Positions 1 through 64,000 of a stretch of 64,000 nt of DNA are shown piece by piece. The position numbers were made by a program, and so were the translations under genes. The DNA is from Sedimentisphaerales bacterium. Its GTDB lineage: Bacteria; Planctomycetota; Phycisphaerae; Sedimentisphaerales; Anaerobacaceae. The DNA is taken from assembly GCA_963662565.2 (NCBI GenBank), contig CAXXXG010000008.1, positions 3,614-67,613 on the forward strand, read 5' to 3'. A model generated the notes under the pieces. That model saw only the letters and a list, made by a program, of their open reading frames with translations. It searched no databases and was not told where the DNA came from. Every line of letters begins with the position of its first letter. Positions within the stretch are counted from its first letter, which is position 1.

Positions 1-139
1 GACCATCTTTTCACATGTTCTGACCTGTACACCATCTCGTCATGCACCGATACCTAACTTTAGAGGCAGACATGACTCGGTTCCGACCGGTTGAAATCGT
101 CGGCCCATACAACAATCGTTCAGAAAGAAAGGTCAAGAG

Positions 140-613
140 ATGATTGATGGTGTCAGTAGCAGTAACACGGCGGCCCTGTCCGCCATGGCTCAACAAGCCA
201 AAGAAACGAGTCTGACGGACGAACAAAAATCGGAACTCGAAAGCATTATCAGTAAGTATGATGCATCCACGGCCACCGAAGAAGATATGCAGGCCCTCTT
301 CAGCGAGCTGGAAGAAGCCGGCATCGGCCCTAGCAAGGAAGTAGGGGCGGCCCTCAATGCCGCGGGTTTCGCCCCCCCTGCGGGTCCGGGTGGTCCCCCG
401 CCCATGGGTGGAGTCGAGGATGAAGAAGAGGATGACGAGGACGATGAAGACATCCTGACCATTGATTCCCTGGAATCAGAAATCGTCCAAGAGTTCGCCG
501 AAAAGTTCATCTCAGGTGAATACGAAGAAGAAGACCTCGACGCCATGGCTGAAGACCTGGCCGAAGACCCCCGTGCTCTCCCGGCCGGAACCTTTGTAGA
601 CGAAGAGGCCTAG
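140..613 (+). CDS. hypothetical, very acidic protein (157 aa, D/E runs, Pro/Gly linker)
   Basis: Clean ORF with a purine-rich stretch before the ATG. No recognisable domain. Stem-loop plus T-run follows at 620-657. Confidence 0.55.
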   Translation: MIDGVSSSNTAALSAMAQQAKETSLTDEQKSELESIISKYDASTATEEDMQALFSELEEAGIGPSKEVGAALNAAGFAPPAGPGGPPPMGGVEDEEEDDEDDEDILTIDSLESEIVQEFAEKFISGEYEEEDLDAMAEDLAEDPRALPAGTFVDEEA

Positions 614-619
614 CCCCGC

Positions 620-657
620 AAGGCGTTTAAGCCCCAATCAATCGCCTTCTTTTTTTT
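620..657 (+). terminator. putative rho-independent terminator
   Basis: AAGGCG (620-625) pairs with CGCCTT (643-648), followed by C+T8 (649-657). The stem is short and the loop long. Confidence 0.4.
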
Positions 658-724
658 GACAAACAGGCCATGGCGAACCGATGAGGAGCCCCCCTCATGG
701 CTCATACAGGTTCGTCATGGCTCT

Positions 725-1549
725 TTATGTTTTCTTGCCACCCCATCGTGTCACCAATACGGTCACATTGTCATGGCCACCCGCAGCCAGGGCCATTTGC
801 ACCAAACGGTCACAACAGGCCTGCGGCTCTTCTATTTGGGAGAACATCCCGGCAATCTCTTCCTCTGCCACCATATCGGTCAGGCCGTCCGTACAGAGCA
901 AGAAACTATCCCCCCCCCGGAGAGCCAAGGAACGCACCCAGGCACGAGCACGCTCATCCATGCCGATATAACGGGTGATGACACCGTTTTCCTCGTGCTC
1001 CTCGGCCTCATGCGGTTGGAGCTGTCCCTCTTCGATCAACTCGGCCACCACGGAATGATCCCGACTCAACTGACGCAATCGGTTCTGACGCCAACAATAG
1101 ACACGACTGTCCCCCACATTAGCCAGATAGATCCGTTGATCGATAAACCAAACCAGCGCCAGGGTCGCCCCCATATCCTTGCACCCGCTTTCACTGTGGC
1201 CTTCCAAACGCAGTTGGTGACTCTGCTTGGCCACCTCTTGACGTAAAATACGACGAATGGTCTTGGGGCTGCGTCCGCGCGATTGCATCCAACGCGTCTC
1301 CAAGGCCGGCAACAGATCCTGGGCAATCATGCCCGAAGCCAATTCACCACCCCGGTGGCCCCCCATACCGTCGGTGACCAGAAACAAGCCCGCCTCGGGC
1401 TCAAGGGCATAGGCATCTTCGTTCTGCTGACGCACACATCCGACATCACTGGCCGCGCCCCACTGCAAGGGAAGGGGCAGATGTAAATGCTCGGCCAACG
1501 GTTCGATCAGAGCTGGATCCATGGATTCCCCCATTCGTTTGTCACTCAA
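725..1549 (-). CDS. PP2C-family Ser/Thr protein phosphatase
   Basis: Motifs RQQNEDAY, VTDGMGGHRGGE, LLCTDGLTD and AAGGHDNVTV. Overlaps the upstream kinase gene by 8 nt. Confidence 0.88.
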   Translation of the reverse strand: MSDKRMGESMDPALIEPLAEHLHLPLPLQWGAASDVGCVRQQNEDAYALEPEAGLFLVTDGMGGHRGGELASGMIAQDLLPALETRWMQSRGRSPKTIRRILRQEVAKQSHQLRLEGHSESGCKDMGATLALVWFIDQRIYLANVGDSRVYCWRQNRLRQLSRDHSVVAELIEEGQLQPHEAEEHEENGVITRYIGMDERARAWVRSLALRGGDSFLLCTDGLTDMVAEEEIAGMFSQIEEPQACCDRLVQMALAAGGHDNVTVLVTRWGGKKT

Positions 1550-2849
1550 AAAGACGACTATGACACCAGGGACAGTAACGCCAGTAAGTACTGTCTACAG
1601 GCCATTCGCATTTACCACAGGTCTCGGGAAAGACCGGGGCCTGCCATCGTTGATGCACCTTACGCCGACACCAGGGGCAATACTTCATAAAACGCATCAT
1701 GCGTCCCCCACAATGCTCACAAGACTCGCCATAACGCAAGGGAGCCTTGGTCGGACGGGTCACGGTCTCAAAGGGTCCCTCCCGACACCAGGGACAACTG
1801 TCCCATTGGGGCATGAGCCCATGATGGCAAGACGGACATACCTGAGCAAAACGGGTTCGCTCGCGCCAGCGCTGATGGTCATGTCCACACCAGGGACAGA
1901 TCACCATGGATTCGGCCACAGGCTCACCGCACTTTAGACAAGCCGCCATAGGGCCCAACACACGACTGTAACGCTTGATAAAGGTCTGACGCCGTTGCTT
2001 TTGCCAGTTAACCATTGTTTCCTTGCCGTTACCATTGCGTAGGCGTTGAGGCAAAGCCGCCAGCATGGCCTGATGCATCTTGTCGGCATTGGCAAAACGC
2101 TTCTTGGGGTTGACGGCCAGGGCCTGTTTAATAAAAGCAGCAAAATTCAACGAGGTCCGTTGTTTGAGACGGTCGTATCCCCGCGGTGGCCATTCAAAGG
2201 GCCAGCGGGGTAATACGCCCGTGATAAATTCGTAAAGAATGACCCCCACGGCAAAACAATCGCTGCGATAGGTGGGGTAGCCATAGGCCTGCTCTGGAGC
2301 GACGTAACCGGGAGTCCCGAAGTCGTCGATGGTCTTGGCTCGACCGCGTACACGAATGGCAATCCCGAAATCGCCCAGCACAGCCCGCCGATCGCCCAAT
2401 AGGAAGATATTGCCCGGCGTAACGTCGCAGTGCACAATCCGTTGCTCGTGGGCATGGGCCAGACCGCTAAGCACCTGATCGGCGATTTGAATGATCCGCC
2501 CCACGGCCATGGGACGGGTACAGTCCTCCAGGGTTCGGGTACAGAGTTCTGTGGCCAGCACGGCCTGGCCGTCGATGATGTCGGCATTCTTGACTGTCAG
2601 GATATGGGGGTGACGCAGTTTGGCCACGGCCCGCACCTCCCGCAATAGGGAATCATTGTCCCGCTTACCACTACCGCCGATCAGGGGAATCTTGAGGGCC
2701 ACCCGGATGCCCTCGATACGATCCTTGGCCTTCCAGACCTCGCAGGCCCCACCGGAGCCCAGGTGCGACTCCAAAATATATTTACCCAGTACCGTACCGG
2801 TACGCAGGCGTCCGGTGAAACCGGAATCGGTTTTCGGTTCGTATATCAT
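1542..2849 (-). CDS. Ser/Thr protein kinase with four C-terminal CxxC...CPWC zinc-ribbon repeats
   Basis: Hanks kinase motifs: GSGGACEVWKA, VALK, HCDVTPGNI, DFGIA, GTPGYVAPE. C-terminal repeats: CLKCG..CPWCG, CPSCH..CPWCR, CEHCG..CPWCR, CGKCE..CPWCH. Confidence 0.9.
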   Translation of the reverse strand: MIYEPKTDSGFTGRLRTGTVLGKYILESHLGSGGACEVWKAKDRIEGIRVALKIPLIGGSGKRDNDSLLREVRAVAKLRHPHILTVKNADIIDGQAVLATELCTRTLEDCTRPMAVGRIIQIADQVLSGLAHAHEQRIVHCDVTPGNIFLLGDRRAVLGDFGIAIRVRGRAKTIDDFGTPGYVAPEQAYGYPTYRSDCFAVGVILYEFITGVLPRWPFEWPPRGYDRLKQRTSLNFAAFIKQALAVNPKKRFANADKMHQAMLAALPQRLRNGNGKETMVNWQKQRRQTFIKRYSRVLGPMAACLKCGEPVAESMVICPWCGHDHQRWRERTRFAQVCPSCHHGLMPQWDSCPWCREGPFETVTRPTKAPLRYGESCEHCGGRMMRFMKYCPWCRRKVHQRWQAPVFPETCGKCEWPVDSTYWRYCPWCHSRLFE

Positions 2850-3054
2850 CTCTCTTATAGGCCCTTTAAGAATACCTTGTTAACTGTACTCTAGCATTTT
2901 TTTGATCGAGGTCAATTTCCAATTGACTAGTTGGTTTGCATTGTCTAAATACTCTATAGTGTAATGGAGAAAAGGAACCACAAACACGGATGTCTAGGCC
3001 TCTGGCTTACGTGGCTTGAATCGACTCAACAAGTGTTTTGGTGAGGGTAGAAAA

Positions 3055-3504
3055 ATGGACAACAACGCATCCGGCCTGACAGCCGAACAACTCGATGAGT
3101 TTCGCGACCTGCTGCTGGCCAAGCGGAATCAACTTCTGGGCAACGTCGTCAGTATCCAAAACGACACACTCAAACGCGAACAATCCGACTTCTCCTACAG
3201 TTCCGGAGATCTGGTGGACATGGGCAGCGATAACTATGAACTGGAAAACTCCCTGAGCCTCATGGACAGCGAACGCCGCCTACTACGAGAAATCGACGAC
3301 GCCTTCGAACGTATGGAGGCTGGGGAATACGGCATCTGTATGGGCACCGGCCAGATAATCGGGATTCCTCGCCTGCGAGCCATCCCCTGGGCCAAGTATA
3401 GCGTCGAATTCGCCAGCTTACTGGAACAGGGCCAGGCCTATGTCGATGAAGACGGCTACGGCTTCGATCAGGACGATGACCAACCCGACGCGGACGCAGC
3501 CTAA
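3055..3504 (+). CDS. DksA/TraR-family regulator, Cys-poor variant with acidic tail
   Basis: Coiled-coil region plus ...AFERMEAGEYGICMGTGQIIGIPRLRAIPWAKYSVEF aligns to the DksA C4 finger region, but only one Cys is retained. Start chosen at ATG 3055 after GAGGG; the ORF opens at 3016. Confidence 0.7.
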   Translation: MDNNASGLTAEQLDEFRDLLLAKRNQLLGNVVSIQNDTLKREQSDFSYSSGDLVDMGSDNYELENSLSLMDSERRLLREIDDAFERMEAGEYGICMGTGQIIGIPRLRAIPWAKYSVEFASLLEQGQAYVDEDGYGFDQDDDQPDADAA

Positions 3505-3714
3505 TAAACAGTAACAACTTGCTGGGGTGCGGTGCGTTAGGTCTATAGATACCAACGCCCCACCTCCCTTTTTAGACACCGCTAAAGCAATCCTACTCTC
3601 ACCACCAAGCAGACAAGAATGAGCGTGCTAGGACTCCCAACCGAAACAATCTGACAATACCCGGTTAAAAGACAAGATCCCCTACAAGGTTCGATCTACC
3701 CCAAAAAGATTGGG

Positions 3715-4041
3715 CTATCCCATTTCCGCCAGGCAAGCATCCGGTGCGTCGTCTATGCGTAAATACCACTGGCTTTTATCGTGGTAAAGATCCAAATGAG
3801 TGATGTCAAACGTATCTGGTAGTGGACGCACATGGGCGATGTTCTCTTTGGGATAAACGATGGTACGAGCTTCGTCGTGGGGGTAAACGGGCTTGACCTG
3901 GCCGGCATTAAACGAAATTCCCTTACCGTGAATCGTGATCCAGCCATTGGAAAGGTCCAATACCTTGCCCACAAAAAAAGCGGGGCGTTGTTTATCGAAA
4001 TACTGTTTGATGCGGACCAGTACAATCATTCCTTTATTCAT
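3715..4041 (-). CDS. hypothetical protein (108 aa)
   Basis: ORF only. Lies in an AT-richer patch. No motif recognised. Confidence 0.4.
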   Translation of the reverse strand: MNKGMIVLVRIKQYFDKQRPAFFVGKVLDLSNGWITIHGKGISFNAGQVKPVYPHDEARTIVYPKENIAHVRPLPDTFDITHLDLYHDKSQWYLRIDDAPDACLAEMG

Positions 4042-4057
4042 AAGAATTCCTTATGGT

Positions 4058-4300
4058 TCAACGGTTATGCAAACAATGTAATAGTTCGTGATACAGACGG
4101 GCCGCCCGGTTTACCTCCTCCCATGAGATCGATTCATCACGCGTATGGGCCTTGGCCAACTGACCGGGCCCTAGAATAATGGGCTTGCAGTTCACATTCC
4201 AGAGGAGATTGGCATCGGAGTGACTGTGAAATGAACCGATCTCGTAGCGTGTGAATTTCATAGCCACCTCAATCTTTCGGGCGATCATGGTTATAAACAA
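4058..4300 (-). pseudogene. C-terminal remnant of an ArgE/DapE-type M20 deacylase
   Basis: ...PIILGPGQLAKAHTRDESISWEEVNRAARLYHELLHCL matches the extreme C-terminus of acetylornithine deacetylase-like enzymes (GPGS..QAH.pDE). Only about 65 aa of homology, with no upstream catalytic part. Confidence 0.45.
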
Positions 4301-4730
4301 CCGACGCCGTTATCATAGGGTGGGAATGACCGAAAGCAAGCCATTTGTCCTTTTAAAAATGGAAGATTTATTGCTTGGATTTCAAGTATCCAATCTCAGG
4401 GTTTCTTTGACTTAGAAGGATATATGGGTACTACGCTATTTCAAGATTCCTGGGGTTCTTGAGGACCTTGACATCGAGGCGTTCAGGGAGCACCAGGCTC
4501 ACGAAAACAATCCTCTTGAAGGTCTCTTCCACGGACAGAGCCAGCAATTCTCTCGATAGTTTTCCGTCAAGATTTACTTTCCTTTCTCGCTTGAAAAGCC
4601 TTGGTATCCTGGTTTATGATCCTTGCTGTTTATTGACTCCTGCGGTGAAAATCATGCGTTTAATCTGAATTTGATATTTGCAGAGTAGACACTCCGCGGG
4701 GGCAAGTTGATTCCATAAAAGGAGTGGAAC

Positions 4731-5537
4731 ATGATTGCTATCGCGTCATTATTGATTGTGCTTATGATGTCGTTACTCATAACCCGAGTGGCGACCATGG
4801 CCTTAACGTTAACGGGGATGTCGCAGGAGGTAGCGAAATTCCAAGCGAGATCGGCTTTCACGGGTGTGGGATTTACGACCCATGAGGCAGAGGCCATTCT
4901 TTCGCACCCGGTGAGGCGGCGAATCATTATGTTGTTAATGCTGCTGGGGAATCTCGGCGTGGGCGCGGTGGTGGCCACTTTGATGCTGTCGGTCATGCAG
5001 ACGGCCGAGTCGGATCTTTGGTGGGTAAAGCTGTTGAGTTTGGTGGTGGGCCTGATGTTACTGAGTCTGGCAGCGAACAACCGACGTCTGGAACGACATT
5101 TAAATCGCGTTATTGCCTGGGGATTACGCCGTTGGAGTAATTTGCCCGTACGGGACTATGTCGCCCTGCTTCAATTACAGGATGGTTATGGAGTCAGCGA
5201 ACTCCTGGTTGAATCCGCCGATTGGTTAGCAGAGAAGACCTTGATCGAACTAAAGCTGCCGCGAGAAGGTGTGTTGGTACTGGGAATCAAGCGTACCACC
5301 GGTGTGTATCTCGGTACACCAACAGCAGAGACAGAGGTTCATGCGGGTGACACATTGATTCTATACGGTCCGGCCGAACGTATTGGGGAGCTTGATCAAC
5401 GCAGTCGAGGGAGCAAGGGAGATGTGGCCCATCGCGAGGCCATAGAAGAGCACCAAGAGGGTTTAGAAGCTCAAGTGAAGATCGACGATCAGAGGGACGA
5501 ACCAAACAAGGCAACCACATCGAACGACTTGCCTTAA
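4731..5537 (+). CDS. membrane protein with C-terminal TrkA-C (RCK_C) domain
   Basis: Two or three N-terminal TM helices, then ...VSELLVESADWLAEKTLIELKLPREGVLVLGIKR...VHAGDTLILYGP, typical of TrkA-C. Confidence 0.65.
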   Translation: MIAIASLLIVLMMSLLITRVATMALTLTGMSQEVAKFQARSAFTGVGFTTHEAEAILSHPVRRRIIMLLMLLGNLGVGAVVATLMLSVMQTAESDLWWVKLLSLVVGLMLLSLAANNRRLERHLNRVIAWGLRRWSNLPVRDYVALLQLQDGYGVSELLVESADWLAEKTLIELKLPREGVLVLGIKRTTGVYLGTPTAETEVHAGDTLILYGPAERIGELDQRSRGSKGDVAHREAIEEHQEGLEAQVKIDDQRDEPNKATTSNDLP

Positions 5538-5627
5538 GGGGACCTCTGATACCATTGACACGAAATACTTTTGGACCTAAGTTTACCGTGAGTTCATTTG
5601 AGACCTCAGGTAGAGTCTTCTGCTGTA

Positions 5628-7076
5628 TTATGGCTTTGGGCTCCACGTGTAATCGGCACCAATGACAGTGATGCGGTTGTTGACCTCGCGGGTGCCCTCG
5701 GTTAGCAGGGCGACGCGGTCGGCTTCACTTCGCTGGCCCCAGGTATTTACGCTGCCGGTCAGGGTGACGGTGGCGTCGGTGACTGAGATCGTAATTCGAT
5801 CGGCAACCCAACGCGTGGCCCAGTTGGCTTCGAGATGGGTTCGAATACGACCCTCTAAAACCGCATCGGTATACACACCTGAGGGGTTGACCGTCAGATT
5901 GTTCACCACTTGACGGATGCCCCGCACCGGCGCAATGACGTCCATAACCTGTGTTTTCTCGTAAAGCGTATTGACGGACCCGGCCAGGATTACCGTGCCT
6001 CCTTGTACGTAAATCTTGATGTTCTGGGAGTCGAGGTAGGTGGTCAAATTGACCGCCCGGCGCACATCCGTCCCGATGGCTTCGTCCGAGCGGTTTTCCA
6101 CATCGACCTTCAGATCGTTGAGCACCCAGCCCACACCGATGATTTCACGGGCCAGTTGTTCGGCGAGTTGGGCCTGATAATAGCTCGGGACCGATCCGCT
6201 GAGGGTGACAACACCTTGGTCTACTTTCAGTAAGAGTCGTGAGGAATCCAGGTAGACGTGCTGTTGGAGTGCCCGGCGTACGGACTCCTGGAGTTCCTGG
6301 TTACTCGGGGTGGGAAGGATACGACGGGGGCTGTTCTCCTGCCACCACTGTACGGTCAGCTTATTGTCTACGCCCTTGACGTACAGAATGTTGAGTACGA
6401 CGCGGCCGGCGCGTTCTTTTTGGTAGGCATTGCCCACTCGCCCTTCCAGGATCACGATACCGTTCCGAACGGAAGCCGAAATGGGTAGGCCACTGAGATA
6501 AATATCCCGATCCAAGAGAATCAGCACGTCGCGTTCGATCTCCCCATCGGTTCGAGGGGATCTGGGTAGGATGGTCAGTTCGTTGCGGAGTTGCTTGACC
6601 CCCGGCACCTGACTGACACGTAACTCGACCTCCTGGCGTTCGCTCCAGGATGCGACCTCGCCGGTCAGGGTGATGATGCCATTGATGAAATGGACCCCGA
6701 TAACGGATGAGGTTGGGGTGCGGTATTCAGCGAGACGCCGCTGTATGTCGATCAGGAGGTCTTCCTCCGATCGCTGGGGGCCTTCAACCACGAGATTGTT
6801 GATGACCCCCAGAACCCCATTGATCTTGCGGGCTTCGTTACCGGCATAATTCTTTCCCGCCAGACTGCCGACCTTTCCATTGAGCGTAACGATCCCCTCG
6901 GAGGTTTGGATATCAACCTGGGTGGTGGTGATACGCGGATTCTCGCTAAAGGCCTCGGCCACCCAGAAGCTGATCGTGGTATCGCTGGGGCGTTCTTGGG
7001 CAATCGCGTTCAGGTTGCTCAGCAACATAAGGCTCAAAGCGAACGATGAAAGAGTGTTGTGGAGATGGGTTGTCAT
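5628..7076 (-). CDS. secreted/periplasmic protein with six tandem BON domains
   Basis: Signal peptide, then six repeats of the G.VTL.G.V.....(x)..V.GV..V.N.L.V pattern. Confidence 0.8.
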   Translation of the reverse strand: MTTHLHNTLSSFALSLMLLSNLNAIAQERPSDTTISFWVAEAFSENPRITTTQVDIQTSEGIVTLNGKVGSLAGKNYAGNEARKINGVLGVINNLVVEGPQRSEEDLLIDIQRRLAEYRTPTSSVIGVHFINGIITLTGEVASWSERQEVELRVSQVPGVKQLRNELTILPRSPRTDGEIERDVLILLDRDIYLSGLPISASVRNGIVILEGRVGNAYQKERAGRVVLNILYVKGVDNKLTVQWWQENSPRRILPTPSNQELQESVRRALQQHVYLDSSRLLLKVDQGVVTLSGSVPSYYQAQLAEQLAREIIGVGWVLNDLKVDVENRSDEAIGTDVRRAVNLTTYLDSQNIKIYVQGGTVILAGSVNTLYEKTQVMDVIAPVRGIRQVVNNLTVNPSGVYTDAVLEGRIRTHLEANWATRWVADRITISVTDATVTLTGSVNTWGQRSEADRVALLTEGTREVNNRITVIGADYTWSPKP

Positions 7077-7149
7077 GTTGACGACTCCTTTCGGGTAAAT
7101 AGCGTCGTTGTCATGCCCTTGTGGGGTTGAAATGAGTGATGAATTTACC

Positions 7150-8259
7150 TTACCCGTGATAAAAAATCAAAACCAGATCGATGACGAATAACAGGACGAT
7201 TGTGGCTTCCATCGTAACCATAAACAGATCCGTACGATCCTGTTGAATCAAGTGGTAAAGGTCGGCCAAGGTACGCTGTTTTTGATCCGTAGTCTTTTGC
7301 CAATCCTCCAGATGAAAACGACTGGATAGGGCCTGATATATACGCGCCAGATGCCAGTCACCGAAAAACTTGGTGATGTTGGATAGTTCGTCACTGAGCC
7401 GAGATAGATCCACGCTGATTTCGCGTAGTTCCTTGTGGATGGCCCGGCCACTACGCAGGTTCAGCCGAGCTACATCACGATAAGCCCGTTCGCTGGCACT
7501 GTCCAACAGGCGATCGTAAATCCCGAGTTCCAGCAGTTGCACATTGGCGACCTCCATGATGTGCAGCACTTCGGCCGCATCGTCCGAATCGCCCAGTATA
7601 AGGGCCGCATCCCAGTCGATGACCACCAGATCCTGATCGTAATAACTCAGATCGTATTGGGTGGACTCGTCGATTTCTTGTTGGGACAGACGCTGGGGTT
7701 CGGGCTCTTCGGTCAGGAGCCCGGCGATGGCACGACGCTGTTGATCCAACCAGTCGGTGGCGGCTAGATCGGAAGACATCGGTTGAAAATGAAAGACGGT
7801 ATAGGCCTCGCTGGGACCCAACTGCTCGACCGGACGGACGCAGTGGGGTCCGAGGTCCTGCATGATCGCCTGCCCCAGGCTCAGAGCGAGTTGGCCGACG
7901 GGACCGTCTTCAGCACCATGGCTGTGGGTGTCCACTAAATGATCCCAGTCCTGTTGAACGAAGGGGACGTGGATGCAGAGGCTGATGGCTCCAATGTTGA
8001 AGACCTTGACCGTGCAAGTGACCTCAAGAGATTGTCCTTCCAGGGTGACTTTCTGGTCGGGCAAATGCACCAGGGCCGGTCGATAGAAGAAGGGTTGGCG
8101 AGGACTGCGTTTGGTCGTGCACAGGTTGTACTCCTGCACGGTTCGACCCAGCAAGGTGGTCAGCGAACCACGTTTCATATCGTAGGCGACATCGAATGCA
8201 TAGATGTAAACGATACTGCCGTTGTAACGTTCCAGCGAATGGTTGGATGGGGTGTTCAT
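7150..8259 (-). CDS. DUF155/RMD1-like protein with C-terminal TM helix
   Basis: The pattern (VYIYAFDVAYDM, VKVFNIGAISLCIH, long helical region, terminal TM) resembles the YagE/RMD1 family. Starts 15 nt after the upstream ligase gene. Confidence 0.4.
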   Translation of the reverse strand: MNTPSNHSLERYNGSIVYIYAFDVAYDMKRGSLTTLLGRTVQEYNLCTTKRSPRQPFFYRPALVHLPDQKVTLEGQSLEVTCTVKVFNIGAISLCIHVPFVQQDWDHLVDTHSHGAEDGPVGQLALSLGQAIMQDLGPHCVRPVEQLGPSEAYTVFHFQPMSSDLAATDWLDQQRRAIAGLLTEEPEPQRLSQQEIDESTQYDLSYYDQDLVVIDWDAALILGDSDDAAEVLHIMEVANVQLLELGIYDRLLDSASERAYRDVARLNLRSGRAIHKELREISVDLSRLSDELSNITKFFGDWHLARIYQALSSRFHLEDWQKTTDQKQRTLADLYHLIQQDRTDLFMVTMEATIVLLFVIDLVLIFYHG

Positions 8260-8274
8260 TGTTGTTCAGATTCT

Positions 8275-9825
8275 TTATATGGACGAGGATGGGGTCATTG
8301 TTTTGGTCCAAATCTGTTTGGGATCTCCATGATCATAGAAATCGACAACCTCGGCTTCGAGGATGTACCCGAGTCCACGATAAAAGGCTTGAGTGTTGTG
8401 ATAATCCGATCGTCCGGACGTTTCGATGACTACCCGATGGCCACCATGGGTTTCAATGTGATGTTCGGCATGTTCCATCAATATTCGTCCCAGACCTCGT
8501 CCCTGGTGCTCGGGTGCCACACCGATCCAGTAGATATCCCAGGTACTTACCGTACAGGGGGTTGGGCCGCAACAGATCCATCCCATGGCCTCGTCGTTTT
8601 GGCAGGCGACCCAGGATTGATAGTGTCCCTGCGGGCCGGTAGCATGGGCCTCGTCCAGAACTTCGCAGGCGATGGTCAGTTCGTTGGGGCGAAACAGATC
8701 TGTACGGGTCAAGGCTGACAGAACGGTTTCTCGATCGCCGGATTGGCTGCGACGAATGGTGATATCCCCAACGGAAACGGGAGGAGGAGGGGCGATTGGA
8801 GATTTCAGACGAGGCAGGTGCTCAAGGGCGTTGTAGAGACACAGGCGAATGAATTCGTGGTAGCCGATGTCACGGGCTGCCAGGGCCGCGGCAAAACCGG
8901 CGTCTGGGGAGATGTCGGGATTGGCATTGACCTCCAACACATAGGGGGACAGCTCTGCGTCCAAACGAAAATCCACACGGCAATAATCCAGGCATCCTAA
9001 GGCCCGACAAGAGGCAACGGCCAGTTCACGGACACGACTTTCGACCAGCACCGGTAACGGCGCGGGAATGATGCGCGGGGTGTGACGATACTCGAAAGAA
9101 TCCTCCAGCCACTTGGCCTCATAGCCCACGATGCGGGGACGATCCGGAGTAAAGGCGGAAAAGTCGATTTCCGCCAAGGGCAGGACCTGAGCCTCGTCGT
9201 GTCGCCAGAGTACCGAGACATTGAGTTCCCGGCCCTCGATATACTGTTCGATCAAGACCGGCTTGCCCAGGGTTTGATGCAAATGGCGGACTCGTTGTTG
9301 CAGGGCCTTACCGGCTGTCGGGATCACACTGTCACGGTCGATGCCCTCACTGGCATCCGTCCCCACGGGCTTGACGATATAGGGGCCGGGAAAAAGGTCG
9401 GCTTCATGGATAAGGTGGTTGGGACTGACACGAATGGCCCGCGGACAGGGGATGTCGGCGGCCCGTAGCACAGCCTTACTCTTCCATTTGTCGAGGCTCA
9501 GCAGCAGTCCGGCAGTACTGTTGCCGGTACAGGCTTTCCCCATCGCGGTGCACAGGGCCGGAATCCAATTGGCCTGTTCCGGATTCTCGGGAAAGCCTTC
9601 CACCAGATTAAAGACGACATTCTCCCCGGCACAGGCCAGGGCGTCCGGAATATGTTGCAGGTTATCTACGCCCACGGAACGCACCGGGACATGCAACTTG
9701 GCACAGGCCTTGGTTACGGCTGCGACTTCCTCCAACACACCGGCCTCACTCTCGGCAAATCCTCCCGCTGCTTGACCGGTTGGACGATTGTACAGAATCA
9801 GCACGCCTTTGATAATGTCGAGCAT
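8275..9825 (-). CDS. D-Ala-D-Ala-ligase-like ATP-grasp fused to a C-terminal GNAT acetyltransferase
   Basis: N-terminal Ddl-type ATP-grasp: DKWKSK, YIVKPVGTDASEGI, IEQYIEGRELNVSV, RVDFRLD..YVLEVNANPD. C-terminal GNAT: WIGVAPEHQGRGLGRILMEHAE. An alternative GTG start lies at 9804. Confidence 0.8.
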   Translation of the reverse strand: MLDIIKGVLILYNRPTGQAAGGFAESEAGVLEEVAAVTKACAKLHVPVRSVGVDNLQHIPDALACAGENVVFNLVEGFPENPEQANWIPALCTAMGKACTGNSTAGLLLSLDKWKSKAVLRAADIPCPRAIRVSPNHLIHEADLFPGPYIVKPVGTDASEGIDRDSVIPTAGKALQQRVRHLHQTLGKPVLIEQYIEGRELNVSVLWRHDEAQVLPLAEIDFSAFTPDRPRIVGYEAKWLEDSFEYRHTPRIIPAPLPVLVESRVRELAVASCRALGCLDYCRVDFRLDAELSPYVLEVNANPDISPDAGFAAALAARDIGYHEFIRLCLYNALEHLPRLKSPIAPPPPVSVGDITIRRSQSGDRETVLSALTRTDLFRPNELTIACEVLDEAHATGPQGHYQSWVACQNDEAMGWICCGPTPCTVSTWDIYWIGVAPEHQGRGLGRILMEHAEHHIETHGGHRVVIETSGRSDYHNTQAFYRGLGYILEAEVVDFYDHGDPKQIWTKTMTPSSSI

Positions 9826-10841
9826 AAAGCCTCCGGATACCGGGCACAGGCACTGGTGATAATGCGGTCTATCAGGACTTCATAGGCCAACCCCTCCTGC
9901 GTGGCGATCATGGGCAGGTCCGAGTGGGTCGGATGCAGGCCGGGCAGGGGATTGATTTCGATAAAGCAGGGACGACCGTTATGATCGAGACGGATGTCTA
10001 CCCGTCCGGTGTCACGACATTCGAGAGTGCGATAGCTGGCCAGGGCCAAGGCCTCGACCTCCTGACGTAACGGTCCGGTGGGCATGGGAAAGTAACGGAC
10101 ATAGGATTCGCACTGTTCCTTGACTTCATAGGAATAGTCCTGGGCCGGGGCATCCGGGGCGATGGCAAACTCCAGGGTTCCCAGGACAGCCGCATCTGAA
10201 CCAGTCCCCAGGATCGCGGTGGTGAATTCGCGACCGGGCAGGTACTCTTCCACTAATACCGGTTGTTGAAAACGCCGCAGCAGTGCAGTCGCCACCTGAT
10301 CCAGTTGGTCCGGATGGTCCAGACGGGATAAATGGTCCACTCCTTTACCCGTGCCTTCGGCCAAAGGCTTGGCAAAAAGTGGGTAGGTCAGATCGATGTC
10401 ACCCAGTTCCGAAGATTGGGTCACCACCTGGAAACGAGCGGTAGCCAGACCGGCCTGTTGAATCAGTCGCTTGGTCATGGCCTTGTCCAGGGTCAGGGCG
10501 CAGACCAGGGGATCGGAGAAGGTGTAAGGAATTTGGTAGAGTTCCAGTAAGGACGGCACCTGGGCCTCACGCGAGCGGCCATGGAGTCCTTCGGCGATAT
10601 TGAATACCAGGTCCCAGCGTTTCCCCTTGACCAGTTTTTCGGCCAGGGAGCGGGCATGACCGATACGCACCGGTCGATGGCCCAGTCCGTCCAGGGCCTG
10701 CTCGATGGCCTCGATGGTCGCGGCCGAATCGAATTCCGCCACCTGTTCATCAGTGTAACCCTGGGCCAGGTAATCGTCGCGTAAATCGTAGACCAGGCCG
10801 ATGGTCAGTCCGGTGTTGCTGTGTGTATTGAGTGTCGTCAT
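9798..10841 (-). CDS. D-Ala-D-Ala-ligase-family ATP-grasp enzyme
   Basis: LDKAMTKRL, PLFAKPLAEGTGKGV, VEEYLPGREFT, GRVDIRLDHNGRPCFIEINPLPGL. 4-nt overlap with the upstream gene. Confidence 0.8.
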   Translation of the reverse strand: MTTLNTHSNTGLTIGLVYDLRDDYLAQGYTDEQVAEFDSAATIEAIEQALDGLGHRPVRIGHARSLAEKLVKGKRWDLVFNIAEGLHGRSREAQVPSLLELYQIPYTFSDPLVCALTLDKAMTKRLIQQAGLATARFQVVTQSSELGDIDLTYPLFAKPLAEGTGKGVDHLSRLDHPDQLDQVATALLRRFQQPVLVEEYLPGREFTTAILGTGSDAAVLGTLEFAIAPDAPAQDYSYEVKEQCESYVRYFPMPTGPLRQEVEALALASYRTLECRDTGRVDIRLDHNGRPCFIEINPLPGLHPTHSDLPMIATQEGLAYEVLIDRIITSACARYPEALCSTLSKAC

Positions 10842-12583
10842 GATTTCACCTCGGTAAATTCATGGGCTAGTGCCTTGGCCATGCCATGGAAAAAGGCAGG
10901 TGCGCCACGGCGCAGATTGCGTAGGCTGTATCCCCCCTCCTGGACCACCAGTGTCGGCAAACGTAGGTCGCCGATCCGCTGGCCTATTTGACGCAGAGAT
11001 GTGGCCGTGAGGACGAACGAACCGGTGGGGTCGCCCTTCATGGTGTCGAATCCGATGCAGACCACCAGGAAGGTGGGTGCGAAGCGGACGATTTGTTTGA
11101 GGGCCTTGTCCAGGGTCTGGAGATAGAGCGTTTCGTCGGTGTTCTCGGGCAAGGGAAAATTCACATTAAATCCTGCACCCGACCCTTGACCGGTTTCGTC
11201 GCTGAACCCACTGAAATACGGATACGAATGGTTGGGGTGGCCGTGAATGCTGATCGTCAGCACGTCGGAGCGTTCGTAGAAGATGTCCTGGGCTCCATTG
11301 CCGTGGTGATAGTCAATGTCGAGCATAGCGACCTTGCCCTGGGCGCTGAGATAGTGCGCGGCAATGGCGGCGTTGTTGAAGTAACAAAATCCGCCGAAGG
11401 TGCGTCGCTCGGCATGGTGACCGGGCGGGCGGCACAGACTGTAGGCCACGCGTCGACCGTGCAGCATTTCCTCGGCCCCGGTCAGGGCGATATCCACGGC
11501 CTGGCGGGCGGCCTGGTAGGCGTTGCGGTCCAGGGGCGTGAAGGTGTCGATGCAGTAGTAACCCGCACGCACGGCCAGTTCCTTGGGCCGTCGCTCGGGC
11601 CGCCGAATGGGAAATACGTAGGGATAGACCGGACCCTTGTCACTGAGTTTTTCGCAGACCACTTTCAGGTAGGTCACGAAATCGCCGGCATGGACGTGTC
11701 GCAGGTGGTCCTCGCCATAGTGACGGGGCTTGATGGGATCGAACAGACCCGTGGGCTGCAAGGCCTGTTCCAGGGCTCCGACCCGAGCGGGTCGTTCCAC
11801 GTAGCCACGATCCTTAACGTGATGGATCGTGTGCAGATCGCCCGAGACCAGGGCAAAGGCCTTGACCCGATGGTCCTTGTGTTGAGTGGGTGACTCGGCA
11901 GTGTGGTAGCGCGGATCGCGGAGCCGGACCGGATTCTCGATCACGCTCTCGACAACCCGCTCGATATAGTCGGGCGGGACGATGTGGCCATACTTACGCT
12001 TGAGGATGATCCGCATGGCCGCGCGACACTCGGATCGCTTTAATGGCTTGCCACTGCCCAGATCGTCGTAAAGCAAATACGGAGCCGGATCGTCGTCGAT
12101 GGGGGTCTCGAATTCGGTGTTGATGATGGGACGCAGACCGTACTGTTCATAGAAGGCCAGATGTTTCTGGTTTTCCTTTAACAGCTTGGCGTCCTTAACG
12201 ACCTCAGGGTCGTCAGGCAACACCTCCATGTAGAGCCCGCGAGAGCCCTGGCTTTTGAGGTATTCCTGGGTGGCCTCGAACAAGGCGCTGCCGATCCCGC
12301 GTCCACGTCGCTCCCCGATTGTGGCCAGGAAGTCCAGCAGGCTGCTATTGATCTCCGGGAAGTGAATCACCAGAGAAAAGCCGGTGACCTTACCCAGCGA
12401 GGTCTCGCTGACCAGCAGGATGGTCCGGTAGCCAAACTTGAAGGGATGGTCCAGCAATTCGGGGATCTTGTCCGCATAGTCGGCCACGGCCCCAAAGTTA
12501 CGTCGGAAGATGTCCTGGGTCTGGCGGATGCGTTCCCGATCGATGGGAAGAACCGTACCATAGACCCGTTGAATCAGAATCAT
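10838..12583 (-). CDS. GNAT acetyltransferase fused to an HDAC/acetylpolyamine-amidohydrolase-type deacetylase
   Basis: N-terminal GNAT: ATIGERRGRGIGSALFEA. C-terminal Zn-deacetylase motifs: CRPPGHHAE, MLDIDYHHGNGAQDIF, GFDTMKGDP, VQEGGY. Confidence 0.85.
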   Translation of the reverse strand: MILIQRVYGTVLPIDRERIRQTQDIFRRNFGAVADYADKIPELLDHPFKFGYRTILLVSETSLGKVTGFSLVIHFPEINSSLLDFLATIGERRGRGIGSALFEATQEYLKSQGSRGLYMEVLPDDPEVVKDAKLLKENQKHLAFYEQYGLRPIINTEFETPIDDDPAPYLLYDDLGSGKPLKRSECRAAMRIILKRKYGHIVPPDYIERVVESVIENPVRLRDPRYHTAESPTQHKDHRVKAFALVSGDLHTIHHVKDRGYVERPARVGALEQALQPTGLFDPIKPRHYGEDHLRHVHAGDFVTYLKVVCEKLSDKGPVYPYVFPIRRPERRPKELAVRAGYYCIDTFTPLDRNAYQAARQAVDIALTGAEEMLHGRRVAYSLCRPPGHHAERRTFGGFCYFNNAAIAAHYLSAQGKVAMLDIDYHHGNGAQDIFYERSDVLTISIHGHPNHSYPYFSGFSDETGQGSGAGFNVNFPLPENTDETLYLQTLDKALKQIVRFAPTFLVVCIGFDTMKGDPTGSFVLTATSLRQIGQRIGDLRLPTLVVQEGGYSLRNLRRGAPAFFHGMAKALAHEFTEVKS

Positions 12584-13932
12584 TCGTAGGCCTCTGTGTC
12601 ATTGTCCGGGCCGCAGCAGGCACGGCGTCGATCCAGACGCACGGCCCGGTCGGGCTGGATGTGACTGTGGGCTCCGGAGGCCACATGCCAGACGCTGGGG
12701 GCGGCACCCTCGGCGGGGCTGACTATGGGGTCTTCGAAGCGGCTATGCGGTTCGGGGTAGGCGATCAGCATGCCTTCGTAGTTGCGAAGGACCGTGTGCG
12801 TGGGACTCTGGGACACCACGTAGGTCGGCAGCACGGGAATCTTTCCGCCGCCGTGCGGGGCATCGACCACAAAGGTCGGGATGGCCAGACCGCCCACGCG
12901 GCCGCGCAGGTATTCCATGATCTCCATACCCTTGGTAACGGGAGTACGGAAGTGCTCCACACCCCGAACCAGGTCACACTGGTAAAGGTAATAGGGACGC
13001 ACCCGCATACGGACCAGGCTGCGGCAGAGCTGCTCCTGGATGTGCGGATGGTCGTTGACTCCCCGCAACAGGACCGACTGGTTACCCAGAGGGATGCCCG
13101 CGTCGGCCAGGCGAGTGCAGGCTTCGATCGATTCGGGGGTGATTTCGTTCGGGTGGTTGAAGTGGGTGTTGATCCAGACCGGATGGTATTGACGCAGCAT
13201 CTGACAGAGTTCGTCGGTGATGCGTTGCGGCAGGACCACGGGCATGCGCGTACCGATGCGGATAATCTGTACCGACGGAACACTCCGCAGGTGCAGTAGG
13301 ATCGTCTCCAGCTTGTCTGTGGTCATGGTCAGGGGATCGCCGCCCGAAATGATCACGTCCGAGACGTCCGGGTGCCGAGTCAGGTAGTCGACCACCTGAT
13401 TGAGTCGTTGACGGCTGATGCTGTTTTCTCGGGTTCCGGCGACGCGTTTACGCGTACAGTGACGGCAGTACATCGAACACATGGTGGTGGCGATCACCAG
13501 GGCACGGTCCCCATAACGGTGAATCAATCCCGGAACCGGCATATCGCGACATTCCTCCAGGGGATCGGAACTGAGAAACGGCGGATCGATCAGTTCGTCC
13601 AGTTGCGGAACCGCCATCTGAAACACCGGGTCGGATGGATCGGCCGATCGGATCAGGGAGGCATAGTAAGGGGTGATCGCCATGGGATACTTGCCGATGA
13701 CCGGAGACAGGTCGGAAGAGGCCTTCAGGGCGGGAAAGAGATTTAGCAGTTGCGGAACCGTTCGAATACGGCTGCGGATCTGCCAGCGCCAATCATTCCA
13801 TTCGGGATGACGTACGGGGGCGGGGATCAAAGTCGAAGACTGGAGGCAGACCGGTGGAGGTTCGTCGTCGGCACTTGTCCGCGCGACCGACGTCAGTACG
13901 GGATTACCTCCTTTCTGGAAATTATGATTCAT
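12580..13932 (-). CDS. KamA-family radical-SAM lysine 2,3-aminomutase (paralogue 1)
   Basis: [12 protein letters not shown] radical-SAM cluster, [45 protein letters not shown]. Has N- and C-terminal extensions. Confidence 0.9.
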   Translation of the reverse strand: MNHNFQKGGNPVLTSVARTSADDEPPPVCLQSSTLIPAPVRHPEWNDWRWQIRSRIRTVPQLLNLFPALKASSDLSPVIGKYPMAITPYYASLIRSADPSDPVFQMAVPQLDELIDPPFLSSDPLEECRDMPVPGLIHRYGDRALVIATTMCSMYCRHCTRKRVAGTRENSISRQRLNQVVDYLTRHPDVSDVIISGGDPLTMTTDKLETILLHLRSVPSVQIIRIGTRMPVVLPQRITDELCQMLRQYHPVWINTHFNHPNEITPESIEACTRLADAGIPLGNQSVLLRGVNDHPHIQEQLCRSLVRMRVRPYYLYQCDLVRGVEHFRTPVTKGMEIMEYLRGRVGGLAIPTFVVDAPHGGGKIPVLPTYVVSQSPTHTVLRNYEGMLIAYPEPHSRFEDPIVSPAEGAAPSVWHVASGAHSHIQPDRAVRLDRRRACCGPDNDTEAYE

Positions 13933-14092
13933 GGATCAAATCCTTATCTTAAGAAAATAGAATACCGTTCGAGCAAACGCTCTCACAATGACGGGATGTA
14001 GTTCCTCTCCGAGGTTCACACCGATCGTCGGCACGAATATTCGGGATACCTGAGCACTCTCACCTTAAAGTTGTCAATCAACAATGGCTGAG

Positions 14093-14121
14093 GATATAGT
14101 ACGTTTTATTCGGCAGGTCAA
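14093..14121 (-). promoter_or_regulatory. candidate sigma-70 promoter for the kamA-side operon
   Basis: On the minus strand: TTGACC (14121-14116), 17 nt spacer, TATATC (14098-14093). Implies a leader of about 150 nt to the ATG at 13932. Confidence 0.35.
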
Positions 14122-14161
14122 TCACGAAAAAACAAAAAAACAGAAAAAAAACATTTGGCTG

Positions 14162-14189
14162 TTGACGTTACTGTAAAACAAGCTATATC
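14162..14189 (+). promoter_or_regulatory. candidate sigma-70 promoter for the C39/RimK-side operon
   Basis: TTGACG (14162-14167), 16 nt spacer, TATATC (14184-14189). Preceded by an A-rich tract at 14126-14150. Confidence 0.35.
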
Positions 14190-14250
14190 TAGCGCGCATA
14201 ATATTCCTTTTGGTGGACAAACCGCGTCATGAAAGGATCGTGGTTGACTC

Positions 14251-14974
14251 ATGAGAACGACACTGACATTGGAAATTTTACCACAACCGGACGACACCAC
14301 CTGTGGCCCGACCTGCCTGCATGCCTTGTATCGTTACTTTGGTGAGACCGAGGATCTGTCTGAGGTCATCCGGGAGGTGCCGTCACTGCAAGGTGGGGGA
14401 ACACTGGGTGTCATGCTGGCCAATCATGCCCTGGCCCGCGGCTATCAGGCCACGATCTATACCTACAATCTGCTCATCTTCGATCCGACCTGGTTCGCCC
14501 CCGGTATTATTCTGACCGAGAAGCTGAGTCAGCGACTGGCCGTCACTCAAGACCGCAAGCAACGTCGGGCCTTGGAGGCCTATCTGCACTTCCTGGAACA
14601 AGGAGGAACCCTCTGCCTGGAGGATTTGACACGCTCGCTGTTACGTCGTTTTTTAAATAGCGGACGTCCCATCCTGACCGGGCTCAACTCGACCTTTCTC
14701 TACCGTACCATGCGGGTCTACGGCGACGACATGGTCGATGACGATATCCGTGGGGAGGTGGTCGGACACTTTGTCGTGCTCTGTGGTTACGATCGAGAAA
14801 AAAAAAACCATTCTGATTGCCGATCCCTACAGCGGCAATCCTTATTCTGCCGATCGCATGTATGAAGTTCCTATCGATCGTGTCATCGGTGCCGTTTTCC
14901 TGGGCGTAATGACCTACGATGCCAACTTTTTAATTATCGAGCCCAAGCGGCAACGAAAGGCCCTTGATTCATGA
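14251..14974 (+). pseudogene. C39-like cysteine peptidase, interrupted by a +1 frameshift in an A10 run
   Basis: DDTTCGPTCL (Cys) and GHFVVLCGYD (His). The reading frame moves from frame 1 to frame 2 at A10 (14798-14807); removing one A gives ...YDREKKTILIADPYSGNPY... The stop overlaps the next ATG (ATGA). Confidence 0.7.
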
Positions 14975-16433
14975 AAATACTGCTAGTGGTCTCTAATGCC
15001 AAAAAATGGCCCTTGAATATCCCGGACTGCGAGGTGGTTGCGGCCCGCAAGTATCTGACCGAGCCGGTCTTCTCCCATCTGACAGGTGTGCGGGTCTTCA
15101 ACCTGATGTGTCCCTGCCGTTACCAGAGCCAAGGCTACTACGTGTCCCTCTTGGCCGAGGCCCGCGGCCATAAGCCCGTGCCCAATATCACCACCCTGCG
15201 GGACCTTTACACCCCGGCCATGGTTCGTATGACCAGTGCGGCCCTGCAAGACTCCATCCAAAGCAGTTTGCAGGGCATCAAGTCGGACCGCTTCGAATTG
15301 AGTTTATACTTTGGCCGCAACCTGGCCAAGCGATACGACAAACTCTGTCGTGAGCTATTCAATCGTTTCCACGCCCATTTCCTGCGGGCCATGTTTGTGC
15401 GGGTCAAGGGACAGTGGACCCTACAGAATATCAGCCCCATCAGCATCAACGAAGTACCGGACAGTCACTACCGCTTTGTGGAAGAGGCGGCCAACGACTA
15501 CTTCACCCACGCGGGCTATCGTCAAAGGAAACTCCAAACCTTCCGCTACAGCCTGGCTATCCTGCACCAACCCGGTGAAAAGATGCCCCCTCCAATGGTG
15601 CAGCCCTCAAGAAGTTCGTCAAGGCCGGTCACAAACTGGGCCTGGACGTTCAGTTCATCACCAAGGACGACTTCGGTCGTCTGTCGGAGTTCGATGCCCT
15701 CTTCATTCGCGAGACCACTAATGTCAACAACCACACCTTCCGCTTCGCCCGTTATGCCGAGGCCGACGGTCAGGTGGTAATCGACGACCCCCAGTCCATC
15801 ATTCGCTGTGCCAATAAGGTCTTCCTGGCCGAGTTACTGGGGCATCAACGCATCGCCACGCCCGAGACCATGATCGTACACAAGGACAATGTGGACCTGA
15901 TCCGCCACACCTTGGGCCTGCCCTGCGTACTCAAGCAGCCGGACAGCAGCTTCTCCATCGGCGTCAAGAAGGTCACCGAGGCCGATGATCTGGAACACGA
16001 AGCCCTGGCCATGCTGGAGAAGTCAGAGCTGATCATCGCTCAGGCCTTTTTGCCCACCGAGTTCGACTGGCGCGTGGGCATCCTGGATCAAAAGGTCCTG
16101 TACGTCTGCCGCTATTATATGGCCGAGAATCACTGGCAGATCATCAAGCGGGATGCCAAGGGCCGCAAGGAAGAAGGCAATGCCGACACCCTGCAACTAC
16201 CGGATGTCCCGGAAGAGGTCCTCAAGATCGCCCTGCGTTCCACCGCTCCCATCGGACGTGGGCTCTATGGCGTGGACATCAAACAGGTGGGCAGCAAGTT
16301 CTACGTCATCGAGGTCAACGACAACCCCAGCATCGACGCGGGCGTGGAGGACGCGGTCCTGCAGGACGACCTCTACCAACAGATCATGGCCGTGTTCCTG
16401 CAACGCATCGAACAACGCAAGGCCGTGGTCTAA
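14971..16433 (+). pseudogene. RimK-like ATP-grasp ligase with RLAN-type N-terminal domain, interrupted by a -1 frameshift in a C5 run
   Basis: The N-terminal domain matches the RimK-like ATP-grasp N-terminal (RLAN) pattern. After ATGCCCCCTCC (15583-15593) homology continues in another frame (PSNGAALKKFVKAGHKLGLDVQFI...DALFIRETT...VVIDDPQSIIRCANKVFL...IEVNDNPSID). Confidence 0.75.
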
Positions 16434-16445
16434 GGATCCTTCAGC

Positions 16446-17669
16446 ATGAGCAAAACATCACTCCACCTCTTCGAAGGCTACGGCCTGGAACTGGAATACA
16501 TGATTGTGGACCGCGATACCTTTGAGGTACGCCCCATCGCCGACTGGCTACTGGCCCAAGTCGGCCCCCAGGGTACCCGCGAGGTAGAACAGGGGCAACT
16601 GTGCTGGTCCAACGAACTGGCCCTGCATGTCATCGAACTCAAGGGCAACGGCCCGGTGGCGGACATGACAACCCTGGCCGACCCTCTACAGCGTGACATT
16701 GCCCGTATGAACGAGCTGCTGGCCGCCCAGGGGGCCTGCTTGATGGGCTCGGCCGTACACCCCTGGATGGATCCCGATGCCGACTCTCGCCTGTGGCCCT
16801 TTGAGGATGCCCCGATTTACCAGGCTCTGGACCGCATCTTCGGTTGTCACGGTCACGGCTGGTTCAACCTGCAATCGGCCCACCTGAATCTGCCCTTTGC
16901 CAATGACGAGGAATTCGCCCGCCTGCATGCGGCCATTCGCCTGGTGCTGCCGATCATTCCGGCCCTGGCTGCGGCCTCGCCGTTTTTGGATGGGGTTGAC
17001 ACCGGCCTGTGGGACGCCCGTCTGCATGTCTACAGCCAGCACTGCAACCGCCTGCCTGCGGCCATTGGCAAGGTCATTCCCGAGCCAGTCTCCAGCGAGC
17101 AGGAATACCAGGACACCATCCTGGAGCCGCTGTATCAATTGCTGCGTCCGCTGGATAAAGAAGGCACCCTCTGTTACGAATGGAGCAATGCCCGTGGTGC
17201 CATCGCCCGCTTCGAACGTAACGCCATCGAAGTCCGCCTGATCGACGTGCAGGAACATCCCGGCATGGATCAGGCCGTGGTCGGGGCGGTGGCAGCGGCC
17301 ATCCGCCTGCTGACCGATCAGGCTTGCCAGGACAAGGACGCCATGAACGCTCTGTCCTGTGTGCGTTTGCGCAAGATCCTGGACGAAGCTATTGCCTGGG
17401 GCGAACAGGCCCAGGTTACTGACGATGATTTTTTGCGTCTTTTGTGTGGTTCGGATCATCCCCGGTCCGCCCAACAGGTGTGGCGGGATATGATCTACCG
17501 CTGCTCGGATTTTGCGGGTCCGGCCCGTGCAGGGGTTGAACAACTCCTTACACAGGGGACCCTGGCGACGCGATTGCGTCAGGTCACTGGCCCGGTCACC
17601 GGGGAGTCCTTGCACAGGACCGCACAGCGATTATGTCAGGCCTTGGCACGTGGGGAAATGTTGGTGTAG
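16446..17669 (+). CDS. GCS2-family carboxylate-amine ligase (glutamate-cysteine ligase family 2 / YbdK-like)
   Basis: GLELEYMIVD, ELALHVIELK, GMGSAVHPW and HLNLPF pattern of the GCS2 family. 407 aa. Confidence 0.7.
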   Translation: MSKTSLHLFEGYGLELEYMIVDRDTFEVRPIADWLLAQVGPQGTREVEQGQLCWSNELALHVIELKGNGPVADMTTLADPLQRDIARMNELLAAQGACLMGSAVHPWMDPDADSRLWPFEDAPIYQALDRIFGCHGHGWFNLQSAHLNLPFANDEEFARLHAAIRLVLPIIPALAAASPFLDGVDTGLWDARLHVYSQHCNRLPAAIGKVIPEPVSSEQEYQDTILEPLYQLLRPLDKEGTLCYEWSNARGAIARFERNAIEVRLIDVQEHPGMDQAVVGAVAAAIRLLTDQACQDKDAMNALSCVRLRKILDEAIAWGEQAQVTDDDFLRLLCGSDHPRSAQQVWRDMIYRCSDFAGPARAGVEQLLTQGTLATRLRQVTGPVTGESLHRTAQRLCQALARGEMLV

Positions 17670-17710
17670 TGTCACGACCGTGGCATAACTCTCCGTCGGA
17701 GTGAACAAGC

Positions 17711-18217
17711 ATGTCTTGGAAATGGATTTGGGATATCAGCCCACTGGATTACCACTCGATCCTCTGTGTCGTAGCCGGCGCCGCCTTTGTCGGTCTCGAA
17801 CGCCAACTGATGGGGAAACCTATTGGTATCCGTACCAGTTCACTGATCAGTTTTGGAACCTATATTTTTGTGGCGATGGCACAGTCGATCATCAGTGAGC
17901 AAATGGACCCATCCCGTATCATCGGCCAAATCATCACAGGGATCGGCTTTTTGGGTGCGGGTGTAATGTTTTCCCAGAATGGATCCGTGCAAGGCGTCAC
18001 ATCGGCAGCGGCGATTTGGATCTTGGCGGCAATCGGTGCCGTTGGCGGGCTGGGATATCCCCATCTCAGTGTGAAGATCGGAATTCTGGCTGTTTTATTG
18101 TTGGTGGGGATCGAAAAGGTCGAAAGAACCTTCACCTTTATGCAGCGTGGTGTGCATCGTCGAGTGCAGCAGTATCGGGACAGATCTCCCGATAAAGCGA
18201 AACAGGCAAACAAATAA
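17711..18217 (+). CDS. MgtC/SapB-family membrane protein
   Basis: GAAFVGLERQLMGKPIGIRTSSLISFGT, ITGIGFLGAGVMF, AAAIWILAAIGAVGGLG. Confidence 0.8.
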   Translation: MSWKWIWDISPLDYHSILCVVAGAAFVGLERQLMGKPIGIRTSSLISFGTYIFVAMAQSIISEQMDPSRIIGQIITGIGFLGAGVMFSQNGSVQGVTSAAAIWILAAIGAVGGLGYPHLSVKIGILAVLLLVGIEKVERTFTFMQRGVHRRVQQYRDRSPDKAKQANK

Positions 18218-18228
18218 GGTAGACATCC

Positions 18229-19017
18229 ATGGAAACGACAGAAGTCCTCTGGACATTAACCGAACAAGAGGGCCCCATTGTGGCCTGTGCCATTCATGAG
18301 GGTCACGACGTCCGACCCGAGGTTGCCATAGGCTTGGCTCTCCATGAAGATGACCGTCTGCGTGAAGAAGATCCCTATAGCGGCGAATGGACCGCTGTGG
18401 GGGACACTCGACTGGTCGTGCATCGTTCACGCTTTGAAATGGATCTCAACCGCCCGCGCGAGCGGGCCGTGTATATCGAGCCGGCCGACGCCTGGGGGCT
18501 GACCGTCTGGCAACAGCGTCCGCCGCAGGCATTGATCGATCGATCGCTGGCCCAGTACGACGATTTTTATGCCATGCTAGGGGACCTGCTCGTTCGCAAA
18601 CAAAAAGAGCATTCTCGACTGGTGGTCCTGGATCTGCACACGTATAATCACCACCGCTTGGGACCGGAGCAGCCCTTTGACGATCCGGCCCTGAATCCCG
18701 AGATCAATGTAGGCACCGACACCATGGACCGGTCGCGTTGGACCCCGCTGGTGGAGCGTTTCATGCAGGACCTGCGTGAGTACGATTTCATGGGACGGTC
18801 CCTGGATGTCCGAGAGAACGTAAAATTCGGTGGCGGTTGGATGAGCCAGTGGATCCACGATCACTTCGGCGAACAGATATGCGTGCTGTCCGTGGAGTTC
18901 AAAAAGACCTTCATGGACGAGTGGACCGGCCAACTCTATCCGGATCTATTGGCAGCCTTTCACTGTGCTCTGGTGGCAACCCTGCCGGGCCTACGAGAAA
19001 GTTTGAAGTCATTGTGA
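18229..19017 (+). CDS. N-formylglutamate amidohydrolase (FGase)-family hydrolase
   Basis: AIHEGH, RSRFEMDLNR, VVLDLHTYNH and SVEFKK resemble the FGase family layout. Confidence 0.65.
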   Translation: METTEVLWTLTEQEGPIVACAIHEGHDVRPEVAIGLALHEDDRLREEDPYSGEWTAVGDTRLVVHRSRFEMDLNRPRERAVYIEPADAWGLTVWQQRPPQALIDRSLAQYDDFYAMLGDLLVRKQKEHSRLVVLDLHTYNHHRLGPEQPFDDPALNPEINVGTDTMDRSRWTPLVERFMQDLREYDFMGRSLDVRENVKFGGGWMSQWIHDHFGEQICVLSVEFKKTFMDEWTGQLYPDLLAAFHCALVATLPGLRESLKSL

Positions 19018-20930
19018 AAAACAATAACTCAATAGAAACCATCACCTCCTATCAGGTGGCCAAGGTCATTGAGCGGTTGTCCGAGGGTAAGCGTATTCGT
19101 CGCAGCTTACCCCGTTCGGGACGGGTGCATATCGATCGTACGCTGCCGTTCATTGTGGTCTGCCGTACAGGCCCACAGGGTTCGGATACCCATACCGCCC
19201 GTTTGGTGCGGGGTGAGGCCTCGTATCTGGTGGCGGCCGGTGACACCGACTTCTATCCGGGCCTCAACAACCTGGTATCCCACGTGGTTGCAACCCTGTC
19301 CAATGAGTGCGCCTCGTTCCTGGTCATCGAAATCTGGGCCGGATCACAAACATCGACCCAACCGATGGCGGATGGCGGGATCGAACCACCGGCATTTTGT
19401 ATCCATGTGCCCAAGAACGATCCGCCCACCCGCACAGTGGAGACGTTGGAGCGATCCTTGCAACGCATCAAGATACTACGTCGAGGTGCGAATGTATGTG
19501 TTGAAACCGTCGAGCAGCCGGCCCCACCTGGGCTCAAACCGTTGCTCTCGGCCAAGGAGGCCCGCCTGCGCAACTGTTTCATGGTGGGTCTGGAGATCCA
19601 GCCTATCTATTGGGATACCGAGACCGGCCAACCCTATCCCCTGGTCCTGCGTAGTCTACACCGTAGTTTGTCTGTGGCCTTCAAGCGGGCGGCCTTTGAG
19701 TTTGCCCGTTTGCGTACACCACGTCGTCCCGCCAACTACCAGGCCCTGGGGCGACGGGCCTTTGTCAAGGCGGTCTGGCAGGTGGACCAGCAACTGGCCC
19801 GCATCAGCCAGTCCTTCGACTATCTCCTATTGGTGACGCCGATCAACGCTGACGCAGCCTGGAAGCGTTTTCACCAGAACAAACATGACAAGAATCCGGT
19901 CTTCTACTATCGCCCTTTGCCCATCGATCCGTCCCTGGTCAAACGGCGGCTCTACCAGGTGCCCATCGAACGTATCGAGGATCCGACCCTGGCCTCGGTC
20001 TTTCGCGAGAAACGCTGTGAGCTGGACCGCATGATCAATCTGTTGACCGAGCGGGGCAAGCCTTCGTTTGTGTACAGCAGCCAGCAACTCTTCGGCGGGG
20101 TTCGCGACGAGTTGCTGACCCTGGCCCGACGTATCCTGGCCAAGGTCTCGCCGCGGGCGCGAGAGGACAAAGGGGGGCCCATGCTGGACGCCCGGGCCTT
20201 TGCTCAACGCGTGCGTGCGGAGTTCGATTATTACCGCAATCAAAGATGCGACATCGATCCTAAGGTTTCCGTTCGTGACGATGTCAGTGGTGTGTTGGTT
20301 TCGCAGGGGCAATTGCTCGTGGGCAGCGGTTTCAAGGTGGCGGCCTCGCGGGTTGAGGGGCTACTTCAACACGAGGTGGGCACGCATGTTTTGACCTATC
20401 TCAATGCCCAGGCCCAGCCCTTTCAACTGCTCTGTTACGGCCTGGCCGGATACGAGCCCTTGCAGGAAGGACTCGCCGTACTGGCCGAATACCTGGTGGG
20501 CGACCTGGGACGCGGACGGTTACGTCTGCTGGCCGGCCGCGTGGTGGCCGTGCATGCCCTAGTGTCCGGAGCGGCCTTTGTAGAGGCCTTTAGGCTGCTG
20601 CACAAGGAGCATGGCTTCAAGCTGCAAACCGCCTTCAATATCACCATGCGGGTCTATCGCGGCGGCGGGCTGACCAAGGATGCAGTGTATTTACAGGGGC
20701 TTGCCTCTCTGCTAGACTACCTCCAAGACGGTGGTGATCTGAATTTGCTCTGGGTGGGCAAAATCGCTGCGGACCATACCTCCATAATGCGGGAGCTGAT
20801 GAGCCGTGAGGTCCTGATTCCTGCACCCCTGCATCCCCGTTATCTGGAATTTGAATCGGCCCAGGCACGCCTGGCAAAAGTGAAGTCAGGCGCAACGCCT
20901 TTGGATCTTATCGAAGGGAAAAGAAAATGA
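19014..20930 (+). CDS. DUF1704 / QEGLA-motif protein, MATCAP-like metallopeptidase
   Basis: HEVGTH (HExxxH) at 20370-20387 and QEGLA at 20463-20477. Start set at GTG 19014, overlapping the upstream stop (GTGA). The ORF is open from 18837 but that part overlaps the FGase gene. Confidence 0.75.
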   Translation: MKNNNSIETITSYQVAKVIERLSEGKRIRRSLPRSGRVHIDRTLPFIVVCRTGPQGSDTHTARLVRGEASYLVAAGDTDFYPGLNNLVSHVVATLSNECASFLVIEIWAGSQTSTQPMADGGIEPPAFCIHVPKNDPPTRTVETLERSLQRIKILRRGANVCVETVEQPAPPGLKPLLSAKEARLRNCFMVGLEIQPIYWDTETGQPYPLVLRSLHRSLSVAFKRAAFEFARLRTPRRPANYQALGRRAFVKAVWQVDQQLARISQSFDYLLLVTPINADAAWKRFHQNKHDKNPVFYYRPLPIDPSLVKRRLYQVPIERIEDPTLASVFREKRCELDRMINLLTERGKPSFVYSSQQLFGGVRDELLTLARRILAKVSPRAREDKGGPMLDARAFAQRVRAEFDYYRNQRCDIDPKVSVRDDVSGVLVSQGQLLVGSGFKVAASRVEGLLQHEVGTHVLTYLNAQAQPFQLLCYGLAGYEPLQEGLAVLAEYLVGDLGRGRLRLLAGRVVAVHALVSGAAFVEAFRLLHKEHGFKLQTAFNITMRVYRGGGLTKDAVYLQGLASLLDYLQDGGDLNLLWVGKIAADHTSIMRELMSREVLIPAPLHPRYLEFESAQARLAKVKSGATPLDLIEGKRK

Positions 20931-21973
20931 AATTAGGATTTCTGGTCAACGACATACAGACCGAACAGGCCGGTTACACCACCACGCGTCTGGCCATGAC
21001 CGCCATCAACCGTGGACACGAGGTGTGGATCATTGGAGCAGGCGACTTTGCCTACAGTGTGGACGAACACATCCATGCTCGCGCCTACCGCGCACCTAAA
21101 TCCAAGTACAGCAACAATAAGACCTACCTGGCCGATTTGCAGGGCCCCAAGGCCAAGCGAGAATGGATCGTGGTCGATGACCTGGACGTTCTCATGCTCC
21201 GCAACGACCCCTCGGCCGACACCGGTGTACGCTCCTGGGCCCAGACCGCGGGGATCATCTTCGGTCGGGCCGCTATGCGGGCCGGGGTCATCGTGCTCAA
21301 CGATCCCGACGGTCTGGCCAAGGCCATGAACAAGATGTACTTCCAGCTCTTCCCTGAAGAGGTCCGCCCCCGCACCATCATCACCCGCGATCGCGATGAG
21401 ATCCGTCGCTTTGCCAAGGAAGAAGGTGGCCACATCATCCTCAAGCCCCTGCAGGGTTCGGGCGGTACAGGCGTGTTCATGGTACGTAAGGACGATCTAT
21501 CCAATATCAACCAGATGGTCGAGGCCGTCAGCCACTACGGCTACGTCATCGCCCAGGAATACCTGCCCGCCGCGGCCGAGGGGGACATCCGTCTGTTCCT
21601 CATGAACGGCCAACCCCTCCGCTACAAAGGCAAATATGCCGCCTTCCGGCGCGTACGTTCCAGCGAAGACATCCGCAGCAACATCCACGCCGGCGGCAAG
21701 CTCGCCCCGGCCGTGATCACCAAAGAACACCTCGACGTCGTGGAAATGGTTCGTCCCAAACTCGTGCAGGACGGCATGTTCCTCGTCGGCCTCGATATCG
21801 TCGGTGACAAGCTCATGGAAATCAACGTCTTCAGCCCTGGTGGCCTCGGCAGCGCCCAAAACTTCGAAAAAGTCAACTTCTGTCACCCCGTCATCGACGC
21901 CCTGGAAAAAAAGGTCGAGTACATGAAGTACTATCGCCGCAACTTCGACAATGTCGAAATGGCGATGCTTTGA
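20927..21973 (+). CDS. glutathione-synthase-like (GshB-type) ATP-grasp ligase
   Basis: MKLGFLVNDI...RLAMTAINRGHEVW N-terminal domain, ILKPLQGSGGTGVF, AQEYLP, EINVFSPGG. ATGA overlap with the upstream gene. Confidence 0.8.
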   Translation: MKLGFLVNDIQTEQAGYTTTRLAMTAINRGHEVWIIGAGDFAYSVDEHIHARAYRAPKSKYSNNKTYLADLQGPKAKREWIVVDDLDVLMLRNDPSADTGVRSWAQTAGIIFGRAAMRAGVIVLNDPDGLAKAMNKMYFQLFPEEVRPRTIITRDRDEIRRFAKEEGGHIILKPLQGSGGTGVFMVRKDDLSNINQMVEAVSHYGYVIAQEYLPAAAEGDIRLFLMNGQPLRYKGKYAAFRRVRSSEDIRSNIHAGGKLAPAVITKEHLDVVEMVRPKLVQDGMFLVGLDIVGDKLMEINVFSPGGLGSAQNFEKVNFCHPVIDALEKKVEYMKYYRRNFDNVEMAML

Positions 21974-22120
21974 GAACCCCGCTCAGACGCCGCGGGGGCT
22001 TATAAAAAGAAATCGGGGAAAATGTGACAATTTGTTGAGTTAATTTGTATAAATAGACTTTTAAAGAAATCGCTTCGTTGCTTAGGGTATAGGAGATTCC
22101 CAAATTCCATTCTACATGAC

Positions 22121-22636
22121 TCAACGATTCCATGACGTGTTAAAATCTAGGCGTCTTATTAATTCGAAAGTGTTAATGCTGTTAATTCCTAAAGAAGCAC
22201 AAACATCAGGGACATGTTTATTGGCTCCTTGCCTACTAGGTTTTGATGCCTCTTCTGTGACAATGCACCGATTTTTGACATCCAACAGTGCATAAGAAAT
22301 TAAGAAAGGATCCCGCCCCATTTTTGCAATGTCGTCATCAGTTGGATTGGGCAAATAGCCGTTGTATACTACATGAGAGACAAATTGAGACTCAGCCTCT
22401 TCCTTTAATCGTAAAGCATCCTTCACTTCCGTTGTCGCTGCCCAGGCGGCAAGTTCATCTTGTTCTCCTTGCTTAGATTTAGTGTCCTTAAATTCTTCGT
22501 AAATCTCAATCGGAATGGCTATATTTTCACGCTGTCCTTGGTATATTAACCATTCCCAAAATTCCGGCACACGAGAAAGTGGATAGTACCAATTTTTGGC
22601 ATTAATTAATACATTGGCATCCAGTAAATAAAGCAA
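22121..22636 (-). CDS. DUF4411-family PIN-like nuclease
   Basis: N-terminus MLYLLDANVLINAKNWYYP...VPEFWEWL is characteristic of DUF4411. Lies in an AT-rich region. Confidence 0.7.
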   Translation of the reverse strand: MLYLLDANVLINAKNWYYPLSRVPEFWEWLIYQGQRENIAIPIEIYEEFKDTKSKQGEQDELAAWAATTEVKDALRLKEEAESQFVSHVVYNGYLPNPTDDDIAKMGRDPFLISYALLDVKNRCIVTEEASKPSRQGANKHVPDVCASLGINSINTFELIRRLDFNTSWNR

Positions 22637-22647
22637 TGCAGGCTTCC

Positions 22648-23841
22648 CTATACGGCATTACTAAGTTCAAAAATCTTATGTACTTTCAAGGGCCTTACGC
22701 CAAGTAGAAAACCAGCTCTAGTAGGGGTAAGAACACCCGACGAAGTCATTCTTTCTGTAAATCGAATTAAGGCTTCTCCAAGACTGTGTCTACGTACAAC
22801 AAAATAGCTTGGGCCGCCCTCTTTTTGTTTCTTTTGATTTCTCGTTTTGTCGCGATAATCAAACCACTGTTTGTCGAAATGCTCATTTAGAGTCAACCAT
22901 AAATCATGGGTGACTATCCCCTTTCTGTATAGGCGATAGGAAACAAGAGCACTACTTACGTTTTTATCTCTTGCAAAACTTGTTATAACTTCCGTTAAAG
23001 CAATAAACTCCACGTTGCCGCTAAATTTGAGATTTCTGAGTTCATTCTCGGGAAGCAAGATTTGGCTTGCTACGTCACTGCAAAATTTTTCGACCTTCTT
23101 TTCTGTTTTAGCCCCGCTGACACCGGTTTGCCCTAGCCACAGATGTGCGATTTCATGCAAAAGAGTAAAAGACCATGCAGCTTTAGAGTCTAAATCGTTG
23201 ATAACAACAAAAGGTGCAATCTCGTCAGATAATACAAATCCTCGGAATATCGACGTGCTAATATTGGTATGATGAGATCCGAGATTGCCTATTAGGAGAA
23301 CAAAGATCCCCACATCTTCTGCCAGGGCCCGCAAATACTTAAAGGCATCATGCGTTGTTTGGCATTGTTGATATGTGTTTAAATCAAATTTTATCGATTC
23401 GCAAATAGAAGATGCCACTTGAGAAACGCCTTGTTTGATATCTGCACAGCCAATGAATTCTAACCTTTGTTCTTCATCTTCCTCAATCAGTGTTTCCCTT
23501 AGGAGACTCTGGCGTGCTTTGATGTCTCTGATTAGTACATCTACATAGGCATTTTCGGTTGGGACAACATTGACAGGTAGGGTGCGAAAATCTTCACCTC
23601 TGTCACCCCGTAGCGGTTGTTCTTCCATATATAAAGTCAAGAGGGGCTTTTTATAGAGCTTCGCCATTTTTACAAGCAACGACCGGGAAGGATCTTTTTC
23701 CTGGCTTTCAAAAGCTAGCAATTTATCAACCGCACTGATTGTTTTGCTATCTGTGAGTTGAAGCTTTATGGAGGCTTCTTCGACAGACAATCCTGCAGAT
23801 TTTCTCGCCCAAATCAATATTTTGGGATTCACATTAGGCAT
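22648..23841 (-). CDS. XRE-type HTH fused to an ImmA/IrrE (COG2856) zinc metallopeptidase
   Basis: N-terminal HTH (ILIWARKSAGLSVEEASIKL) and HEIAHLWL HExxH motif. Lies 11 nt upstream of the DUF4411 gene. Confidence 0.75.
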   Translation of the reverse strand: MPNVNPKILIWARKSAGLSVEEASIKLQLTDSKTISAVDKLLAFESQEKDPSRSLLVKMAKLYKKPLLTLYMEEQPLRGDRGEDFRTLPVNVVPTENAYVDVLIRDIKARQSLLRETLIEEDEEQRLEFIGCADIKQGVSQVASSICESIKFDLNTYQQCQTTHDAFKYLRALAEDVGIFVLLIGNLGSHHTNISTSIFRGFVLSDEIAPFVVINDLDSKAAWSFTLLHEIAHLWLGQTGVSGAKTEKKVEKFCSDVASQILLPENELRNLKFSGNVEFIALTEVITSFARDKNVSSALVSYRLYRKGIVTHDLWLTLNEHFDKQWFDYRDKTRNQKKQKEGGPSYFVVRRHSLGEALIRFTERMTSSGVLTPTRAGFLLGVRPLKVHKIFELSNAV

Positions 23842-24135
23842 ACATTACTCAGTCCAACAAACACGACCACCACTCACAGTACCTTCTCTTGCCACTCTCT
23901 AGTGTAACCCAAAAAGGTAATCTTATAAAATACTACCATACGTTTTTTCGGACAAGTTAACAGATATTAGCCAGGCATTTCTGGCAAAGATACAGTTTAT
24001 ATCTACAAGTCAGTAAAAACACACAAAATATAACCACTGACGGCTCTGAAGAAGGGCTAGACCTTAAAAAAAGTTAGCGGTATAGACTTAAGCCCTTTTG
24101 AGCTTTAAAAATGCCAAGGCTTCCCGGATCAAACC

Positions 24136-24414
24136 TCAGATAAAGGCAGCAGGTGAGACTCTGAATCGCTGGCTGATGGTTTTGATGTGGGCTTTGCTCA
24201 ATGAGCGTTGTCTGTTGAGAATGCGTGATCCGAGGGAGCGATCTCCTAAGAGACGTCCAAGATCGGAGGCGGTCATTTCATTGGCCTCCAGGAGGAATTT
24301 TAGATTTTCGATGGGATCATGGTCCACCTGGATGGGGTAGACTTGGGATTCGTAAATGCTAATAATGCCACTTTTGTTCATAGTATGTCGATGTTTCGCC
24401 GACTTACTATGCAA
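24136..24414 (-). CDS. HigA-like antitoxin HTH protein, short/orphan
   Basis: ...LLEANEMTASDLGRLLGDRSLGSRILNRQRSLSKAHIKTISQRFRVSPAAFI matches the C-terminal HTH of the HigA family. The N-terminal part is short and no toxin ORF lies next to it. Confidence 0.6.
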   Translation of the reverse strand: MHSKSAKHRHTMNKSGIISIYESQVYPIQVDHDPIENLKFLLEANEMTASDLGRLLGDRSLGSRILNRQRSLSKAHIKTISQRFRVSPAAFI

Positions 24415-24633
24415 AAATCTGATGTAAACTCAACGGTCAAAATTACCACCCTAAAAGACGGGGTGTTCCATCTCTGCACAGTCATGCCTTCGGGCTTCTG
24501 CCGTTTAGGTCACCCGCTCCTGCCGTAAATGCCTTAACAACCGATCCGATAGAGGCTTACACAAAACAGCTATGCCATGGCACAACAATTGCAATTGATC
24601 AATCTTAAGAGTAATTGAAAGGTACTTCACATT

Positions 24634-25023
24634 ATGGTTAGAGCTGAAACAAACTCTCGATCCAACACGATCCTGATTCTGGGGGACCACAACCACCACG
24701 GACTGGAAGGCGCACTGGCCGATCTGGGTTTTACGCCCGTGGTTTGGAGCAGTGCCCTGCACAGTTTGGATAAGCTTCGGAGTCAACCGATTCATGCGGT
24801 GGTGATCGACCGGGACGTGGCCCATGCCGACGTGCTGGAGTTCATCCTCAATGTCAGGGACATCAACGCCCATATCCCCATTGTGGTGGTGGCCCATCGC
24901 AAACAGGACCAGACCGACGAGGCCATGCGTCAGCAATCTCAGGTCATTTATATCCAAGCGTCCTCCCAAGATCCACAACTCTGCGAAACCTTGTCGCAAC
25001 TACTTGTACCAGAAAAAAATTGA
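24634..25023 (+). CDS. stand-alone response-regulator receiver-like protein
   Basis: ILILGD..., AVVIDRDV (candidate phospho-Asp) and PIVVVAH give a CheY-like layout. The conserved Lys is not evident. Confidence 0.55.
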   Translation: MVRAETNSRSNTILILGDHNHHGLEGALADLGFTPVVWSSALHSLDKLRSQPIHAVVIDRDVAHADVLEFILNVRDINAHIPIVVVAHRKQDQTDEAMRQQSQVIYIQASSQDPQLCETLSQLLVPEKN

Positions 25024-25112
25024 ATGAATACCGCGTTGCGTCCTTGTGATGATGGCCGGACGTGACGCATTGAACGACCTCCCAATGGGTAAATTTAAGA
25101 TCAATCATTATT

Positions 25113-25499
25113 ATGGAGAATAGACAGATGCCCACCCCTTTTACCTTGGCTGTGATGGAAGCAACCGATCCGCAATTCAGTCATTGTCAAGTCACGATCA
25201 CCCCGCACCAGGCCGTTGCCTGGGCCTCTGACCGGAACGACCTAGACCAACTGCCCGATGATATCGAAGCCTTGCTCGTCTACACCGGTAAGACGCAACA
25301 AGACACCCTGGTGGTATGCGAACGATTGCGCAGCCACACTCGAACGGCTTCCATGCCCATCATCTTCGTGGCCCCCAGTTACGATATCACCCATACCTTC
25401 GTGGTTCAACGGGCAGGCAACGCGGAGCTGCTCACCGAGCCGTTTACCCTGGATGAGTTACAAGATTGCCTGGAAGAATTCACCACAGAGACCTCATAA
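25113..25499 (+). CDS. pseudo-receiver (degenerate CheY-like) protein
   Basis: ALLVYTG replaces the phospho-Asp strand. PIIFVAP and ELLTEPFTLDELQDCL fit the receiver beta4/alpha5 layout. Confidence 0.45.
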   Translation: MENRQMPTPFTLAVMEATDPQFSHCQVTITPHQAVAWASDRNDLDQLPDDIEALLVYTGKTQQDTLVVCERLRSHTRTASMPIIFVAPSYDITHTFVVQRAGNAELLTEPFTLDELQDCLEEFTTETS

Positions 25500-25551
25500 G
25501 GCCCTTAAACACGAACTCATACCCATCAAAATCAAGAAAGGATCACGCTCA

Positions 25552-25830
25552 ATGCGTTTATACATCGGCAATCTCGCCACTCAGATTCAAGAACAGGAAC
25601 TCCAAAAGGCCTTTGCCGCCTTCGGCCAGGTTCAATCCGTCAGCATCATGCGGGCCAAGGCCACAGGCGAGTCATTGGGATACGGTTTCGTCATTATGCC
25701 CCAGAGGGAGGAGGCCCGCGTCGCTCTGGAGGCCATGAACGGACAACCCTTAAAGGGACAAAACCTGCGGGTGGAGAAGAGTAAACAACGATTGGCTCGT
25801 CGCAACAAACCATCGTACCAAAAACGATAA
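25552..25830 (+). CDS. RRM-type RNA-binding protein
   Basis: RNP2 LYIGNL and RNP1 LGYGFVIM, with a basic tail. Start at ATG 25552 after AAGGA; the track ORF opening at 25258 is an upstream extension. Confidence 0.85.
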   Translation: MRLYIGNLATQIQEQELQKAFAAFGQVQSVSIMRAKATGESLGYGFVIMPQREEARVALEAMNGQPLKGQNLRVEKSKQRLARRNKPSYQKR

Positions 25831-25859
25831 AGAACCTGGGACCCTAGCGGAATGTATTC

Positions 25860-25898
25860 AGGTCGCGGAACGCCTCTGAGCCCCGCGACCTGTTTGTT
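25860..25898 (+). terminator. putative rho-independent terminator
   Basis: AGGTCGCGG (25860-25868) pairs with CCGCGACCT (25883-25891), followed by GTTTGTT. Confidence 0.5.
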
Positions 25899-26000
25899 AA
25901 AAGGCTTTTTGTGCATATTTCCCCTCACTGGCTTGCATTCAGTCTTGAGGTGTGAGACACTGCTTTAACATTTTACCAGACACTACGGAGCCCCAATTTA

Positions 26001-27365
26001 ATGCCTCTGGCCAACGCACATATTATCACCGTGGAACGCAACAACGACGTGACACAACGTCTCAAGGGGCTGGTTCCTTCTACGACCGTGCAACTTCAAC
26101 GGGTTTCAAGTATGGATCACGTGCTGGAGCAATTCGAGACCACCCATTTCGATGTGTTGATCCTGACCAGCTCGGTGTTTCAGGCCGGACATATCGATGG
26201 CGTAGAACTGCTGGATGTGATTGCGGCCAACAGCCCCATGACCCAGGTCATCTTCCTGGCCGAGGCCCGTGACATCCGCATGGCCATGTCCGCACTCAAG
26301 GCAGGCTCCTACCAATACGCCAAGCTACCCGTGGCGGACGACGAATTGCGTCTCCTGATCGAGACCGCAGTGGAGCAACAACCCCGTTACGGTCACAACC
26401 TGCTGCTCAAGCAGGCCGCACCCGAGATCAAATTCGAAAAACTGATCGGTCGGTCCAAGGGCATGAAGGAGGTCTATCGCCAGATCCGCCAGGCCTCAGC
26501 CACGGACATGCCCGTGCTCCTGATAGGTGAAACCGGCACGGGCAAGGACCTGGCGGCCCAGGCCATCCACAATCAAAGTCGACGTGCACATGAATCCTAT
26601 GTCCCGGTCAACCTGGGGGCCCTACCCGCCGAATTGGTGGCCAGCGAGCTGTTCGGCCACGAAAAAGGAGCCTTTACCGGCGCCTATCAGCGGCGTGAGG
26701 GCAAGTTCGAACTGGCCCGAACCGGCACCATCTTCCTGGACGAAATCTCCAGTATCGACGAACGCGTCCAGATCGGACTACTACGCTTGATCGAGGAAAA
26801 ACGCTTTCACCGCCTGGGCGGCAAACAGACCATTACCTCGGACGCCCGCCTGATTACAGCCTCTAACGAGGACCTAGAGGAATTGACCCATCGCGGCACC
26901 TTCCGTCAGGACCTCTACTTCCGTCTGGATGTCTTTCGTATCTTGATCCCACCCCTGCGGGACCGTCACGGTGACATCCCCCTGCTGGTGGACGAATTCC
27001 TCAAACGCTACAACCGCTCCTTCCAAAAGAACATCCTGGGCATCTCCCCGGAATGCATCAGCCTTTTGGAGTCTTATGACTGGCCCGGTAATGTGCGGGA
27101 ACTCAAAAATGTCATCCAACGGGCCGTGTTGGTCTGTATGGGTGAGGTCTTGCTACCCGAACACCTGCCGCCCCGCTTCAAACCGGACCAGCACGCGTAC
27201 CCCACTGTCACTTTCCGCATCGGCACGCCCTTGAGCGAGGTCGAACGGGAAATGATCATCCGGGCCCTGGTGGCCGCTGAAAACAACCGAAAACGGGCCG
27301 CGGATCTGCTCGGCATCAGCCGCCGTGCCCTCTACAACAAGCTGGACAAATACGGTATCAAGTAG
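26001..27365 (+). CDS. sigma-54-dependent transcriptional activator (NtrC family) with degenerate receiver
   Basis: AAA+ sigma-54 interaction motifs: GETGTGKDL, ELFGHEKGAFTGA, LDEI, RFHRLGG, RQDLYFRL. C-terminal Fis-type HTH: RAADLLGISRRALYNKL. The receiver has ER in place of DD and Thr in place of the phospho-Asp. Confidence 0.9.
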   Translation: MPLANAHIITVERNNDVTQRLKGLVPSTTVQLQRVSSMDHVLEQFETTHFDVLILTSSVFQAGHIDGVELLDVIAANSPMTQVIFLAEARDIRMAMSALKAGSYQYAKLPVADDELRLLIETAVEQQPRYGHNLLLKQAAPEIKFEKLIGRSKGMKEVYRQIRQASATDMPVLLIGETGTGKDLAAQAIHNQSRRAHESYVPVNLGALPAELVASELFGHEKGAFTGAYQRREGKFELARTGTIFLDEISSIDERVQIGLLRLIEEKRFHRLGGKQTITSDARLITASNEDLEELTHRGTFRQDLYFRLDVFRILIPPLRDRHGDIPLLVDEFLKRYNRSFQKNILGISPECISLLESYDWPGNVRELKNVIQRAVLVCMGEVLLPEHLPPRFKPDQHAYPTVTFRIGTPLSEVEREMIIRALVAAENNRKRAADLLGISRRALYNKLDKYGIK

Positions 27366-27370
27366 GGATC

Positions 27371-27387
27371 TGTGCATAAAATGCACA
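27371..27387. promoter_or_regulatory. perfect palindrome TGTGCAT-aaa-ATGCACA, candidate enhancer (UAS) for the adjacent sigma-54 activator
   Basis: 7-bp arms with a 3-bp spacer, about 150 bp upstream of the sigma-54 promoter at 27525-27540 and immediately after the activator's stop codon. Confidence 0.4.
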
Positions 27388-27524
27388 CAAATGGCAATCC
27401 AGGAAAGCTTGCGCCTCAAACCTGCACACTCTTAACTCTATGCGAATCAAACACTTAGACTTTATCTATCACTAGCCCACCCTAAACACAAACCACACAT
27501 AGACTTATAATTATTTCTTATCTT

Positions 27525-27540
27525 TGGCATCACCCTTGCT
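27525..27540 (+). promoter_or_regulatory. sigma-54 (-24/-12) promoter
   Basis: TGGCAT-caccc-TTGCT matches the consensus TGGCAC-N5-TTGCW with correct GG/GC spacing. Lies about 65 nt upstream of the small HTH gene and the abl operon. Confidence 0.65.
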
Positions 27541-27603
27541 TGAATACAGGCCTTGGGTATTACCCCTGAAACTATGGATGTTTTAGTCAAAGGAGAAACG
27601 ATT

Positions 27604-27816
27604 ATGAGTAAAGCCAGACGCACCAAACGCCGCTCACGTACCCGACAGGCCTGGTCCAAGGACGAGATCAAGACCCTCAAAAAGATCTTTCGCAACATGA
27701 CGACCATCGATGTGGCCTATGAAATGGGACGCACTGTCGGTAGTGTTCAGGGCAAGGCCAGCGTACTGGGACTCACCAAGACTCGTAAACATATGAAGGC
27801 CATTGGAAAGGCCTGA
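27604..27816 (+). CDS. small basic SANT/Myb- or GcrA-N-like HTH protein (70 aa)
   Basis: AAAGGAG sits 8 nt before ATG 27604. [14 protein letters not shown]...[23 protein letters not shown] resembles the GcrA N-terminal / Myb-like DNA-binding fold. Confidence 0.55.
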
Positions 27817-27931
27817 GAACACCATGGCCAGACCCCGCGACCGACGGTTTACCACACAACAACGTCCTGTGAATCGCCGGTCGCGGGGTTTTGAGCCCAA
27901 TACCGCACCCCAGAAAGGAAACCATAATTTA

Positions 27932-29266
27932 ATGCCAGTACTGACCGATCGTCAAAAAGACATTGCACAACGCATTCACGAAGACGCCGCCCAGGAGCAA
28001 TGGCGCAACTGGATCTGGCAAGAACGCCACATCATTCAGGACATCGACCGCTTCGAAGCCCTTACAGGAATTCAATTCTCAACGGAGAAGCGGGCTCAGC
28101 TGAAAAAGACCATTGAAAAGTTCCCCGTCTCGATCACACCCTACTACCTGTCCCTGATCGACCACGAGGACTATGAAAACGACCCAGTCTATCGCCAGGC
28201 CTTTCCCTCGGTCTCGGAACTGACCCTGCAGCGTTGTGACATGGCCGACCCCCTGGCCGAGGACAAGGACAGCCCGGTCCCACACATCACGCACCGCTAC
28301 CCGGATCGCGTGCTGTTTCACGTCAGTAATGTCTGCGCCATGTATTGCCGCCACTGCACGCGCAAACGCAAGGTCGGTGACGTGGATTCCATCCCGGATC
28401 GTAAGACCCTGGAACAGGGCATCGAATACATTCGCCAAAATCCCCAGGTGCGCGACGTGCTGCTCAGCGGTGGCGATCCCTTTATGTTGGCTGACGATTA
28501 CCTGGACTGGCTCTTGACCGAACTGCGTGACATCGAGCATATCGAGGTCATCCGTATTGGTACACGAACACCTGTGGTGCTGCCCTACCGCATCACCGAC
28601 AAACTGGTTAACATCCTCAAGAAACACCACCCCCTCTGGATCAACACGCACTTCAACCACCCGCGTGAAATCACGGCCTCGGCCCAGGTGGCCCTACGCA
28701 GACTCGCGGACGCCGGCATTCCCCTGGGCAACCAGACCGTGCTGCTGGCCGGGGTCAACGACTGCCCGCGCATCATGCGTCGCCTGGTGCACAAGTTGGT
28801 ACAGAACCGCGTGCGTCCCTATTACCTCTATCAATGCGACCTGTCCGAGGGCCTGTCGCACTTTCGCACGCCCGTGGGCAAGGGCATCGAGATCATCGAG
28901 AGCCTGATCGGCCACACCAGCGGTTTTGCCGTGCCCACCTATGTGATCGACGCGCCGGGTGGCGGCGGTAAGATCCCCATCATGCCCAACTACCTGATCT
29001 CCTGGTCCACCAACAAGGTCATCCTGCGTAACTACGAAGGCGTGATCACCACCTACAAGGAGCCGGACTCGTACGAGCCCATTTTCTGCGACCGCGATTG
29101 TGACAATTGCGACCTGCAACTCAAACTCGATGGTGCCGATGAATGCGCGGCCACGGGTATTGCCAGCCTGCTCAGTGACGCGCACGAGGCCGTGAGCCTG
29201 GTGCCGGAAAACCTCGAACGTATGGAACGCCGCAAGGACAATCAGGACAACATCGTCGAATTATGA
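27932..29266 (+). CDS. ablA: lysine 2,3-aminomutase (paralogue 2; AblA-type)
   Basis: [58 protein letters not shown]. Start at ATG 27932 after GAAAGGAA; the ORF is open from 27803. Confidence 0.9.
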
Positions 29267-30687
29267 GCCCCATTGACTACGTAATCTTCGGCTCCTACTT
29301 CGGCGCCGTCTTGGGAGTCGGTGTCTATTTCTATCGCAAGAACCAGACGCGGGAAGACTACTACGTGGGCAACCGCAACATTTCCAGCGGTCACGTGGGT
29401 ATGTCCATTGTGGCCACGGATGTGGGCGGCGGTTTTTCCCTGGGACTGGGGGGATTGGGGTTCGTCATGGGCCTGTCCGGCAGTTGGCTGTTGTTCACCG
29501 GCCTGGTGGGGGCGTGGCTGGCCGCCATCCTGGTGGTCCCGCGTGTCAAACAACTGGACCAGGTGCATGGTTTCCTGACCTTCCCGGACTTCCTCAAGCA
29601 CACTTACGGCCCGCGTGTGGCCATGGCTGCCGCAGTCATCTCGGGCCTGGGTTACCTGGGTTTTACAGCAGGTCAGATCCAGGCCGGGGCCACCCTGGCA
29701 GCCGGCAGCGTGTTTGCGGATGTCACCTTCATGGATCCGGTCAAGTTCTCCCTGATGGTCATGGCCGCAGTAGTGATCATCTACACGGCCATGGGCGGAC
29801 TCAAGGCCGTCATCTACACGGACACCATTCAGTGGGCCGTGCTGCTGGCGGGACTCTTGTTCTGCGGTCTGCCTTTTGCCTGGATCAAGGTGGGCGGGTG
29901 GCAGGCCCTGCGTGACAACCTGCCCGCCGCGCACTTCAGCCTGACCAACATCGCACCGGTGGAATTCATCAATTGGATCGCCACCATCGTACCGGTCTGG
30001 TTCGTGGGTATGACCCTGTACCAACGCATCTATGCCTGCAAAGATGTCAAGCAAGCCCGTAAAGCCTTTTACATCGCCGGACTTTTGGAATATCCCTTGA
30101 TGGCCTTTTTGGGCGTGTCCCTAGGGCTCATGGCCCGCGTGGTCTTCCCCGAGGCCCAACAAGAAATGGCCATGCCTATGCTGCTCAGTCACGCCTTACC
30201 CGTAGGGATCACCGGGATCGTACTGGCCGCCTATTTCTCAGCCATCATGTCCACAGCAGACAGTTGCCTGATCGCCAGCTCCGGGCACTTCGTCAACGAC
30301 CTGATCGAGCCTGGACTTAAGAGTAAGGACAACATGAAGCTGTCCATGCGGCTCTCGCAGATCGCCACCTTGGTGCTGGGGACCGTTGCCCTGGGGCTGA
30401 CCCAGGCCTTTGACACGGTGCTGGAGATTATCATGCATGCCTACAGCGTCATGGTCGCCGGATTACTGGTGCCCACCCTGGCGGCCCTGTTTGCCCGGCA
30501 GCCTCACCCCAAGGCTGCCTTGGGGGCCATGGTGGGCGGTTGTGGTGTCACAGCCGGATTGATCGTGGTAGAAACAGCGAAGTGGGCCACCCTGCCCTTG
30601 GGACTGGCCCCCAGCATCTTCGGGCTCATGACATCTGTTCTCATCTATGGATTGGCTGCAACAATGACAAGGAACTCCCATGCCTGA
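29263..30687 (+). CDS. sodium:solute symporter (SSS) family transporter
   Basis: About 13 TM helices. [25 protein letters not shown] and [10 protein letters not shown] are typical SSS motifs. ATGA overlap with ablA. Confidence 0.8.
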
Positions 30688-31513
30688 CACCCTGGAAACC
30701 CTCGGTGCGTCTCTCATTCAGCACGGACCGGACAGCGACCGTATCTATCTCATGAAACTCGCCCCTGCGGACACTGGGACCATCATCGAGCAACTGAATG
30801 AATTGGCCCACGAGCGGCAGTACAGCAAGATCTTCTGCAAGGTCCCCAGTGACCAGGTGACACGCTTTCAAGCGGCGGACTACCAACAGGAGGCCTTGAT
30901 CCCCAATTTCTACCAGGGCCAACAGGACATGGCCTTCATGTCACGCTTTGTTCAGCCCGAACGGGGACAATTGACGACCGCACAACAGGCCCGCATCGAC
31001 AAGGTTCTGAACATTGCTAAACAAAAGGCCGAGATTCCAACTACGTCACCCAGTCCGGAACACCTACGTCCCTTGACAACGACTGACGCCCCAACCCTGG
31101 CCCGCCTGTATGATCGCGTCTTTCCCTCATACCCCTTCCCTATCACGAATCCGCAGTACCTGCGCGACACCATGGCCACGCACATTCATTATTTTGGGGT
31201 GTTTGAGAATAGAGAGTTGATCTCGGCATCCTCGGCCGAGACTGATGCAGCCGAAGCCAATGCGGAAATGACCGACTTTGCCACCTTACCCGACCATCGC
31301 GGCCAGGGCCTGGCCCTGCATCTCTTGAGTCGCATGGAACATGACCTGCGAGATTACGGTTTTCAAACCCTATACACCATTGCCCGGGCCGTCAGTGCAA
31401 GCATGAACGTCACCTTTGCTCGGGCCGGTTATCAATTCGCCGGCACCCTGGTCCACAACACCCAAATTTCCGGCAGTATCGAATCCATGAACGTCTGGTA
31501 CCGCAGCAGTTAG
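30680..31513 (+). CDS. ablB: putative beta-lysine N6-acetyltransferase (AblB-type GNAT)
   Basis: The IQHGPDSDRIYLMKL N-terminal signature plus a C-terminal GNAT (FATLPDHRGQGLALHLL), in the classical position next to ablA. Confidence 0.7.
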   Translation: MPDTLETLGASLIQHGPDSDRIYLMKLAPADTGTIIEQLNELAHERQYSKIFCKVPSDQVTRFQAADYQQEALIPNFYQGQQDMAFMSRFVQPERGQLTTAQQARIDKVLNIAKQKAEIPTTSPSPEHLRPLTTTDAPTLARLYDRVFPSYPFPITNPQYLRDTMATHIHYFGVFENRELISASSAETDAAEANAEMTDFATLPDHRGQGLALHLLSRMEHDLRDYGFQTLYTIARAVSASMNVTFARAGYQFAGTLVHNTQISGSIESMNVWYRSS

Positions 31514-31672
31514 TTCAAAATCAGCACGAGACAACCAAGCCACATCCGGTTATAATGCGGCTTTTATAATCTTTCCCGGTGGTGTGACATTTTCCAACCG
31601 GGCCGGATATGGTGCTGCTATGGCACTCTAGTGAACCCTGAATTTGAACCGTTATTTCACGGGAGAGTGCAA

Positions 31673-33154
31673 ATGACACAATCCATGCATTTTGCTGCTG
31701 TGGACCTGGGGGCTGAAAGCGGTCGGGTCATGCTGGCCACGCTGAGCGACAAAGAATTGACCATCGACGAAATCCATCGTTTCCCCAACGGTCCGGTCGA
31801 GCAGGATGAGGCCCTGCATTGGGATTTCGCCAGCCTGATGACCGAGATCAAGGCGGGCCTGAAAAAGGCCTTTGCCGCCCAACCCGCGATTGCCAGTATT
31901 GGCGTGGACACCTGGGGCGTAGATTACGGCCTGATCGATAAGCAAGGCCAGCTCATAGAAAATCCCTACCACTATCGCGATAGCCGTACCTCGGAGATGA
32001 TCGAGACGGCTTGCTCGATCCTGGGACGCAAGACCCTCTATAACAATACCGGCATCCAATTCATGCCGTTCAATACCGTGTTCCAATTGCTGGCTTGTAA
32101 GCGTCAGCGTCCCGAGCTGCTCGAAAAGGCCGACAAGCTGCTGCTCATGCCCAACTTAATTATGTACGAACTGTGCGGGGCCGCCTTTGCCGAATATACC
32201 ATGGCCAGTACCACCCAGTTGGTCGATATGAAAACCGGGAAATGGTCGGATACGGTCATCGAGGGCCTGGGCCTGCCCAAGAACATCCTGCCGGAGATCC
32301 GTATGCCGGGTGAACAGGTCGGCACGCTCAAGCCGGAACTGGCCCGCGAACTGGGCGGCCAGGAAGTGCCCATTGTCTCGGTCGGGACCCACGACACGGC
32401 CTCGGCCGTGGCCGCCGTCCCGGTCAACCACGATAAAAGCTGGGCGTATCTATCCAGCGGCACCTGGAGCCTGATGGGCCTGGAAATCCCAGCCCCGGTG
32501 ATCAACGAACAGTCCTTTGCCATGGACTACACCAACGAGGGCGGCATTGCCAACACCATCCGCCTGCTCAAGAACATCATGGGCCTCTGGCTGGTGCAGG
32601 AATGTAAACGCCACTGGGCCAAGGAAGGTGACGACCTCAACTACACCCAGATCACCCAGATGGCCTCCCAAGCCAAGCCCTTTGCCGCCGTGCTGAACAC
32701 CGACTATGGCGAATTCTTTGCTCCCGGTCAGATGCCGCAAAAGATCAATGAGTACCTGGGCAAGACCTGCCAAGGACAACTCACAGACAAGGGACAAATT
32801 GTACGCGTAGTCCTCGAAAGCCTGGCCCTGAAATACACCGGTACCATTGCCAACCTGGAAGAGCTGGGCGGCCAGTCTATCGATGTACTGCACATCGTGG
32901 GCGGTGGTATTCAAAACGAGTTGCTCAATCAACTGACTGCGGACGCCACCGGCAAAACCGTGATCACCGGCCCGGTAGAGGCCACGGTCATCGGAAATGT
33001 CCTGATGCAGGCCCTGGCCGCCGGTCAGATCCAAAGCCTGAGTGAGGGACGGGCCATTGTAGCTCAGTCCTTTGCGGGTAAGACCTATGAGCCCAGCAAT
33101 GCAGAAGCCTGGGAGGCCTATCGTAAAAAGGCCGCTAGCTTGCCTTCGATTTAA
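31673..33154 (+). CDS. rhaB: rhamnulokinase (FGGY family)
   Basis: FAAVDLGAESGRV, GVDTWGVDYGL, NPYHYRD, GTHDTASAV, IVGGGIQNELLNQLTADATG. Start at ATG 31673 after GGGAGAG. Confidence 0.85.
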   Translation: MTQSMHFAAVDLGAESGRVMLATLSDKELTIDEIHRFPNGPVEQDEALHWDFASLMTEIKAGLKKAFAAQPAIASIGVDTWGVDYGLIDKQGQLIENPYHYRDSRTSEMIETACSILGRKTLYNNTGIQFMPFNTVFQLLACKRQRPELLEKADKLLLMPNLIMYELCGAAFAEYTMASTTQLVDMKTGKWSDTVIEGLGLPKNILPEIRMPGEQVGTLKPELARELGGQEVPIVSVGTHDTASAVAAVPVNHDKSWAYLSSGTWSLMGLEIPAPVINEQSFAMDYTNEGGIANTIRLLKNIMGLWLVQECKRHWAKEGDDLNYTQITQMASQAKPFAAVLNTDYGEFFAPGQMPQKINEYLGKTCQGQLTDKGQIVRVVLESLALKYTGTIANLEELGGQSIDVLHIVGGGIQNELLNQLTADATGKTVITGPVEATVIGNVLMQALAAGQIQSLSEGRAIVAQSFAGKTYEPSNAEAWEAYRKKAASLPSI

Positions 33155-33162
33155 AAGAAGTC

Positions 33163-33234
33163 TCTCGCAAAGCCGCAAAGACCGCAAAGTTGTTTTTAAA
33201 TTCTTTTCTTTGCATCCTTAGCGGCTTTGCGAGA
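33163..33234. repeat. long intercistronic inverted repeat with CGCAAAG iterations
   Basis: TCTCGCAAAGCCGC (33163-33176) pairs with GCGGCTTTGCGAGA (33221-33234). The left arm continues with three CGCAAAG copies. Confidence 0.6.
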
Positions 33235-33286
33235 AATATAACCTGTTGAGAAATCCTGGTTTAGATCATATTAACTGGAGGACTAT

Positions 33287-34558
33287 ATGAGTTCAGACAA
33301 GACCATAGAACAAGCTTACAGCCTGGCCCAAGAGCAGTATAAGGCCTGGGGCGTGGATACCGAGGCAGCCATGAAAAAACTGGCCGCCATCCCTATCTCC
33401 ATGCACTGCTGGCAGGGTGACGACGTAGGCGGCTTCGAGACCGTGGGCGCCGAGCTGTCCGGTGGCGGCATCCAGACCACGGGCAATTACCCGGGCAAGG
33501 CCCGCACCATCGATGAATTACGTACGGACATCGAAAAGGCCCTGTCCCTGATCCCGGGCTCGCACCGTCTCAACCTGCACGCCTGTTACATCGACAACGG
33601 CGGAACCTTTGTGGATCGTAACGAGATGGAGATCAAGCACTTCCAGAGCTGGATCGACTGGGCCAAGGCCAACCAGCTCGGTATGGACTTCAATGGTACC
33701 TTCTTCTCCCACGCCAAGGCGGCCGACGGCTTTACCCTCAGTCACGCCGATCAGGGTATCCGTGACTTCTGGATCGAGCACGGCATCGCCTGCCGTAAGA
33801 TCGGGGCCGAGATGGGCAAGCAACTGGGCTCTCCTACGGTGACCAATGTCTGGATCCCCGACGGGCATAAGGACATTCCCGTGGATCGCCGCGGCCCACG
33901 GGCACGCCTGGCTGATTCGCTGGATAAGATCTTCGCGGAATCCATTGATCCCAAAATCCACCTGGATGCCGTGGAATGTAAACTCTTCGGCATCGGTGCC
34001 GAGAGCTACACCGTGGGCTCGCACGAGTTCTACATGGGCTATGCGACCTCTCGTCAGAAGCTGCTGTGCCTGGATGCCGGTCACTTCCATCCGACCGAGG
34101 TGATCTCGGACAAGATTTCGTCCGTGATGATGTATGTCCCTGAGCTGTTGCTGCACGTGAGTCGACCGGTGCGTTGGGACAGTGACCACGTGGTCATCCT
34201 CGACGACGAACTGCGGGCCATTGCCCAGGAACTGGTGCGGAGCGGCCAGCTGAACAAGGTCCACATCGGGCTGGACTTCTTTGACGCCAGCATCAACCGC
34301 GTGGCCGCCTGGACCATTGGCACCCGTTGTATGATCAAGGCCCTGCTCATGGCCCTGTTGGAACCCACCGGCCAACTGCAGGAGTTGGAACTGGCCGGTG
34401 ACCTGACCAGCCGCCTGGCCCTGTTGGAAGAACTCAAGACCCTGCCGCTGGGTGCGGTATGGGACACCTATTGCCTCCGGACCGGTCGGCCCGTGGGCAA
34501 GGCCTGGCTCGACGAGGTCAAGACCTATGAGAAGGACGTCTTAAGTAAAAGGTTATAA
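33287..34558 (+). CDS. rhaA: L-rhamnose isomerase
   Basis: The N-terminus ...[18 protein letters not shown] and overall length (423 aa) match RhaA. Confidence 0.9.
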
Positions 34559-34563
34559 AAAAG

Positions 34564-34627
34564 GTTCACAGTTCACGGTTCACAGTTGAAATAGAAATGT
34601 ACTCCACCAACCCCATGAACCGTGAAC
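34564..34627. repeat. GTTCAC heptad repeats (3 direct, 2 inverted) between rhaA and the permease gene
   Basis: GTTCAC at 34564, 34571 and 34578. Inverted ATGAAC at 34615 and GTGAAC at 34622. AAAAGG/CCTTTT flanks allow a hairpin. Confidence 0.55.
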
Positions 34628-34637
34628 CCTTTTAAGG

Positions 34638-36155
34638 ATGAATCGCATGACAACCGAACAGACCGCCGAACAGGCACAGCAAACCGAAGGCACGAGTGAG
34701 TACGAACGCGAACCCGTACCGGAAAAGGCCCGCCTGGGCTTCAAGAGTTTTGTAGGCATGTATGCCGGTGAACACTGCGCCGGTACGGAACTGATGTTGG
34801 GACCATTGTTCGTGGCCGCCGGGGTCAGTGCCTTTGACCTGATCGTGGGACTGCTGTTGGGCAATGCCCTGGCGGTCCTGAGTTGGATGTTTATGTGTGC
34901 CCCCATTGCCACACGGGTCAGGCTAACCCTGTATTATCAACTGGAAAAGATCTGCGGACGTAACCTGGTCACGGTCTATAACTTAGCCAACGGCGTGATG
35001 TTCTGCTTTTTGGCCGGAGCCATGATTACTGTGTCAGCTACAGCGATTGGAGTCTGGTTCAAATTCCCTATGCCGGGTCTCGGTGACATGTACCCCAACA
35101 GTGCCGGCTGGGTGATTGCCGTGGCCGTAGTTGGAGCGTTGATCTCCGTAGTGGCGGCCTTTGGTTACAATATGGTCTCCAAGTTCGCCAATATCGCCGC
35201 ACCTTGGATGGTCCTGGTCTTTTTGGCCTTTGGCCTGGTGGGATTTAAAAAGTTTATCGATGTGACCGGATCGGAAATCCACTCTCTGAGCGACCTATGG
35301 ACCCTGTGCAGCACTCAGATTTGGAAGGGTGGCGAACCTATAGAAGGCCAGGTAAAATTCACCTTCTGGCATGTAATGTTCTTTGGCTGGTTCTGCAACA
35401 TGGCTATGCATATTGGTATGAGCGACCTGTCTGTATTCCGCTTCGCTCGTAAGAGTTGGCAGGCCGCAGCTACAGGCTCAGGCATGTATGTAGGCCACTT
35501 CATGGCCTGGATCGCAGCCTCCAGCCTCTATGCCTACCAACTGCACATGGATTCTACGAATACCGATGTCCTACCTGGCCCTATGGCATTTGAAGCTGCG
35601 GGACTCGTCGGCCTCTTATGCGTAATCATCGCTGGCTGGACCACAGCCAATCCCACCATCTATCGGGCGGGCCTGGCCTTCCAGGCGATCATGCCCAAGT
35701 GTTCTCGTTTCAAGGTGACCTTGATGACAGGGGCAATTGCTACAGTGGCGGGCATGTTCCCGGCCTTTGCTATGAAGCTCCTGGACTTTGTGGCCTTTTA
35801 CGGGCTGCTACTCATGCCCATGGGAGCAGTAATCTTTATCGATTTCTGGTTGATTAAAAAGTTCGGAATGCAAAGTAACTACGCTGAAAAAAGCGGTCGC
35901 ATGTTCAATTTGGCTGCTTTCACTGCTTGGATTGTTACAGTTCTCATAAGCATGATCTTCGTTAAACTAAGTTGGATCCTCGATAAGTGTGTGGAATGGA
36001 AGCTTTGCGAAATGACCGAGCGACTCCAGGAGATTAAAGAAACCTATACCATCCAAATTTACTTTGTATCTCTGCCTGGTTGGTTTCTCGCAGCGGCCTT
36101 ATACATCGTGGTCAGCAAGTTCTATCAAAAGAAAATCCGCCCGGCGGTACAATAA
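34638..36155 (+). CDS. NCS1/CodB-like permease (substrate unknown, rhamnose-cluster associated)
   Basis: 12 TM helices. The N-terminal EREPVPEKARLGFKSF..GEHCAGTELMLGP pattern is purine-cytosine-permease-like. Confidence 0.55.
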   Translation: MNRMTTEQTAEQAQQTEGTSEYEREPVPEKARLGFKSFVGMYAGEHCAGTELMLGPLFVAAGVSAFDLIVGLLLGNALAVLSWMFMCAPIATRVRLTLYYQLEKICGRNLVTVYNLANGVMFCFLAGAMITVSATAIGVWFKFPMPGLGDMYPNSAGWVIAVAVVGALISVVAAFGYNMVSKFANIAAPWMVLVFLAFGLVGFKKFIDVTGSEIHSLSDLWTLCSTQIWKGGEPIEGQVKFTFWHVMFFGWFCNMAMHIGMSDLSVFRFARKSWQAAATGSGMYVGHFMAWIAASSLYAYQLHMDSTNTDVLPGPMAFEAAGLVGLLCVIIAGWTTANPTIYRAGLAFQAIMPKCSRFKVTLMTGAIATVAGMFPAFAMKLLDFVAFYGLLLMPMGAVIFIDFWLIKKFGMQSNYAEKSGRMFNLAAFTAWIVTVLISMIFVKLSWILDKCVEWKLCEMTERLQEIKETYTIQIYFVSLPGWFLAAALYIVVSKFYQKKIRPAVQ

Positions 36156-36166
36156 AGGAGCACTCC

Positions 36167-36340
36167 ATGCAGATGATACTCAAAGTCGTTTCCCTGTTGG
36201 CCTTAATTGCTCTGATTGCGCCGGCCATTGGTTATCTTGCCGGGCAGGTTACTTTAGAAAAGATGAAGACCGTAATGCTGGTTGCCACGTTGGTTTGGTT
36301 TGCCACGGCGACACCGGTAATGTGGAAGGCCAAGGGGTAG
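36167..36340 (+). CDS. small two-TM membrane protein (57 aa)
   Basis: AAGGAG sits 6 nt before ATG 36167, with two hydrophobic helices. The track ORFs 36064/36080 are upstream extensions. Confidence 0.5.
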   Translation: MQMILKVVSLLALIALIAPAIGYLAGQVTLEKMKTVMLVATLVWFATATPVMWKAKG

Positions 36341-36499
36341 GAGGATTTTCCTAACGCCTCTTAGGCTTTTCCTATTTTACCATTACCATGAACTTTCCAT
36401 GTAAAATGAACCAACACCAAAGGAGCCACTCTTAAGCCAACGAGTAACCCTAAAAGGTGGAATGAGAACAACATCTCAATCCCATTCCCACAATCAAAC

Positions 36500-36540
36500 C
36501 TTGCGGCATGCTTTCATGAAACATGCCGCAAGTTTTTTTT
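36500..36540 (+). terminator. strong rho-independent terminator
   Basis: CTTGCGGCATG...CATGCCGCAAG stem (36500-36532) followed by T8 (36533-36540). Confidence 0.8.
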
Positions 36541-36867
36541 ACCTACATGCCCTTCTGTATAACTCTAACGCCAATGCATGCTTATCCCGATTACCAATGT
36601 CACTGTCTCAAACTTTGTTAAAACTTTGTAAAAGGTCACCCTTGACGTTCAACCAAAACCGCCCATACTATATGTCACAACCATGGAGGGTTGGAACCAA
36701 GAGTTCAGGGACAGGGACGTCCCACCTTTTTCCTGAACGAGTTCCTAATCGGGTTTATTTATCTCATTTCCATGACAACGGTTGATTCCTTGGGTCGCTG
36801 TGGTTTAATAGACACAGTTGGTGATAACAGGAAACACGTTATGAATATAGCCTTAGGAGTATGACCC

Positions 36868-37848
36868 TTGGCCGCTATTGATCTCGATTTTGCCCGCAGT
36901 GTCATTGCTGCAGAGGGCTCTACCATCTGTTCCATGCAAGACGTTGTCGATGAAGCCTTTGCCGCCGCCATTGAGATGATTTACCAGAGCAAGGGATCAT
37001 GTATTGTCAGCGGTATTGGTAAGGCGGGTATCATTGGGCAAAAGATCAGTGCCACCATGGCATCAACCGGCACTCCAAGCCACTTTCTCCATCCGGCCGA
37101 GGCCGTACACGGAGACCTGGGCCGTCTTCGTCAAGACGATGTGGTCTTGACCTTGAGTTACGGCGGTGAGACCGATGAAATCGTCCGCCTGATCACCCTG
37201 GTCAAACAACTCCAGATCAAACTCATTGCCATCACCAGCGATCCCAAGTCCACCCTCAGCAAACACAGCGACATCGTGCTGCTCATGGGCAAGGTTACCG
37301 AGGCCTGCCCCCTGGGGGTCGCCCCCAGCGTATCCACGGCCTGTATGTTGGCATTGGGAGACGCCTTGGCCTTGACGCTGATGAAGGCCCGTGAATTCGG
37401 CGTGGAGGACTATGTGCGTTTCCATCCAGGCGGATCCCTGGGCGCCAAACTCATGACCGTGGAGCAATCCATGATGTTCAAGCCCGGCGAAAAACTCCCC
37501 CTGTGCCAGGCCTCGGACACGGTCAAGGCCATGCTGACCCAAACTCAGGACGTCAAACGTCATGGTGCGGTTATGGTCGTCGATGGGCAAGGGAAACTCG
37601 CTGGAATCGTAACCGACGGCGATCTGCGCCGTGCCATTACCCAGTCGGGGGCAGACGCCTTTGACCTGACCATGGCGCAGATCATGACGGCCCATTGCAA
37701 AGCCATCCGCCTGGACGCCCTGGCTGCCGAGGCCACCGGCCTGTTTCATAAATTCCGCATTGATGAATTGCCGGTAGTGGACCGTGAAAACCGTCCTGTG
37801 GGTCTCATTGATGTCCAGGATATCGTCACCATCAAGGTGGTGGGATAA
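36868..37848 (+). CDS. kpsF: arabinose-5-phosphate isomerase (SIS + 2 CBS domains)
   Basis: VSGIGKAGIIGQKISATMASTGTPSHFLHPAEAVHGDLG and SYGGETDE, with C-terminal tandem CBS (GIVTDGDLRR, LPVVD). Confidence 0.85.
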   Translation: MAAIDLDFARSVIAAEGSTICSMQDVVDEAFAAAIEMIYQSKGSCIVSGIGKAGIIGQKISATMASTGTPSHFLHPAEAVHGDLGRLRQDDVVLTLSYGGETDEIVRLITLVKQLQIKLIAITSDPKSTLSKHSDIVLLMGKVTEACPLGVAPSVSTACMLALGDALALTLMKAREFGVEDYVRFHPGGSLGAKLMTVEQSMMFKPGEKLPLCQASDTVKAMLTQTQDVKRHGAVMVVDGQGKLAGIVTDGDLRRAITQSGADAFDLTMAQIMTAHCKAIRLDALAAEATGLFHKFRIDELPVVDRENRPVGLIDVQDIVTIKVVG

Positions 37849-38047
37849 TCCATCAAGGCGACTCAAGATTACCTTCATAATATTTTCATAAAATCTGAAA
37901 TTAACTGTGACCCACCGCGAAACCCCTACACTGTATAGGTAGAATCCTTCCATGGATTGGCGTTCACCGACGTTGGTCCATTGAAGCGATGATCCTTCTT
38001 CCCAGAGGATGCCGGGGCCTGTCCCCTAACATGGCCCCGGCTATTTT

Positions 38048-38875
38048 TCAGGGTACCCACAGCGGGGTTTGATTGGTGTAATGATTTGGATCGCCTGTCA
38101 CCATGAGGTCATCCGCAGCAATGTGATCGAGATGCCCATCGGAAAAGGTGACATTGACCGACTGGTTGGGGTGACGACCTTTGACCGCATCATCCTGCAT
38201 AACGGACATGATATCACTCCTGAGGGCATTCGCAGAAAAGCCGGGGATATAAGATCGTTTCTCTCGATTCTTATCAACCTGCGCGGTCAAACCACTAAAA
38301 TCAAAGGGGTCGATGGTTGCGTGCTGCCAGGAAACCAAGGTGTAACCGCTATCACACAGCAACAAGGTCTTGCCCGGCTGCCTCAGTCGAGCAAGACTCT
38401 TTGATCGCGGTGAGAACGCTTCATAACCAGGAGTCTCACGCACGCTAGGGAAACCAAGCAGAGACCGATTAATACCAAAATTGCCGCACAGTACATTACT
38501 TAGCCCAACGTAATAATTATCCTTGAATGACGTGGAAGGACATTCCAGATCTTTCTGACACCAATAATCCTCTGTGCGTTGACAAATCAACTTAAACCAC
38601 CACTGATACATTGGCAAATCCAGCATTCGATAACCGACGACATCCTCATCACGAACCTCAGAGAGTTTGATGATAGTGAACGCAGGGGGTAAGCTTTGGA
38701 AATCCGATTCATAGGTCATTAAGGCCGTATAAAGCTGCCTCTGCCGAGACATACATTGGGCACTACGAGCCAATTCACGCACCCGCCGACCCACCCCAAG
38801 CCCAAGATTGATCAAAAAGGCCAGGATGGCAATAACAACCAGCAATTCAATTAGAGAAAAACCTCGAATTCTCAT
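38048..38875 (-). CDS. prepilin-type N-terminal cleavage/methylation protein (PVC-type, DUF1559-like)
   Basis: RGFSLIELLVVIAILAFL N-methylation motif and C-terminal ...NVTFSDGH. Start at Met13 of the track ORF. Confidence 0.75.
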   Translation of the reverse strand: MRIRGFSLIELLVVIAILAFLINLGLGVGRRVRELARSAQCMSRQRQLYTALMTYESDFQSLPPAFTIIKLSEVRDEDVVGYRMLDLPMYQWWFKLICQRTEDYWCQKDLECPSTSFKDNYYVGLSNVLCGNFGINRSLLGFPSVRETPGYEAFSPRSKSLARLRQPGKTLLLCDSGYTLVSWQHATIDPFDFSGLTAQVDKNREKRSYIPGFSANALRSDIMSVMQDDAVKGRHPNQSVNVTFSDGHLDHIAADDLMVTGDPNHYTNQTPLWVP

Positions 38876-38927
38876 GCACACCATTATATCCGGTGTCACA
38901 GGAAAATACATGCCGTTTCTCTCTCAA

Positions 38928-40724
38928 TCAACTATCTGGATATTCTCCGTCACACGCCCACCACACAACCGGATACACTGTGCCCCAAGACTTACAATCT
39001 GAAGGACATAACAGCCACTCCCGAATCAGATAAGGAGACTCATAACAGTCGGGCACATCCTCGCACTGATAGTACCAAAAGTATTGAATTTCTTTACCAG
39101 AACATACCATATTGACCTCTATACATTGCTGAGGATTCATTGATATCTGGTTGGGTATGGTACATCCATCGTAGCCCTCGCCTCCCAAGATGGAGGCCTG
39201 GACATCCAATGACAACTCCGCCTGTTCGTTGATTTCAAGGGCTTGATCATTTGATAAGAGCAAAACAATGAATTCGTCTTGATTCCCAAAGTGGGCTTTC
39301 TTGAGAGGTCGATAGAAGGTGTTACTGGTCAGATCGATGACCCAGGCTTCCGTGGTATTGACATAATCGAGCAAAACAAAGTGCCCCTTGCCCGGACGAT
39401 AGAGTATGGCCTGTACCCCTTCCAAGGCCTCCATTTCCTCCCAGGTCAAAATGACTGCACGTGCATTGATCCCCAGGCCTTGGGCGATCTTAGTCATATC
39501 CAATAAACTCGTCAGGCCATCACTGGCCACCAGATCAGTGGCCTCGGTCCAATCCAGGGTCTTGCCCAATTGCTCTATAGCATAACGCAGATGAACAGAG
39601 GCGCAATTCTGGAGCAACGATTCGTTTTCATTGACAACCGCCAGGCGTTCAGCCAACAGCATCTCAGGATCCACCGTGACATTGTGATAATAATACAAGG
39701 GCCCAGTGGATTGGGGATTGGTGCGCATCACATGGGTATTCGTGGCCAACTGGGCCTGAAAACGGCTGCTCACAGGAGTCACCGCACTAACGGATAAGGC
39801 CCAACGATGGGAATTGAGTAAACGTCCCTCAAGATCCTGATGCTCTATATAAATCGTGGTCGGCACCCAACGTTCGCCAACCTGGACATAATCGGAACAC
39901 ACGGACCGATCCATCCAATTGAGTTGGATTCCTTGCCACTCCAACGGTGCATAATCTAATGCGGGATCCAAAGTCATGGTATAGGTCACACCGCTATCCA
40001 GGGCCAGCGTCAAATCAACGACCGTTTGACCCTCCGAACTCGTTTCCTGGGCCAGGATTTTCGCTGACTGAAGATCTACCAGAGACAAATCACCCTGCCC
40101 CCAACTGATAAAACCCGCCAACAAAGGAGCCAGAGCCAACTCCGGTGCCATGTCCTGATCCTCGATCACCGCATTGGCCACGTCATGGTAATAGCGGGTG
40201 TAGGCTTGTCCATCCCAATAAAAACTTCGTAAGCGACTCTCTGGCAGTCTAACATGATTGGTTTGAATATTATCCACCAGTGTCCCTGTTGGTATAATCG
40301 AATCCTCACGTTCAATTATCTCTATTTGATAATGATATCGACCTCCACGGATCGCGACCTCTTCCTGGGTAACCTGGGTATATTCATTAAGCCATACGTG
40401 ACGAACATTAAAAGGGATAGCTTCCAAAAAATCCTTTTGGGTTTCTTCTGTGAGTTGGGGCTTGTCATCAAGTGCCAAGTAGGCGGCAATCTCCTCCTTG
40501 ATACGTGACTCAACCCAATCGACATCCGTGGTCTTGGGGGCTTGGTACTCAACATGTTTGGCCTTGACTGACCCGGAAGTGATCCATCCATCTGAGGTGT
40601 TTTCCACCAATTGAGAGAGCAGGCTGTCGATCTCAGCTTGTGTCAACTGACGATCCGCATACAGACAGGGGGTTAATAGGCAGGAAATCAGTGCGCATAA
40701 AAGTAGTGCTCGGGGTGTCTTCAT
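38928..40724 (-). CDS. secreted protein with C39-like cysteine-peptidase domain and Cys-rich tail
   Basis: Signal peptide MKTPRALLLCALISCLL. LQNCASVHLRYAIEQLG (Cys) and GKGHFVLLDY (His). Ten Cys in the last ~85 aa. Confidence 0.55.
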   Translation of the reverse strand: MKTPRALLLCALISCLLTPCLYADRQLTQAEIDSLLSQLVENTSDGWITSGSVKAKHVEYQAPKTTDVDWVESRIKEEIAAYLALDDKPQLTEETQKDFLEAIPFNVRHVWLNEYTQVTQEEVAIRGGRYHYQIEIIEREDSIIPTGTLVDNIQTNHVRLPESRLRSFYWDGQAYTRYYHDVANAVIEDQDMAPELALAPLLAGFISWGQGDLSLVDLQSAKILAQETSSEGQTVVDLTLALDSGVTYTMTLDPALDYAPLEWQGIQLNWMDRSVCSDYVQVGERWVPTTIYIEHQDLEGRLLNSHRWALSVSAVTPVSSRFQAQLATNTHVMRTNPQSTGPLYYYHNVTVDPEMLLAERLAVVNENESLLQNCASVHLRYAIEQLGKTLDWTEATDLVASDGLTSLLDMTKIAQGLGINARAVILTWEEMEALEGVQAILYRPGKGHFVLLDYVNTTEAWVIDLTSNTFYRPLKKAHFGNQDEFIVLLLSNDQALEINEQAELSLDVQASILGGEGYDGCTIPNQISMNPQQCIEVNMVCSGKEIQYFWYYQCEDVPDCYESPYLIREWLLCPSDCKSWGTVYPVVWWACDGEYPDS

Positions 40725-41231
40725 GATCAGATCCCTCATCTTAAGATTGACGAATTTGTTATCATGCCAGCCAAGCGCACTTTCTGGTATCTATAACTAA
40801 AGAGAGTGACAGACGATTAAAAGTTTGCATCAAAAGCGGACATTCGGAGAAAATTATCACCACACATCAATTTGAGCTTCCATCACCCACTTGATATAGA
40901 CAGGCAGTGAGATAAATAACACCGCCACATATGAGAGTTAGAAAAACTCAACGAGACGACACTGTTAATTTAGGTCATCTTTTATTATTCGTTCTCGTCC
41001 TCCCCATTCCGCACCCATAACGTCACCCAGAGAAACTTCACTTTTTTCACTCAATTCGGAGCTTTTTTTTTGTCCCTCGTCCCATAAAAGTATAAAGTTT
41101 TACAAAGTCGGACGCCGACAATGACTAATAACGTATCGCTATTATTAGTGTTGAAAAAAGGGATTTTTTCGCTCAGCTTCTTGGGGTAACTTGGGGCGGC
41201 GAAATGGAACCATGAGCTGGAGACCAATGGA

Positions 41232-42596
41232 ATGAGAACGATAGCAGTGGTAAACCAGAAAGGTGGCTGCGGGAAAACAACCGTATCGATCAACCTTGCC
41301 AGTGCCCTGGCACAAGCCAACAAACGGGTTCTGCTCGTCGATATGGACCCCCAATCACACTGTGCCGTGGGATTGGCTGTACCCGAGGAACAAATTGAAC
41401 AAAGCATCTACGACGTCCTGATCAGCAAGAGTCGCAATGAACCCATTCGCCTCTCCGAGATCCTGTGGCAAATCAGTGACCGCCTGGAATTGGCTCCTGC
41501 CAGTATCGACCTGTCCGCTTTTGAGCAACAGATGACTGGCGTCCCTGATCGTGAATGCTGCCTCAAGAACGTCCTGGACGAGGTTAGTGACAGTTATGAC
41601 TATGTCGTGGTCGATTGCCCGCCTGCTGTGGGCCTGTTGACCTTCAACGCCCTCCGGGCTGCTTCGGACGTGGTCGTCCCGGTCGAAACCGGTTACTTCG
41701 CCCTACATGGACTAAGTAAACAACTCGAAACCCTGGGCATCCTGTGCAAACGTTGCCGTCAGCAAGTCGATGTCAAGGTCCTGGCCAGCATGTATGACAT
41801 CCGCACCAAGATGGCCCGCGAGATCCTGGCCGAACTGAGAACTCATTTCTCGGATCGCATGCTCAAGACCGTGGTCAATTTCAATACCAAGATCAAAGAA
41901 GCCGCCTCCTTTGGCCAACCCATCAACGAATACGATCCGGCCAGCAAGGGTCAACAGGACTTCCAAATGCTGGCCGAAGAGATCATGGGCACCGAGGCCA
42001 AGCAGGACAGCAAAGCCCTGGTCAACACCCTAGCCGACCAGCTCGATGCCATTAGCAGTAGCGCCAACGAGCTATTGGAAGAGGCCAACCAACAAGAAGT
42101 CGAGATCCAAATCGAAAACACCCTGGATATTGCCGAACCTCAAGAGGCCCTCGAAAAGGTCGAACCCCTGGCTGAGGCCGTGATGACCGAGGAACAGGCA
42201 CAGGTCGAAGAACTCCAACCGGAACCGGAGATTGAAATCATTGCCGAGACCGAAGAGGCTCAAGAAACTGAACCTCAAGTTCAGGCCATGGATACCGAAG
42301 CCAAACTTTCTGAATACTATGGCGTTAGCCAGGCCCATGATGCAGTCATGTTCGTGAGCCTGTACCCCAGAGCAAATAACGTTCAGCTCGCAGGTGACTT
42401 CAACAATTGGCAACCCCAGGACACCCCCATGGAACGTGTGGGTGACAGTGGGGTATGGCAGGCCAAATTGAACCTGGGCAACGGCCTCTATCGCTACCGC
42501 ATCGTGGTCGATGGTCAATGGCAACAGGATCCCTATAACGAGCGAACCGAGATGAACCCATTCGGTGAGATGAACTCACTGGTTGAGGTCAAGTAA
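41232..42596 (+). CDS. ParA/MinD-family ATPase fused through an acidic linker to a CBM48/AMPK-beta-type glycogen-binding domain
   Basis: Deviant Walker A NQKGGCGKTT and DCPP. C-terminus: VMFVSLYPRANNVQLAGDFNNWQP...GVWQAKLNLGNGLYRYRIVVDGQWQQDPYN. Confidence 0.75.
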   Translation: MRTIAVVNQKGGCGKTTVSINLASALAQANKRVLLVDMDPQSHCAVGLAVPEEQIEQSIYDVLISKSRNEPIRLSEILWQISDRLELAPASIDLSAFEQQMTGVPDRECCLKNVLDEVSDSYDYVVVDCPPAVGLLTFNALRAASDVVVPVETGYFALHGLSKQLETLGILCKRCRQQVDVKVLASMYDIRTKMAREILAELRTHFSDRMLKTVVNFNTKIKEAASFGQPINEYDPASKGQQDFQMLAEEIMGTEAKQDSKALVNTLADQLDAISSSANELLEEANQQEVEIQIENTLDIAEPQEALEKVEPLAEAVMTEEQAQVEELQPEPEIEIIAETEEAQETEPQVQAMDTEAKLSEYYGVSQAHDAVMFVSLYPRANNVQLAGDFNNWQPQDTPMERVGDSGVWQAKLNLGNGLYRYRIVVDGQWQQDPYNERTEMNPFGEMNSLVEVK

Positions 42597-42626
42597 ACTC
42601 GCTTATCAAGACTAAAAAGAGTCAAA

Positions 42627-42658
42627 GCCACCCAAGCTAGCTTGGGTGGCTTTTTTTT
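42627..42658 (+). terminator. rho-independent terminator
   Basis: GCCACCCAAGC-TA-GCTTGGGTGGC perfect palindrome followed by T8. Confidence 0.85.
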
Positions 42659-42821
42659 GTATCAACATCGGAAACCCAATGATAGGCTTCGCGAACGTAT
42701 CCTTGTTCCATCCAATGAAAATTGAGCCTGCGGCTCAAGGCGGGATTCGCTGACACGGTAAGCTTGGCTTGTCAAACCCGATTGGATCTTTGATCCAATC
42801 GGGGTCTCATCCGCATCTATA

Positions 42822-42860
42822 TTTAAACCCACCTGGGCACAAGGCCCAGGTGGGTTTAAA
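42822..42860. terminator. 17-bp perfect inverted repeat, likely (bidirectional) terminator 3' of tRNA-Ser
   Basis: TTTAAACCCACCTGGGC-acaag-GCCCAGGTGGGTTTAAA, directly abutting the tRNA 3' end. Confidence 0.6.
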
Positions 42861-42948
42861 CGGAGAGGGCGGGATTCGAACCCGCGGTAGGGACAAGCCC
42901 TACACAGCCTTTCCAAGGCTGCTCGATAAGCCACTCCGACACCTCTCC
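42861..42948 (-). tRNA. tRNA-Ser (anticodon GGA), class II long variable arm
   Basis: Reverse complement: GGAGAGG...CAGCC-TTGGAAA-GGCTG...GGGTTCGAATCCC...CCTCTCC-G. No encoded CCA. Confidence 0.9.
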
Positions 42949-43033
42949 AGGTATGCAGAGTTGGGCGTGATGCCCAAAGCAAGTCGCTTTTATACCATTT
43001 TTAGCCCCATTCCGTCAAGAACGTCATTAGCCT

Positions 43034-43528
43034 CTATCGACTGTTTTCCGCCCGTCGTCTGCGAAAAAACTCCTTTAATAGCTCAGAACAAGGCTCAGCC
43101 AACACTCCGGAGACCACCTCGGGCCGGTGATTCAGGCGGGGATCTGCCAAAATCTGATACAGACTCTGTACGGCTCCTGCCTTGGGGTCCTCACAACCGT
43201 AGACCACCCGGTCAATGCGAGACAACACCAAGGCCCCGGCACACATGGTGCAGGGCTCCAGCGTTACATACAGGGTGCAGCCATGCAAACGCCAGCACTC
43301 CAGATGCGCTGCGGCCTGGGTTAATGCCACGACCTCGGCATGGGCGGTCGGGTCCTGAAGCTGCTCCCGCTGGTTGTAGGCCTTGGCAATGATCCGGCCC
43401 TCATGCACAATCACCGCTCCAATAGGGACATCCCCATTTTCCTCGGCAATGTAAGCCGCATCAATGGCCATGCGCATAAAACGCTCGTCTGAGGGTGCCA
43501 GCGAAGGGATGTCATGTTGAGCATTCAT
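43034..43528 (-). CDS. tadA: tRNA-specific adenosine deaminase
   Basis: HAEVVAL and PCTMCAGAL CDA zinc motifs. 164 aa. Confidence 0.9.
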   Translation of the reverse strand: MNAQHDIPSLAPSDERFMRMAIDAAYIAEENGDVPIGAVIVHEGRIIAKAYNQREQLQDPTAHAEVVALTQAAAHLECWRLHGCTLYVTLEPCTMCAGALVLSRIDRVVYGCEDPKAGAVQSLYQILADPRLNHRPEVVSGVLAEPCSELLKEFFRRRRAENSR

Positions 43529-43560
43529 AGTGATATGGGGTCCAGAGGAGAAAAAAAGAG

Positions 43561-43633
43561 TACCCCCAAGGGGAGTCGAACCCCTGTCTCCAGGATGAGA
43601 ACCTGATATCCTAGGCCACTAGACGATGGGGGC
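43561..43633 (-). tRNA. tRNA-Glu (anticodon CTC)
   Basis: Reverse complement: GCCCCCATCGTCTAGTGGCCTAGGATATCAGG-TTCTCAT-CCTGG...AGGGGTTCGACTCCCCT-TGGGGGT-A. Confidence 0.85.
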
Positions 43634-43679
43634 ACTAAAAAGCACCGATTTTACTGACCAATCAATAATCGATCAAAAA

Positions 43680-43753
43680 TAGCGACGGGTGGATTCGAAC
43701 CACCGACCTTAGGCTTATGAATCCCACGCTCTAACCAGCTGAGCTACGTCGCC
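43680..43753 (-). tRNA. tRNA with anticodon CAT (Met or lysidine-modified Ile2)
   Basis: Reverse complement: GGCGACGTAGCTCAGCTGGTTAGAGCG-TGGGA-TTCATAA-GCCTA-AGGTC-GGTGGTTCGAATCCACC-CGTCGCT-A. The identity (Met vs Ile2) cannot be resolved by eye. Confidence 0.8.
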
Positions 43754-43915
43754 AGGTCTGACGAAAGTTAATAACATAGCAATACCAACCAACCTTTGTC
43801 AATCGTTTTGCCTGGTTTAACTGACAAAAATACCCGGTCTCACCTGCCATCGACTGGGAGGGATAGCAGGCGAAACCGGCAGGTTCCTCCTGAACCTGAA
43901 CACATGATTTTTAAG

Positions 43916-44515
43916 CTAAATCGCTGTTTTTCGTCTTCTTCGGGATAAACCAAGAACCCCCAACCCCAACAAGGCAATCGTTGCCGGTTCGGGTACACTG
44001 ATGACGGTGATTTCACTGACGGTCCCCTGGCCTGAAGAACTCCCGCCACTGCCACCACTGAAACTCGCTGAATAAAAATCAACCACCGAATTGGAGAGTA
44101 CACCCCCGCCGCCTCCACCGCCGCCAACGCCAGTGGAGGTAATCAGATCTTCCTCACCCAAACCCATGGTGATGGGTTCGTAGACCGCAATGACTGCACG
44201 GGATTGATCTAAACGGACAGTTGTAGTACTGGAAGTGGGATCCGATACGTCGCCTAACCAATAGGAAAACCGGAAGCCGCTCTGAGGCATGGCCGTAATG
44301 GTGATCTCGGTCCCGGGCGCATACTCATGCACACCCGTGCCCAGATCCAATGAGCCGCCATCTGCAGGGCTTTGCTCCAGCAGCAATTCCACGCCACCAT
44401 CACAGAATCCCGGCCGGGCGCATATCAATATCACCCAAACCATGAGGATCCACCCCAAGCGACGGCTATTTGTCCAATAGCCCCCAAACATTTTCCCAGT
44501 CACCCTCTTTGTCAA
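43916..44515 (-). CDS. PEP-CTERM sorting-domain protein with InlB-B-repeat-like domain
   Basis: C-terminus VPEPATIALLGLGVLGLSRRRRK, Gly-rich linker and N-terminal signal anchor. Confidence 0.8.
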   Translation of the reverse strand: MTKRVTGKMFGGYWTNSRRLGWILMVWVILICARPGFCDGGVELLLEQSPADGGSLDLGTGVHEYAPGTEITITAMPQSGFRFSYWLGDVSDPTSSTTTVRLDQSRAVIAVYEPITMGLGEEDLITSTGVGGGGGGGGVLSNSVVDFYSASFSGGSGGSSSGQGTVSEITVISVPEPATIALLGLGVLGLSRRRRKTAI

Positions 44516-44846
44516 TAAAACCGTTTCATGTGCTCCAACTGCCTAGGAGAAAAGCGAAGCCAGTGTGCTTCTCCATGCGTCAGAAATCCTACGGGAAAGA
44601 CAAATCGGTCCATGATAAGCCCAGCAGACTCCGCTGCCCGGGCAATTAATTCGAACCCCCAGTTCGAATGTACAACACTAATTTAGTTAAAATAGGCAGA
44701 CAGTTCAAGCAACCTCAACAGTGTATAACCCTATAAAAGAACCGTCCCTATAAATCACCCCTCTGCCATCTCTACTTAATCCATTTCCGGACTTCACCAC
44801 CAAAAATAGAGGATAGCTCCATAGTTTTTCTCGCTTATTCCCTAAT

Positions 44847-44879
44847 ACAAAAGCGGCCGAATCCAACGATTCGGCCGCT
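44847..44879 (-). terminator. rho-independent terminator of the sigma/anti-sigma operon
   Basis: Minus strand: GCGGCCGAATC-gttg-GATTCGGCCGC followed by TTTTGT. Confidence 0.75.
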
Positions 44880-44938
44880 GAACCATCCTGATACTCAATT
44901 GTGCAGGTACGGTCGGATGGCTTACTGATATGCACAAA

Positions 44939-47900
44939 TTAGAGGTCAGACGATGGCTCATACTCTGCCATGGCCTGAGAAACCAGATCAGAAAGTTGTT
45001 CGGCCTGATCCGTATCGGCCGTCATCACAACGTGTCCCTCTGGATCAATCAAGGTAAACTTTTTGTCATACTGATCCAGAAGCTCCGGCATTTCATTGAT
45101 ACGTTCAATTTCAACATAGAGCACCTTCCATGGGATCTCGTGATAGGCGATGAAATAATCAAAGGGGGGACGTAAATCAATCACCGACATGGTCCAAAGC
45201 GACAGGCTTAAGATTTCAAGTTTATCTTTATCGTACTGTTGGTGTACCTGTTTGAGGTAAGGCAACACGGAGTGAACATAGTTCATCTCCTTCATAGGGC
45301 CACCAGATTCGACGAGTACAAACTTACCACGACAATCCTTTAAGGTTACGATCTTGCTAGAGTGACTGGGCAAGTCGAAACCTGGGGCTATTTGACCTTC
45401 ACGAACCGGTAGCCTCTCATGTAATTCAATCGCACCCAGGTCATCAGTATTTTCAGTGATCTCCACACCACTTTTAACCGTGCGGTACATGCCCCTATCC
45501 TGCAGGTCCAATTCTATGATAAGGTCGTAAAGTCCCGGCTGAACCCCGGAGATCAGGACCTGCCCATCCGCATCAACCTCGCCAGTATAGGTCTTCATAT
45601 CCATCATTAAGGGCATGATTCTTCGAACATAAGCCTGTCCCTCTTCACTTTGCATAAATGTTTCATTCCATTGTTGCTTTTCCTGGGCCGTCATACACAA
45701 CAGATTTTCCGGTAACATCACATCAATGGAGGTGATCGTTCTTAGATCTAAATGTGTTCGCAGGACCACTACTGCCTCTTGATGATCTGTAATGGCATCA
45801 TTAAGCAACTGCAGTACGATTTCACCGCCATTTCCCTCTAGCATTAAAGTCTCAGTGCATCCTGCCTCGACCGAAATAATCTGGCTAGGCATGGACTTTC
45901 TCTGACCATCAACCTCTTCAACGCGTGCAACCGCGTAGGCTCCCGCCGAAACGCGTTCAAAAACAGCCACACCATTGGCATCGAATTCCATATCCCAATC
46001 GACGACAACCCATTGATCGCGACTGGTCATATAGGTCCTATCCAAATGAACCCGACTACATGATTCACCTTCGGGTGCTAAAACCTCAATACATGCCCAG
46101 GGCTCCAGATCAATGCGTGTCAACGAAGGAACAAGAGCAGGATCTATGCGATAATACCCCAGGGGATGTGTAATAAACAATTCATTGGGTTCCTGCATTC
46201 CCGGCAAATCAAACTGCCCATTGGGATCCGTCATGGTTTTGGTGTTTAGGGGGGCAAACACCTCACCAGCCTGTAAGCGAATGGATCGTTCTTCGGTGAC
46301 CTGAATCACCTCCGCTCCAACAGCCGGCATTCCATCCGGGAGATATACGGTTCCAGTCAAAGAACGGAGTTCACCGGGAACCAAGGCAATGGAATGTTCC
46401 AACTCCGTACCATCATTCATCACACACGGACTACAATAGGGTAAATACCCGGGAGCCTCAACTCGAACCATGACCCCTGCAGCATTCATCTCCACCTGAT
46501 ACTGCCCGTCTACACAGTAAAGAGGATTAGTATTCCAGGAGGGGGTATCTCCATGCTGGTCAACTTCGGCCTTATAAAGATAAAATTCCGGAATGGACTG
46601 TCCGCTCTCAGCATCAACCACCGTCCCCTTGAGCATCCCAGATTGATAGAGGATAACGGTATAAGGCCTCTCCCTTGTCTCAATAAGAACATTGTCATTC
46701 GTGACATAACCGCCTTTACGCACCCTAAAGAAATGCTTGCCTTGAGGAAGATCCTCCACTCGGGCCCATCCTTGAGCATCGGTCTGCATAGAAGGACGCG
46801 ATGGTGAAATACCGGATCGCTCTTCAATAATCCAATTGGTCCAATAGATATTGGCACCTTCGAGTGGCGATCCACTTTGATCCAATACTTGTATTGCTGC
46901 CGTTTGCCCTGAACCTAGAGTCAACACAAGTGGTTCTTGATCCTTTTGAACATCTACCAGTTGTCGATCGGGCGCAAATCCCGAAGCAAAAGCCGCTACA
47001 ACCCAATCTCCTGGATGAACGTGCTTAAACACAAATATTCCGTTGGGATCTGTAGTCACCTCAGTCATCCCCCCAGCATAATTACCCCTCCATTTCCACG
47101 CCTTTACTTCAACATCCACTAGGGGATACCCAAGCTCATCCTGCACTAACCCCGTCAAGGTGAGCCCCGACCAAACCGTTAAAACATGCTCGCCAGCCAT
47201 CAATCGATCCAAGCGGGTCTGTTGTCCACTTGCAAAGATATAGTTCGAATTACGAGAACTCATTGAAACATTAGACGCCCCCGGCAACATCTCTTGGCTA
47301 AACCAATATCCTTGTTTATCCGTCTCCAAAGTCAAATACTGCCAACCAAAACTCACATTACCATGCGAATGTCGAGCAACGATGCGAGGTTCGGCTACAG
47401 AATAACCCACTAGGAAGTCGGGCATGGGATGCCCATTAGGATCTATAACTCGACCACTGACGTCGATGCCCTTGAACAGTTGGATTTCGTGGGTCTTGGG
47501 CCAGGGCTCAATATTCCCCCTGCCTATTTGATAGGTCACCTGCAACGGACAATAGCCAGCCTTGAGAATAAAGACCGTCAGAGAATACAGTTGGTCATGA
47601 CTCACATCAAGCTGACACTTCCCATCTTTGTCGGTCACTTCCCTCACATCCCCCAAGGGCCACCCTGACCGAACTTGAATATCACAACCGGACACTGGCT
47701 CCCCTGTGTCACGATCCACAAGGCATAATTCCAACACCCCTTCTTTCTCATGCACAGCATCGTGATAGGTCACTTCATTCGTTTCGTGCGAGTGAACCTG
47801 TGTTCCCAGATCATTCGCTTCCTGCAACATCAACCGTTTTCGAATTCGCGTTATAGCTGATGTTATGGCCTCAACAACAGCTGAATCCGATTCCTTATCC

Positions 47901-48376
47901 AACAGTCTCTGTAGTTGCTTCAAGGCAGATAAACTGCCGACCTGACCTAGATAACCGGCTACCTGAATCCGCGTAGTATCCTGGCCCTCCTCCAGCAAAG
48001 CCAACAAGGCGGATTCGTCTTGACGATCAAACGCAGCTTGAGCCCGTTGTTGTTCATGGGCCAACAGAGTTTCCTGGTCGATGGGCGTGTCTCGTTCCTT
48101 CACAACTTCGGGTTTCGGGATTATTTCCCTTTGCTCATCGCCACTGAGGCGATGGGCGATCATGAGCAGTCCCACGATTAAAACCGCGGCAACGGCCCAT
48201 TTGGTAACCGGGCTTTCCATAATGATTCTCCACAACGGTCGTTGGACGACCGATTTGTCTTTAACGGCTTGGTTGAGTGCAGCTTCGGCCGCAGCGAGAA
48301 TGCGGCGATCCGCATCCTGAGTCGGGGATAAACGCAGGTCCTGAGCCAGCCTTTCAATGTCACGCGGCGTTCTCAT
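44939..48376 (-). CDS. giant single-pass anti-sigma-like protein (HEAT-like repeats, multiple CarboxypepD_reg-like Ig domains, degenerate thioredoxin-fold C-terminus)
   Basis: 4-nt overlap with the upstream ECF sigma gene and a TM helix at about aa 55-75. Repeated '...G.V.D..G.P...A.V' beta-sandwich units. AhpC/TSA-like GQIAPGFDLP...GKFVLVE without CxxC. Confidence 0.6.
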   Translation of the reverse strand: MRTPRDIERLAQDLRLSPTQDADRRILAAAEAALNQAVKDKSVVQRPLWRIIMESPVTKWAVAAVLIVGLLMIAHRLSGDEQREIIPKPEVVKERDTPIDQETLLAHEQQRAQAAFDRQDESALLALLEEGQDTTRIQVAGYLGQVGSLSALKQLQRLLDKESDSAVVEAITSAITRIRKRLMLQEANDLGTQVHSHETNEVTYHDAVHEKEGVLELCLVDRDTGEPVSGCDIQVRSGWPLGDVREVTDKDGKCQLDVSHDQLYSLTVFILKAGYCPLQVTYQIGRGNIEPWPKTHEIQLFKGIDVSGRVIDPNGHPMPDFLVGYSVAEPRIVARHSHGNVSFGWQYLTLETDKQGYWFSQEMLPGASNVSMSSRNSNYIFASGQQTRLDRLMAGEHVLTVWSGLTLTGLVQDELGYPLVDVEVKAWKWRGNYAGGMTEVTTDPNGIFVFKHVHPGDWVVAAFASGFAPDRQLVDVQKDQEPLVLTLGSGQTAAIQVLDQSGSPLEGANIYWTNWIIEERSGISPSRPSMQTDAQGWARVEDLPQGKHFFRVRKGGYVTNDNVLIETRERPYTVILYQSGMLKGTVVDAESGQSIPEFYLYKAEVDQHGDTPSWNTNPLYCVDGQYQVEMNAAGVMVRVEAPGYLPYCSPCVMNDGTELEHSIALVPGELRSLTGTVYLPDGMPAVGAEVIQVTEERSIRLQAGEVFAPLNTKTMTDPNGQFDLPGMQEPNELFITHPLGYYRIDPALVPSLTRIDLEPWACIEVLAPEGESCSRVHLDRTYMTSRDQWVVVDWDMEFDANGVAVFERVSAGAYAVARVEEVDGQRKSMPSQIISVEAGCTETLMLEGNGGEIVLQLLNDAITDHQEAVVVLRTHLDLRTITSIDVMLPENLLCMTAQEKQQWNETFMQSEEGQAYVRRIMPLMMDMKTYTGEVDADGQVLISGVQPGLYDLIIELDLQDRGMYRTVKSGVEITENTDDLGAIELHERLPVREGQIAPGFDLPSHSSKIVTLKDCRGKFVLVESGGPMKEMNYVHSVLPYLKQVHQQYDKDKLEILSLSLWTMSVIDLRPPFDYFIAYHEIPWKVLYVEIERINEMPELLDQYDKKFTLIDPEGHVVMTADTDQAEQLSDLVSQAMAEYEPSSDL

Positions 48377-48921
48377 GGTTGCACCCCTTCCTGCTGCAAA
48401 AGCTGCTGCAATTTGCTGATCGCATATCGATAACGGCTCAAGGCCGTCTTACCGGATACCTGTTGCAGTGTCCCGATCTGGCGAAAGGTCATGTCCGCCT
48501 GGGCGTGTAGCACAAAGGCCTCACGCTGCTCTTGGGGCAGTTGAGCCAATACCCGTATCAAGGCCTGGCCTTCTTCACTGAGTTGCAAAGCCTGCTCCGG
48601 ATTGCCATGATTCGCAGCCAAGGACAAATCCTCGACCGAGCAACCCGCTTGACGAACCGAGCGTCGCAACTGGTCACGAGCTCGGTTGATAACGGCTGTA
48701 ACCAGGTAACCCTTGAGGTTGCCCCGGATGGTGAGTGTCCCGGCCTTACGCGCCAAGTGTACAAACACATCCTGTAGACAATCCTCAGCCAGAACCCCAT
48801 CACCCAACACCGACACGGCCATGGTATAGAGGTCCGTGCGATACTGGGTGTAGATCCGGCGCAAGGCTTCCGGACAACCCCGGTTCAACTGCTGAATCAA
48901 TTTTCGATCGTTACACTGCAA
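48373..48921 (-). CDS. ECF-type RNA polymerase sigma factor
   Basis: Region 2 (DCLQDVFVHL...NLKGYLVTAVINRARD) and region 4 (EAFVLHAQADMTFRQIGTLQQVSGKTALSRYRYAISKL). Confidence 0.88.
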   Translation of the reverse strand: MQCNDRKLIQQLNRGCPEALRRIYTQYRTDLYTMAVSVLGDGVLAEDCLQDVFVHLARKAGTLTIRGNLKGYLVTAVINRARDQLRRSVRQAGCSVEDLSLAANHGNPEQALQLSEEGQALIRVLAQLPQEQREAFVLHAQADMTFRQIGTLQQVSGKTALSRYRYAISKLQQLLQQEGVQP

Positions 48922-49017
48922 TTCTGGTCCTGCATCTCTGGATTAAACGTTCAACCGCTCATAGACGAAGGGAGAATCGAAATGACTCTAACGAATTTCG
49001 GTGAAAAGAGAAATTTT

Positions 49018-49566
49018 TTATGGAAGCTGGTAGATGGTAAACCCCGCTTCTGTAGGGTGATCCGAGACCCATAGGTGGGCAGCGAAGCGGCGTAACTCGT
49101 ATAGCATCAGTAAGTCGGCAATACTGCCCACGACCGTAAAGGTCGTGAGCATGACCATCATATCCGAAGGGTACAATAGGAATAAGACCACAGCCACAGG
49201 CGTCATGAGAACAACCGGAGCAGCAGCAACCAGGCGTGTGACCTTGACCGTCATATCAACCTTGATGTGACAAACGGCCGCCAACATCTTCCAATTGACC
49301 TTGAAACAGATGTCGCGCCAGGCAATCTTGCCCACGACCATGGCAGTCGCCGCATGTAGACACTCGTGCACAAAGGCCAGGGGAAAGATCAACACGAGTC
49401 CCAACAGAATGCTTCGATCAGAAGGACCCGGTCTAAAGCCGAGGACCAAGGCCAATCCAAAGATCCCCGAAGCCAAAATCACGCACAAAGCCCCTGCCCA
49501 TCCCCACACCCTGCGTTTATCCAAACAAACGCGGGCCACCTCAACTCTATCTCCAGGACTCTCCAT
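49018..49566 (-). CDS. DUF3267-like membrane zincin (HExxH)
   Basis: Four TM helices with HECLHAA after TM1. Confidence 0.5.
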   Translation of the reverse strand: MESPGDRVEVARVCLDKRRVWGWAGALCVILASGIFGLALVLGFRPGPSDRSILLGLVLIFPLAFVHECLHAATAMVVGKIAWRDICFKVNWKMLAAVCHIKVDMTVKVTRLVAAAPVVLMTPVAVVLFLLYPSDMMVMLTTFTVVGSIADLLMLYELRRFAAHLWVSDHPTEAGFTIYQLP

Positions 49567-49575
49567 GATGACGTG

Positions 49576-50679
49576 TCACTCCCCCCACTTGGCCTTCCAG
49601 GCCGGATAGTCGCGTTCCAGTAGCTCCTGGGCGTAACTGCCCAGGTAGGAATAGCCGTTACGACGTTCATCACTTAAATCGCTAAAATCATCGCGGGGAA
49701 TACCGTCACGATTGATGAACATGGGTTTATTCGTACCGATTTCAACAAAACGGGCCCAGAGGGGACCGGCGTTGGGATCGTCATTTAACATCCGATCAAA
49801 ACCACGTTCGGTATTTGGATCTGGCCGCCATGTCAGTCGCTTACCCGTAATCTTGGTGGACTCGAACCAGGCACAGGCAGACTCGATGGCCTGTTTGACC
49901 TCGGGAGAGGGATCCTCCAAGGCCATCAGATAGCGAACAATTCCCACACTCTCCTGACCACTGAGTGACACCAATTCATAGCTGCGGGCTTTGGCGGGTT
50001 CCAGGGTAACCTCATCATGCTGGGCGCACCAAACCGTTAGCTGCCCATCGACACGTACCTGGGTCTTGAGAATGATGTCCAAACCTCGTACGATGGCATC
50101 CTGACATTGAATTCGGCGTGACTCATCCACAAAATCAACCTCATCATTCTGCTCGGCAATGTCCCTCAACAGGACCATTACCCGGATCATGGCATTGTCG
50201 TTGTAGGTGATATGTTGGTAATAGCCCGGACGCAGGGGATAGAACTGAGGCCAGCCCCCATTGGGATACTGGGCCTCCAGCAGATAATCCAGCCCCTTGA
50301 GAAAGGCCTCTTTATAGCGATCATACCCAGTCGCCTGGTAGACCCGTGCCAAATAAACCATCTGCGTCGTGGTCGCTCCATTATCGATCGTGGCTCGAGC
50401 AAGGGACTGTTCTTGACGCAGTTTATCTTTCTCGTCTTCACTCAAGGGTTTGGCCATATCGATGTTTTTGTCCCAACCGCCAATATCGTGCTGATAGAGC
50501 AGGACGTTGTCGGCCACCTCGATGGCCTGATCACTGGCATACCAGGCGGCCGATTGATGCAGGCAAGCCCGCCAACGAATAGAGGGGCGTGAGGCACTAG
50601 CATCATTGTCAACGGATGTGCATGATAGCGAGGTTGTCATCCCAAATATCAGGACTATCAAAGCTGCTGATCGTTGCAT
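49576..50679 (-). CDS. pectate lyase, PelA/Pel-15E (PL10) family
   Basis: Signal peptide. LLYQHDIGGWDKNIDM, TIDNGATTTQMVYLARVY and YPNGGWPQFYP are characteristic of PL10. Confidence 0.7.
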   Translation of the reverse strand: MQRSAALIVLIFGMTTSLSCTSVDNDASASRPSIRWRACLHQSAAWYASDQAIEVADNVLLYQHDIGGWDKNIDMAKPLSEDEKDKLRQEQSLARATIDNGATTTQMVYLARVYQATGYDRYKEAFLKGLDYLLEAQYPNGGWPQFYPLRPGYYQHITYNDNAMIRVMVLLRDIAEQNDEVDFVDESRRIQCQDAIVRGLDIILKTQVRVDGQLTVWCAQHDEVTLEPAKARSYELVSLSGQESVGIVRYLMALEDPSPEVKQAIESACAWFESTKITGKRLTWRPDPNTERGFDRMLNDDPNAGPLWARFVEIGTNKPMFINRDGIPRDDFSDLSDERRNGYSYLGSYAQELLERDYPAWKAKWGE

Positions 50680-50817
50680 GAGAACTCCTTGGTTTTTGAC
50701 CTGTTGTTGTCTCTATGCTATCTAAACGTCCAAATTGAAGCAATACTGTACAAAATCATTCCTGAAGGCCATAATGGCGTTTCATGAATGAATTCAACAG
50801 TATGAAAGGATCTGGCT

Positions 50818-52179
50818 ATGAGTGATGCCATTGCAACCTATATCGATGCCCACAAAGCCCGTTTTGTAGACGAACTCCAGGAATTTCTTCGTTTTCCGTC
50901 CGTCAGTGCCCAACGCAGCCACGATCCCGACTGCCTGGCCTGTGCCCAATGGCTGCAAAAACACTTCGCGGACCTGGGCCTGGACTGCACCCTGGAGGAT
51001 CAAGGCGGCCAGCCCATTGTCGTGGCCCGCAAAAAGGGCAAGAGTGACAAGCGGGTGGTGATCTACGGCCACTACGATGTCCAGCCCGAGGATCCCATCG
51101 ACCAATGGAAGACCCAACCCTTTGAACCGGTCATCAAGGACGAGATCATCTACGCCCGCGGCGCCACTGACGACAAGGGCCAGCTCCTGGCCCACGTCAA
51201 GGCGGTCGAAGCCCTATTGAAAACCGAGGGTGAACTGCCCTGCGAGATCATCTTTATGCTCGAAGGCGAAGAGGAATCCGGCGGCGACGCCCTGGGCCGT
51301 TATGTACGCGGACCCGGCAGTGAACTCAAGCCCGACGCCGTGGTCATCTCCGATGGCGACATGTACGACGAGACCACCCCGGCCATCACCTATGGCCTGC
51401 GTGGCATCATCACCTTCGAGGTCACGGTCAAGGGCCCGGGCTTTGACCTGCACTCGGGCGCCTATGGCGGAGCCGTGGCCAATCCGGCCATGATGCTGGT
51501 CCAGTTGCTCAGTCAGTGCGCCACTCAGGACGGCCATATCAAAATCCCGGGCTTCTACGATGCGGTTCGTCCCATCCCAGACTGGGAGGCCGAGAACATC
51601 CGCTCACTCAATTTCGACGACCAGGTCATCCTGCGCGACACCCAATCCCCGACCCTACACGGTGAGACCGAGTACAACACCCTGGAACGCCTGTGGGCCC
51701 GCCCCACCTTCGAGATCAACGGGATCTACGGGGGCTACCAGGGCCAGCACTCCAAGACCATCATCCCGTCTCAGGCCACCGCCAAAATCAGCGTGCGTCT
51801 GGTGCCGGACCAATCACCCGAACAGATTCGCGACCTGATCTTCGGCTACCTGCGTTCCATCTCCCCGGATAGCGTGACCTTGGAGCTGGAATTCACCGGC
51901 GGCGGACCGCCCGTGGTCTACGATGTCACCACCGACACCATGCAAGCGGCGCAAGCTGCTCTCAAGTCGGGTTTTGACGCCGAGGCCAAGTTTATCCGTA
52001 CCGGTGGTTCGATCCCCGTGGTCAGTACCTTCTCCGACCAGTGGAATTGCCCGGTCATCCTCATGGGCCTGGGCCTCGACAGCGACGGACCGCACAGCCC
52101 CAACGAACACTTCAGCCTCAAGAATTTCTACAAGGGGATCAAGGCATCCGTGGATCTGTTCCGCAGAATGGGATCATGA
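50818..52179 (+). CDS. M20-family dipeptidase
   Basis: IYGHYDVQP, ARGATDDKGQ, EGEEESGG and SPNEH motifs. Confidence 0.85.
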   Translation: MSDAIATYIDAHKARFVDELQEFLRFPSVSAQRSHDPDCLACAQWLQKHFADLGLDCTLEDQGGQPIVVARKKGKSDKRVVIYGHYDVQPEDPIDQWKTQPFEPVIKDEIIYARGATDDKGQLLAHVKAVEALLKTEGELPCEIIFMLEGEEESGGDALGRYVRGPGSELKPDAVVISDGDMYDETTPAITYGLRGIITFEVTVKGPGFDLHSGAYGGAVANPAMMLVQLLSQCATQDGHIKIPGFYDAVRPIPDWEAENIRSLNFDDQVILRDTQSPTLHGETEYNTLERLWARPTFEINGIYGGYQGQHSKTIIPSQATAKISVRLVPDQSPEQIRDLIFGYLRSISPDSVTLELEFTGGGPPVVYDVTTDTMQAAQAALKSGFDAEAKFIRTGGSIPVVSTFSDQWNCPVILMGLGLDSDGPHSPNEHFSLKNFYKGIKASVDLFRRMGS

Positions 52180-52210
52180 TCGATGTTGGCACACAGAGTG
52201 CGAAATAACG

Positions 52211-52290
52211 GGTGCCATGCTTATGCTTGCATAAGCATGTTATTATGGTTGATTCGCTACTCATGCTTACGTAAACGTAAGCATGCCACC
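52211..52290. repeat. two inverted copies of a ~29-nt hairpin element with compensatory substitutions
   Basis: Copy A is GGTGC-CATGCTTATGC-tt-GCATAAGCATG (52211-52239). The reverse complement of 52262-52290 is GGTGG-CATGCTTACGT-tt-ACGTAAGCATG. The differences T/C+A/G and C/T+G/A keep the pairing. Confidence 0.7.
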
Positions 52291-52329
52291 CAAGAAATAT
52301 ATACCGAATAATTTGGGAAGCGAAGGGAT

Positions 52330-53109
52330 ATGCTAGGCGCCATTGCCGGTGACATCATAGGCTCGGTATACGAAAACCTGCACACCAAACGCAAGGATTT
52401 TAGGCTTTTTACACCGGTCTCTAAGTTCACCGACGATACGGTCCTGACCGTAGCCGTCGCCGACGCCCTGATGAATGACCGCGACTATAGCAAGGCCATC
52501 AAGACCTACGCCCGTAAACATCCCTTGCGGGGCTACGGTCCTCGCTTTCTCAAGTGGATGGCCTTGCCAGGCAGCAAGCCGTACAACAGCCTGGGCAATG
52601 GCTCGGCCATGCGTGTCAGTCCCGTGGCCTGGGCCTGTCAATCCGAAGAAGAGGTCCTGCTGGAAGCCGAGCGTTCCGCCGCCTGCACCCACAACCACAC
52701 CGAAGGGATCAAAGGCGCTCAAGCCGTAGCCCTGGCCATCTGGCTAGCTCGCCATACTCAAGATAAAGAACTCATTCGCTGCAATGTGGCCGAACGTTTC
52801 GGTTACGATCTCAGTGACACTATCGATCACATCCGACCCAACTACAAACCCGACATCACCTGCCCTGGCTCGGTCCCCCAGGCCATCATCGCCTTTTTGG
52901 ACAGCACCGACTTCGAAGACGCCATACGCAACGCCGTCAGTCTAGGCGGCGACGCCGACACCCAAGCCTGCATCGCCGGATCCATTGCCGAGGCCTTTTA
53001 TGGCGAGATTCCAGAAGAGATCCTGCAAAAGATCCAGAAGAAACTCTCACCAGACCTATGGGAAACGACGCAGAGATTTTGTCAACGCTATGACATCCGA
53101 TCCTCATAG
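52330..53109 (+). CDS. ADP-ribosylglycohydrolase-family protein
   Basis: GAIAGDIIGS, NGSAMRVSP and GGDADTQACIAGSIAEAFYG. Confidence 0.85.
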   Translation: MLGAIAGDIIGSVYENLHTKRKDFRLFTPVSKFTDDTVLTVAVADALMNDRDYSKAIKTYARKHPLRGYGPRFLKWMALPGSKPYNSLGNGSAMRVSPVAWACQSEEEVLLEAERSAACTHNHTEGIKGAQAVALAIWLARHTQDKELIRCNVAERFGYDLSDTIDHIRPNYKPDITCPGSVPQAIIAFLDSTDFEDAIRNAVSLGGDADTQACIAGSIAEAFYGEIPEEILQKIQKKLSPDLWETTQRFCQRYDIRSS

Positions 53110-53115
53110 ATAGCT

Positions 53116-54366
53116 CTAAACCCATAACTGCGAGATGGGCACGGCAAAGAGCTTGTCACCAAAGCCTGCCACCGATTGGCCATCATAAAGAACGACACCT
53201 GAGGCAAAGTGGTTTGGTCTAACATCTCTTAACTTGCGTAGGCCCTTAAAGTCCTCAGCAGTCACGGTTGACGCGGCTTTGACCTCCACGCCTGCGAACC
53301 GTCCTTCCGATTCCAACACAACATCCACTTCGACCTGATCCTTGTCACGAAAATGACTGAAGGTCATCGCTTCTTCCTGCCAACTGGCTAGCCTCCGCAA
53401 CTCTTGATAGACATACGTTTCCAGCAACCTGCCAAACAGTGGACGATCCGCCCACAGAGCATCTCCACTCAATCCCAACAGCGAACAGGCAAGTCCGGTA
53501 TCGCCCATATGCAGCTTGGGCGTCTTGACCAATCGCTTCATCCGGTTGCTGTGCCAGGCAGGCAATTCATCCAACAAAAAGATCCGAGACAATAGGGTTA
53601 GGTATTCACGAATCGTCTGACGACTGATTTGAAACGGGCCCGACATTTCGGAGACATTCACCAAACGCGCCGTTTGCCCCGCAGCCATGACCAGCAGTCG
53701 CGGCAACGCATCCAAGGCATTGATACGCGCCAAATCACGAATATCTCGTTGAATCAGGGTGTCGGCATAATCGCGATACCAAGTGGCACGGCGACGGGCA
53801 TTGGTACGTGCCAAAGCTGCGGGAAAGCCACCTGCAACCACCTGTTCGGCCAGGGCTTTTCCGAGGCGAAACCCCGATGGCCCGGCTTTAAAGTCCGAGG
53901 CAAAGAGGCTGGAAAGAAAACCACTCCGTTTCCCACCCACCTCTGCCCTTGACAACGGATGCAACCGCAGAATATCCATCCGTCCTGCCAGTGAATCCGC
54001 CAGTTTGGGCACCAATAATACGTTGGCCGATCCGTTCAGGATAAAACGTCCAGGCTTACGACAGGAATCCACCGCCACCTTGAGCGAAGTGAACAGCTCT
54101 GGAACCCGCTGCACCTCGTCCAGCACCGCCCGCTCCGGCAGATCGGCTACATAGCCAACGGGATCGGCCTGGGCTGCCGCCCGCTGAACATCATCATCAA
54201 ACGTGAAATAGGTAAACCCCGCCGCATCACCAACCCATCGAGCTAGCGTGGTTTTTCCACACTGCCTCGGCCCGTGGAGCAATACCACCGGCGAATCCGC
54301 CAGGGCCTCCGTGATGCGCGGCTGCAAAAAACGCGGATACATCGTCTCTTCACTCATACCCAACAC
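53116..54366 (-). CDS. COG1373-type AAA+ ATPase with DUF4143 domain
   Basis: LLHGPRQCGKTTLARW Walker A, LDEVQ Walker B and the C-terminal restriction-endonuclease-like DUF4143 pattern. Confidence 0.75.
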   Translation of the reverse strand: MLGMSEETMYPRFLQPRITEALADSPVVLLHGPRQCGKTTLARWVGDAAGFTYFTFDDDVQRAAAQADPVGYVADLPERAVLDEVQRVPELFTSLKVAVDSCRKPGRFILNGSANVLLVPKLADSLAGRMDILRLHPLSRAEVGGKRSGFLSSLFASDFKAGPSGFRLGKALAEQVVAGGFPAALARTNARRRATWYRDYADTLIQRDIRDLARINALDALPRLLVMAAGQTARLVNVSEMSGPFQISRQTIREYLTLLSRIFLLDELPAWHSNRMKRLVKTPKLHMGDTGLACSLLGLSGDALWADRPLFGRLLETYVYQELRRLASWQEEAMTFSHFRDKDQVEVDVVLESEGRFAGVEVKAASTVTAEDFKGLRKLRDVRPNHFASGVVLYDGQSVAGFGDKLFAVPISQLWV

Positions 54367-54381
54367 CTGTACAAGATAGAT

Positions 54382-54437
54382 CGTCTATTTGCAAGATAAT
54401 TACCGTCTAATTGTCATTTAGAGAGCGTCTGATTGTC
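54382..54437. repeat. three direct CGTCTnaTTGyC repeats at exact 22-bp spacing
   Basis: CGTCTATTTGC (54382), CGTCTAATTGTC (54404), CGTCTGATTGTC (54426). They start 16 bp upstream of the ATPase gene start (54366). Confidence 0.65.
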
Positions 54438-54585
54438 GATATAACAAAATAAGACCAGGGCACTATATACTATCCACCAAGGCTTCACCTGTGGACACAG
54501 AATGGATAACTACTTATCTAACATAACTTTGCAACAGACAAAACAAACTTTCTCATGTATGATGAGGATTATTTCCTAACTTTTT

Positions 54586-54611
54586 GAAACACTGACCCGC
54601 TGACTGTGTCT
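54586..54611 (+). promoter_or_regulatory. candidate ECF-type promoter
   Basis: GAAAC (54586-54590), 16 nt spacer, TGTCT (54607-54611), about 40 nt upstream of the sigma-fusion gene. Only a loose match to GGAAC-N16/17-CGTC. Confidence 0.25.
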
Positions 54612-54649
54612 GGAATGTCAAATGAAGGCAGCCCATAGGAGAAACCACC

Positions 54650-57600
54650 ATGGCCCATGACAGTCAGCTCGTGCAAGCCTGTATGCAAGGCGACAGCAGT
54701 GCATTTGAAATCCTGGTGCGAAAATACCAATCCCTGATCTGCGGGATTACCTTCAGCGGCACCAATAACATCGATCACAGCGAAGAACTGGCCCAGGAGA
54801 CCTTTCTCAAGGCCTGGAAAAACCTGGCATCTCTCAAAGACGTCGATCGGTTCCGCCCCTGGCTCTGCACCATCGCCCGCAACCTGGTACGGAATTATCA
54901 CAGACAGAACAAACGCGGGACTCCATCAACGCTGAACCCGAACGCTTGCCTATCGGACAACGATCCCTCTGAGCTCGCCAGCACTCAAGATGATATCAAG
55001 CTATTGGAACGTGCCCTGCAAGCAGTTCCTCCAGAATACCGAGAACCACTGGTACTATTCTACCGCTGTGAACAATCCATTCAGCAGGTAAGCCAGAACC
55101 TCGACCTCAAGGAGGCCACCGTTCGCACCCGCCTGCATCGCGGACGACAGATGCTTAAGGAACAAACCGCTGCCCTCGTCGAACAAACCCTGGCCCGAAC
55201 CAACCCCAAAGACACCTTCACCAAGGCCGTCATGGCCGGGATTGGTACTGGCCTGGCCGCCGGAACCATGGCTGTCCTGGGCACGGCCAGTGCCGCTGCT
55301 AGCTTGGTACAAACCAGCACGGCCGGTAGTTCGCTCATTGCCACGATCACGGGTTTCATGACAACCTTGACGGGCAAAATCGCCTTGACCGCCGCCACCC
55401 TCACCCTGGCGGTCGGTCTGGTGGTGCATTCGCAAAACAACATCCCCCAAACGCAGCCGACCGACCTGATCCCAGAAGTGGCCTCGGCCCCAACGTCAGT
55501 CAATGGCATCAACGAACCTCAGGACGTCAGCCGTCTTTCCCCCACACAGGGCATGGACGCAACCTCCCCTACCGAACGCAATCCCATTGCCACCATCCCG
55601 CCAACAACCCAAGACAATCAAAAACAGACGCCGAGGTCCACTCGCCATCCGGACTGGCCCTTACTCAATGAGCCTCTGCGATATTGTTCAATGGAAATAC
55701 CACAGCAAAACATAGGCAATTGGATTCATCTACCCCGTCGGATTCGCAAAGAAGATCCGACCTCCATTACCATCGACAACGGTCTCGATCAAATGAAGAT
55801 CAATAAAATGGATCGGAGCGTACAGCATTCCGAGTCACCCTATCTTCACGACAAACGCGCCATCGCAAGCGAAGATTTGATTCAATATCTCTTCCTCTTC
55901 GGACGCAGCAATGATCCTTCCATTGATCCTAATTGTTTCGAAGACGAAAATTTGTCTGTCGAGCAAATCGCTCAAGAAGACAATGGAGCACTCCTGATCT
56001 TCAAGATCACCACGCCCCAACTCGAAGGTTACGTTAAAACCCTGGTCGATGCAGTGACTCGTTTGCCCGAAAAAATGGAAGTTCATTACAACGATCCCAA
56101 TTCGAGCACCCAAACAATTAGTGTCCAAGAAATCCTATTCGATTTTTCCATCATTCCAGAATACATGTTCCAAATGAATGCCCCCAACGGCTATACCGTT
56201 CTTCCCCGTAAACAGCCGCCCTGCTTCCGAGGCGAGGTCATTGATGAGCTGGGCAATCAGGTTGCCGGAGCCGAGGTATTTGCCTACTATTTCCCCCTGT
56301 ACGACAAAGAGTATCTCACCAGTAAAACAGACGAAAAAGGGCATTTTGAAATACCCATCCCCAGTTCCCCGGGTGGCGGCTCCGTGCATTTGCCGGTTTG
56401 CTTCTGGGCCACGATCCCGCATGAACCAGATTATATGGCTTGGACCGTTCTCCATACAAACCATGATTACAATTTTGAGGACATGAATGATTTGATTTCC
56501 GGTTACGGAGGGGACATCATCCAATCGGAGAACAAATGGGGTACGATGACCAGTACCCGCAATGGCATCTCACGAGAAATCCAGGTCCTCAATACTTATC
56601 AACACAAACCAGTTATCAGTAATATCAGCCTGGTGATGCAACAAGCGGGCATCATCGCCGGTCATGTCACGAATGAACAAGGGGACCCCATTGACAAGGC
56701 GACTTTGACAACAACCTTTAGCATTGTAGATCCCAACGAAAACTCGGTTTCATTGGAATCCTGGAGTAAACATTGGAACCCCAAGGGAGTCACCAACGAA
56801 TCAGGGTATTACGAAATCAACCAACTTCCTGCTCTATGGAAGGGATGTGAGTACACGCTCGACATATCGGCAGTTGGATACGTGGCAGAAAGAAAACAGT
56901 TCAAAATTGATGAGCCACTCAAATATCATGAATTTAATATTTCTATGAAGCCTCAGCAGGTCACGATCCGTGGAGTATTAAAGGACAATTTAGGAGTCCC
57001 TTTGGCCGGACGCTCCATTTCACTTTCCGTACCGAATATGCGGGTAAACGATTGCCACACTCAAACCGACACCAATGGCGTCTTTGTACTCGAAGGATGC
57101 CCGGACGTGCCCGGTTTAGAACTGATCTCACATTTGAGCACAGGCTTCCCATATAATTTCCACGAATTAACCAAAAAGGAATTGCTCGCCTATAAGTATT
57201 ATCCGGACGTCACTCAATCCATCAACTACCAGGCAGGTCAGCGAGAGTATGTTGTCGAATTGACTGCCATCCGTCCAGAGATGAAGGTGAAGGTACTTGT
57301 AACCGACACTTTTGGCCAAGCCCTGCCAAATTTCAAGGTCTGTTTAGATGGCACACTGGCACCCAATCAATTCGGAGCAGGGAACTCAGCTACGCGTTTC
57401 TGGGGTGCAGGAAAATTAAAGGGACGAACAAATGAAGAGGGTGAAATCTTATTCGACAACATCCCAGATATAACCGAGATGAAAATAATCATCGATCCTC
57501 AAAAAGATATAGAGTGGGAAACCAGTTGGCTAATGGGCAAAGAGCGAGAACAAGAGCGAAAATACCTAGATACGTTTGACAAGCAATACACCAACCTCTA

Positions 57601-57751
57601 CCAACCCCAAACCCTCCCCATTGAATTAATAGAAGGACAGACTGAGTACACGATCCATATCGTTGTACTGCCGCAAGGCTCAACCGCCGGCCAACCCCCT
57701 CAAAGAATAGGCAGGCGTTTACCCAGTGAGGACTACAACGAAATTCATTAA
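54650..57751 (+). CDS. ECF sigma factor fused to a TM segment and ~770-aa extracytoplasmic domain (CarboxypepD_reg-like repeats)
   Basis: aa 1-185 hold sigma regions 2 and 4 (FEILVRKYQSLI..., ETFLKAWKN, YREPLVLFYRCEQSIQQVSQNLDLKEATVRTRLHRGRQML). Hydrophobic Ala/Gly/Thr-rich segment at aa ~195-265. Beta-sandwich repeats follow (GEVIDELGNQVAGAEV, GHVTNEQGDPIDKA, GVLKDNLGVPLAGR). Confidence 0.8.
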   Translation: MAHDSQLVQACMQGDSSAFEILVRKYQSLICGITFSGTNNIDHSEELAQETFLKAWKNLASLKDVDRFRPWLCTIARNLVRNYHRQNKRGTPSTLNPNACLSDNDPSELASTQDDIKLLERALQAVPPEYREPLVLFYRCEQSIQQVSQNLDLKEATVRTRLHRGRQMLKEQTAALVEQTLARTNPKDTFTKAVMAGIGTGLAAGTMAVLGTASAAASLVQTSTAGSSLIATITGFMTTLTGKIALTAATLTLAVGLVVHSQNNIPQTQPTDLIPEVASAPTSVNGINEPQDVSRLSPTQGMDATSPTERNPIATIPPTTQDNQKQTPRSTRHPDWPLLNEPLRYCSMEIPQQNIGNWIHLPRRIRKEDPTSITIDNGLDQMKINKMDRSVQHSESPYLHDKRAIASEDLIQYLFLFGRSNDPSIDPNCFEDENLSVEQIAQEDNGALLIFKITTPQLEGYVKTLVDAVTRLPEKMEVHYNDPNSSTQTISVQEILFDFSIIPEYMFQMNAPNGYTVLPRKQPPCFRGEVIDELGNQVAGAEVFAYYFPLYDKEYLTSKTDEKGHFEIPIPSSPGGGSVHLPVCFWATIPHEPDYMAWTVLHTNHDYNFEDMNDLISGYGGDIIQSENKWGTMTSTRNGISREIQVLNTYQHKPVISNISLVMQQAGIIAGHVTNEQGDPIDKATLTTTFSIVDPNENSVSLESWSKHWNPKGVTNESGYYEINQLPALWKGCEYTLDISAVGYVAERKQFKIDEPLKYHEFNISMKPQQVTIRGVLKDNLGVPLAGRSISLSVPNMRVNDCHTQTDTNGVFVLEGCPDVPGLELISHLSTGFPYNFHELTKKELLAYKYYPDVTQSINYQAGQREYVVELTAIRPEMKVKVLVTDTFGQALPNFKVCLDGTLAPNQFGAGNSATRFWGAGKLKGRTNEEGEILFDNIPDITEMKIIIDPQKDIEWETSWLMGKEREQERKYLDTFDKQYTNLYQPQTLPIELIEGQTEYTIHIVVLPQGSTAGQPPQRIGRRLPSEDYNEIH

Positions 57752-57794
57752 ACAGAAAGGATGGCGTTCCATCCTATTCCCAATGATCACATAT

Positions 57795-57840
57795 GACCAA
57801 GCCAGGTTCTGCTAATATTTTAGCAGAACCTGGCTTGGTC
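57795..57840. repeat. 21-bp perfect inverted repeat between convergent genes (possible bidirectional terminator)
   Basis: GACCAAGCCAGGTTCTGCTAA-tatt-TTAGCAGAACCTGGCTTGGTC. No flanking U-tract. Confidence 0.6.
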
Positions 57841-58081
57841 GACATAGGATTTGACCTTTCTGCGATCATCAGTCGCATCTTAATCTCTATAACCGGAGTG
57901 ATTGGCTTTAAGCCGACGTAGAGCCCCTCACTCAAATATTAACTTCAATATCCAGAGTTGAGTTGCGATTATTCAAGAATGTTGGGCTCTATGATTTGGG
58001 TGCTGATGAACCACCAAAACACTAAGCCACCAATTTTTAGAAGTTGTTCCTTTGTGTCTTGGCGTCTTGGTGGTTAGAACC

Positions 58082-61000
58082 TTAAGGAGCCGAGTCCTGA
58101 TGTTCCCACCAGCGCAGATCGGCCCAGGTTTCGTTGACCTTGCGAACGCTGACCCAGTAGATCTTGCCTTGGCTGCTTTGCACGGCAATGAGTATAGATT
58201 TATCTTGAGGTGGAATAATTTCACTGAGTTGACTTCCACCCAACTTGGGCAAACGGTCGATCCAATCTGGCTTAGGAGTCAAACGGTTTGCATGGGCCCG
58301 CGATATCCAAAGCATGCGAACATTCGAATTGGGATCGATCTTGAGGGTGCCGCCGTTGTCTGTGCTCCACCCCAGATCATATCCCTCCGGCAGAGGCCAG
58401 TCAGGACGATCGCTCAATCGCTTAGTACTCAATCTCTCAAGATCGATAGGCTTATCTGCCCTCAATGTACCAGCATAGTGTTTCGGGGCATTCGGATCTT
58501 TCTCGAACATCTTCCGATGCATGTCAAATTGCGGCGAACGTTCAAATGTCAACCAGTCCGTGACAAACTCACGGCTATAGTATTCGCGAATTGGAGGACG
58601 GGCCTTGGCCACCTCCACCGAAGGTTTTAAGATAATCCGCCAACGTTTATCTCCGACACTTTCCCAATCAAGCCCCTTCACCCGGTAATCACAACTCGTG
58701 CTGAATCGTTGCGAACCAGACTGCAAGGTCAAATCTCCGGCAAGCTGAAGATCATCGCGTCCCTCTGCCTGGACATAGATTTGGAATGCGGTGTTAAAAG
58801 GCCAATGATCTGTTGTTACCCTCAAACCCAACAGTGCACCAGTCACACCCTTTTGCCAATCATCGGTAAAAGGGGTCTCAATAGCCTTACGAAGAATGTC
58901 CTCCCAGCCCTCCTGATAAACCGGTCGATAGTAATTCTCCGGTATCGCCTCAACCACCTCAAATTCAACGACGTCAGTTAATAGACGATTAAAATGCAAG
59001 GACTGATCAGGCTGGCAAGGATCAATTACGTCAATGTTCTTCCAGCCAAAGGCTACGGTGTGTCTGCCTGCAGACAAATTAAAGTCATCATCACACCAGA
59101 GATCATCAGGTAGTCGGAGCCTAGAGCCTACATCTCCAAATGGCCCTAGTCCACGTCTGGAGATATAGTCATTCCCATCAATCATAATAAAAATCGGGTC
59201 ATCATCAAGGTAGATATTTCGCAGTTCAGGTCCCCAGGAATATCCCTTACTTTGAAAATAAAGTGTGATGGGCTCACCCTGCTGATAGTAAGCATGGACG
59301 TAAAGTTTAGGCAACGGCATACGATCCCGCATGAGCATACGTTTGATGTCGAGGACGTATTCGTCTGCGACAGCCTGACGTTCCACCTCATTCGCATCAA
59401 CTGACAAATATGAGCCATCGGACAATTGCGTCATCACAGGCAGATGGGGAGCTTCAACTTTTAAATATCCGATTTGACTCATAGGAATCATTTTAATCAA
59501 AAGAGTACACCTCTCGCAGAATCCCTGCGATACATGGTAACCCGGCATCCAGATCGATGATTCGGAAGGAGATTCCGCATCTGCCATTCCTCTTCCTGAA
59601 AACATCATTAGCATGTCGCCTTCCCAATACAGATCACGACTGGTACTTCTGATTTCAGAATCCTGATAAAAACTCCAATCAGTACCAATTAGAGGAGTTT
59701 GAAATTCCAGACTAACCTCATTGAAATAACAATCCTCACCCCCCCATACCACATGCCCTGACAATTTAAAATGGGTTCGTTCATCATTTAACAGTCTACG
59801 CTCTAACTCCACTGACAAACTGCGTGGTTGCGTAGAGCCAGTAAAGATTTTATGTCCAAGCCTACGCATGGGCTGGCCATTTTGATACAACTCCGCAAAC
59901 ACCAGCAGTTGTTCGTTGGGACGGGCTGCGACATTGTATTCGTTGACATAGTATTCAATGTCCCCCTCTTGTGTACGAGTACCATTAGCATTCCCAAGCG
60001 ATTCGAATTTGACCAGTCGGTCCCTATGAAGCCACCAGTCGAATACCCCTCCTTTGGCCATGGGTAACAGAGCCAAAGCCAAAACCATAATTGCACCGAG
60101 ACCGATCAAACCGACCTTCGTAGTTTTGGGAATCGGGCGTGTCACCATGTGCTTGATGCGATCGGCCAGGGCCTTTTTGGATTCCACCACACCGATCAGG
60201 CCGAGGGTGAAGCTGGGTCGGGCCATGGCGATCTCGGCGATGTCGATGAGGGTGTCACTGTAGGGACCGGCATCGTCTTGGCCCTGTCGGGTCAAGACCG
60301 TTTCGTCTACGGCCTTTTCACGGAGACGTCGGATGGTGCCATTGGCCAACCAGAGCAAGGGGTGAAAGAAATATACGACCTGCAGGAGCGTCTGGATCAG
60401 ATTGATCCACAGGTCGCCCCGCTTAATGTGGAGCCGTTCGTGCAGCAGGACGGCCTTGAGTTTATCCGGTGACAGTGATTTCTCGATGGATTGCGGCACC
60501 AGGATCACCGGGCGAAACAGGCCACAGGCCGCCGGGCTGTAGAGTTCCTCGGTGGTACGCACCTCAACTGGACGCTTGAGCGGAACGAGCGTTGCGCACG
60601 ATTCGATCACCGCATCACAAGGTTCATGGACCGGGTGACTTTGCTTGACCAGTCTTCTGACATAGTTCAATCGCTTCAATAGTAAAACGCTAATGACAAG
60701 CACACCAGCCAGCCAAGCCAACAACACCCAGGCTTGCCAGGTGAGACTGGGTGTCACAACCTCGCGGGGTTCCGATGCAATCGCCGCTTCAAAGGAGATC
60801 TGTTCCGTTGGAATCGGTTCAACCGGCTGCGATGGAGTCACGACATGAGGCAACGGTTGAGAAGAAGCAGCCTCAACCGCCGGGCTATGCGGCTCCAGGC
60901 TGAAGACCGGATCAAATGCGTCCCAATCATTCATGCTGGACACGGTGGGCATCTCCACCCAATACCCAACCCCCGTGGGTACACTCAAGGTCGGTGGGAG

Positions 61001-61183
61001 CACCAACTTGACCAGCACCAGCATCCACAGACCATAACGCACCACAGCCCGCACACGCTTGCGAATCAACCCGTCAACCGCATACAACACAGCGATCAAA
61101 ACCGTGGACTGAATGAGCATAGGCCAGGAAAAATCACAAAACAATTCACCTGCCCGATTACTTAGATTGATGAACGTCTCCAT
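58082..61183 (-). CDS. BlaR1/MecR1-like M56 peptidase signal transducer with ~700-aa non-PBP sensor domain
   Basis: N-terminal multi-TM M56 domain with LLHERLHIKRGDLW (HExxH, about 60425-60445). The C-terminal region has no SxxK/penicillin-binding motifs. Confidence 0.75.
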   Translation of the reverse strand: METFINLSNRAGELFCDFSWPMLIQSTVLIAVLYAVDGLIRKRVRAVVRYGLWMLVLVKLVLPPTLSVPTGVGYWVEMPTVSSMNDWDAFDPVFSLEPHSPAVEAASSQPLPHVVTPSQPVEPIPTEQISFEAAIASEPREVVTPSLTWQAWVLLAWLAGVLVISVLLLKRLNYVRRLVKQSHPVHEPCDAVIESCATLVPLKRPVEVRTTEELYSPAACGLFRPVILVPQSIEKSLSPDKLKAVLLHERLHIKRGDLWINLIQTLLQVVYFFHPLLWLANGTIRRLREKAVDETVLTRQGQDDAGPYSDTLIDIAEIAMARPSFTLGLIGVVESKKALADRIKHMVTRPIPKTTKVGLIGLGAIMVLALALLPMAKGGVFDWWLHRDRLVKFESLGNANGTRTQEGDIEYYVNEYNVAARPNEQLLVFAELYQNGQPMRRLGHKIFTGSTQPRSLSVELERRLLNDERTHFKLSGHVVWGGEDCYFNEVSLEFQTPLIGTDWSFYQDSEIRSTSRDLYWEGDMLMMFSGRGMADAESPSESSIWMPGYHVSQGFCERCTLLIKMIPMSQIGYLKVEAPHLPVMTQLSDGSYLSVDANEVERQAVADEYVLDIKRMLMRDRMPLPKLYVHAYYQQGEPITLYFQSKGYSWGPELRNIYLDDDPIFIMIDGNDYISRRGLGPFGDVGSRLRLPDDLWCDDDFNLSAGRHTVAFGWKNIDVIDPCQPDQSLHFNRLLTDVVEFEVVEAIPENYYRPVYQEGWEDILRKAIETPFTDDWQKGVTGALLGLRVTTDHWPFNTAFQIYVQAEGRDDLQLAGDLTLQSGSQRFSTSCDYRVKGLDWESVGDKRWRIILKPSVEVAKARPPIREYYSREFVTDWLTFERSPQFDMHRKMFEKDPNAPKHYAGTLRADKPIDLERLSTKRLSDRPDWPLPEGYDLGWSTDNGGTLKIDPNSNVRMLWISRAHANRLTPKPDWIDRLPKLGGSQLSEIIPPQDKSILIAVQSSQGKIYWVSVRKVNETWADLRWWEHQDSAP

Positions 61184-61204
61184 ATCGTCGCCTCCGCTGA
61201 CGGT

Positions 61205-61606
61205 CTATTTCCGTTTCTTCTCGGCCTGTTTGACAATTCCCCGCAAGGCCTGGATATCGTCTTGAGAAAACTCATCCTGTTCCACCAAGAACTGCACCAG
61301 GGGCGTCAAGGCCCCGTCAAAGGCCCGCTTGAGGGTACGCTTGACCTCCCTGCGTTTGGCCTCTGCCGGGGTGATGGTCGCGGTGAACAGTTGCAGATTG
61401 CGGATTTTCGTCATGCCCAACAGGCCCTTGGCCACCATGCGATCCATCATGGTCTTGACCGTGCTGTAGGCCCATTGCCGGGAATCGGCCAGAGACTCCT
61501 GCACGGTCCCGGCGGCACAGGGATCATTCTCCCAGACCACCCGCAGAATATCCCATTCCGCCTCGCTCAGGTCCCACACTTGTTTCTTCTGATCCGTTTT
61601 TGCCAT
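61205..61606 (-). CDS. BlaI/MecI/CopY-family transcriptional repressor
   Basis: LSEAEWDILRVVWENDPCAAGTVQESL...WAYSTVKTMMDRMVAKGLL winged helix. Start at ATG 61606 after AGAGAGG; the ORF is open from 61690. Confidence 0.85.
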   Translation of the reverse strand: MAKTDQKKQVWDLSEAEWDILRVVWENDPCAAGTVQESLADSRQWAYSTVKTMMDRMVAKGLLGMTKIRNLQLFTATITPAEAKRREVKRTLKRAFDGALTPLVQFLVEQDEFSQDDIQALRGIVKQAEKKRK

Positions 61607-61619
61607 AGCAGCCTCTCTT

Positions 61620-61652
61620 TCTAATGCGTTAGAAACTACACGACACTTGTCG
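61620..61652. promoter_or_regulatory. two short palindromes upstream of the blaI-like gene (candidate operators)
   Basis: TCTAA-tgcg-TTAGA (61620-61633) and CGACA-ct-TGTCG (61641-61652). Confidence 0.25.
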
Positions 61653-61840
61653 AACATGCAAGAGGTTTTTCTTCTTTCAATGCATTCCAAACGCCCCCAC
61701 TATCCAATTTCAGGAAAGGATGCCTCCTTTCTGCACCGCAGGAAGAAAGCCACCCCATCCACTGTAAACACTTACAGTTAAAGAACTTTCATCCGAACCT
61801 CTCAATGGCAACGACTGATCTGCCAAAAATAATTTTAAAT

Positions 61841-61885
61841 ATTAACTTGAATATTCGGAGTCGTATTCCGAATATTCAAGTTAAT
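61841..61885. repeat. 19-bp perfect inverted repeat overlapping the start codon of the downstream ATPase gene
   Basis: ATTAACTTGAATATTCGGA-gtcgtat-TCCGAATATTCAAGTTAAT. The last AT of the right arm belongs to the ATG at 61884. Confidence 0.7.
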
Positions 61886-63035
61886 GAAGCCTATAATTGA
61901 TAGAAATCGATATGCGGACCAAATCCATCAAGCTCTAAGGCGGTCTCCAGTGGTTGCCCTGCTGGGGCCTCGACAATGCGGCAAAACGACCTTGGCGCGT
62001 TCCATCGCCGCCCAACAAGAGAGTCTCTATTTCGACCTGGAAAGCCAGACCGACTTGCGGCGTTTGGCGAACCCGGAATTGATGTTCAAATCTCAATCCG
62101 GACTGGTCGTCATCGATGAGATCCAAACCCTACCGGAATTGTTTGCGACCTTGCGTGTGGTGGTCGATAGCCCAGAGAATCAATGCACATTTCTTATCCT
62201 AGGCAGTGCCTCGCCCGAACTCATCAAAAACGTATCTGAAAGTCTGGCGGGCCGGGTTGAGTTTGTGGACATGGCAGGCTTCGATCTTGAGGAATTGGGG
62301 GCTGAATCCTGGCAGCCACTTTGGATCCGCGGCGGCTTTCCCCGCTCCTACCTGGCGAAGAACGACCCGGATAGTGTTGCATGGCGAGAAGGATTCATCC
62401 GCACCTTTCTAGAGCGTGACATCCCGCAACTGGGAATCAAGATCCCCGCCCCTGCCCTACGTCGCTTTTGGACTATGCTGGCCCACTATCACGGTCAAAC
62501 CTGGAATGCCACCCGCATGGCAACGGCCATGGGAATTAGCGACAAGACCATCCGTTCTTATCTGGACATTCTCACCCAGACCTATATGATTCGGCAATTA
62601 CAGCCCTGGCACGAAAACATCCGCAAACGTCAAGTGAAGTCCCCAAAAATCTACTTTCGTGACACCGGTCTGCTACACAGCCTGCTGGACCTGCACGACC
62701 ACCATAGCATCACGGGACACCCCCAGGTGGGAGCCTCATGGGAAGGCTTTGCCATAGAAATGGTGTTGCGGGTTCTGAATCCATCCCAAGCCTACTACTG
62801 GGCCACCTACAGCGGAGCGGAACTGGACCTGCTACTCTTGATCAACGGACGTCGTTATGGGCTGGAATTCAAATTCAATGAGGCGCCGGACAAAAGCAAA
62901 TCCATGACCATGGCTATCGATTCACTCAACCTGGATCACCTCTTGATCGTGTCTCCCGTGCAGGAAGCTTGGCCCATCACAGAAAACATTACCGTTTGCC
63001 CCATATCACAGGTTGGGCAGTATTTAGGCCAATAG
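61884..63035 (+). CDS. COG1373-type AAA+ ATPase with DUF4143 domain (paralogue)
   Basis: ALLGPRQCGKTTLARS, VIDEIQ, the GSAS... pattern and C-terminal EFKF. Confidence 0.75.
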   Translation: MKPIIDRNRYADQIHQALRRSPVVALLGPRQCGKTTLARSIAAQQESLYFDLESQTDLRRLANPELMFKSQSGLVVIDEIQTLPELFATLRVVVDSPENQCTFLILGSASPELIKNVSESLAGRVEFVDMAGFDLEELGAESWQPLWIRGGFPRSYLAKNDPDSVAWREGFIRTFLERDIPQLGIKIPAPALRRFWTMLAHYHGQTWNATRMATAMGISDKTIRSYLDILTQTYMIRQLQPWHENIRKRQVKSPKIYFRDTGLLHSLLDLHDHHSITGHPQVGASWEGFAIEMVLRVLNPSQAYYWATYSGAELDLLLLINGRRYGLEFKFNEAPDKSKSMTMAIDSLNLDHLLIVSPVQEAWPITENITVCPISQVGQYLGQ

Positions 63036-63040
63036 CAGGA

Positions 63041-64000
63041 TCAACGCCGGCGTTTCTTGCGTGACTTGCGGCCCTGGGGGTGTTTACGGGTTTTCTTTTT
63101 GGAAGACTTGCGACGCGGGGGCCGTTGGGTTTGAGCCAGGGGTTCGGTTGGGACGACGTTGAGTTGACGGGCCGGGATGCTGACCGAGGCGATGCGAACC
63201 TTGAGGGGTTGGCCCAGGCGGAGGGTGACGCCGGATCGTTCGCCCACGATCGAGTGCGTTTTCTCCTGGAACTCCCAGTGATCCGGGCCCAGGTCGGTCA
63301 TACGGATCAGGCCTTCGATACCGAACTTGCGACATTGAACGAACACACCAAAGCCGGTCAGGCCTGTGATCACGCAATCGAGGTCCTCGCCCAGATGGTT
63401 GCTGAGCATCTGCAGGATGAGTACGGTCTTGAGTTCGCGTTCGGCGTCTTCGGCACAGCGTTCGGTGAAGCTGAGGTGGCGACCGATCTCGGGCAAATCG
63501 AGTACGGCGGCATCCTGGGTGGCCTTGTCGATGCGTTTGTCCAACACATGTTGCAACATGCGGTGCACCATCAGGTCGGCGTAGCGGCGGATGGGACTGG
63601 TGAAGTGACAGTAATGCGTGGAGGCCAAGGCATAGTGGCCGATATGCAAGGGGGCATAGACCGCCTTTTCAAAGCTACGCAGGACTGCAATGTTGACGGC
63701 CAGGGAGGACTCGGTGCCGACTACACTCTTGAGCAGATCCTGAATGGTATGGCGGTCCGGATTCTCCTGCAGGGAAAAACCAAAGGCCTTGAGCAGACGG
63801 GCCAGAGTCTTGAAGCTCATGGGGCTGGGATCCGGATGAATGCGCCGCATAAAGGGGATATTCAGTCGGTCCAGGTGACGGGCCACGGCATCGTTGGCCT
63901 CGACCATGAACATCTCGATGATGGTGTGCGGGTAGCAGTCGTCCGCGGGTTGGGCATCGATGACCTGGCCCTCATCGTCGAAGATCAGATCGGTTTCGGT
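63041..64000 (-). CDS. rnr: ribonuclease R, C-terminal part (gene continues beyond the window end)
   Basis: RNB motifs ...HTIIEMFMVEANDAVA, HIGHYALAS.HYCHFTSPIRRYADL, an S1 domain and a Lys/Arg-rich tail. The frame stays open to nt 64000. Confidence 0.85.
   Translation of the reverse strand, partial: TETDLIFDDEGQVIDAQPADDCYPHTIIEMFMVEANDAVARHLDRLNIPFMRRIHPDPSPMSFKTLARLLKAFGFSLQENPDRHTIQDLLKSVVGTESSLAVNIAVLRSFEKAVYAPLHIGHYALASTHYCHFTSPIRRYADLMVHRMLQHVLDKRIDKATQDAAVLDLPEIGRHLSFTERCAEDAERELKTVLILQMLSNHLGEDLDCVITGLTGFGVFVQCRKFGIEGLIRMTDLGPDHWEFQEKTHSIVGERSGVTLRLGQPLKVRIASVSIPARQLNVVPTEPLAQTQRPPRRKSSKKKTRKHPQGRKSRKKRRR

Follow-up and report, generated by a model that had tools for sequence, protein, structure and literature searches.

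A 13.7-kb block of amide-bond genes is a lineage-specific juxtaposition of three widespread cassettes

In the window analyzed here (the whole stretch of 64,000 nucleotides), a 13.7-kb block of ATP-dependent ligases and amide hydrolases is transcribed in two directions from one shared spacer, raising the question of whether it encodes a single pathway or several. A sequence-only reading of this DNA had proposed one system arranged around that spacer. We find instead that three cassettes, each independent and complete in itself, lie side by side in this lineage (probability roughly 85%). They are here named L, R1, and R2, and each combines ATP-dependent ligases that form amide bonds with hydrolases that cut them (Table 1). 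These cassettes are widespread and uncharacterized, and they adjoin one another in one bacterial lineage only; no biochemical characterization of any of them was found in the literature open to search, and a 2009 study by Iyer et al. may be an earlier description of R1 or R2.

Table 1. Positions of the cassette genes and of neighboring features in the window
Feature	Position	Strand	Place and supporting match
Membrane TrkA_C (RCK_C) protein	4731-5537	+	Pfam TrkA_C
Secreted OsmY-like protein, six BON domains	5628-7076	-	BON x6, OsmY model match
369-aa protein, one C-terminal membrane helix	7150-8259	-	15 nt downstream of L; hydropathy profile
Ddl-like ATP-grasp::C-terminal GNAT acyltransferase	8275-9825	-	L gene 3; Pfam matches to both domains
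Ddl-like ATP-grasp ligase	9798-10841	-	L gene 2; Dala_Dala_lig_C E=3e-27
GNAT::acetylpolyamine-amidohydrolase-type (HDAC-fold) deacetylase	10838-12583	-	Optional L gene; Hist_deacetyl E=3e-74
KamA-family radical-SAM aminomutase	12580-13932	-	L gene 1; LAM_C and Radical_SAM (Pfam)
Divergent intergenic spacer	13933-14250		318 bp, 41.8% GC
Cytoplasmic papain-like (Peptidase_C39_2) Cys peptidase	14251-14974	+	R1 gene 1; Pfam C39_2
RLAN::RimK-like ATP-grasp ligase	14971-16433	+	R1 gene 2; RLAN E=6e-43, RimK E=2e-9
GCS2 (YbdK/GshA-type) carboxylate-amine ligase	16446-17669	+	R1 gene 3; GCS2 E=4e-28
MgtC-family membrane protein	17711-18217	+	Between GCS2 and FGase; MgtC E=2e-27
FGase-family amidohydrolase, type B	18229-19017	+	FGase E=2e-20 (Pfam)
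Long-form MATCAP/DUF1704 (TIGR02421 "QEGLA") zinc peptidase	19014-20930	+	MATCAP E=2e-88
GshB-like ATP-grasp ligase (PRK12458 subfamily)	20927-21973	+	GSH-S_N/GSH-S_ATP; ATGA overlap with MATCAP-like gene
Sigma-54 response regulator, then ablA–Na+/solute symporter–ablB	26001-31513	+	
Canonical ablA	27803-29266	+	TIGR03820 780.9 bits, cut-off 525.4
ablB	30680-31513	+	TIGR03827 322.5 bits, cut-off 205.1

Much of the earlier gene-level description was borne out. The order and strands of two diverging operons were reproduced, as were the spacer length and its AT-rich character (57.8% GC for the cluster), the left-hand overlaps of 4, 4, and 28 nt with the short gap that follows them, and the count of five ligases, one aminomutase, and four hydrolases. 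Pfam and NCBIfam models returned the domains named for the left-hand genes, the right-hand genes, and the MATCAP and GshB-like genes at the far end. NRPS, mur, and precursor-peptide genes are absent, as had been said, and the domain content supports the proposed pairing of ribosome-independent amide-bond ligases with amide hydrolases. In an alignment check that covered nine enzymes, the catalytic residues examined are intact: those of the four ATP-grasp ligases, of MATCAP and the C39-like family, of KamA, and of the deacetylase, as well as those of both GNAT domains.

For R1, the neighborhood comparison drew on 80 genome loci that had RLAN::RimK as anchor and flanks of 10 kb; for L, on 80 metagenome loci anchored on Ddl::GNAT, where the counts for Ddl and KamA are restricted to loci with room for them; and for R2, on three foreign loci (L092, L093, and L094). 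Of the 160 foreign loci with an anchor, none combines any two of the three cassettes: around RLAN::RimK the counts for KamA, Ddl, Ddl::GNAT, and MATCAP are all 0 of 80 genome loci, and around Ddl::GNAT those for RLAN::RimK, GCS2, and MATCAP are all 0 of 80 metagenome loci. Each cassette is kept as a unit across many lineages, and the three do not travel together. The full arrangement is kept only in the window and in contigs L004 and L007, which are ~99% identical in DNA, so that the three assemblies count as one observation. No family is conserved in the flanks beyond the cassette genes themselves: the R1 flanks are unrelated, with 138 Pfam families among 107 neighbors and none seen more than three times, and those of L hold no transporter or other conserved gene, the commonest neighbor being a TetR regulator (9/79).

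These counts bear directly on the view that the divergent operons form one integrated pathway, co-regulated from the shared spacer and building and trimming a single small peptide of beta-lysine and glutamate, which we consider very improbable. Adjacency and divergent orientation are kept in all three assemblies of the lineage, the enzymes are all chemically compatible, and in relative L001 an HDAC-only gene follows R1 at a distance of 2.6 kb, a hint of some recurring link between R1 and deacetylases; yet the two halves show 0/80 association in each direction, the three assemblies amount to a single case, each cassette is self-contained elsewhere, and relatives with an RLAN::RimK 79 to 81% identical lack the left operon and the MATCAP and GshB genes. 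The sequence-only reading had itself named operons that are never neighbors in relatives as evidence against its proposal; the foreign loci display exactly this, and the single system is therefore largely refuted. What survives of that proposal is the plausibility of beta-lysine and glutamate chemistry, not its assignment to one joint system.

Cassette L consists of KamA, an optional GNAT::APAH-type deacetylase, the Ddl-like ligase, and Ddl-like::GNAT. Homologs of the last protein number 4225, mostly from Planctomycetota; Ddl lies upstream of it in 55 of 57 metagenome loci with room, KamA homologs (61 to 75% identical) in 36 of 38, and L stands alone in L008 to L011. The KamA of L is a predicted lysine 2,3-aminomutase that would make beta-lysine. 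Its identity to the canonical AblA encoded in the window is 46%, which marks the two as paralogs, and it scores just under the TIGR03820 cut-off (505.7 bits against 525.4), but it aligns with 2A5H at E=8e-140 and conserves the CxxxCxxC and GGGK motifs as well as both lysine-binding Asp residues (YQCDL and FVVDAP). The deacetylase, by sequence nearest to acetylpolyamine amidohydrolases, matches APAH 6PHR at E=9e-76 and keeps the PPGHHA, DxDxHHGNG, GFD, and EGGY motifs; its fused GNAT portion gives weak Pfam matches and carries an AcCoA motif, RGRGIG, at residue 93. A homolog of this fusion stands between KamA and Ddl in 4 of the 80 foreign L loci, a fifth locus ending before KamA. The stand-alone Ddl-like protein was rejected as a true D-Ala-D-Ala ligase (best NCBIfam Ddl model 170.5 bits, below the 243 cut-off); compared with Ddl 4ZQI, it keeps GRVDIRLD...FIEINPLPG and has Glu at the Tyr216 position. 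It is 28% identical to the ATP-grasp domain of Ddl::GNAT, whose GNAT domain matches 2R7H, a "putative D-alanine N-acetyltransferase," at E=2e-27 and has its AcCoA motif, QGRGLG, at residue 441. The gene downstream of L had been called a DUF155-like membrane protein, a call that did not hold: no DUF155 match appears even at E<=1, and the product has no match in the Pfam library searched, although its counterpart in contig L007, also 369 aa long, is annotated PF27233 MJ0711_N. With homologs in 0 of 80 foreign L loci, this gene is a lineage-specific addition to L.

The right-hand "operon" is two cassettes. R1 comprises the papain-like C39_2 peptidase, RLAN::RimK, GCS2, and FGase, with MgtC inserted in the window. 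RLAN::RimK has at least 8000 homologs; GCS2 follows it in 75 of the 80 genome loci, the C39-like gene is present in 69, and the order C39, RimK, GCS2 is found in 66, spanning at least 10 phyla, while FGase comes next after GCS2 in 41 of 45 foreign R1 loci tested. MgtC is an accessory rather than a core gene, with homologs in just 3 of 80 R1 loci, although L001 and L005, both close relatives, carry it near R1. K322, D436, E448, and N450 are invariant in RLAN::RimK, and the R1 GCS2 scores under all NCBIfam cut-offs.

Two poly-A runs break R1 in the window. The C39-like reading frame is 204 aa long and ends at 14865, shortened by a frameshift in an A10 run (14798-14807) that indel mapping shows as A9 in L004 and L007. 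The break removes Asp191, which together with Gln12, Cys18, and His173 is conserved in 67 to 69 of 69 cassettes, and it also removes the overlap with the RLAN gene; in L004 the gene is intact at 240 aa and overlaps the next one by ATGA. Likewise, the RLAN (14971-15780) and RimK (15774-16433) reading frames lie in different frames because one A is missing from an A4 run (15578-15581) that is A5 in L004 and L007, and a 99% identical protein (P0001) is intact at 487 aa. The RLAN::RimK fusion described earlier is accordingly two reading frames in the window and one 487-aa protein only if A4 is read as A5; the right-hand ATGA/GTGA overlaps exist for FGase/MATCAP and MATCAP/GshB, and for C39/RLAN once the frameshift is repaired, the remaining junctions being gaps of 11 to 41 nt. 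Should both frameshifts be genuine, this strain has a decaying R1. The earlier reading missed both of them, as it did the canonical ablA/ablB operon 6 kb downstream.

R2 comprises a type-B FGase, the long MATCAP-like zinc peptidase (2696 homologs), and the GshB-like ligase. In all three foreign loci a MATCAP-like gene overlaps a GshB-like gene of 348 aa by 4 nt, and in two of them FGase precedes the pair. The window FGase scores 279 to 284 bits against the FGases of FGase-MATCAP-GshB loci, 289 to 313 bits against those of L001 and L005, and at most 18 bits against the common R1 type, so by sequence comparison type-B FGase is the single element common to R2 cassettes and to R1 of the window's lineage. 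For the MATCAP-like gene the likeliest start is the GTG at 19014, giving 638 aa; the protein exceeds the TIGR02421 cut-off (343.5 against 338.65 bits), and its HEVGTH and QEGLA motifs align with those of human MATCAP (7Z5G). The model of its N-terminal domain (~285 aa, pLDDT 83) has a phosphorylase/hydrolase fold, with FGase 2Q7S as the best, albeit weak, structural match (TM 0.45).

The two glutathione-type families in the block invite the idea of a gamma-glutamyl tripeptide resembling glutathione, a thiol or metal buffer made by GCS2 together with the GshB-like ligase and recycled by the hydrolases; the right half would then correspond to a pathway of known type. GCS2 does belong to the GshA-type family, contrary to the earlier statement that there was no gshA context; the GshB-like protein scores above the cut-off of the PRK12458 "glutathione synthetase" subfamily (487.6 against 408 bits), matches 1GSA at E=3e-37, and retains the ATP/Mg and GshB substrate-loop motifs; the two genes share a direction of transcription, and MgtC suggests a link to metal. 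The two ligases, however, sit in different cassettes: the 80 R1 loci contain no MATCAP homolog and no GshB match other than the anchor's own RimK domain, and the three R2 loci have no GCS2. Both proteins also fall below the GshA and GshB equivalog cut-offs, and a dedicated C-terminal peptidase operonic with the synthetase is foreign to glutathione biosynthesis, which together make this idea improbable.

The spacer holds one sigma-70-like site (14071-14100, + strand) at chance level, no Rfam match at E<=1, no sigma-54 consensus, and no convincing small ORF. The cassettes look as though they have been gathered into a salt/ion stress neighborhood comprising the OsmY-like and TrkA_C proteins, for which signal peptide and transmembrane profiles were computed and which also flank the block in L007, MgtC, and the ablA–symporter–ablB operon. 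The latter is the known N-epsilon-acetyl-beta-lysine pathway, 6 kb from the cluster, with a sigma-54-like TGGCATCACCCTTGCT at 27525-27540. MgtE, a Na/Ca exchanger, and an SLC12-type carrier adjoin R1 in the closest relatives, and genes for an MscK-like channel and HSP20 follow R2 in L092. In Photobacterium damselae at low salt, adjacent "GshB" and QEGLA genes are up 38-fold and 27-fold, respectively (PMC10308900). This stress context is clade specific, the flanks of R1 and L elsewhere being unrelated, and the sources of L loci (largely sediment, digester, and sludge, judged from contig names only) do not suggest a salt-specific role.

Beta-lysine is found in several antibiotics, and the cluster is followed directly, in a 40% GC islet, by a DUF4411/PIN and M78-peptidase pair of toxin-antitoxin type; together with the TetR regulator beside some L loci, these features could point to a secreted secondary metabolite (antibiotic or siderophore) or an anti-phage or conflict system. 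We regard this as extremely unlikely: exporter, resistance, NRPS/PKS, and tailoring genes are absent, the cassette flanks are unrelated housekeeping genes, PADLOC matched none of 10 cluster proteins, and the very broad, near-universal spread of the compact cassettes is unlike that of strain-specific natural-product clusters.

Our functional reading of the three cassettes is tentative, at somewhat less than even odds. L probably yields an acetylated beta-lysine peptide: KamA would convert lysine to beta-lysine, the two Ddl-like ligases would couple it to additional beta-lysine or to one or two other amino acids, and the fused GNAT would cap an amine with acetyl-CoA, leaving a small N-acetylated peptide retained in the cell. 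The optional GNAT::deacetylase may both add and remove acetyl on the long-chain epsilon-amine, as a protecting group or in turnover. As a counterpoint to a solute, two ligases and one or two GNATs exceed what a simple solute needs, and the GNAT::deacetylase fusion seems futile unless its halves use different amines. For R1 and R2 the probable role is to attach glutamate-type residues at a carboxyl terminus and to remove them again. The RimK-like, GCS2, and GshB-like ligases would extend a carboxylate; on the removal side, FGase would cut acyl-Glu bonds, MATCAP would serve as a carboxypeptidase at the C terminus, and the Cys peptidase would strip extensions. The substrates could be free oligo-glutamyl or gamma-glutamyl peptides or the tail of a housekeeping protein. 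The explanation as a whole, joining the three cassettes, these functions, and the stress setting, stands in our judgment at even odds.

R1 and R2 could act on proteins instead of free peptides. In the fuller form of this alternative, which we consider somewhat unlikely, R1 and R2 extend and trim back the C terminus of a housekeeping or carrier protein, and L may likewise beta-lysylate a protein. The ATP-grasp enzymes RimK, LysX, and tubulin tyrosine ligase (TTL) all work on protein C termini; the best NCBIfam match of the RimK domain is LysX, and the structural model of RLAN is similar to ATP-grasp folds of the LysX/ArgX type (TMq 0.5 to 0.57). MATCAP is a protein carboxypeptidase whose HExxH and EGLA motifs are kept here, the conserved, active-looking papain-type C39-like peptidase could expose a C terminus, no transporter or export gene is present, and RimB and RloA offer precedent (PMC11957051). 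On the other side, none of the cassettes contains or adjoins a conserved gene for a target or carrier, GCS2 and GshB members of known function use small molecules, and the FGase substrate is a small N-acyl amino acid.

Known systems offer counterparts. If they act on proteins, R1 and R2 would be a bacterial equivalent of tubulin tyrosine ligase with MATCAP, of LysX, which modifies LysW, and of RimK/RimB, whose target is ribosomal protein S6; RimK and RimB form a working add-and-remove pair for poly-glutamate tails, and the related rlo operon has hypo-osmotic phenotypes (PMC11957051). The logic we propose for L, a small acetylated peptide kept inside the cell, resembles that of the NAGGN pathway, the AblAB compatible-solute pathway, and carnosine synthase.

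The divergent block of ligase and hydrolase genes at window 8275-21973 comprises three conserved, self-contained cassettes, which we refer to as L, R1, and R2. Cassette L, transcribed leftward, encodes KamA, a GNAT fused to an acetylpolyamine amidohydrolase (APAH)-type deacetylase, a Ddl-like ligase, and a Ddl-like::GNAT fusion; R1 runs rightward from a C39-like peptidase through RLAN::RimK and GCS2 to FGase, and R2 is made up of FGase, MATCAP-like, and GshB-like genes. An ORF listing combined with profile searches against Pfam and NCBIfam models reproduced the gene list of the sequence-only reading of this DNA. The leftward genes overlap by 4, 4, and 28 nt, as had been claimed; ATGA/GTGA overlaps had also been claimed for the rightward genes, and these are present between FGase and the MATCAP gene (GTGA) and between the MATCAP and GshB-like genes (ATGA), while the remaining junctions are gaps of 11 to 41 nt. 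The DUF155 identity proposed for the 369-aa protein that follows cassette L was not reproduced, and we reject it.

Genes of the divergent block and its leftward continuation, in window coordinates
Feature	Position	Direction	Basis or remark
KamA-family radical-SAM aminomutase	12580-13932	leftward	ORF listing and profile search
GNAT fused to HDAC-fold deacetylase	10838-12583	leftward	ORF listing and profile search
Ddl-like ATP-grasp protein	9798-10841	leftward	ORF listing and profile search
Ddl-like ATP-grasp::GNAT fusion	8275-9825	leftward	ORF listing and profile search
369-aa protein	7150-8259	leftward	15 nt past Ddl-like ATP-grasp::GNAT
Peptidase_C39_2-like protein	from 14251	rightward	ORF listing and profile search
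RLAN + RimK	14971-16433	rightward	ORF listing and profile search
GCS2	16446-17669	rightward	ORF listing and profile search
MgtC	17711-18217	rightward	ORF listing and profile search
FGase	18229-19017	rightward	ORF listing and profile search
MATCAP/DUF1704 protein	19014-20930	rightward	ORF listing and profile search
GshB-like ATP-grasp protein	20927-21973	rightward	ORF listing and profile search

The division into cassettes comes from two anchored surveys. The first took RLAN::RimK in one genome per species (80 loci with 10-kb flanks, searched with the window proteins as tblastn probes), with loci spanning Planctomycetota, Proteobacteria, Bacteroidota, Verrucomicrobiota, Nitrospirota, Acidobacteriota, Spirochaetes, and others; the second took Ddl::GNAT in metagenome contigs (80 loci). 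None of the 80 RLAN::RimK loci had KamA, Ddl, Ddl::GNAT, or MATCAP within 10 kb, or a GshB match outside the anchor's own RimK domain, and RLAN::RimK, GCS2, MATCAP, and AblB were each found in 0 of the 80 Ddl::GNAT loci. Relatives with an RLAN::RimK 79 to 81% identical to that of the window are without the left operon and without MATCAP/GshB, and full adjacency of the halves is restricted to contigs ∼99% identical in DNA. The sequence-only reading had proposed one pathway across both divergent operons, to be checked by asking whether they are neighbours elsewhere; since the halves never occur together in either anchoring and relatives lack the other half, they are not neighbours except in those near-identical contigs, and a local accident of gene order accounts for the “supercluster” as a unit. 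Adjacency in one lineage should not be taken as a single pathway.

Cassette R1 is present in the window in the order C39_2 peptidase, RLAN::RimK, GCS2, FGase, with MgtC inserted and with two frameshifts. Among the RLAN::RimK genome loci, tblastn recovered the C39-like gene in 69 of 80 and GCS2 in 75 of 80, with C39, RimK, and GCS2 in order on one strand in 66; FGase is the next gene after GCS2 in 41 of the 45 foreign R1 loci tested. Gln12, Cys18, His173, and Asp191 of the C39-like family are kept in 67 to 69 of 69 copies, and the Lys, Asp, Glu, and Asn of the RLAN::RimK family are invariant. The ligase has a Pfam RimK domain and scores 45.8 bits against rimK_fam (cut-off, 143.4) and 24.1 bits against PRK10446 (cut-off, 331); its extra RLAN domain defines a separate family that carries the NCBI name “RimK family protein.” GCS2 reaches 59.7 bits against a cut-off of 176.4 in the GshA/YbdK models, and no RimB-type retropepsin was found among the conserved R1 partners. 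The RLAN domain was reportedly defined in 2009 by Iyer, Abhiman, Burroughs and Aravind, who are also said to have linked ATP-grasp and GCS2 ligases to peptidases. Its AlphaFold model (window 14971-15573; pLDDT, 87) resembles the ATP-grasp folds of LysX/ArgX, RimK, and synapsin (TMq, 0.5 to 0.57), and on this predicted structure RLAN::RimK may combine two ATP-grasp modules in tandem, one degenerate and one active.

The genes around R1 are diverse, with 138 Pfam families among 107 neighbours and none occurring more than three times; general conservation of osmotic or ion genes beside R1 was rejected because the flanks are unrelated. In the closest R1 relatives (L005/L006, 1850-9950; L012, 8313-9272), the genes ahead of the cassette are DUF155, GNAT-CN_hydrolase, MgtE, a Na/Ca exchanger, and an SLC12-type amino-acid/cation carrier, and MgtC and a Ser/Thr kinase come after it. 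Locus L001, whose RLAN::RimK is 79% identical, has a stand-alone HDAC-family gene (16143-17180) 2.6 kb downstream of R1 that is 37% identical to the window deacetylase domain over part of its length only.

As a result of the frameshifts, the C39-like protein of the window is shortened and the RLAN and RimK domains lie in different reading frames; when rebuilt, the single RLAN::RimK protein has an intact 487-aa counterpart (P0001) that is 99% identical, encoded on the near-identical contig L004. The alignment of L004 with the window (99.03% identity over 6.9 kb) contains just two indels, both in poly-A runs. The run at 14798-14807 is A10 in the window and A9 in L004 and leaves the C39-like protein with 204 instead of 240 aa, and the run at 15578-15581 is A4 in the window and A5 in L004 and splits RLAN::RimK. 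L007, which is a third assembly from this lineage, matches L004 at both sites. It is 98.9% identical in DNA to window 1-17677 and carries 35 single-base indels elsewhere, mostly insertions in short homopolymers, which break up its own KamA and GNAT::HDAC genes. In this lineage, homopolymers are prone to error in public long-read metagenome contigs, and such error is the simplest reading of the two window frameshifts, although recent inactivation or slippage may also account for them.

The core of cassette R2 is a long-form MATCAP-like gene (∼640 aa) with 2696 homologs. In all three foreign loci inspected (L092, L093, and L094), the next gene is GshB-like (348 aa) and overlaps the MATCAP-like gene by 4 nt, and in two of the three an FGase precedes the MATCAP-like gene; neither RimK nor GCS2 was found near R2 in these loci. 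Relatives of R2 are mostly Planctomycetota. The MATCAP-like protein reaches the cut-offs of both Pfam MATCAP (297.5 bits; cut-off, 27) and TIGR02421 “QEGLA” (343.5 bits; cut-off, 338.65), and its HEVGTH and QEGLA align with human MATCAP, with the HExxH and EGLA zinc-site motifs kept; the searchable literature yielded no substrate for a bacterial MATCAP. Its N-terminal 289 residues (window 19014-19880) are modeled with a pLDDT of 83 as a nucleoside-phosphorylase/hydrolase-type fold, for which the best TM-score is a weak 0.45 to the N-formylglutamate amidohydrolase (FGase) 2Q7S, so that the FGase-like likeness of this predicted domain is weak and only suggestive. The GshB-like protein keeps the GshB catalytic and loop motifs and passes the PRK12458 subfamily model only (487.6 versus 408 bits), remaining under the GshB equivalogs TIGR01380 (198.9 versus 299) and PRK05246 (217.6 versus 272).

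FGase provides a connection between R1 and R2. These enzymes form two groups that scarcely recognize each other, with type A present in most R1 cassettes. The window FGase is type B and matches the FGases of FGase-MATCAP-GshB loci at 279 to 284 bits and the post-GCS2 FGases of L001 and L005, the closest relatives of the window, at 289 to 313 bits. One hydrolase subfamily, the type-B FGase, thus serves both R1 and R2, which suggests that the two cassettes have related substrates.

In cassette L, the order KamA, Ddl-like, Ddl-like::GNAT on one strand is kept in the window, with the GNAT::deacetylase inserted. Ddl is directly upstream of Ddl::GNAT in 55 of 57 foreign loci with room, and KamA is upstream of Ddl in 36 of 38; a GNAT::deacetylase homolog stands between KamA and Ddl in 4 L loci, and a fifth carrier is cut off before KamA. 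The L flanks contain TetR in 9 of 79 cases and a B12-radical-SAM gene in 7 of 79, with no transporter found, and L relatives are mostly Planctomycetota. The L KamA is 46% identical to the window AblA and 61 to 75% identical to foreign L-cassette KamAs, which identifies it as a dedicated paralog; against the AblA equivalog TIGR03820 it scores 505.7 bits, under the cut-off of 525.4, compared to 780.9 for the other window KamA. Its alignment to 2A5H (E = 8e-140) shows the iron-sulfur Cys motif and the PLP lysine region intact, along with the two Asp residues that bind the ε-amine of lysine. Because these lysine-binding residues are kept, lysine rather than glutamate is the expected substrate, and identity as a glutamate 2,3-aminomutase, whose model is also far under its cut-off, was rejected.

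The remaining L proteins retain their catalytic features. The deacetylase domain is closest to APAH enzymes (E = 9e-76) and has the His-His pair, the Asp/His/Asp zinc site, and the catalytic Tyr, and the acetyl-CoA motif is kept in both GNAT domains; neither GNAT-containing protein matches TIGR03827 (AblB). The GNAT domain of Ddl::GNAT (residues 338-506) is clearly related to PDB 2R7H (E = 2e-27), an entry from structural genomics that bears the name “putative D-alanine N-acetyltransferase,” so that a solved structure of this GNAT type exists. Both Ddl-like proteins fall under every Ddl cut-off (best scores, 170.5 and 109.3 bits versus 243) and keep the Arg/Asp/Glu/Asn catalytic set (RVD...E-x-N), for which reason they are predicted to be active ligases. 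The 347-aa Ddl-like protein has Glu at the Tyr216 specificity position, suggesting substrates that differ from D-Ala-D-Ala. Loss of the ATP-grasp catalytic residues had been named as a result that would count against the sequence-only reading; these residues are kept in the four ATP-grasp ligases.

The spacer between L and R1 (13933-14250) is 318 bp long with 41.8% GC, compared to 57.8% in the cluster. An RNA element or riboswitch was rejected, given the lack of any Rfam match in the spacer at E ≤ 1; the Rfam scan of the whole window returned three tRNAs and nothing else, and their genes lie at 42861-43753 on the minus strand. Sigma-54 control of the spacer by the nearby activator was likewise rejected because a consensus site is absent there, and pattern matches across the window are at chance level (35 versus 34.9 expected). 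A perfect sigma-54 consensus, TGGCACAACAATTGCA, lies at 24578-24593 upstream of small ORFs (24634-25499), with the pattern at chance level window-wide. Scans for sigma-70 promoters and for terminators both performed no better than chance. The absence of a visible precursor-peptide gene, remarked on from the sequence earlier, held in our searches, since the spacer has only short ORFs without support; no small conserved gene was found beside R1 or L loci, and mur genes were absent from the window neighbourhood and from foreign L loci.

Several neighbouring genes relate to salt or ions. Upstream of L are genes for a secreted, OsmY-like protein that bears six BON domains and for a TrkA_C membrane protein, and 6 kb past the right end a sigma-54 response regulator gene is followed by canonical ablA, a Na+/solute symporter, and ablB (window 26001-31513; ablB at 30680-31513). 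Both Abl proteins are well over their equivalog cut-offs, and a sigma-54-like site, TGGCATCACCCTTGCT, is found at 27525-27540 in front of ablA. Within 16 kb, this genome thus carries a pair of KamA paralogs. In its closest relatives, R1 has as neighbours MgtE, a Na/Ca exchanger, an SLC12-type carrier, DUF155, and MgtC, and in a Planctomycetota MAG (L092, 6824-11578) the MATCAP-like/GshB-like pair is followed by a 1,138-aa MscK-like mechanosensitive channel, with two HSP20 genes nearby. In Photobacterium damselae at low salt, adjacent “GshB” and QEGLA-motif genes were up 38-fold and 27-fold, among the most induced, and RimK was up 52-fold (PMC10308900). We regard these points of neighbourhood and expression as circumstantial, lineage-specific pointers to a salt or ion link.

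Directly after the GshB-like gene, an islet of 40% GC at window 22121-23841 carries DUF4411/PIN-like and M78 (IrrE-like) peptidase genes; it looks like an acquired toxin-antitoxin-type pair that marks the right border of the cluster. The window also encodes a DUF1559 protein whose N terminus has a methylation motif (38048-38911), of a kind typical of Planctomycetota and their relatives, together with rhamnulokinase-like, rhamnose isomerase, and pectate lyase genes (31631-34558 and 49576-50679). The DUF1559 and polysaccharide genes suggest a polysaccharide-degrading host of the PVC group, in contrast to the “Deltaproteobacteria” label that the nearest R1 homologs carry; considered with the mostly planctomycetal relatives of L and R2, they make a host in the Planctomycetota or an allied group probable.

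The gene content points to a provisional mechanism for each cassette. In L, KamA would convert lysine to β-lysine, the two Ddl-like ligases would form one or two amide bonds, and the fused GNAT would cap an amine; where present, the GNAT::APAH-type protein would add and remove acetyl on a long-chain amine. The predicted product is a small intracellular N-acetyl β-lysine peptide. In R1 and R2, the ligases would lengthen a carboxylate with glutamate-type residues, and FGase would cut acyl-Glu bonds; the MATCAP-like enzyme of R2 would take off a C-terminal residue, and the papain-like peptidase of R1 would reverse or process the extension. That the substrate of R1 and R2 is a protein tail is the main rival to a free peptide pool, and it seems to us possible although rather doubtful. 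As a hypothesis, a role in handling glutamate or lysine pools under salt or ion stress is suggested by the type-B FGase common to R1 and R2 and by the proximity of ablAB, OsmY-like, and ion-transport genes.

A broader reading, to which we assign a probability of roughly one in five, is that R1 and R2 are bacterial “C-terminal tail editing” systems and that L makes a new class of N-acetyl β-lysine peptide widespread in Planctomycetota. ATP-grasp or GCS2 enzymes would be the writers and FGase, MATCAP, or papain-type enzymes the erasers of a reversible extension, on the carboxyl end of a housekeeping protein or in a free oligo-glutamate pool, that could tune cell physiology in salt or ion shifts; if true, this would make tail editing a forerunner, in prokaryotes, of the cycle of tubulin tyrosination and glutamylation. 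One apparently exotic 13.7-kb pathway has become three compact cassettes of 3 to 4 genes with thousands of homologs each, which are tractable targets. L offers a predicted three-gene route from lysine to a β-lysine peptide, R2, in which an ATP-grasp ligase is paired with a MATCAP-family peptidase, is the only bacterial context found for that family, which is known from tubulin detyrosination, and R1 widens the add-and-remove idea of RimK/RimB to a much more widespread cassette.

The searchable literature held no experimental function for L, R1, or R2, no functional study of RLAN, DUF1704, QEGLA, or MATCAP with ATP-grasp, and no L-type compound or pathway; L thus appears undescribed there, and we know of no N-acetyl β-lysine peptide compound or pathway of its kind. 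The parts of the cassettes are of a known kind, ATP-grasp/GCS2 ligases coupled to peptidases with Pfam and TIGRFAM models, and some cassettes may have been predicted already in the 2009 survey. An anti-phage defence system was rejected, as PADLOC gave no match for ten cluster proteins at E ≤ 0.001.

Among characterized systems, R1 most resembles RimK/RimB, which carry out poly-α-glutamylation of ribosomal protein S6 and form in Pseudomonas a working add/remove pair for poly-glutamate tails, and the related P. aeruginosa rloABC operon, mutants of which have hypo-osmotic phenotypes (PMC11957051). As there, the RimK-type ATP-grasp ligase of R1, which matches the Pfam RimK model, shares an operon with a dedicated peptidase that would reverse its action, and the predicted substrate is glutamate-rich; however, the R1 ligase has the extra RLAN domain and is under the rimK_fam cut-off, and it is accompanied by GCS2, FGase, and a peptidase of papain-like type instead of a retropepsin or a 7TM-transglutaminase. 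R2 recalls tubulin tyrosine ligase and MATCAP in pairing an ATP-grasp ligase with a MATCAP-family zinc peptidase in which HExxH and EGLA are kept. By analogy rather than by assay, the common logic would be a cycle in which a single residue is put on and taken off at the C-terminus, but the R2 ligase is GshB-type rather than TTL-type and the R2 peptidase has an extra N-terminal domain of ∼285 aa. The tubulin tail is absent from bacteria. The block also resembles glutathione biosynthesis in that the GshA/GCS2 and GshB families are present in the same orientation, yet GCS2 (R1) and the GshB-like protein (R2) belong to two separately inherited cassettes, each tied to its own hydrolase, and both are under the equivalog cut-offs.

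L is comparable to AblA/AblB, the compatible-solute pathway to N-ε-acetyl-β-lysine, in combining a KamA-type lysine 2,3-aminomutase with a GNAT acetyltransferase. Its KamA is nevertheless a separate paralog under the AblA cut-off, its GNATs do not match AblB, and an AblB homolog was found in 0 of 80 L loci; L has two ATP-grasp ligases in addition, and its expected product is for this reason a peptide and not acetyl-β-lysine itself. In NAGGN synthesis, the bifunctional GNAT and ATP-grasp enzyme Ngg makes a small capped intracellular peptide, and carnosine synthase is an ATP-grasp enzyme that accepts a β-amino acid. L may follow a similar logic, with GNAT and ATP-grasp in one polypeptide and a ligase that would accept a β-amino acid; the L ATP-grasp domains belong to the Ddl family, and an AsnO-type amidotransferase is absent. 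Finally, the HDAC domain of L has the full catalytic set of APAH, its closest match, which acts on acetylated long-chain amines, to which the ε-acetyl group of acetyl-β-lysine is similar, but it differs from APAH in being fused to a GNAT and embedded in a β-lysine ligase operon.

Follow-up and report, generated by a model that had tools for sequence, protein, structure and literature searches.

What would a bacterium build with a lysine 2,3-aminomutase, two Ddl-like ligases and two acetyltransferases, one of them joined to a deacetylase, when all of these are encoded by overlapping genes? The question is raised by a locus on the minus strand of the window, that is, of the whole stretch of 64,000 nucleotides of Sedimentisphaerales bacterium DNA that was analysed. 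According to the ORF list, an overlap check and Pfam, positions 8275 to 13932 hold four translationally coupled ORFs with the following products and domains:

12580-13932, minus strand: KamA2, 450 aa, a lysine 2,3-aminomutase paralogue without zinc site and the presumed beta-lysine supplier (Radical_SAM and LAM_C)
10838-12583, minus strand: GNAT::HDAC fusion, 581 aa (N-terminal GNAT and Hist_deacetyl)
11879-12583, minus strand: GNAT_N, the N-terminal acetyltransferase domain of this fusion, residues 1-235 (weak Pfam GNAT matches)
10838-11878, minus strand: HDAC domain of this fusion, a zinc deacetylase resembling acetylpolyamine amidohydrolases (Hist_deacetyl, 250 bits)
9798-10841, minus strand: DdlA, a Ddl-like ATP-grasp amide ligase, 347 aa (Dala_Dala_lig_C, 95.7 bits)
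8275-9825, minus strand: DdlB::GNAT_C fusion, 516 aa (Dala_Dala_lig_C and C-terminal Acetyltransf_1 GNAT)
8791-9825, minus strand: DdlB, a second, divergent Ddl-like ATP-grasp domain, residues 1-345 (Dala_Dala_lig_C, 67 bits)
8275-8790, minus strand: GNAT_C, the acetyltransferase domain fused to DdlB, residues 346-516 (Acetyltransf_1, 59 bits)

ATGA stop/start overlaps at 12580-12583 (KamA2/GNAT::HDAC) and 10838-10841 (GNAT::HDAC/DdlA), together with a DdlB start (9825) that follows a GGAGG and falls 28 nt within DdlA, bear out the translational coupling proposed in the sequence-only reading, and the gene content that it described (KamA, GNAT::HDAC and two Ddl-like ligases, one of them GNAT-fused) is correct. 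The four overlapping genes are genuine and belong to an uncharacterised cassette of many bacterial phyla, for which our literature and database search found neither a published description nor a name. We tentatively suggest that this cassette is self-contained and biosynthetic and that its product is most likely a small, N-acetylated beta-lysine peptide or amide of the cytoplasm.

The cassette occurs widely, with parts that are semi-independent. The best 80 genome matches, from 80 species, span GNAT::HDAC nearly end to end, except one at a contig end, and include Planctomycetota, Spirochaetota, Desulfobacterota, Dehalococcoidia, Lentisphaerota, Acidobacteriota, Nitrospirales, Synergistaceae and Gamma- and Alphaproteobacteria. 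KamA, DdlA, DdlB and GNAT_C adjoin the fusion in 49 of the 61 loci that had enough flank to be assessed, in at least 10 phyla, and such synteny puts the arrangement far beyond chance; at least three gene orders occur. GNAT::HDAC stands alone in 12 of the 61 loci, each flank being at least 6 kb, and at least two kinds of locus (an Oleidesulfovibrio-like locus and L089) have the KamA-DdlA-DdlB-GNAT core but not GNAT::HDAC, which suggests that the acetyl-editing unit is not obligatory, at least locally. In most other loci GNAT_C has a gene of its own, and in nine it lies C-terminal to GNAT::HDAC, as a GNAT::HDAC::GNAT_C fusion; the DdlB::GNAT_C fusion is present in 120 of the 120 matches listed, which where named are mostly from Sedimentisphaerales and other Phycisphaerae. 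In cultured Desulfovibrionaceae the cassette sits behind a sigma-54 activator gene, and its presence in these organisms makes it testable.

No conserved transporter or exporter, carrier peptide or protein, Mur ligase or tailoring gene lies beside the cassette in 83 related loci, and conserved immunity, Fem or flippase genes or an AsnO-like amidotransferase partner were not found near it either. Peptide ligases accompanied by acetylating and deacetylating enzymes form a known pattern of self-resistance, and the resemblance of the cassette to it would suit a secreted specialised metabolite or masked antimetabolite, a self-protected N-acetylated beta-lysine peptide from which the deacetylase would remove the mask, by the same logic as in phosphinothricin tripeptide. 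GNAT_C indeed matches the resistance acetyltransferases STAT (23 bits) and AAC(6') weakly, and MFS or MarC membrane proteins occur at a few loci. However, we consider this unlikely, as conserved exporter, immunity and tailoring genes are absent and as constant domain content, with GNAT::HDAC 48-72% identical over many phyla, is a pattern like that of core physiology and not of a patchy secondary-metabolite cluster. The same loci weigh on the idea of a protein or carrier-bound modification, in which beta-lysine would be joined to its target by the ATP-grasp enzymes, by analogy with the beta-lysylation of EF-P or the chemistry of LysW/RimK, and HDAC and GNAT would act on protein lysines. EpmB, a member of the KamA family, feeds protein modification, both ligases give weak TTL and RimK Pfam matches, and the HDAC fold is also found in protein deacetylases. 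Against this, no small ORF, efp or carrier gene is conserved in the 83 loci, the ligases are Ddl-type and not RimK/LysX-type, KamA2 scores far under the EpmB cutoff (248 versus 369), and the HDAC domain sides with small-molecule acetylpolyamine amidohydrolases (APAHs), not protein deacetylases; a protein substrate is thus distinctly unlikely.

The preferred reading, a small metabolite built on beta-lysine, begins with KamA2. KamA2 passes the generic KamA model only (TIGR00238, 322 bits, cutoff 199.2), scores below the AblA cutoff (505.7 versus 525.4 bits) and aligns with PDB 2A5H (E 8e-140). The CxxxCxxC motif, R134, D293, D330 and K337 (Clostridium LAM numbering) are retained; the zinc site is missing, C268 being replaced by His and the C-terminal Cys triad being absent. 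Likewise, 37 further cassette-linked KamAs keep these four residues and lack the LAM/AblA zinc site; at 293/330 five family representatives instead have K/N, which we take to be the pattern of glutamate 2,3-aminomutase. Since the lysine-binding residues are kept, supply of beta-lysine by KamA, as proposed earlier, is a reasonable reading, and KamA::DdlA fusion proteins at P0252, P0254 and P0272 would tie beta-lysine directly to the first ligase. It should be added that in a rough neighbour-joining tree the cassette KamAs do not group as a single clean clade, which speaks against our explanation.

A paralogous comparison set, outside the cassette and 14 kb from it, is also present in the window:

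27803-29266, plus strand: ablA (TIGR03820, 780.9 bits, cutoff 525.4)
29263-30687, plus strand: sodium/solute symporter gene, between ablA and ablB
30680-31513, plus strand: ablB (TIGR03827, 322.5 bits, cutoff 205.1)

A sigma-54-type promoter-like match (TGGCAT-N5-TTGCT, 27525-27540) and a sigma-54 activator gene precede it. A separate canonical ablA/ablB set had been noticed before, and its scores, like the KamA paralogy (KamA2 and the AblA of the window are 46% identical), agree with that assignment. [quoted passage not shown] Apart from ablA/ablB in the window, the reversibility of the aminomutase reaction and an N-acetyl-aminobutyl moiety that should suit an APAH-like enzyme would favour this. 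Yet AblB lies beside the cassette in none of the 83 loci, lysine-fermentation genes are absent, the core occurs without the deacetylase and the KamA::DdlA fusions indicate biosynthetic flow, all of which makes turnover hardly probable.

The Ddl-like fold of the two ligases, which had been proposed from the sequence, is upheld by their Dala_Dala_lig_C matches. All NCBIfam Ddl and Van models give sub-cutoff scores, DdlA staying under every Ddl cutoff (best 170.5, cutoff 243). DdlA and DdlB are 28% identical, and both families retain the ATP, Mg and catalytic residues of ATP-grasp enzymes but not the D-Ala pocket. In 36 DdlA orthologues K97, K144, E180, E187, K215, R255, D257, E270, N272 and S281 are invariant, and H63 is replaced by E, Y216 by E/R/K and L282 by D. 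The DdlB orthologues have (near-)invariant catalytic residues, with E at position 63 in 35 of 36 and A in place of S281 in 27 of 36; Y216, S150 and L282 are changed to W, A and G, respectively. An acyl-phosphate mechanism is therefore expected for both enzymes. A true D-Ala-D-Ala ligase identity was rejected for DdlA and DdlB on the grounds of model scores and pocket. As for a peptidoglycan stem peptide or cross-bridge into which an unusual dipeptide, possibly with beta-lysine in it, would be built, the Ddl homology would agree with it, as would the match of GNAT_C to PDB 2R7H (E 2e-27), deposited as 'putative D-alanine N-acetyltransferase'; given the replaced pocket residues, the sub-cutoff Ddl and Van scores, the lack of conserved Mur, Fem and flippase genes nearby and the expectation that acetylation of its amine would prevent a wall precursor from being cross-linked, we regard a cell-wall precursor as very unlikely.

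The HDAC domain, to which the sequence-only reading assigned no role, is classed by sequence and fold as an APAH-type small-molecule deacetylase. Its best PDB sequence matches are the APAHs 6PHR (E 9e-76), 9GKZ, 3Q9B and 3MEN, which also top the fold ranking (Foldseek E 1e-27, TM to target 0.80), and the motifs PPGHHA, DIDxHHGNG, GxDxxxGDP and EGGY are invariant in the orthologue alignment. These matches and the identity of the zinc and catalytic residues lead us to expect a small-molecule N-acetyl-aminoalkyl substrate, which is probably not a standard polyamine, since E106 and E117 of the Mycoplana ramosa APAH, presumably polyamine-binding, are A and F here. In 16 orthologues of GNAT_N, RGxGxG (the acetyl-CoA motif) and the FYE motif are either conserved or invariant, the structure model is confident (pLDDT about 90 over residues 1-230) and the closest solved relatives are, weakly, AAC(3)-type aminoglycoside acetyltransferases (E 3e-4). 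Both GNATs retain acetyl-CoA motifs, and at E<=1 neither matches the AblB or Ngg model but only generic or resistance acetyltransferases.

These domains also invite comparison with polyamines: the ligases could assemble beta-lysine into a short polycationic oligomer or conjugate, its charge being set reversibly by the GNAT and APAH-like domains. Such a product would resemble the beta-lysine chain of streptothricins, here made by ATP-grasp enzymes, and the control of its charge would resemble the action of SpeG and APAH on polyamines. The affinity of the HDAC domain to APAHs, the presence of two acetyltransferases and one deacetylase, the chemical nature of beta-lysine as a carboxymethyl-substituted putrescine, the (near-)invariant Glu for His63 in both ligases, which would make the pocket more acidic, and the absence of an exporter are consistent with it. 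We nonetheless think a polyamine surrogate rather improbable, because the polyamine-binding Glu residues of the M. ramosa enzyme are lost, use of beta-lysine by both ligases would have to be assumed, and the core lacks GNAT::HDAC in some loci.

We thus return to an N-acetylated beta-lysine peptide or amide, for which a di- or tripeptide-like metabolite is the best reading. In the pathway that we envisage KamA2, judging from its conserved substrate residues, would turn L-lysine into beta-lysine. DdlA, an enzyme of two substrates, would accept this as one of them and form the first amide bond via an acyl-phosphate, the gene fusions backing the KamA-DdlA coupling, and DdlB, whose pocket differs, might form the second. 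GNAT_C, here DdlB-fused, would then acetylate an amine on the ligation product, and the GNAT_N::APAH-like didomain may edit acetyl groups on the aminoalkyl side chain. Such editing could either provide a transient N-epsilon-acetyl protecting group, preventing activated beta-lysine from cyclising or branching, or let the product alternate between a neutral (acetylated) and a cationic state.

As to physiology, a cytoplasmic protectant or compatible solute is the likeliest role, albeit a doubtful one. Two genes lie next to the cassette:

7150-8259, minus strand: 369-aa protein with a hydrophobic helix at its C-terminus; its gene starts 15 nt downstream of DdlB::GNAT
5628-7076, minus strand: OsmY-like protein downstream of the cassette, with six BON domains (BON, six repeats, 255 bits)

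The 369-aa protein matches no Pfam or NCBIfam family and has no homologue in the 83 related loci; its gene may be co-transcribed locally and lies outside the conserved cassette. The OsmY-like protein scores 132.8 bits against the OsmY model (cutoff 174), was not found next to the cassette in the 83 loci and is local context only. A TrkA_C protein is a further neighbour in the window. The neighbours suggestive of osmotic stress are not conserved at other loci, freshwater, soil and groundwater samples (e.g. Lac Pavin, Microflora Danica) are among the sources of genomes with the cassette, and a cationic amine exposed by the deacetylase fits a compatible solute poorly.

How does the cassette compare with known systems? 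Its ligases share with Ddl/VanA-type enzymes the three-domain ATP-grasp fold and the conserved residues from K97 to N272 listed above, but differ in an unconserved E15, in the exchanges at H63, Y216 and L282 and, in DdlB, at S150 and S281, and in the linkage of their genes to KamA instead of mur genes. Its HDAC domain has zinc and catalytic residues identical to those of the APAHs of M. ramosa, Marinobacter subterrani and Burkholderia pseudomallei, yet is always fused behind an N-terminal GNAT, has A and F for E106 and E117 and possesses an invariant YYCIDTFTPLD motif of its own. The combination of a lysine 2,3-aminomutase and a GNAT acetyltransferase is also seen in Bacillus subtilis yodP-kamA and in the AblA/AblB N-epsilon-acetyl-beta-lysine pathway of methanogens and some bacteria (PMC9049628). 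This pairing suggests that beta-lysine is a committed intermediate here as well, whereas KamA2 is under the AblA equivalog cutoff and zinc-free, the cassette GNATs miss the AblB model, the cassette has two ATP-grasp ligases and an APAH-like deacetylase besides, and a true ablA/ablB coexists in the window. With streptothricin/nourseothricin assembly the cassette has in common KamA-type beta-lysine, amide bonds and a GNAT that would acetylate a beta-lysine amine. In streptothricin, made by adenylation and carrier (NRPS-like) enzymes of actinomycete clusters and exported, this acetylation confers resistance; the cassette relies on ATP-grasp ligases, without carrier or exporter. Finally, Ngg unites a GNAT and an ATP-grasp ligase in a single polypeptide, as does DdlB::GNAT, and yields an N-acetylated dipeptide osmolyte in the Ngg/AsnO system for N-acetylglutaminylglutamine amide (NAGGN). 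The sequence-only reading had drawn this parallel, and the shared chemical logic stands while homology does not: DdlB::GNAT has the ATP-grasp domain first and of Ddl type, its GNAT gives no Ngg-type match, and a conserved AsnO-like amidotransferase partner is missing. The comparison is one of logic, in which a radical SAM mutase would supply the building block, a beta-amino acid.

The cassette occupies window 8275-13932, where four ORFs lie head to tail on the minus strand and encode KamA2 (a lysine 2,3-aminomutase paralogue), a fusion of an N-terminal GNAT (GNAT_N) with an HDAC domain, and two Ddl-like ATP-grasp ligases, DdlA and DdlB, the latter fused to a second GNAT (GNAT_C). A fifth gene follows on the same strand.

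12580-13932, minus strand: KamA2, 450 aa; Pfam Radical_SAM and LAM_C
10838-12583, minus strand: GNAT::HDAC, 581 aa; weak N-terminal Pfam GNAT and strong Hist_deacetyl (250 bits)
9798-10841, minus strand: DdlA, 347 aa; Pfam Dala_Dala_lig_C
8275-9825, minus strand: DdlB::GNAT_C, 516 aa; Pfam Dala_Dala_lig_C and C-terminal GNAT
7150-8259, minus strand: 369-aa protein with a C-terminal hydrophobic helix and no Pfam or NCBIfam family, 15 nt after DdlB::GNAT_C

The first two cassette junctions are ATGA stop/start overlaps, and DdlB::GNAT_C starts 28 nt inside DdlA and is preceded by GGAGG, which bears out the anatomy and the translational coupling that the sequence-only reading had ascribed to the four genes. 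Beyond the 369-aa protein, for which no cassette-adjacent homologue was found elsewhere in 83 related loci, lie a six-BON OsmY-like protein and then, on the opposite strand, a TrkA_C protein. The osmotic-type neighbours of the window cassette (OsmY-like, TrkA_C and ablAB) are not conserved at the 83 loci either. An Rfam gathering scan of the whole window returned three tRNAs only, and thus no riboswitch or other known RNA upstream of the cassette; a promoter and terminator scan of window 5000-14400 gave counts equal to the shuffled expectation, and no sigma-54 motif was seen by eye upstream of KamA2. The best protein matches place the organism in the Phycisphaerae/Sedimentisphaerales.

The cassette is adjoined by a divergent operon, a second amidoligase system.

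14251-21973, plus strand: genes for a C39-like peptidase, an RLAN-domain protein, a RimK-type ATP-grasp, a GCS2 carboxylate-amine ligase, MgtC, an FGase-like amidohydrolase, a QEGLA-motif protein (TIGR02421) and a GshB-like ATP-grasp

A tie between the cassette and this RLAN/RimK-type/GCS2 operon was rejected, a C39 or RLAN homologue being present in 0 of the 83 related loci. Farther along, a low-GC island on the minus strand (window 22000-24000; GC 0.40 against about 0.55-0.59 around it) encodes a DUF4411 protein and an M78/IrrE-like peptidase and looks like an acquired two-gene module.

A scan with the GNAT::HDAC protein, at one genome per species, gave 595 relatives, of which the best 80 loci were used. 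Nearly all matches among these best 80 run near end to end on the query, at about 48-72% identity, one being ended by a contig edge, and their sources are Planctomycetota (including a Brocadiaceae genome), Spirochaetota, Desulfobacterota, Dehalococcoidia, Lentisphaerota, Acidobacteriota, Nitrospirales, Synergistaceae, Woeseia, Nitrococcus, Filomicrobium, Hydrogenedentota and FCPU426. Three more loci came from an exact protein look-up, which makes 83 related loci, with no more than about 8-10 kb of flank available. The cassette recurs across at least ten phyla: of the 61 loci whose flank was long enough, 49 have KamA, DdlA, DdlB and GNAT_C beside GNAT::HDAC, and at least three gene orders occur. 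GNAT::HDAC stands alone, within about 8-10 kb of flank, in 12 of the 61, and two loci (an Oleidesulfovibrio-like locus and L089) carry KamA-DdlA-DdlB-GNAT with no GNAT::HDAC nearby; the core module and the GNAT::HDAC module are therefore separable. All-against-all clustering of the 1009 flanking ORFs of the 83 loci yielded no further conserved partner gene, the neighbours being sporadic (TetR, wHTH, CxxCxxCC, MarC, MFS and ABC genes).

Several of the proteins are also found fused. KamA::DdlA fusions of about 745-785 aa (P0252, P0254 and P0272) have a ligase half of the DdlA type, and nine loci encode a GNAT::HDAC::GNAT_C fusion of about 750 aa (for instance L033 8001-10259); these natural fusions could be used in biochemistry as single-polypeptide versions. 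The DdlB::GNAT_C fusion was present in all 120 of 120 among the matches listed, which, where a source is named, come mostly from Sedimentisphaerales and other Phycisphaerae.

KamA2 passed one KamA-type model, the generic TIGR00238 (322 bits, cutoff 199.2), and aligned with the lysine 2,3-aminomutase (LAM) of Clostridium subterminale (PDB 2A5H, whose numbering we use) at E 8e-140, with the CxxxCxxC cluster motif (C125, C129, C132) and the PLP lysine K337 kept. In LAM, Asp293 and Asp330 hold the epsilon-ammonium group of lysine and Arg134 binds its carboxylate; all three residues are shared by KamA2 and 37 further cassette-linked KamAs. Ruzicka and Frey are said to have described the roles of the LAM substrate residues and, at positions 293 and 330 of glutamate 2,3-aminomutases, Lys and Asn. 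Five KamA-family representatives show this K/N pattern, group together in tree order and are taken here to be glutamate mutases. Since KamA2 keeps D293, D330 and R134 and lacks the K/N pattern, lysine is its expected substrate. Assignments as a glutamate or an arginine 2,3-aminomutase were rejected on the retained D293/D330 and on scores far under cutoff (425 bits against 650 and 372 bits against 600, respectively), and EpmB fails likewise: the score is 248 bits where the cutoff is 369, the window operon contains neither epmA nor efp, and neither gene recurs across the related loci.

Judged by its sequence features, KamA2 is not an AblA equivalog or a canonical LAM. It scores 505.7 bits with the AblA equivalog model TIGR03820, under the cutoff of 525.4. 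The LAM zinc site consists of Cys268 and a C-terminal Cys triad; KamA2 has His at position 268 and no triad, as have all of the 37 further cassette-linked KamAs, and ablB was found beside it neither in the window operon nor in the 83 related loci. A rough neighbour-joining tree (blosum62 distances, midpoint root) gathers the zinc-site enzymes into two tight groups, AblA and LAM belonging to one of them, and the cassette KamAs fall into several groups outside both of these and outside the K/N-type group. The phylogeny shows no more than this separation; it does not recover one clean cassette clade, and we do not claim monophyly for the cassette KamAs. In some Planctomycetota and Desulfobacterota cassettes (L037, L069, L072 and L076) the gene for a protein of ~180 aa, which has a YkgJ-like CxxCxxCC motif for metal binding, is inserted between KamA and DdlA; this protein may assist the zinc-less radical SAM enzyme.

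The window AblA, to which KamA2 is 46% identical, has the equivalog score, the zinc site and the ablB neighbour. A separate, canonical ablA/ablB set had been claimed for the window, and rightly so, for both equivalog cutoffs are passed:

27803-29266, plus strand: ablA; TIGR03820, 780.9 bits (cutoff 525.4)
29263-30687, plus strand: sodium/solute symporter gene, which splits ablA from ablB
30680-31513, plus strand: ablB; TIGR03827, 322.5 bits (cutoff 205.1)

Upstream of ablA (stretch 26001-31513, plus strand) are a sigma-54 activator gene and, at 27525-27540, a TGGCAT-N5-TTGCT element that fits the sigma-54 promoter consensus; a small ORF (27605-27817) lies between this element and the ablA start. 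Directly 3' of ablB, window 31631-34558 (plus strand) carries a rhamnulokinase-like gene (505 bits, cutoff 528) and an L-rhamnose isomerase gene.

DdlA and DdlB share 28% identity and stay under every NCBIfam Ddl and Van cutoff, the best Ddl scores being 170.5 for DdlA and 109 to 111 for DdlB against a cutoff of 243. Residues were surveyed in 36 DdlA and 36 DdlB orthologues in E. coli DdlB numbering; alignment with Yersinia pestis Ddl gave the same mapping. K97, K144, E187, K215, R255, D257 and N272 are invariant in 36/36 DdlA and 36/36 DdlB, and all 36 DdlA have E180 and E270, which 35/36 and 34/36 DdlB retain, respectively. Because the ATP-grasp machinery is thus kept across orthologues, both proteins should be active acyl-phosphate-forming ligases.

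The D-Ala pocket, which in E. coli DdlB comprises E15, H63, S150, Y216, S281 and L282, is another matter. Glu15 is not conserved in either set of orthologues, His63 is replaced by Glu in 36/36 DdlA and 35/36 DdlB, Tyr216 by E/R/K in DdlA and by Trp in DdlB, and Leu282 by Asp in DdlA and by Gly in DdlB; Ser281 stays Ser in DdlA, and 27/36 DdlB have Ala there. On the sub-cutoff scores and the replaced pocket residues we reject DdlA and DdlB as true Ddl or VanA enzymes. As the pocket is replaced, and differently in each ligase, the two are predicted to have different substrates and neither to make D-Ala-D-Ala. The acidic residue in place of His63 would suit a diamino substrate. If the beta-lysine reading of the cassette is true, DdlA and DdlB would be novel ATP-grasp ligases with a beta-amino acid as substrate. 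That the ligases instead supply a cell-wall precursor is very unlikely indeed, given the lost D-Ala pocket and a cassette that stands without mur context.

The HDAC domain, on sequence and on a predicted model, is placed with the class II HDAC/APAH enzymes and closest to the small-molecule acetylpolyamine amidohydrolases (APAHs). Its top PDB sequence matches are APAHs (6PHR at E 9e-76, then 9GKZ, 3Q9B and 3MEN), APAHs also lead by fold (Foldseek E 1e-27; model pTM 0.83), and the zinc/catalytic motifs PPGHHA, DxDxHHGNG, GxDxxxGDP and EGGY are invariant. Aligned to E106 and E117 of Mycoplana ramosa APAH, which we take to be its polyamine ammonium-binding residues, are A and F, and the family has an invariant motif of its own, YYCIDTFTPLD; because of these two features the substrate is probably an N-acetyl-aminoalkyl compound other than a standard (acetyl)polyamine. 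N-epsilon-acetyl-beta-lysine is N-acetylputrescine with a carboxymethyl group, and for this reason it, or a peptide containing it, would be an attractive candidate. A cassette devoted to the turnover of acetyl-beta-lysine itself is extremely unlikely. Modification of a protein is very unlikely too, given ligases of the Ddl type, a deacetylase of the APAH type and the absence of a carrier gene.

Both acetyltransferase domains carry the acetyl-CoA pyrophosphate-binding loop R/Q-x-x-G-x-G/A by which we judged GNATs functional, RGRGIG with invariant glycines in GNAT_N and QGRGLG, aligned to 2R7H, in GNAT_C, and both are thus predicted to work. The likeness of GNAT_N to AAC(3)-type enzymes is weak. 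GNAT_C matches PDB 2R7H at E 2e-27, a structural-genomics deposit named 'putative D-alanine N-acetyltransferase' and presumably from Desulfovibrio G20. Neither domain matched the AblB model TIGR03827 at E<=1, and GNAT_C and the window AblB share the acetyl-CoA loop as their sole common part. If the assignments are true, the GNAT::APAH fusion is a small-molecule acetyl writer/eraser in one protein.

What, then, would the cassette make? We tentatively favour, at somewhat short of even confidence, a self-contained cytoplasmic pathway of beta-lysine formation, two ligations, acetylation and acetyl editing. KamA2 would convert lysine to beta-lysine, two successive ATP-grasp ligations would follow, the first directly coupled to KamA, and GNAT_C would acetylate the ligation product. 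The GNAT::APAH unit would then edit acetyl groups, either as a charge switch or as a protect/deprotect device, in which case the free epsilon-amine would be kept from attacking the activated carboxylate. The fuller proposal, that the cassette makes undescribed N-acetylated beta-lysyl di- or tripeptides via the two ATP-grasp ligases, edited by the built-in acetyl writer/eraser, and that these serve anaerobic bacteria and sediment bacteria from at least ten phyla as a compatible solute or as a cytoplasmic protectant akin to polyamines, we put forward more tentatively still. A polyamine-like oligomer of beta-lysine as the product appears unlikely, and a masked antimetabolite distinctly unlikely. 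For the acetylated beta-lysyl peptides an osmolyte role, as put forward in the sequence-only reading, would be plausible, by analogy with AblAB and NAGGN, from the lack of an exporter and from the OsmY-like, TrkA_C and ablAB genes close by in the window; support for it is weak, however, because those neighbours are not conserved, carriers of the cassette come from non-saline habitats as well, and a deacetylase that unmasks a cation would be odd for a compatible solute.

Cultured Desulfovibrionaceae that carry the cassette were traced through the 2R7H-type GNAT.

Gene orders at Desulfovibrionaceae loci
Desulfovibrio mangrovi (CP104208.1, operon at about 3,558,300-3,564,150; L086): sigma-54 activator, KamA, DdlA, DdlB, GNAT, GNAT::HDAC
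D. psychrotolerans (L087): the D. mangrovi order interrupted by genes for an ArsP_1-type permease and a DUF1980 protein
Oceanidesulfovibrio indonesiensis: activator, KamA, DdlA, DdlB, GNAT::HDAC, GNAT
Oleidesulfovibrio-like contigs: activator, KamA, DdlA, DdlB, GNAT only

The D. psychrotolerans insertion sits between DdlB and the GNAT gene (L087 5901-7944), and the permease is a possible transporter of product or precursor in this species only. Upstream of KamA in D. mangrovi is a TGGCAT-N5-TTGCT element (L086 5457-5472), in our judgement a good fit to the sigma-54 consensus, which is preceded by two GCGGAACA-N3-TGTTCCGC-like palindromes (stretch L086 5297-5472); similar palindromes occur at the Oleidesulfovibrio-like locus (L084 5310-5430). 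With the activator gene, the promoter-like match and the upstream palindromes, the Desulfovibrionaceae cassette looks like a signal-induced operon. The Desulfovibrio cassette activator and the activator beside ablA in the window are 40% identical over the shared AAA+ core, a figure that does not bear on their orthology. Phycisphaerae and Sumerlaeota loci have a TetR gene upstream of the cassette instead. The three named cultured species make the cassette directly testable, and a crystal structure already exists for one component (PDB 2R7H).

To our knowledge, few roles of beta-lysine in bacteria and archaea are known at present, and an aminomutase, two ligases, two acetyltransferases and a deacetylase recurring in at least ten phyla would imply another, probably common, beta-lysine metabolite. 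Among the carriers are groups that matter ecologically (Sedimentisphaerales, Desulfobacterota, Dehalococcoidia, Woeseia and a genome of the anammox family Brocadiaceae). Should the product be an osmolyte or a surrogate for polyamines, stress physiology would be read differently from sediment metagenomes.

Database annotations of the cassette genes are generic ('histone deacetylase', 'D-alanine--D-alanine ligase', 'GNAT'). No description of the gene combination was found in the full-text literature, subscription journals lying outside its reach, and the cassette goes unmentioned in the D. vulgaris sigma-54 regulome paper. Every one of the enzyme families is known, and their combination is undescribed as far as the literature found goes. 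The proposed likeness to Ngg and NAGGN holds in part. Ngg has an N-terminal GNAT and a C-terminal ATP-grasp, whereas in DdlB::GNAT_C the ATP-grasp comes first, and Ngg has an asnO-type amidotransferase partner, whereas a conserved amidotransferase is lacking at the 83 loci. No Ngg-type model matched GNAT_N or GNAT_C among all families at E<=1, nor did one appear for the ATP-grasp part in the best 25 of 45 families, all of them Ddl, Van or RimK types. Membership in the Ngg family therefore falls; what stands is the logic of an amino-acid mutase, a ligase and an acetyltransferase, for which AblAB and NAGGN are precedents.

What the first reader, a model, noticed from the sequence alone, without database searches (positions are those of the whole stretch)
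14251..21973. RLAN-RimK / GCS2 / FGase / DUF1704 / GshB-like / MgtC / C39-like operon: a predicted but uncharacterised peptide-ligation and trimming module
Seven co-directional, mostly overlapping genes combine three ligase types with three hydrolases and MgtC.
- Ligases: RimK-like (RimK itself adds C-terminal glutamates to ribosomal protein S6), GCS2 (gamma-glutamyl-type carboxylate-amine ligase) and GshB-like (adds an amino acid to a gamma-glutamyl dipeptide).
- Hydrolases: C39-like Cys peptidase, FGase-like N-acyl-glutamate amidohydrolase and DUF1704 metallopeptidase.

To my recollection, comparative-genomics work on ATP-grasp amidoligases has flagged RLAN-RimK and GCS2/FGase/DUF1704 neighbourhoods as likely peptide-metabolite or peptide-tag systems. 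I know of no experimentally defined product or substrate.
Basis: partly seen in the sequence, partly recalled or inferred. Interest (0 to 1): 0.72.

Follow-up and report, generated by a model that had tools for sequence, protein, structure and literature searches.

The report
Two fused peptide ligase–hydrolase cassettes
A real seven-gene operon turns out to be two widespread but uncharacterised "build-and-trim" peptide cassettes joined in one strain. One of the two is strongly linked in other genomes to magnesium transporters and mechanosensitive channels, which gives a testable lead to its function.

Summary
The seven co-directional genes exist at 14251-21973. The true order is C39-like, RLAN-RimK, GCS2, MgtC, FGase, DUF1704 (now Pfam MATCAP / TIGR02421 QEGLA), GshB-like.

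Two genes carry 1-nt indels in runs of A. A 99%-identical strain has both genes intact, so these are probably assembly errors.

The seven genes are not one conserved unit. They are two conserved cassettes:
- A: C39-like, RLAN-RimK, GCS2, often followed by an FGase. C39-like and GCS2 were each found in 68 of 83 metagenome loci.
- B: FGase, long DUF1704, GshB-like. FGase was found in 71 and the GshB-like gene in 74 of 80 genome loci, across more than 15 phyla.

No other locus examined fuses A and B. FGase is the family shared by both.

GCS2 and the GshB-like gene sit in different cassettes. The GshB-like protein also misses the GshB equivalog cut-offs, so ordinary glutathione synthesis is unlikely.

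Cassette B is enriched next to MgtE, CorA, CNNM and MscS genes: 41 of 81 loci against 6 of 83 cassette-A loci.

My best reading is ATP-driven assembly and hydrolytic trimming of a small acidic glutamyl peptide, tied to ion or osmotic homeostasis. The product is unknown, and editing of a protein C-terminal tail remains a serious rival.

The parts
14071..14100 (+). Sigma-70-like promoter match (TTGTCA-18-TATAGT) in the 318-bp divergent intergenic region upstream of the operon
   Evidence: 10 of 12 matches. This is a consensus match only, not shown to be functional.
14251..14974 (+). C39-like papain-fold cysteine peptidase. It is 240 aa once one A is removed from the A10 run at 14798-14807. First gene of cassette A.
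   Evidence: Pfam PF13529, 28.6 bits. Intact 240-aa gene in L083. Q12, C18, H173 and D191 are >=95% conserved in 61 relatives. Found upstream of RLAN-RimK in 68 of 83 loci.
14971..16433 (+). RLAN-RimK ATP-grasp ligase, 487 aa. The window lacks one A at about 15578 relative to L083.
   Evidence: PF14401 at 146 bits plus PF08443. P0121 is 99% identical and intact. The ATP-grasp part matches solved RimK structures 7qyr, 4iwx and 3vpd.
16446..17669 (+). GCS2-family carboxylate-amine ligase, 407 aa. Third gene of cassette A.
   Evidence: PF04107, 99 bits. Below the YbdK and gshA equivalog cut-offs. Follows RLAN-RimK in 68 of 83 loci.
17711..18217 (+). MgtC-family membrane protein, 168 aa, inserted between the two cassettes
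   Evidence: PF02308, 96 bits. All 17 substitutions against L083 are at third codon positions. MgtC is also found near cassette A or B in L061, L084/85, L093, L132 and L168.
18229..19017 (+). FGase-family amidohydrolase, 262 aa, of the cassette-B subtype. This is the family shared by both cassettes.
   Evidence: PF05013, 75 bits. Scores 401 bits on the B-type HMM. Precedes DUF1704 in 71 of 80 loci.
19014..20930 (+). Long-form DUF1704/MATCAP/QEGLA metallocarboxypeptidase-like protein, 638 aa. It has an N-terminal alpha/beta domain (residues 1-240) and a C-terminal HExxxH domain (H453, E454, H458; QEGLA at 484-488).
   Evidence: PF08014 at 297 bits; TIGR02421 at 343.8 bits against a cut-off of 338.65. 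The profile matches human MATCAP 7z5g at E 4e-8 across the HExxxH motif. AF2 models have pLDDT 83 and 86. The N-domain is confined to this architecture.
20927..21973 (+). GshB-like ATP-grasp ligase, 348 aa. Last gene of cassette B.
   Evidence: NF009110 at 487.6 bits (cut-off 408), but TIGR01380 at 198.9 (cut-off 299) and NF003573 at 217.6 (cut-off 272). Closest solved structure is E. coli GshB 1gsa, E 3e-37. Follows DUF1704 in 74 of 80 loci.

Best explanation
The operon is a strain-specific fusion of two independent, widely conserved ligase-plus-hydrolase cassettes.

Shown:
- Cassette A is C39-like peptidase, RLAN-RimK, GCS2 and usually an FGase.
- Cassette B is FGase, long DUF1704 (MATCAP-type HExxxH carboxypeptidase) and a GshB-like ligase.
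- Here they are joined through a single FGase, with MgtC in between.
- Cassette B lies next to Mg2+ channels and exporters (MgtE, CorA, CNNM/CorC) and MscS channels far more often than cassette A does.

Inferred mechanism:
- Each cassette pairs ATP-dependent amide-bond formation with enzymes able to undo it. Together they run a regulated build-and-trim cycle on a small glutamate-containing acidic peptide.
- In cassette B, the GshB-like ligase adds an amino acid to the C-terminal carboxylate of an N-acyl- or gamma-linked glutamyl acceptor.
- DUF1704 removes that C-terminal residue.
- FGase cleaves the remaining N-acyl-glutamate bond.
- This resembles the N-acetyl-aspartyl-glutamate cycle (RimK-like ligase, metallocarboxypeptidase, acylase). 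That comparison rests on my own knowledge.
- In cassette A, GCS2 makes a gamma-glutamyl-amine bond and RLAN-RimK extends it with alpha-glutamate. The Cys peptidase and FGase take the product apart.

Proposed role: interconverting free amino acid anions and a less osmotically active, cation-binding peptide. This would buffer cytoplasmic Mg2+/K+ and osmolarity. In the fused operon the two cassettes would act on one shared peptide pool.
For: - Families and catalytic motifs are intact.
- Cassette conservation: cassette B in about 71-74 of 80 loci from more than 15 phyla. Cassette A in 68 of 83 loci, with an FGase following GCS2 in 30 of 47 loci long enough to judge.
- FGase subtypes are interchangeable: a B-type FGase sits in the A cassette of L084.
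- No conserved precursor or small ORF sits next to either cassette. That fits a metabolite substrate.
- GCS2, GshB and FGase are small-molecule enzyme families (established knowledge).
- Ion-transport context: MgtE/CorA/CNNM occur in 30 of 81 B loci against 1 of 83 A loci (Fisher p 5e-10). MscS occurs in 29 of 81 against 5 of 83 (p 2e-6).
- A CNNM-MscS-MgtE_N/CBS-MgtE block recurs beside the triad in distant phyla. In L049, FGase-DUF1704-GshBx3-MscS-CorA-CNNM-CCC are co-directional.
- An MscS-family channel directly follows the pair in the closest relative, L002.
- The adjacent GshB-like and QEGLA genes of Photobacterium damselae are 38- and 27-fold higher at 1% than at 3% NaCl (PMC10308900).
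- The window's divergent neighbours are an AblA-like aminomutase and an OsmY-like BON protein.
- Substitutions against L083 are mostly synonymous-position.
Against: - No product, substrate or phenotype is known. Every enzymatic step is inferred from family membership.
- All characterised MATCAP-family enzymes, and RimK itself, act on protein C-terminal tails (PMC10499314; established knowledge of RimK).
- Cassette B contains no enzyme to make the proposed acceptor.
- Gene neighbourhood shows association with ion transport, not mechanism.
- The transporter enrichment uses cassette-A flanks as the control, not random genomic windows.
- No Mg2+ riboswitch was found in the window or in six loci.
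- The A+B fusion is seen only in this strain lineage, so joint function of the two cassettes is weakly grounded.
Confidence: 0.4

Rival explanations
1. Protein C-terminal tail editing. The ligases (RLAN-RimK, GshB-like, GCS2) add glutamate or other residues to the C-terminus or side chains of a protein encoded elsewhere (ribosomal protein S6 or another acidic-tailed protein). The peptidases (DUF1704, C39-like, FGase) trim them. This would be a bacterial counterpart of RimK/RimB on S6 and of the eukaryotic TTL/MATCAP tubulin cycle.
For: - The DUF1704 C-domain matches human MATCAP, including HExxxH.
- MATCAP/TMCP enzymes remove C-terminal Tyr and Glu from acidic tubulin tails (PMC10499314).
- RimK glutamylates S6, and a protease trims that tail in Pseudomonas (titles and abstracts of PMC11957791 and PMC4741518).
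- The consistent ligase-carboxypeptidase pairing in cassette B mirrors TTL-MATCAP.
- P. damselae rimK is co-induced 52-fold with the pair.
Against: - No candidate substrate gene is conserved beside either cassette.
- FGase, GCS2 and GshB relatives are metabolite enzymes.
- RLAN-RimK scores below the rimK_fam and S6-ligase cut-offs: 58 against 143 bits, and 30 against 331 bits.
- The link to four unrelated transporter families suggests a physiological connection rather than one specific protein target.
Confidence: 0.25
2. Fortuitous juxtaposition. The two cassettes and MgtC landed next to each other in this lineage without working together, and the operon may be decaying, given its frameshifts.
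For: - The fusion is absent from all 160+ other loci examined, including DUF1704 relatives at 62-69% identity.
- There are two frameshifts in the window.
- In L167 the GshB-like gene is truncated.
Against: - Junctions are 4-bp overlaps or gaps of 41 bp or less, with no internal terminator above chance.
- The same arrangement is kept in two diverged strains, at 99% and 96.8% identity.
- Every gene is intact in at least one strain, and the indels lie in homopolymers.
- Substitutions are concentrated at third codon positions.
- Both cassettes normally carry an FGase, and here they share one.
Confidence: 0.15
3. Ordinary glutathione (or close analogue) biosynthesis: GCS2 acts as gshA and the GshB-like protein as gshB, with the other genes incidental.
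For: - GCS2 and GSH-S domains are present.
- The closest solved structure is E. coli GshB.
- By eye (not tool-verified), residues I recall as E. coli GshB Arg86, Arg210, Arg225 and Arg233 appear kept.
Against: - The two ligases belong to different cassettes that occur independently in 160+ loci.
- The GshB-like protein is below both GshB equivalog cut-offs, and GCS2 is below all gshA/YbdK cut-offs.
- Each ligase is consistently paired with hydrolases.
- Cassette B has tandem GshB-like paralogues (L013, L038, L049, L067, L074).
Confidence: 0.04

Closest known systems
Eukaryotic tubulin tyrosination cycle: TTL (ATP-grasp ligase) plus MATCAP/TMCP1-2 (PF08014 carboxypeptidases)
   Same: The metallopeptidase family is the same, with the HExxxH motif (H453, E454, H458) and an (Q/E)EGLA motif aligned to human MATCAP 7z5g. 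It is paired with an ATP-grasp amino-acid ligase, so addition and removal at a C-terminal carboxylate are both encoded.
   Different: The bacterial ligase is GshB-like, not TTL-family. The peptidase carries an extra conserved N-terminal alpha/beta domain of 240 aa. An FGase amidohydrolase is a third constant partner. There is no tubulin-like substrate. Whether the substrate is a protein at all is unknown.
RimK (with RimA/RimB) glutamylation of ribosomal protein S6
   Same: It has a RimK-type ATP-grasp domain. The ligase is encoded with a peptidase that could trim its product, as RimB does (abstract of PMC11957791).
   Different: It has an N-terminal RLAN domain. It scores far below the rimK_fam and S6-ligase cut-offs. 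Its partners are a C39-like Cys peptidase, GCS2 and FGase, not a retropepsin and a c-di-GMP phosphodiesterase. The substrate is unknown.
Glutathione biosynthesis (GshA/GCS2 plus GshB)
   Same: The domain families are the same. The closest solved structure of the last gene is E. coli GshB.
   Different: The two ligases are in separate conserved cassettes. Both miss the equivalog cut-offs. Each is tied to hydrolases.
N-acetyl-aspartyl-glutamate / beta-citrylglutamate metabolism (RIMKLA/B ligases, GCPII/III carboxypeptidases, aspartoacylase); own knowledge, not tested here
   Same: The logic is the same as in cassette B: an ATP-grasp ligase makes an N-acyl acidic dipeptide, a metallocarboxypeptidase removes the C-terminal residue, and an acylase splits the N-acyl amino acid.
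   Different: The hydrolase families are unrelated (M28 and aspartoacylase against PF08014 and PF05013). The comparison is an analogy only.
Predicted amidoligase operons of Iyer, Abhiman, Burroughs and Aravind 2009 (Mol Biosyst 5:1636)
   Same: Operons linking ATP-grasp and COOH-NH2 (GCS2-type) ligases with peptidases were predicted to make peptide metabolites or tags. The general statement is confirmed through PMC4431377.
   Different: The paper itself could not be read. I cannot say whether it describes the two-cassette structure, the shared FGase, the MATCAP identity of DUF1704 or the Mg2+/MscS neighbourhood.

Membership tests
MATCAP / DUF1704 (PF08014; TIGR02421 QEGLA) | Profile match above the curated cut-offs | tested here: met
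   PF08014 at 297.5 bits (cut-off 27). TIGR02421 at 343.8 bits (cut-off 338.65).
MATCAP / DUF1704 (PF08014; TIGR02421 QEGLA) | HExxxH zinc/catalytic motif and downstream (Q/E)EGLA motif | tested here: met
   H453, E454 and H458 are invariant, and QEGLA 484-488 is invariant apart from L487 (I or V in four sequences), in 21 sequences. They align to the LRHEIGTH and EEGLA motifs of 7z5g.
MATCAP / DUF1704 (PF08014; TIGR02421 QEGLA) | Structural match to solved MATCAP | tested here: inconclusive
   The sequence profile hits 7z5g at E 4e-8. Foldseek with the full-length model did not list MATCAP among its top hits; only weak M32 carboxypeptidase hits appeared.
MATCAP / DUF1704 (PF08014; TIGR02421 QEGLA) | Carboxypeptidase activity on acidic protein tails | not testable with these tools
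   Needs biochemistry.
Glutathione synthase GshB | Equivalog-level profile score | tested here: not met
   TIGR01380 at 198.9 bits (cut-off 299.05). NF003573 at 217.6 bits (cut-off 272). It passes only subfamily NF009110 at 487.6 bits (cut-off 408).
Glutathione synthase GshB | Functional pairing with a glutamate-cysteine ligase | tested here: not met
   In 80 genome loci the GshB-like gene travels with DUF1704 and FGase and never with GCS2.
RimK (S6 alpha-L-glutamate ligase) | RimK-type ATP-grasp domain | tested here: met
   PF08443 at 38 bits (cut-off 21). PDB RimK hits at E 3.5e-9 to 1e-7.
RimK (S6 alpha-L-glutamate ligase) | Family or equivalog cut-off (TIGR00768; NF007764) | tested here: not met
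   58.2 bits (cut-off 143.4) and 30.5 bits (cut-off 331).
RLAN-RimK subfamily (PF14401 plus PF08443) | N-terminal RLAN domain fused to the ATP-grasp domain | tested here: met
   PF14401 at 146.4 bits, covering the full model 1-150. The architecture is shared by all 120 listed homologues.
Peptidase C39 (bacteriocin-processing) | Papain-like Q/C/H/D catalytic set | tested here: met
   Q12, C18, H173 and D191 are >=95% conserved. PF13529 at 28.6 bits (cut-off 24).
Peptidase C39 (bacteriocin-processing) | Fusion to, or adjacency with, an ABC exporter and a double-glycine leader peptide gene | tested here: not met
   The protein is a standalone 240-aa gene. No ABC transporter or conserved small ORF was found in 83 loci.
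FGase (PF05013) | Profile match above cut-off | tested here: met
   74.7 bits (cut-off 28.9). N-formylglutamate specificity was not tested.
GCS2 / YbdK carboxylate-amine ligase | Pfam domain match, and YbdK/gshA family cut-offs | tested here: inconclusive
   PF04107 at 99.1 bits (cut-off 21) is met. TIGR02050 at 59.7 bits (cut-off 176.4) and all gshA equivalogs are not met.
MgtC | Profile match above cut-off | tested here: met
   PF02308 at 96.4 bits (cut-off 31.4). Below the Salmonella MgtC equivalog cut-offs.

The most novel reading that the evidence does not exclude
The FGase-DUF1704-GshB-like triad may be a prokaryotic counterpart, possibly the evolutionary source, of the eukaryotic ligase/MATCAP C-terminal tagging cycle. 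On this reading it reversibly adds and removes residues on an acidic protein tail or peptide in response to Mg2+ or osmotic state. In this strain it would be coupled to a RimK/GCS2 module to form a multi-step C-terminal editing machine.
Probability: 0.15. Interest if true: 0.85.

Novelty: new variant of a known kind. Interest (0 to 1): 0.6.

Why it matters
Both cassettes are very widespread. RLAN-RimK gave more than 8000 hits and long DUF1704 more than 2600, across many phyla, yet neither has a known product.

Three results here make the function testable:
- The system splits into two modules with a shared FGase.
- The peptidase belongs to the family of the tubulin detyrosinase MATCAP.
- Cassette B is strongly linked to Mg2+ transporters and mechanosensitive channels.

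The triad also sits on pSymB of the genetically tractable Sinorhizobium meliloti. If the product is a cation- or osmo-buffering acidic peptide, or a reversible C-terminal tag, it would be a new element of bacterial ion homeostasis or protein modification.

Tried and rejected
- The Iyer et al. 2009 paper is not held under its PMC id or PubMed id.
- Full-text searches found no functional study. Terms tried were DUF1704 with ATP-grasp, QEGLA, TIGR02421/PF08014/PF14401/RLAN, and MATCAP with bacteria. The RLAN search returned only noise.
- The Klebsiella CfmP paper concerns TupA-like ATP-grasp enzymes and is irrelevant here.
- My guessed S. meliloti locus tags found nothing. PLSDB holds no annotation for NC_003078.1.
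- An exact-sequence look-up of the GshB-like protein found nothing.
- Rfam scans of the window and six cassette-B loci found no riboswitch such as the M-box, only three tRNAs.
- Searches for a conserved precursor or small ORF beside either cassette found only antisense shadows of the core genes.
- I tested whether the DUF1704 N-domain is an FGase-like domain. Foldseek gave its best TM-score to FGase 2q7s, but only 0.47, among many purine nucleoside phosphorylase (PNP) and MTA nucleosidase (MTAN) hits. hhalign gave E 0.026. The result is inconclusive.
- Foldseek with the full-length model did not retrieve MATCAP.
- Vibrio and Pseudoalteromonas QEGLA proteins on plasmids and chromids stand alone, so they say nothing about the triad.
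- The pseudogene reading of the frameshifts was rejected in favour of homopolymer assembly error.


Full report
**1. Observation**

The + strand between 14251 and 21973 carries seven co-directional genes.
- C39-like peptidase, 14251-14974.
- RLAN-RimK, 14971-16433.
- GCS2, 16446-17669.
- MgtC, 17711-18217.
- FGase, 18229-19017.
- DUF1704, 19014-20930.
- GshB-like, 20927-21973.

This is the true gene order; the title of the finding lists a different one. [quoted passage not shown]

Three junctions are 4-bp start/stop overlaps. The other three are gaps of 12, 41 and 11 bp. A promoter-like site lies at 14071-14100, and no convincing internal terminator was found.

**2. The frameshifts**

C39-like and RLAN-RimK are each broken by one frameshift. 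A metagenome contig from a 99.03%-identical strain (L083) differs from the window by only two gaps over 6.9 kb. The window has A10 at 14798 where L083 has A9. It has GAAAAG at 15578 where L083 has GAAAAAG. In L083 both genes are intact, at 240 and 487 aa.

A third relative (L001, 96.8% identical) has those downstream genes but carries a T-run insertion that splits DUF1704, which is intact in the window. Single-base homopolymer indels hitting different genes in different assemblies are what long-read assembly errors look like. Between strains the substitutions sit mostly at third codon positions: MgtC 17 of 17, GCS2 6 of 9. I therefore treat the operon as functional. Real mutations cannot be excluded without the reads.

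**3. What is conserved elsewhere**

*Anchoring on DUF1704.* I fetched 80 genome loci from more than 15 phyla: Chloroflexota, Ignavibacteria, Bacteroidota, Calditrichota, Planctomycetota, Acidobacteriota, Gemmatimonadota, Myxococcota, Campylobacterota, Proteobacteria and others.
- tblastn and ORF clustering show FGase immediately upstream in 71 loci and a GshB-like gene immediately downstream in 74. Most exceptions are contig ends.
- None has C39, RLAN-RimK or GCS2 within 10 kb.

*Anchoring on RLAN-RimK.* I fetched 83 further loci.
- C39-like is immediately upstream in 68 and GCS2 immediately downstream in 68.
- In 30 of the 47 loci with enough sequence after GCS2, an FGase follows. It is usually a divergent 'A-type' FGase (Pfam E 4e-25) and twice the 'B-type'.
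- None has DUF1704 or the GshB-like gene.

Even the closest DUF1704 relatives (62-69% identity; L002, L167, L168) lack cassette A.

So the seven-gene unit is a lineage-specific fusion of two conserved cassettes:
- A: C39-like, RLAN-RimK, GCS2, (FGase).
- B: FGase, DUF1704, GshB-like.

They are joined where both normally carry an FGase, and MgtC is inserted between them. The window's FGase is B-type. So is the FGase in the A cassette of L084, whose RimK is 79% identical to the window's. This suggests the two FGase types can substitute for each other. It is the best evidence that the two cassettes handle chemically related bonds.

**4. Anatomy of the proteins**

*DUF1704.*
- It starts at GTG 19014, overlapping the FGase stop.
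- All relatives in this clade are about 640 aa. Each has a conserved N-terminal domain (residues 1-240; invariant H39, D41, R42 and G67-E68-A69-S70) and a C-terminal domain with invariant H453, E454 and H458, plus the near-invariant QEGLA motif.
- The profile aligns to human MATCAP (7z5g) across the HExxxH motif, E 4e-8.
- The N-domain has no Pfam model. It occurs essentially only at the N-terminus of about 620-660-aa proteins (598 clusters at 50% identity).
- It folds confidently (pLDDT 86, pTM 0.86) into a phosphorylase/hydrolase-like alpha/beta fold. The best TM-score is to an FGase structure (2q7s, 0.47), but the evidence is weak.

*C39-like family.* It keeps a papain-type Q/C/H/D set.

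*GshB-like protein.* Its closest solved relative is E. coli GshB. It falls below both GshB equivalog cut-offs and passes only a separate subfamily model.

*RLAN-RimK and GCS2.* Both fall below their characterised-family cut-offs.

**5. Context that bears on function**

Clustering all ORFs in the fetched flanks gave no further conserved partner protein and no conserved small ORF. It did reveal a striking set of neighbours for cassette B: MscS-type channels, MgtE, an MgtE_N+CBS protein, CorA, CNNM/CorC, cation-chloride cotransporters and MgtC. Pfam confirmed these families.

With family HMMs:

| Neighbour family | Cassette-B loci | Cassette-A loci | Fisher p |
|---|---|---|---|
| MgtE/CorA/CNNM | 30 of 81 | 1 of 83 | 5e-10 |
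| MscS | 29 of 81 | 5 of 83 | 2e-6 |
| Any of these families, incl. CCC/MgtC | 41 of 81 | 10 of 83 | not computed |

- A CNNM-MscS-MgtE_N/CBS-MgtE block sits beside the triad in Ignavibacteria, Holophagae, Calditrichia, Cyclobacteriaceae and a deltaproteobacterium.
- In a Phycisphaerae locus, FGase-DUF1704-GshBx3-MscS-CorA-CNNM-CCC are co-directional.
- MgtC, the odd gene in the window's operon, fits this pattern. It recurs near one or the other cassette in six other loci.
- In Photobacterium damselae, the adjacent 'GshB' and QEGLA genes are 38- and 27-fold higher at 1% than at 3% NaCl, and rimK is 52-fold higher (PMC10308900).
- In the window, the divergently transcribed neighbours are a near-AblA lysine-2,3-aminomutase (505.7 bits against a cut-off of 525.4), a GNAT-deacetylase fusion, two Ddl-like ATP-grasp ligases and an OsmY-like BON protein. 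This set also suggests solute metabolism, but the linkage is not conserved in other loci.

**6. Mechanism**

*Shown:* there are two conserved cassettes. Each pairs ATP-dependent amide ligases with hydrolases. Cassette B is embedded in Mg2+/mechanosensitive-channel neighbourhoods.

*Inferred:* each cassette builds and trims a small glutamate-containing peptide.
- In B, the GshB-like ligase would add a residue to a C-terminal carboxylate.
- The MATCAP-type carboxypeptidase would remove that residue.
- FGase would split the remaining N-acyl-glutamate.
- The logic is that of N-acetyl-aspartyl-glutamate metabolism (own knowledge).
- In A, GCS2 and RLAN-RimK would form gamma- and alpha-glutamyl bonds. 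The Cys peptidase and FGase would reverse them.

I propose that the purpose is to buffer cytoplasmic cations and osmolarity by interconverting free amino-acid anions and an acidic peptide. I put this at about 0.4.

*Main rival (0.25):* editing of a protein C-terminal tail, as RimK/RimB do on S6 and TTL/MATCAP do on tubulin (PMC10499314). It is favoured by what is known of MATCAP and RimK. It is disfavoured by the three metabolite-type families and by the lack of any conserved substrate gene.

*Plain glutathione synthesis (0.04):* the two ligases belong to independent cassettes and miss the equivalog thresholds.

*Chance juxtaposition or decay (0.15):* tight coupling, conservation in two diverged strains and purifying selection all argue against it.

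**7. Comparison with what is known, and novelty**

No paper in the held library describes a function for bacterial DUF1704, RLAN-RimK or either cassette. A later paper from the same group confirms only that ATP-grasp and COOH-NH2 ligase operons had been noted and interpreted as successive peptide ligations (PMC4431377).

To my knowledge, and within the held literature, the following are new:
- the two-cassette dissection;
- the shared FGase;
- the fusion in this lineage;
- the family-specific N-domain of long DUF1704;
- the Mg2+-transporter/MscS neighbourhood of cassette B.

I rate this as a new variant of a known (predicted, uncharacterised) kind, with interest 0.6. The triad also lies on pSymB of Sinorhizobium meliloti and on a Shinella plasmid, which gives a tractable system for the decisive experiments.

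Noticed in passing
window 5628-13932, minus strand: A divergently transcribed cluster of further amide-bond enzymes. It comprises an AblA-like lysine-2,3-aminomutase (12580-13932; 505.7 bits against a cut-off of 525.4), a GNAT+histone-deacetylase fusion (10838-12583), a Ddl-like ATP-grasp (9798-10841), an ATP-grasp+GNAT fusion (8275-9825), an unknown 369-aa protein (7150-8259) and a six-BON OsmY-like protein (5628-7076). It could be beta-lysine-based solute or peptide metabolism. The linkage to the operon is not conserved elsewhere.
   Followed up: partly
window 26001-30687, plus strand: A second KamA-family aminomutase (27803-29266), directly followed by a sodium:solute symporter (29263-30687) and preceded by a sigma-54 response regulator (26001-27365).
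   Followed up: no
window about 21900-24500: GC content drops to 0.39-0.43 right after the operon. The low-GC stretch holds a DUF4411 protein (22121-22636, minus) and a Peptidase_M78/IrrE-like protein (22648-23841, minus). It looks like an inserted mobile or defence-type pair, and it is also present in strain L001.
   Followed up: no
L013, L038, L067, L074, L049, L019: Tandem expansions of cassette B in Planctomycetota and Verrucomicrobiota: two or three DUF1704-GshB pairs in a row, or three GshB-like paralogues after one DUF1704. This suggests several specificities or stepwise additions.
   Followed up: partly
L034, L042, L043, L044, L009, L020, L053: A recurrent four-gene block, CNNM/CorC - MscS-like (PF05552 type) - MgtE_N+CBS protein - MgtE, is conserved across distant phyla next to cassette B. 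It looks like a Mg2+-handling module in its own right.
   Followed up: partly
window 19014-19733 (DUF1704 residues 1-240): A conserved N-terminal domain without a Pfam model (invariant HIDR and GEAS motifs). It forms 598 clusters at 50% identity, almost all at the N-terminus of about 640-aa DUF1704 proteins. The fold is phosphorylase/hydrolase-like and possibly a degenerate FGase-like domain.
   Followed up: partly
L170/L171 (Sinorhizobium meliloti pSymB, NC_003078.1 about 1,123,000-1,127,000); L169 (Shinella plasmid): The FGase-QEGLA(-glutathione synthase) triad is present on megaplasmids of model rhizobia. In Shinella it sits beside nirK/nnrS, which may be the origin of the 'flavohemoglobin expression-modulating' name.
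   Followed up: partly
window 14798, 15578; L001 2703 (window 20330): Three related assemblies each carry single-base homopolymer indels in different genes of the same operon. Other apparent frameshifts in this window may likewise be assembly artefacts.
   Followed up: yes
window 54650-61183: An ECF-type sigma factor domain fused to a long CarboxypepD_reg/Big_1 protein (54650-57751, plus) lies opposite a 1033-aa BlaR1/M56 peptidase-domain protein (58082-61183, minus).
   Followed up: no
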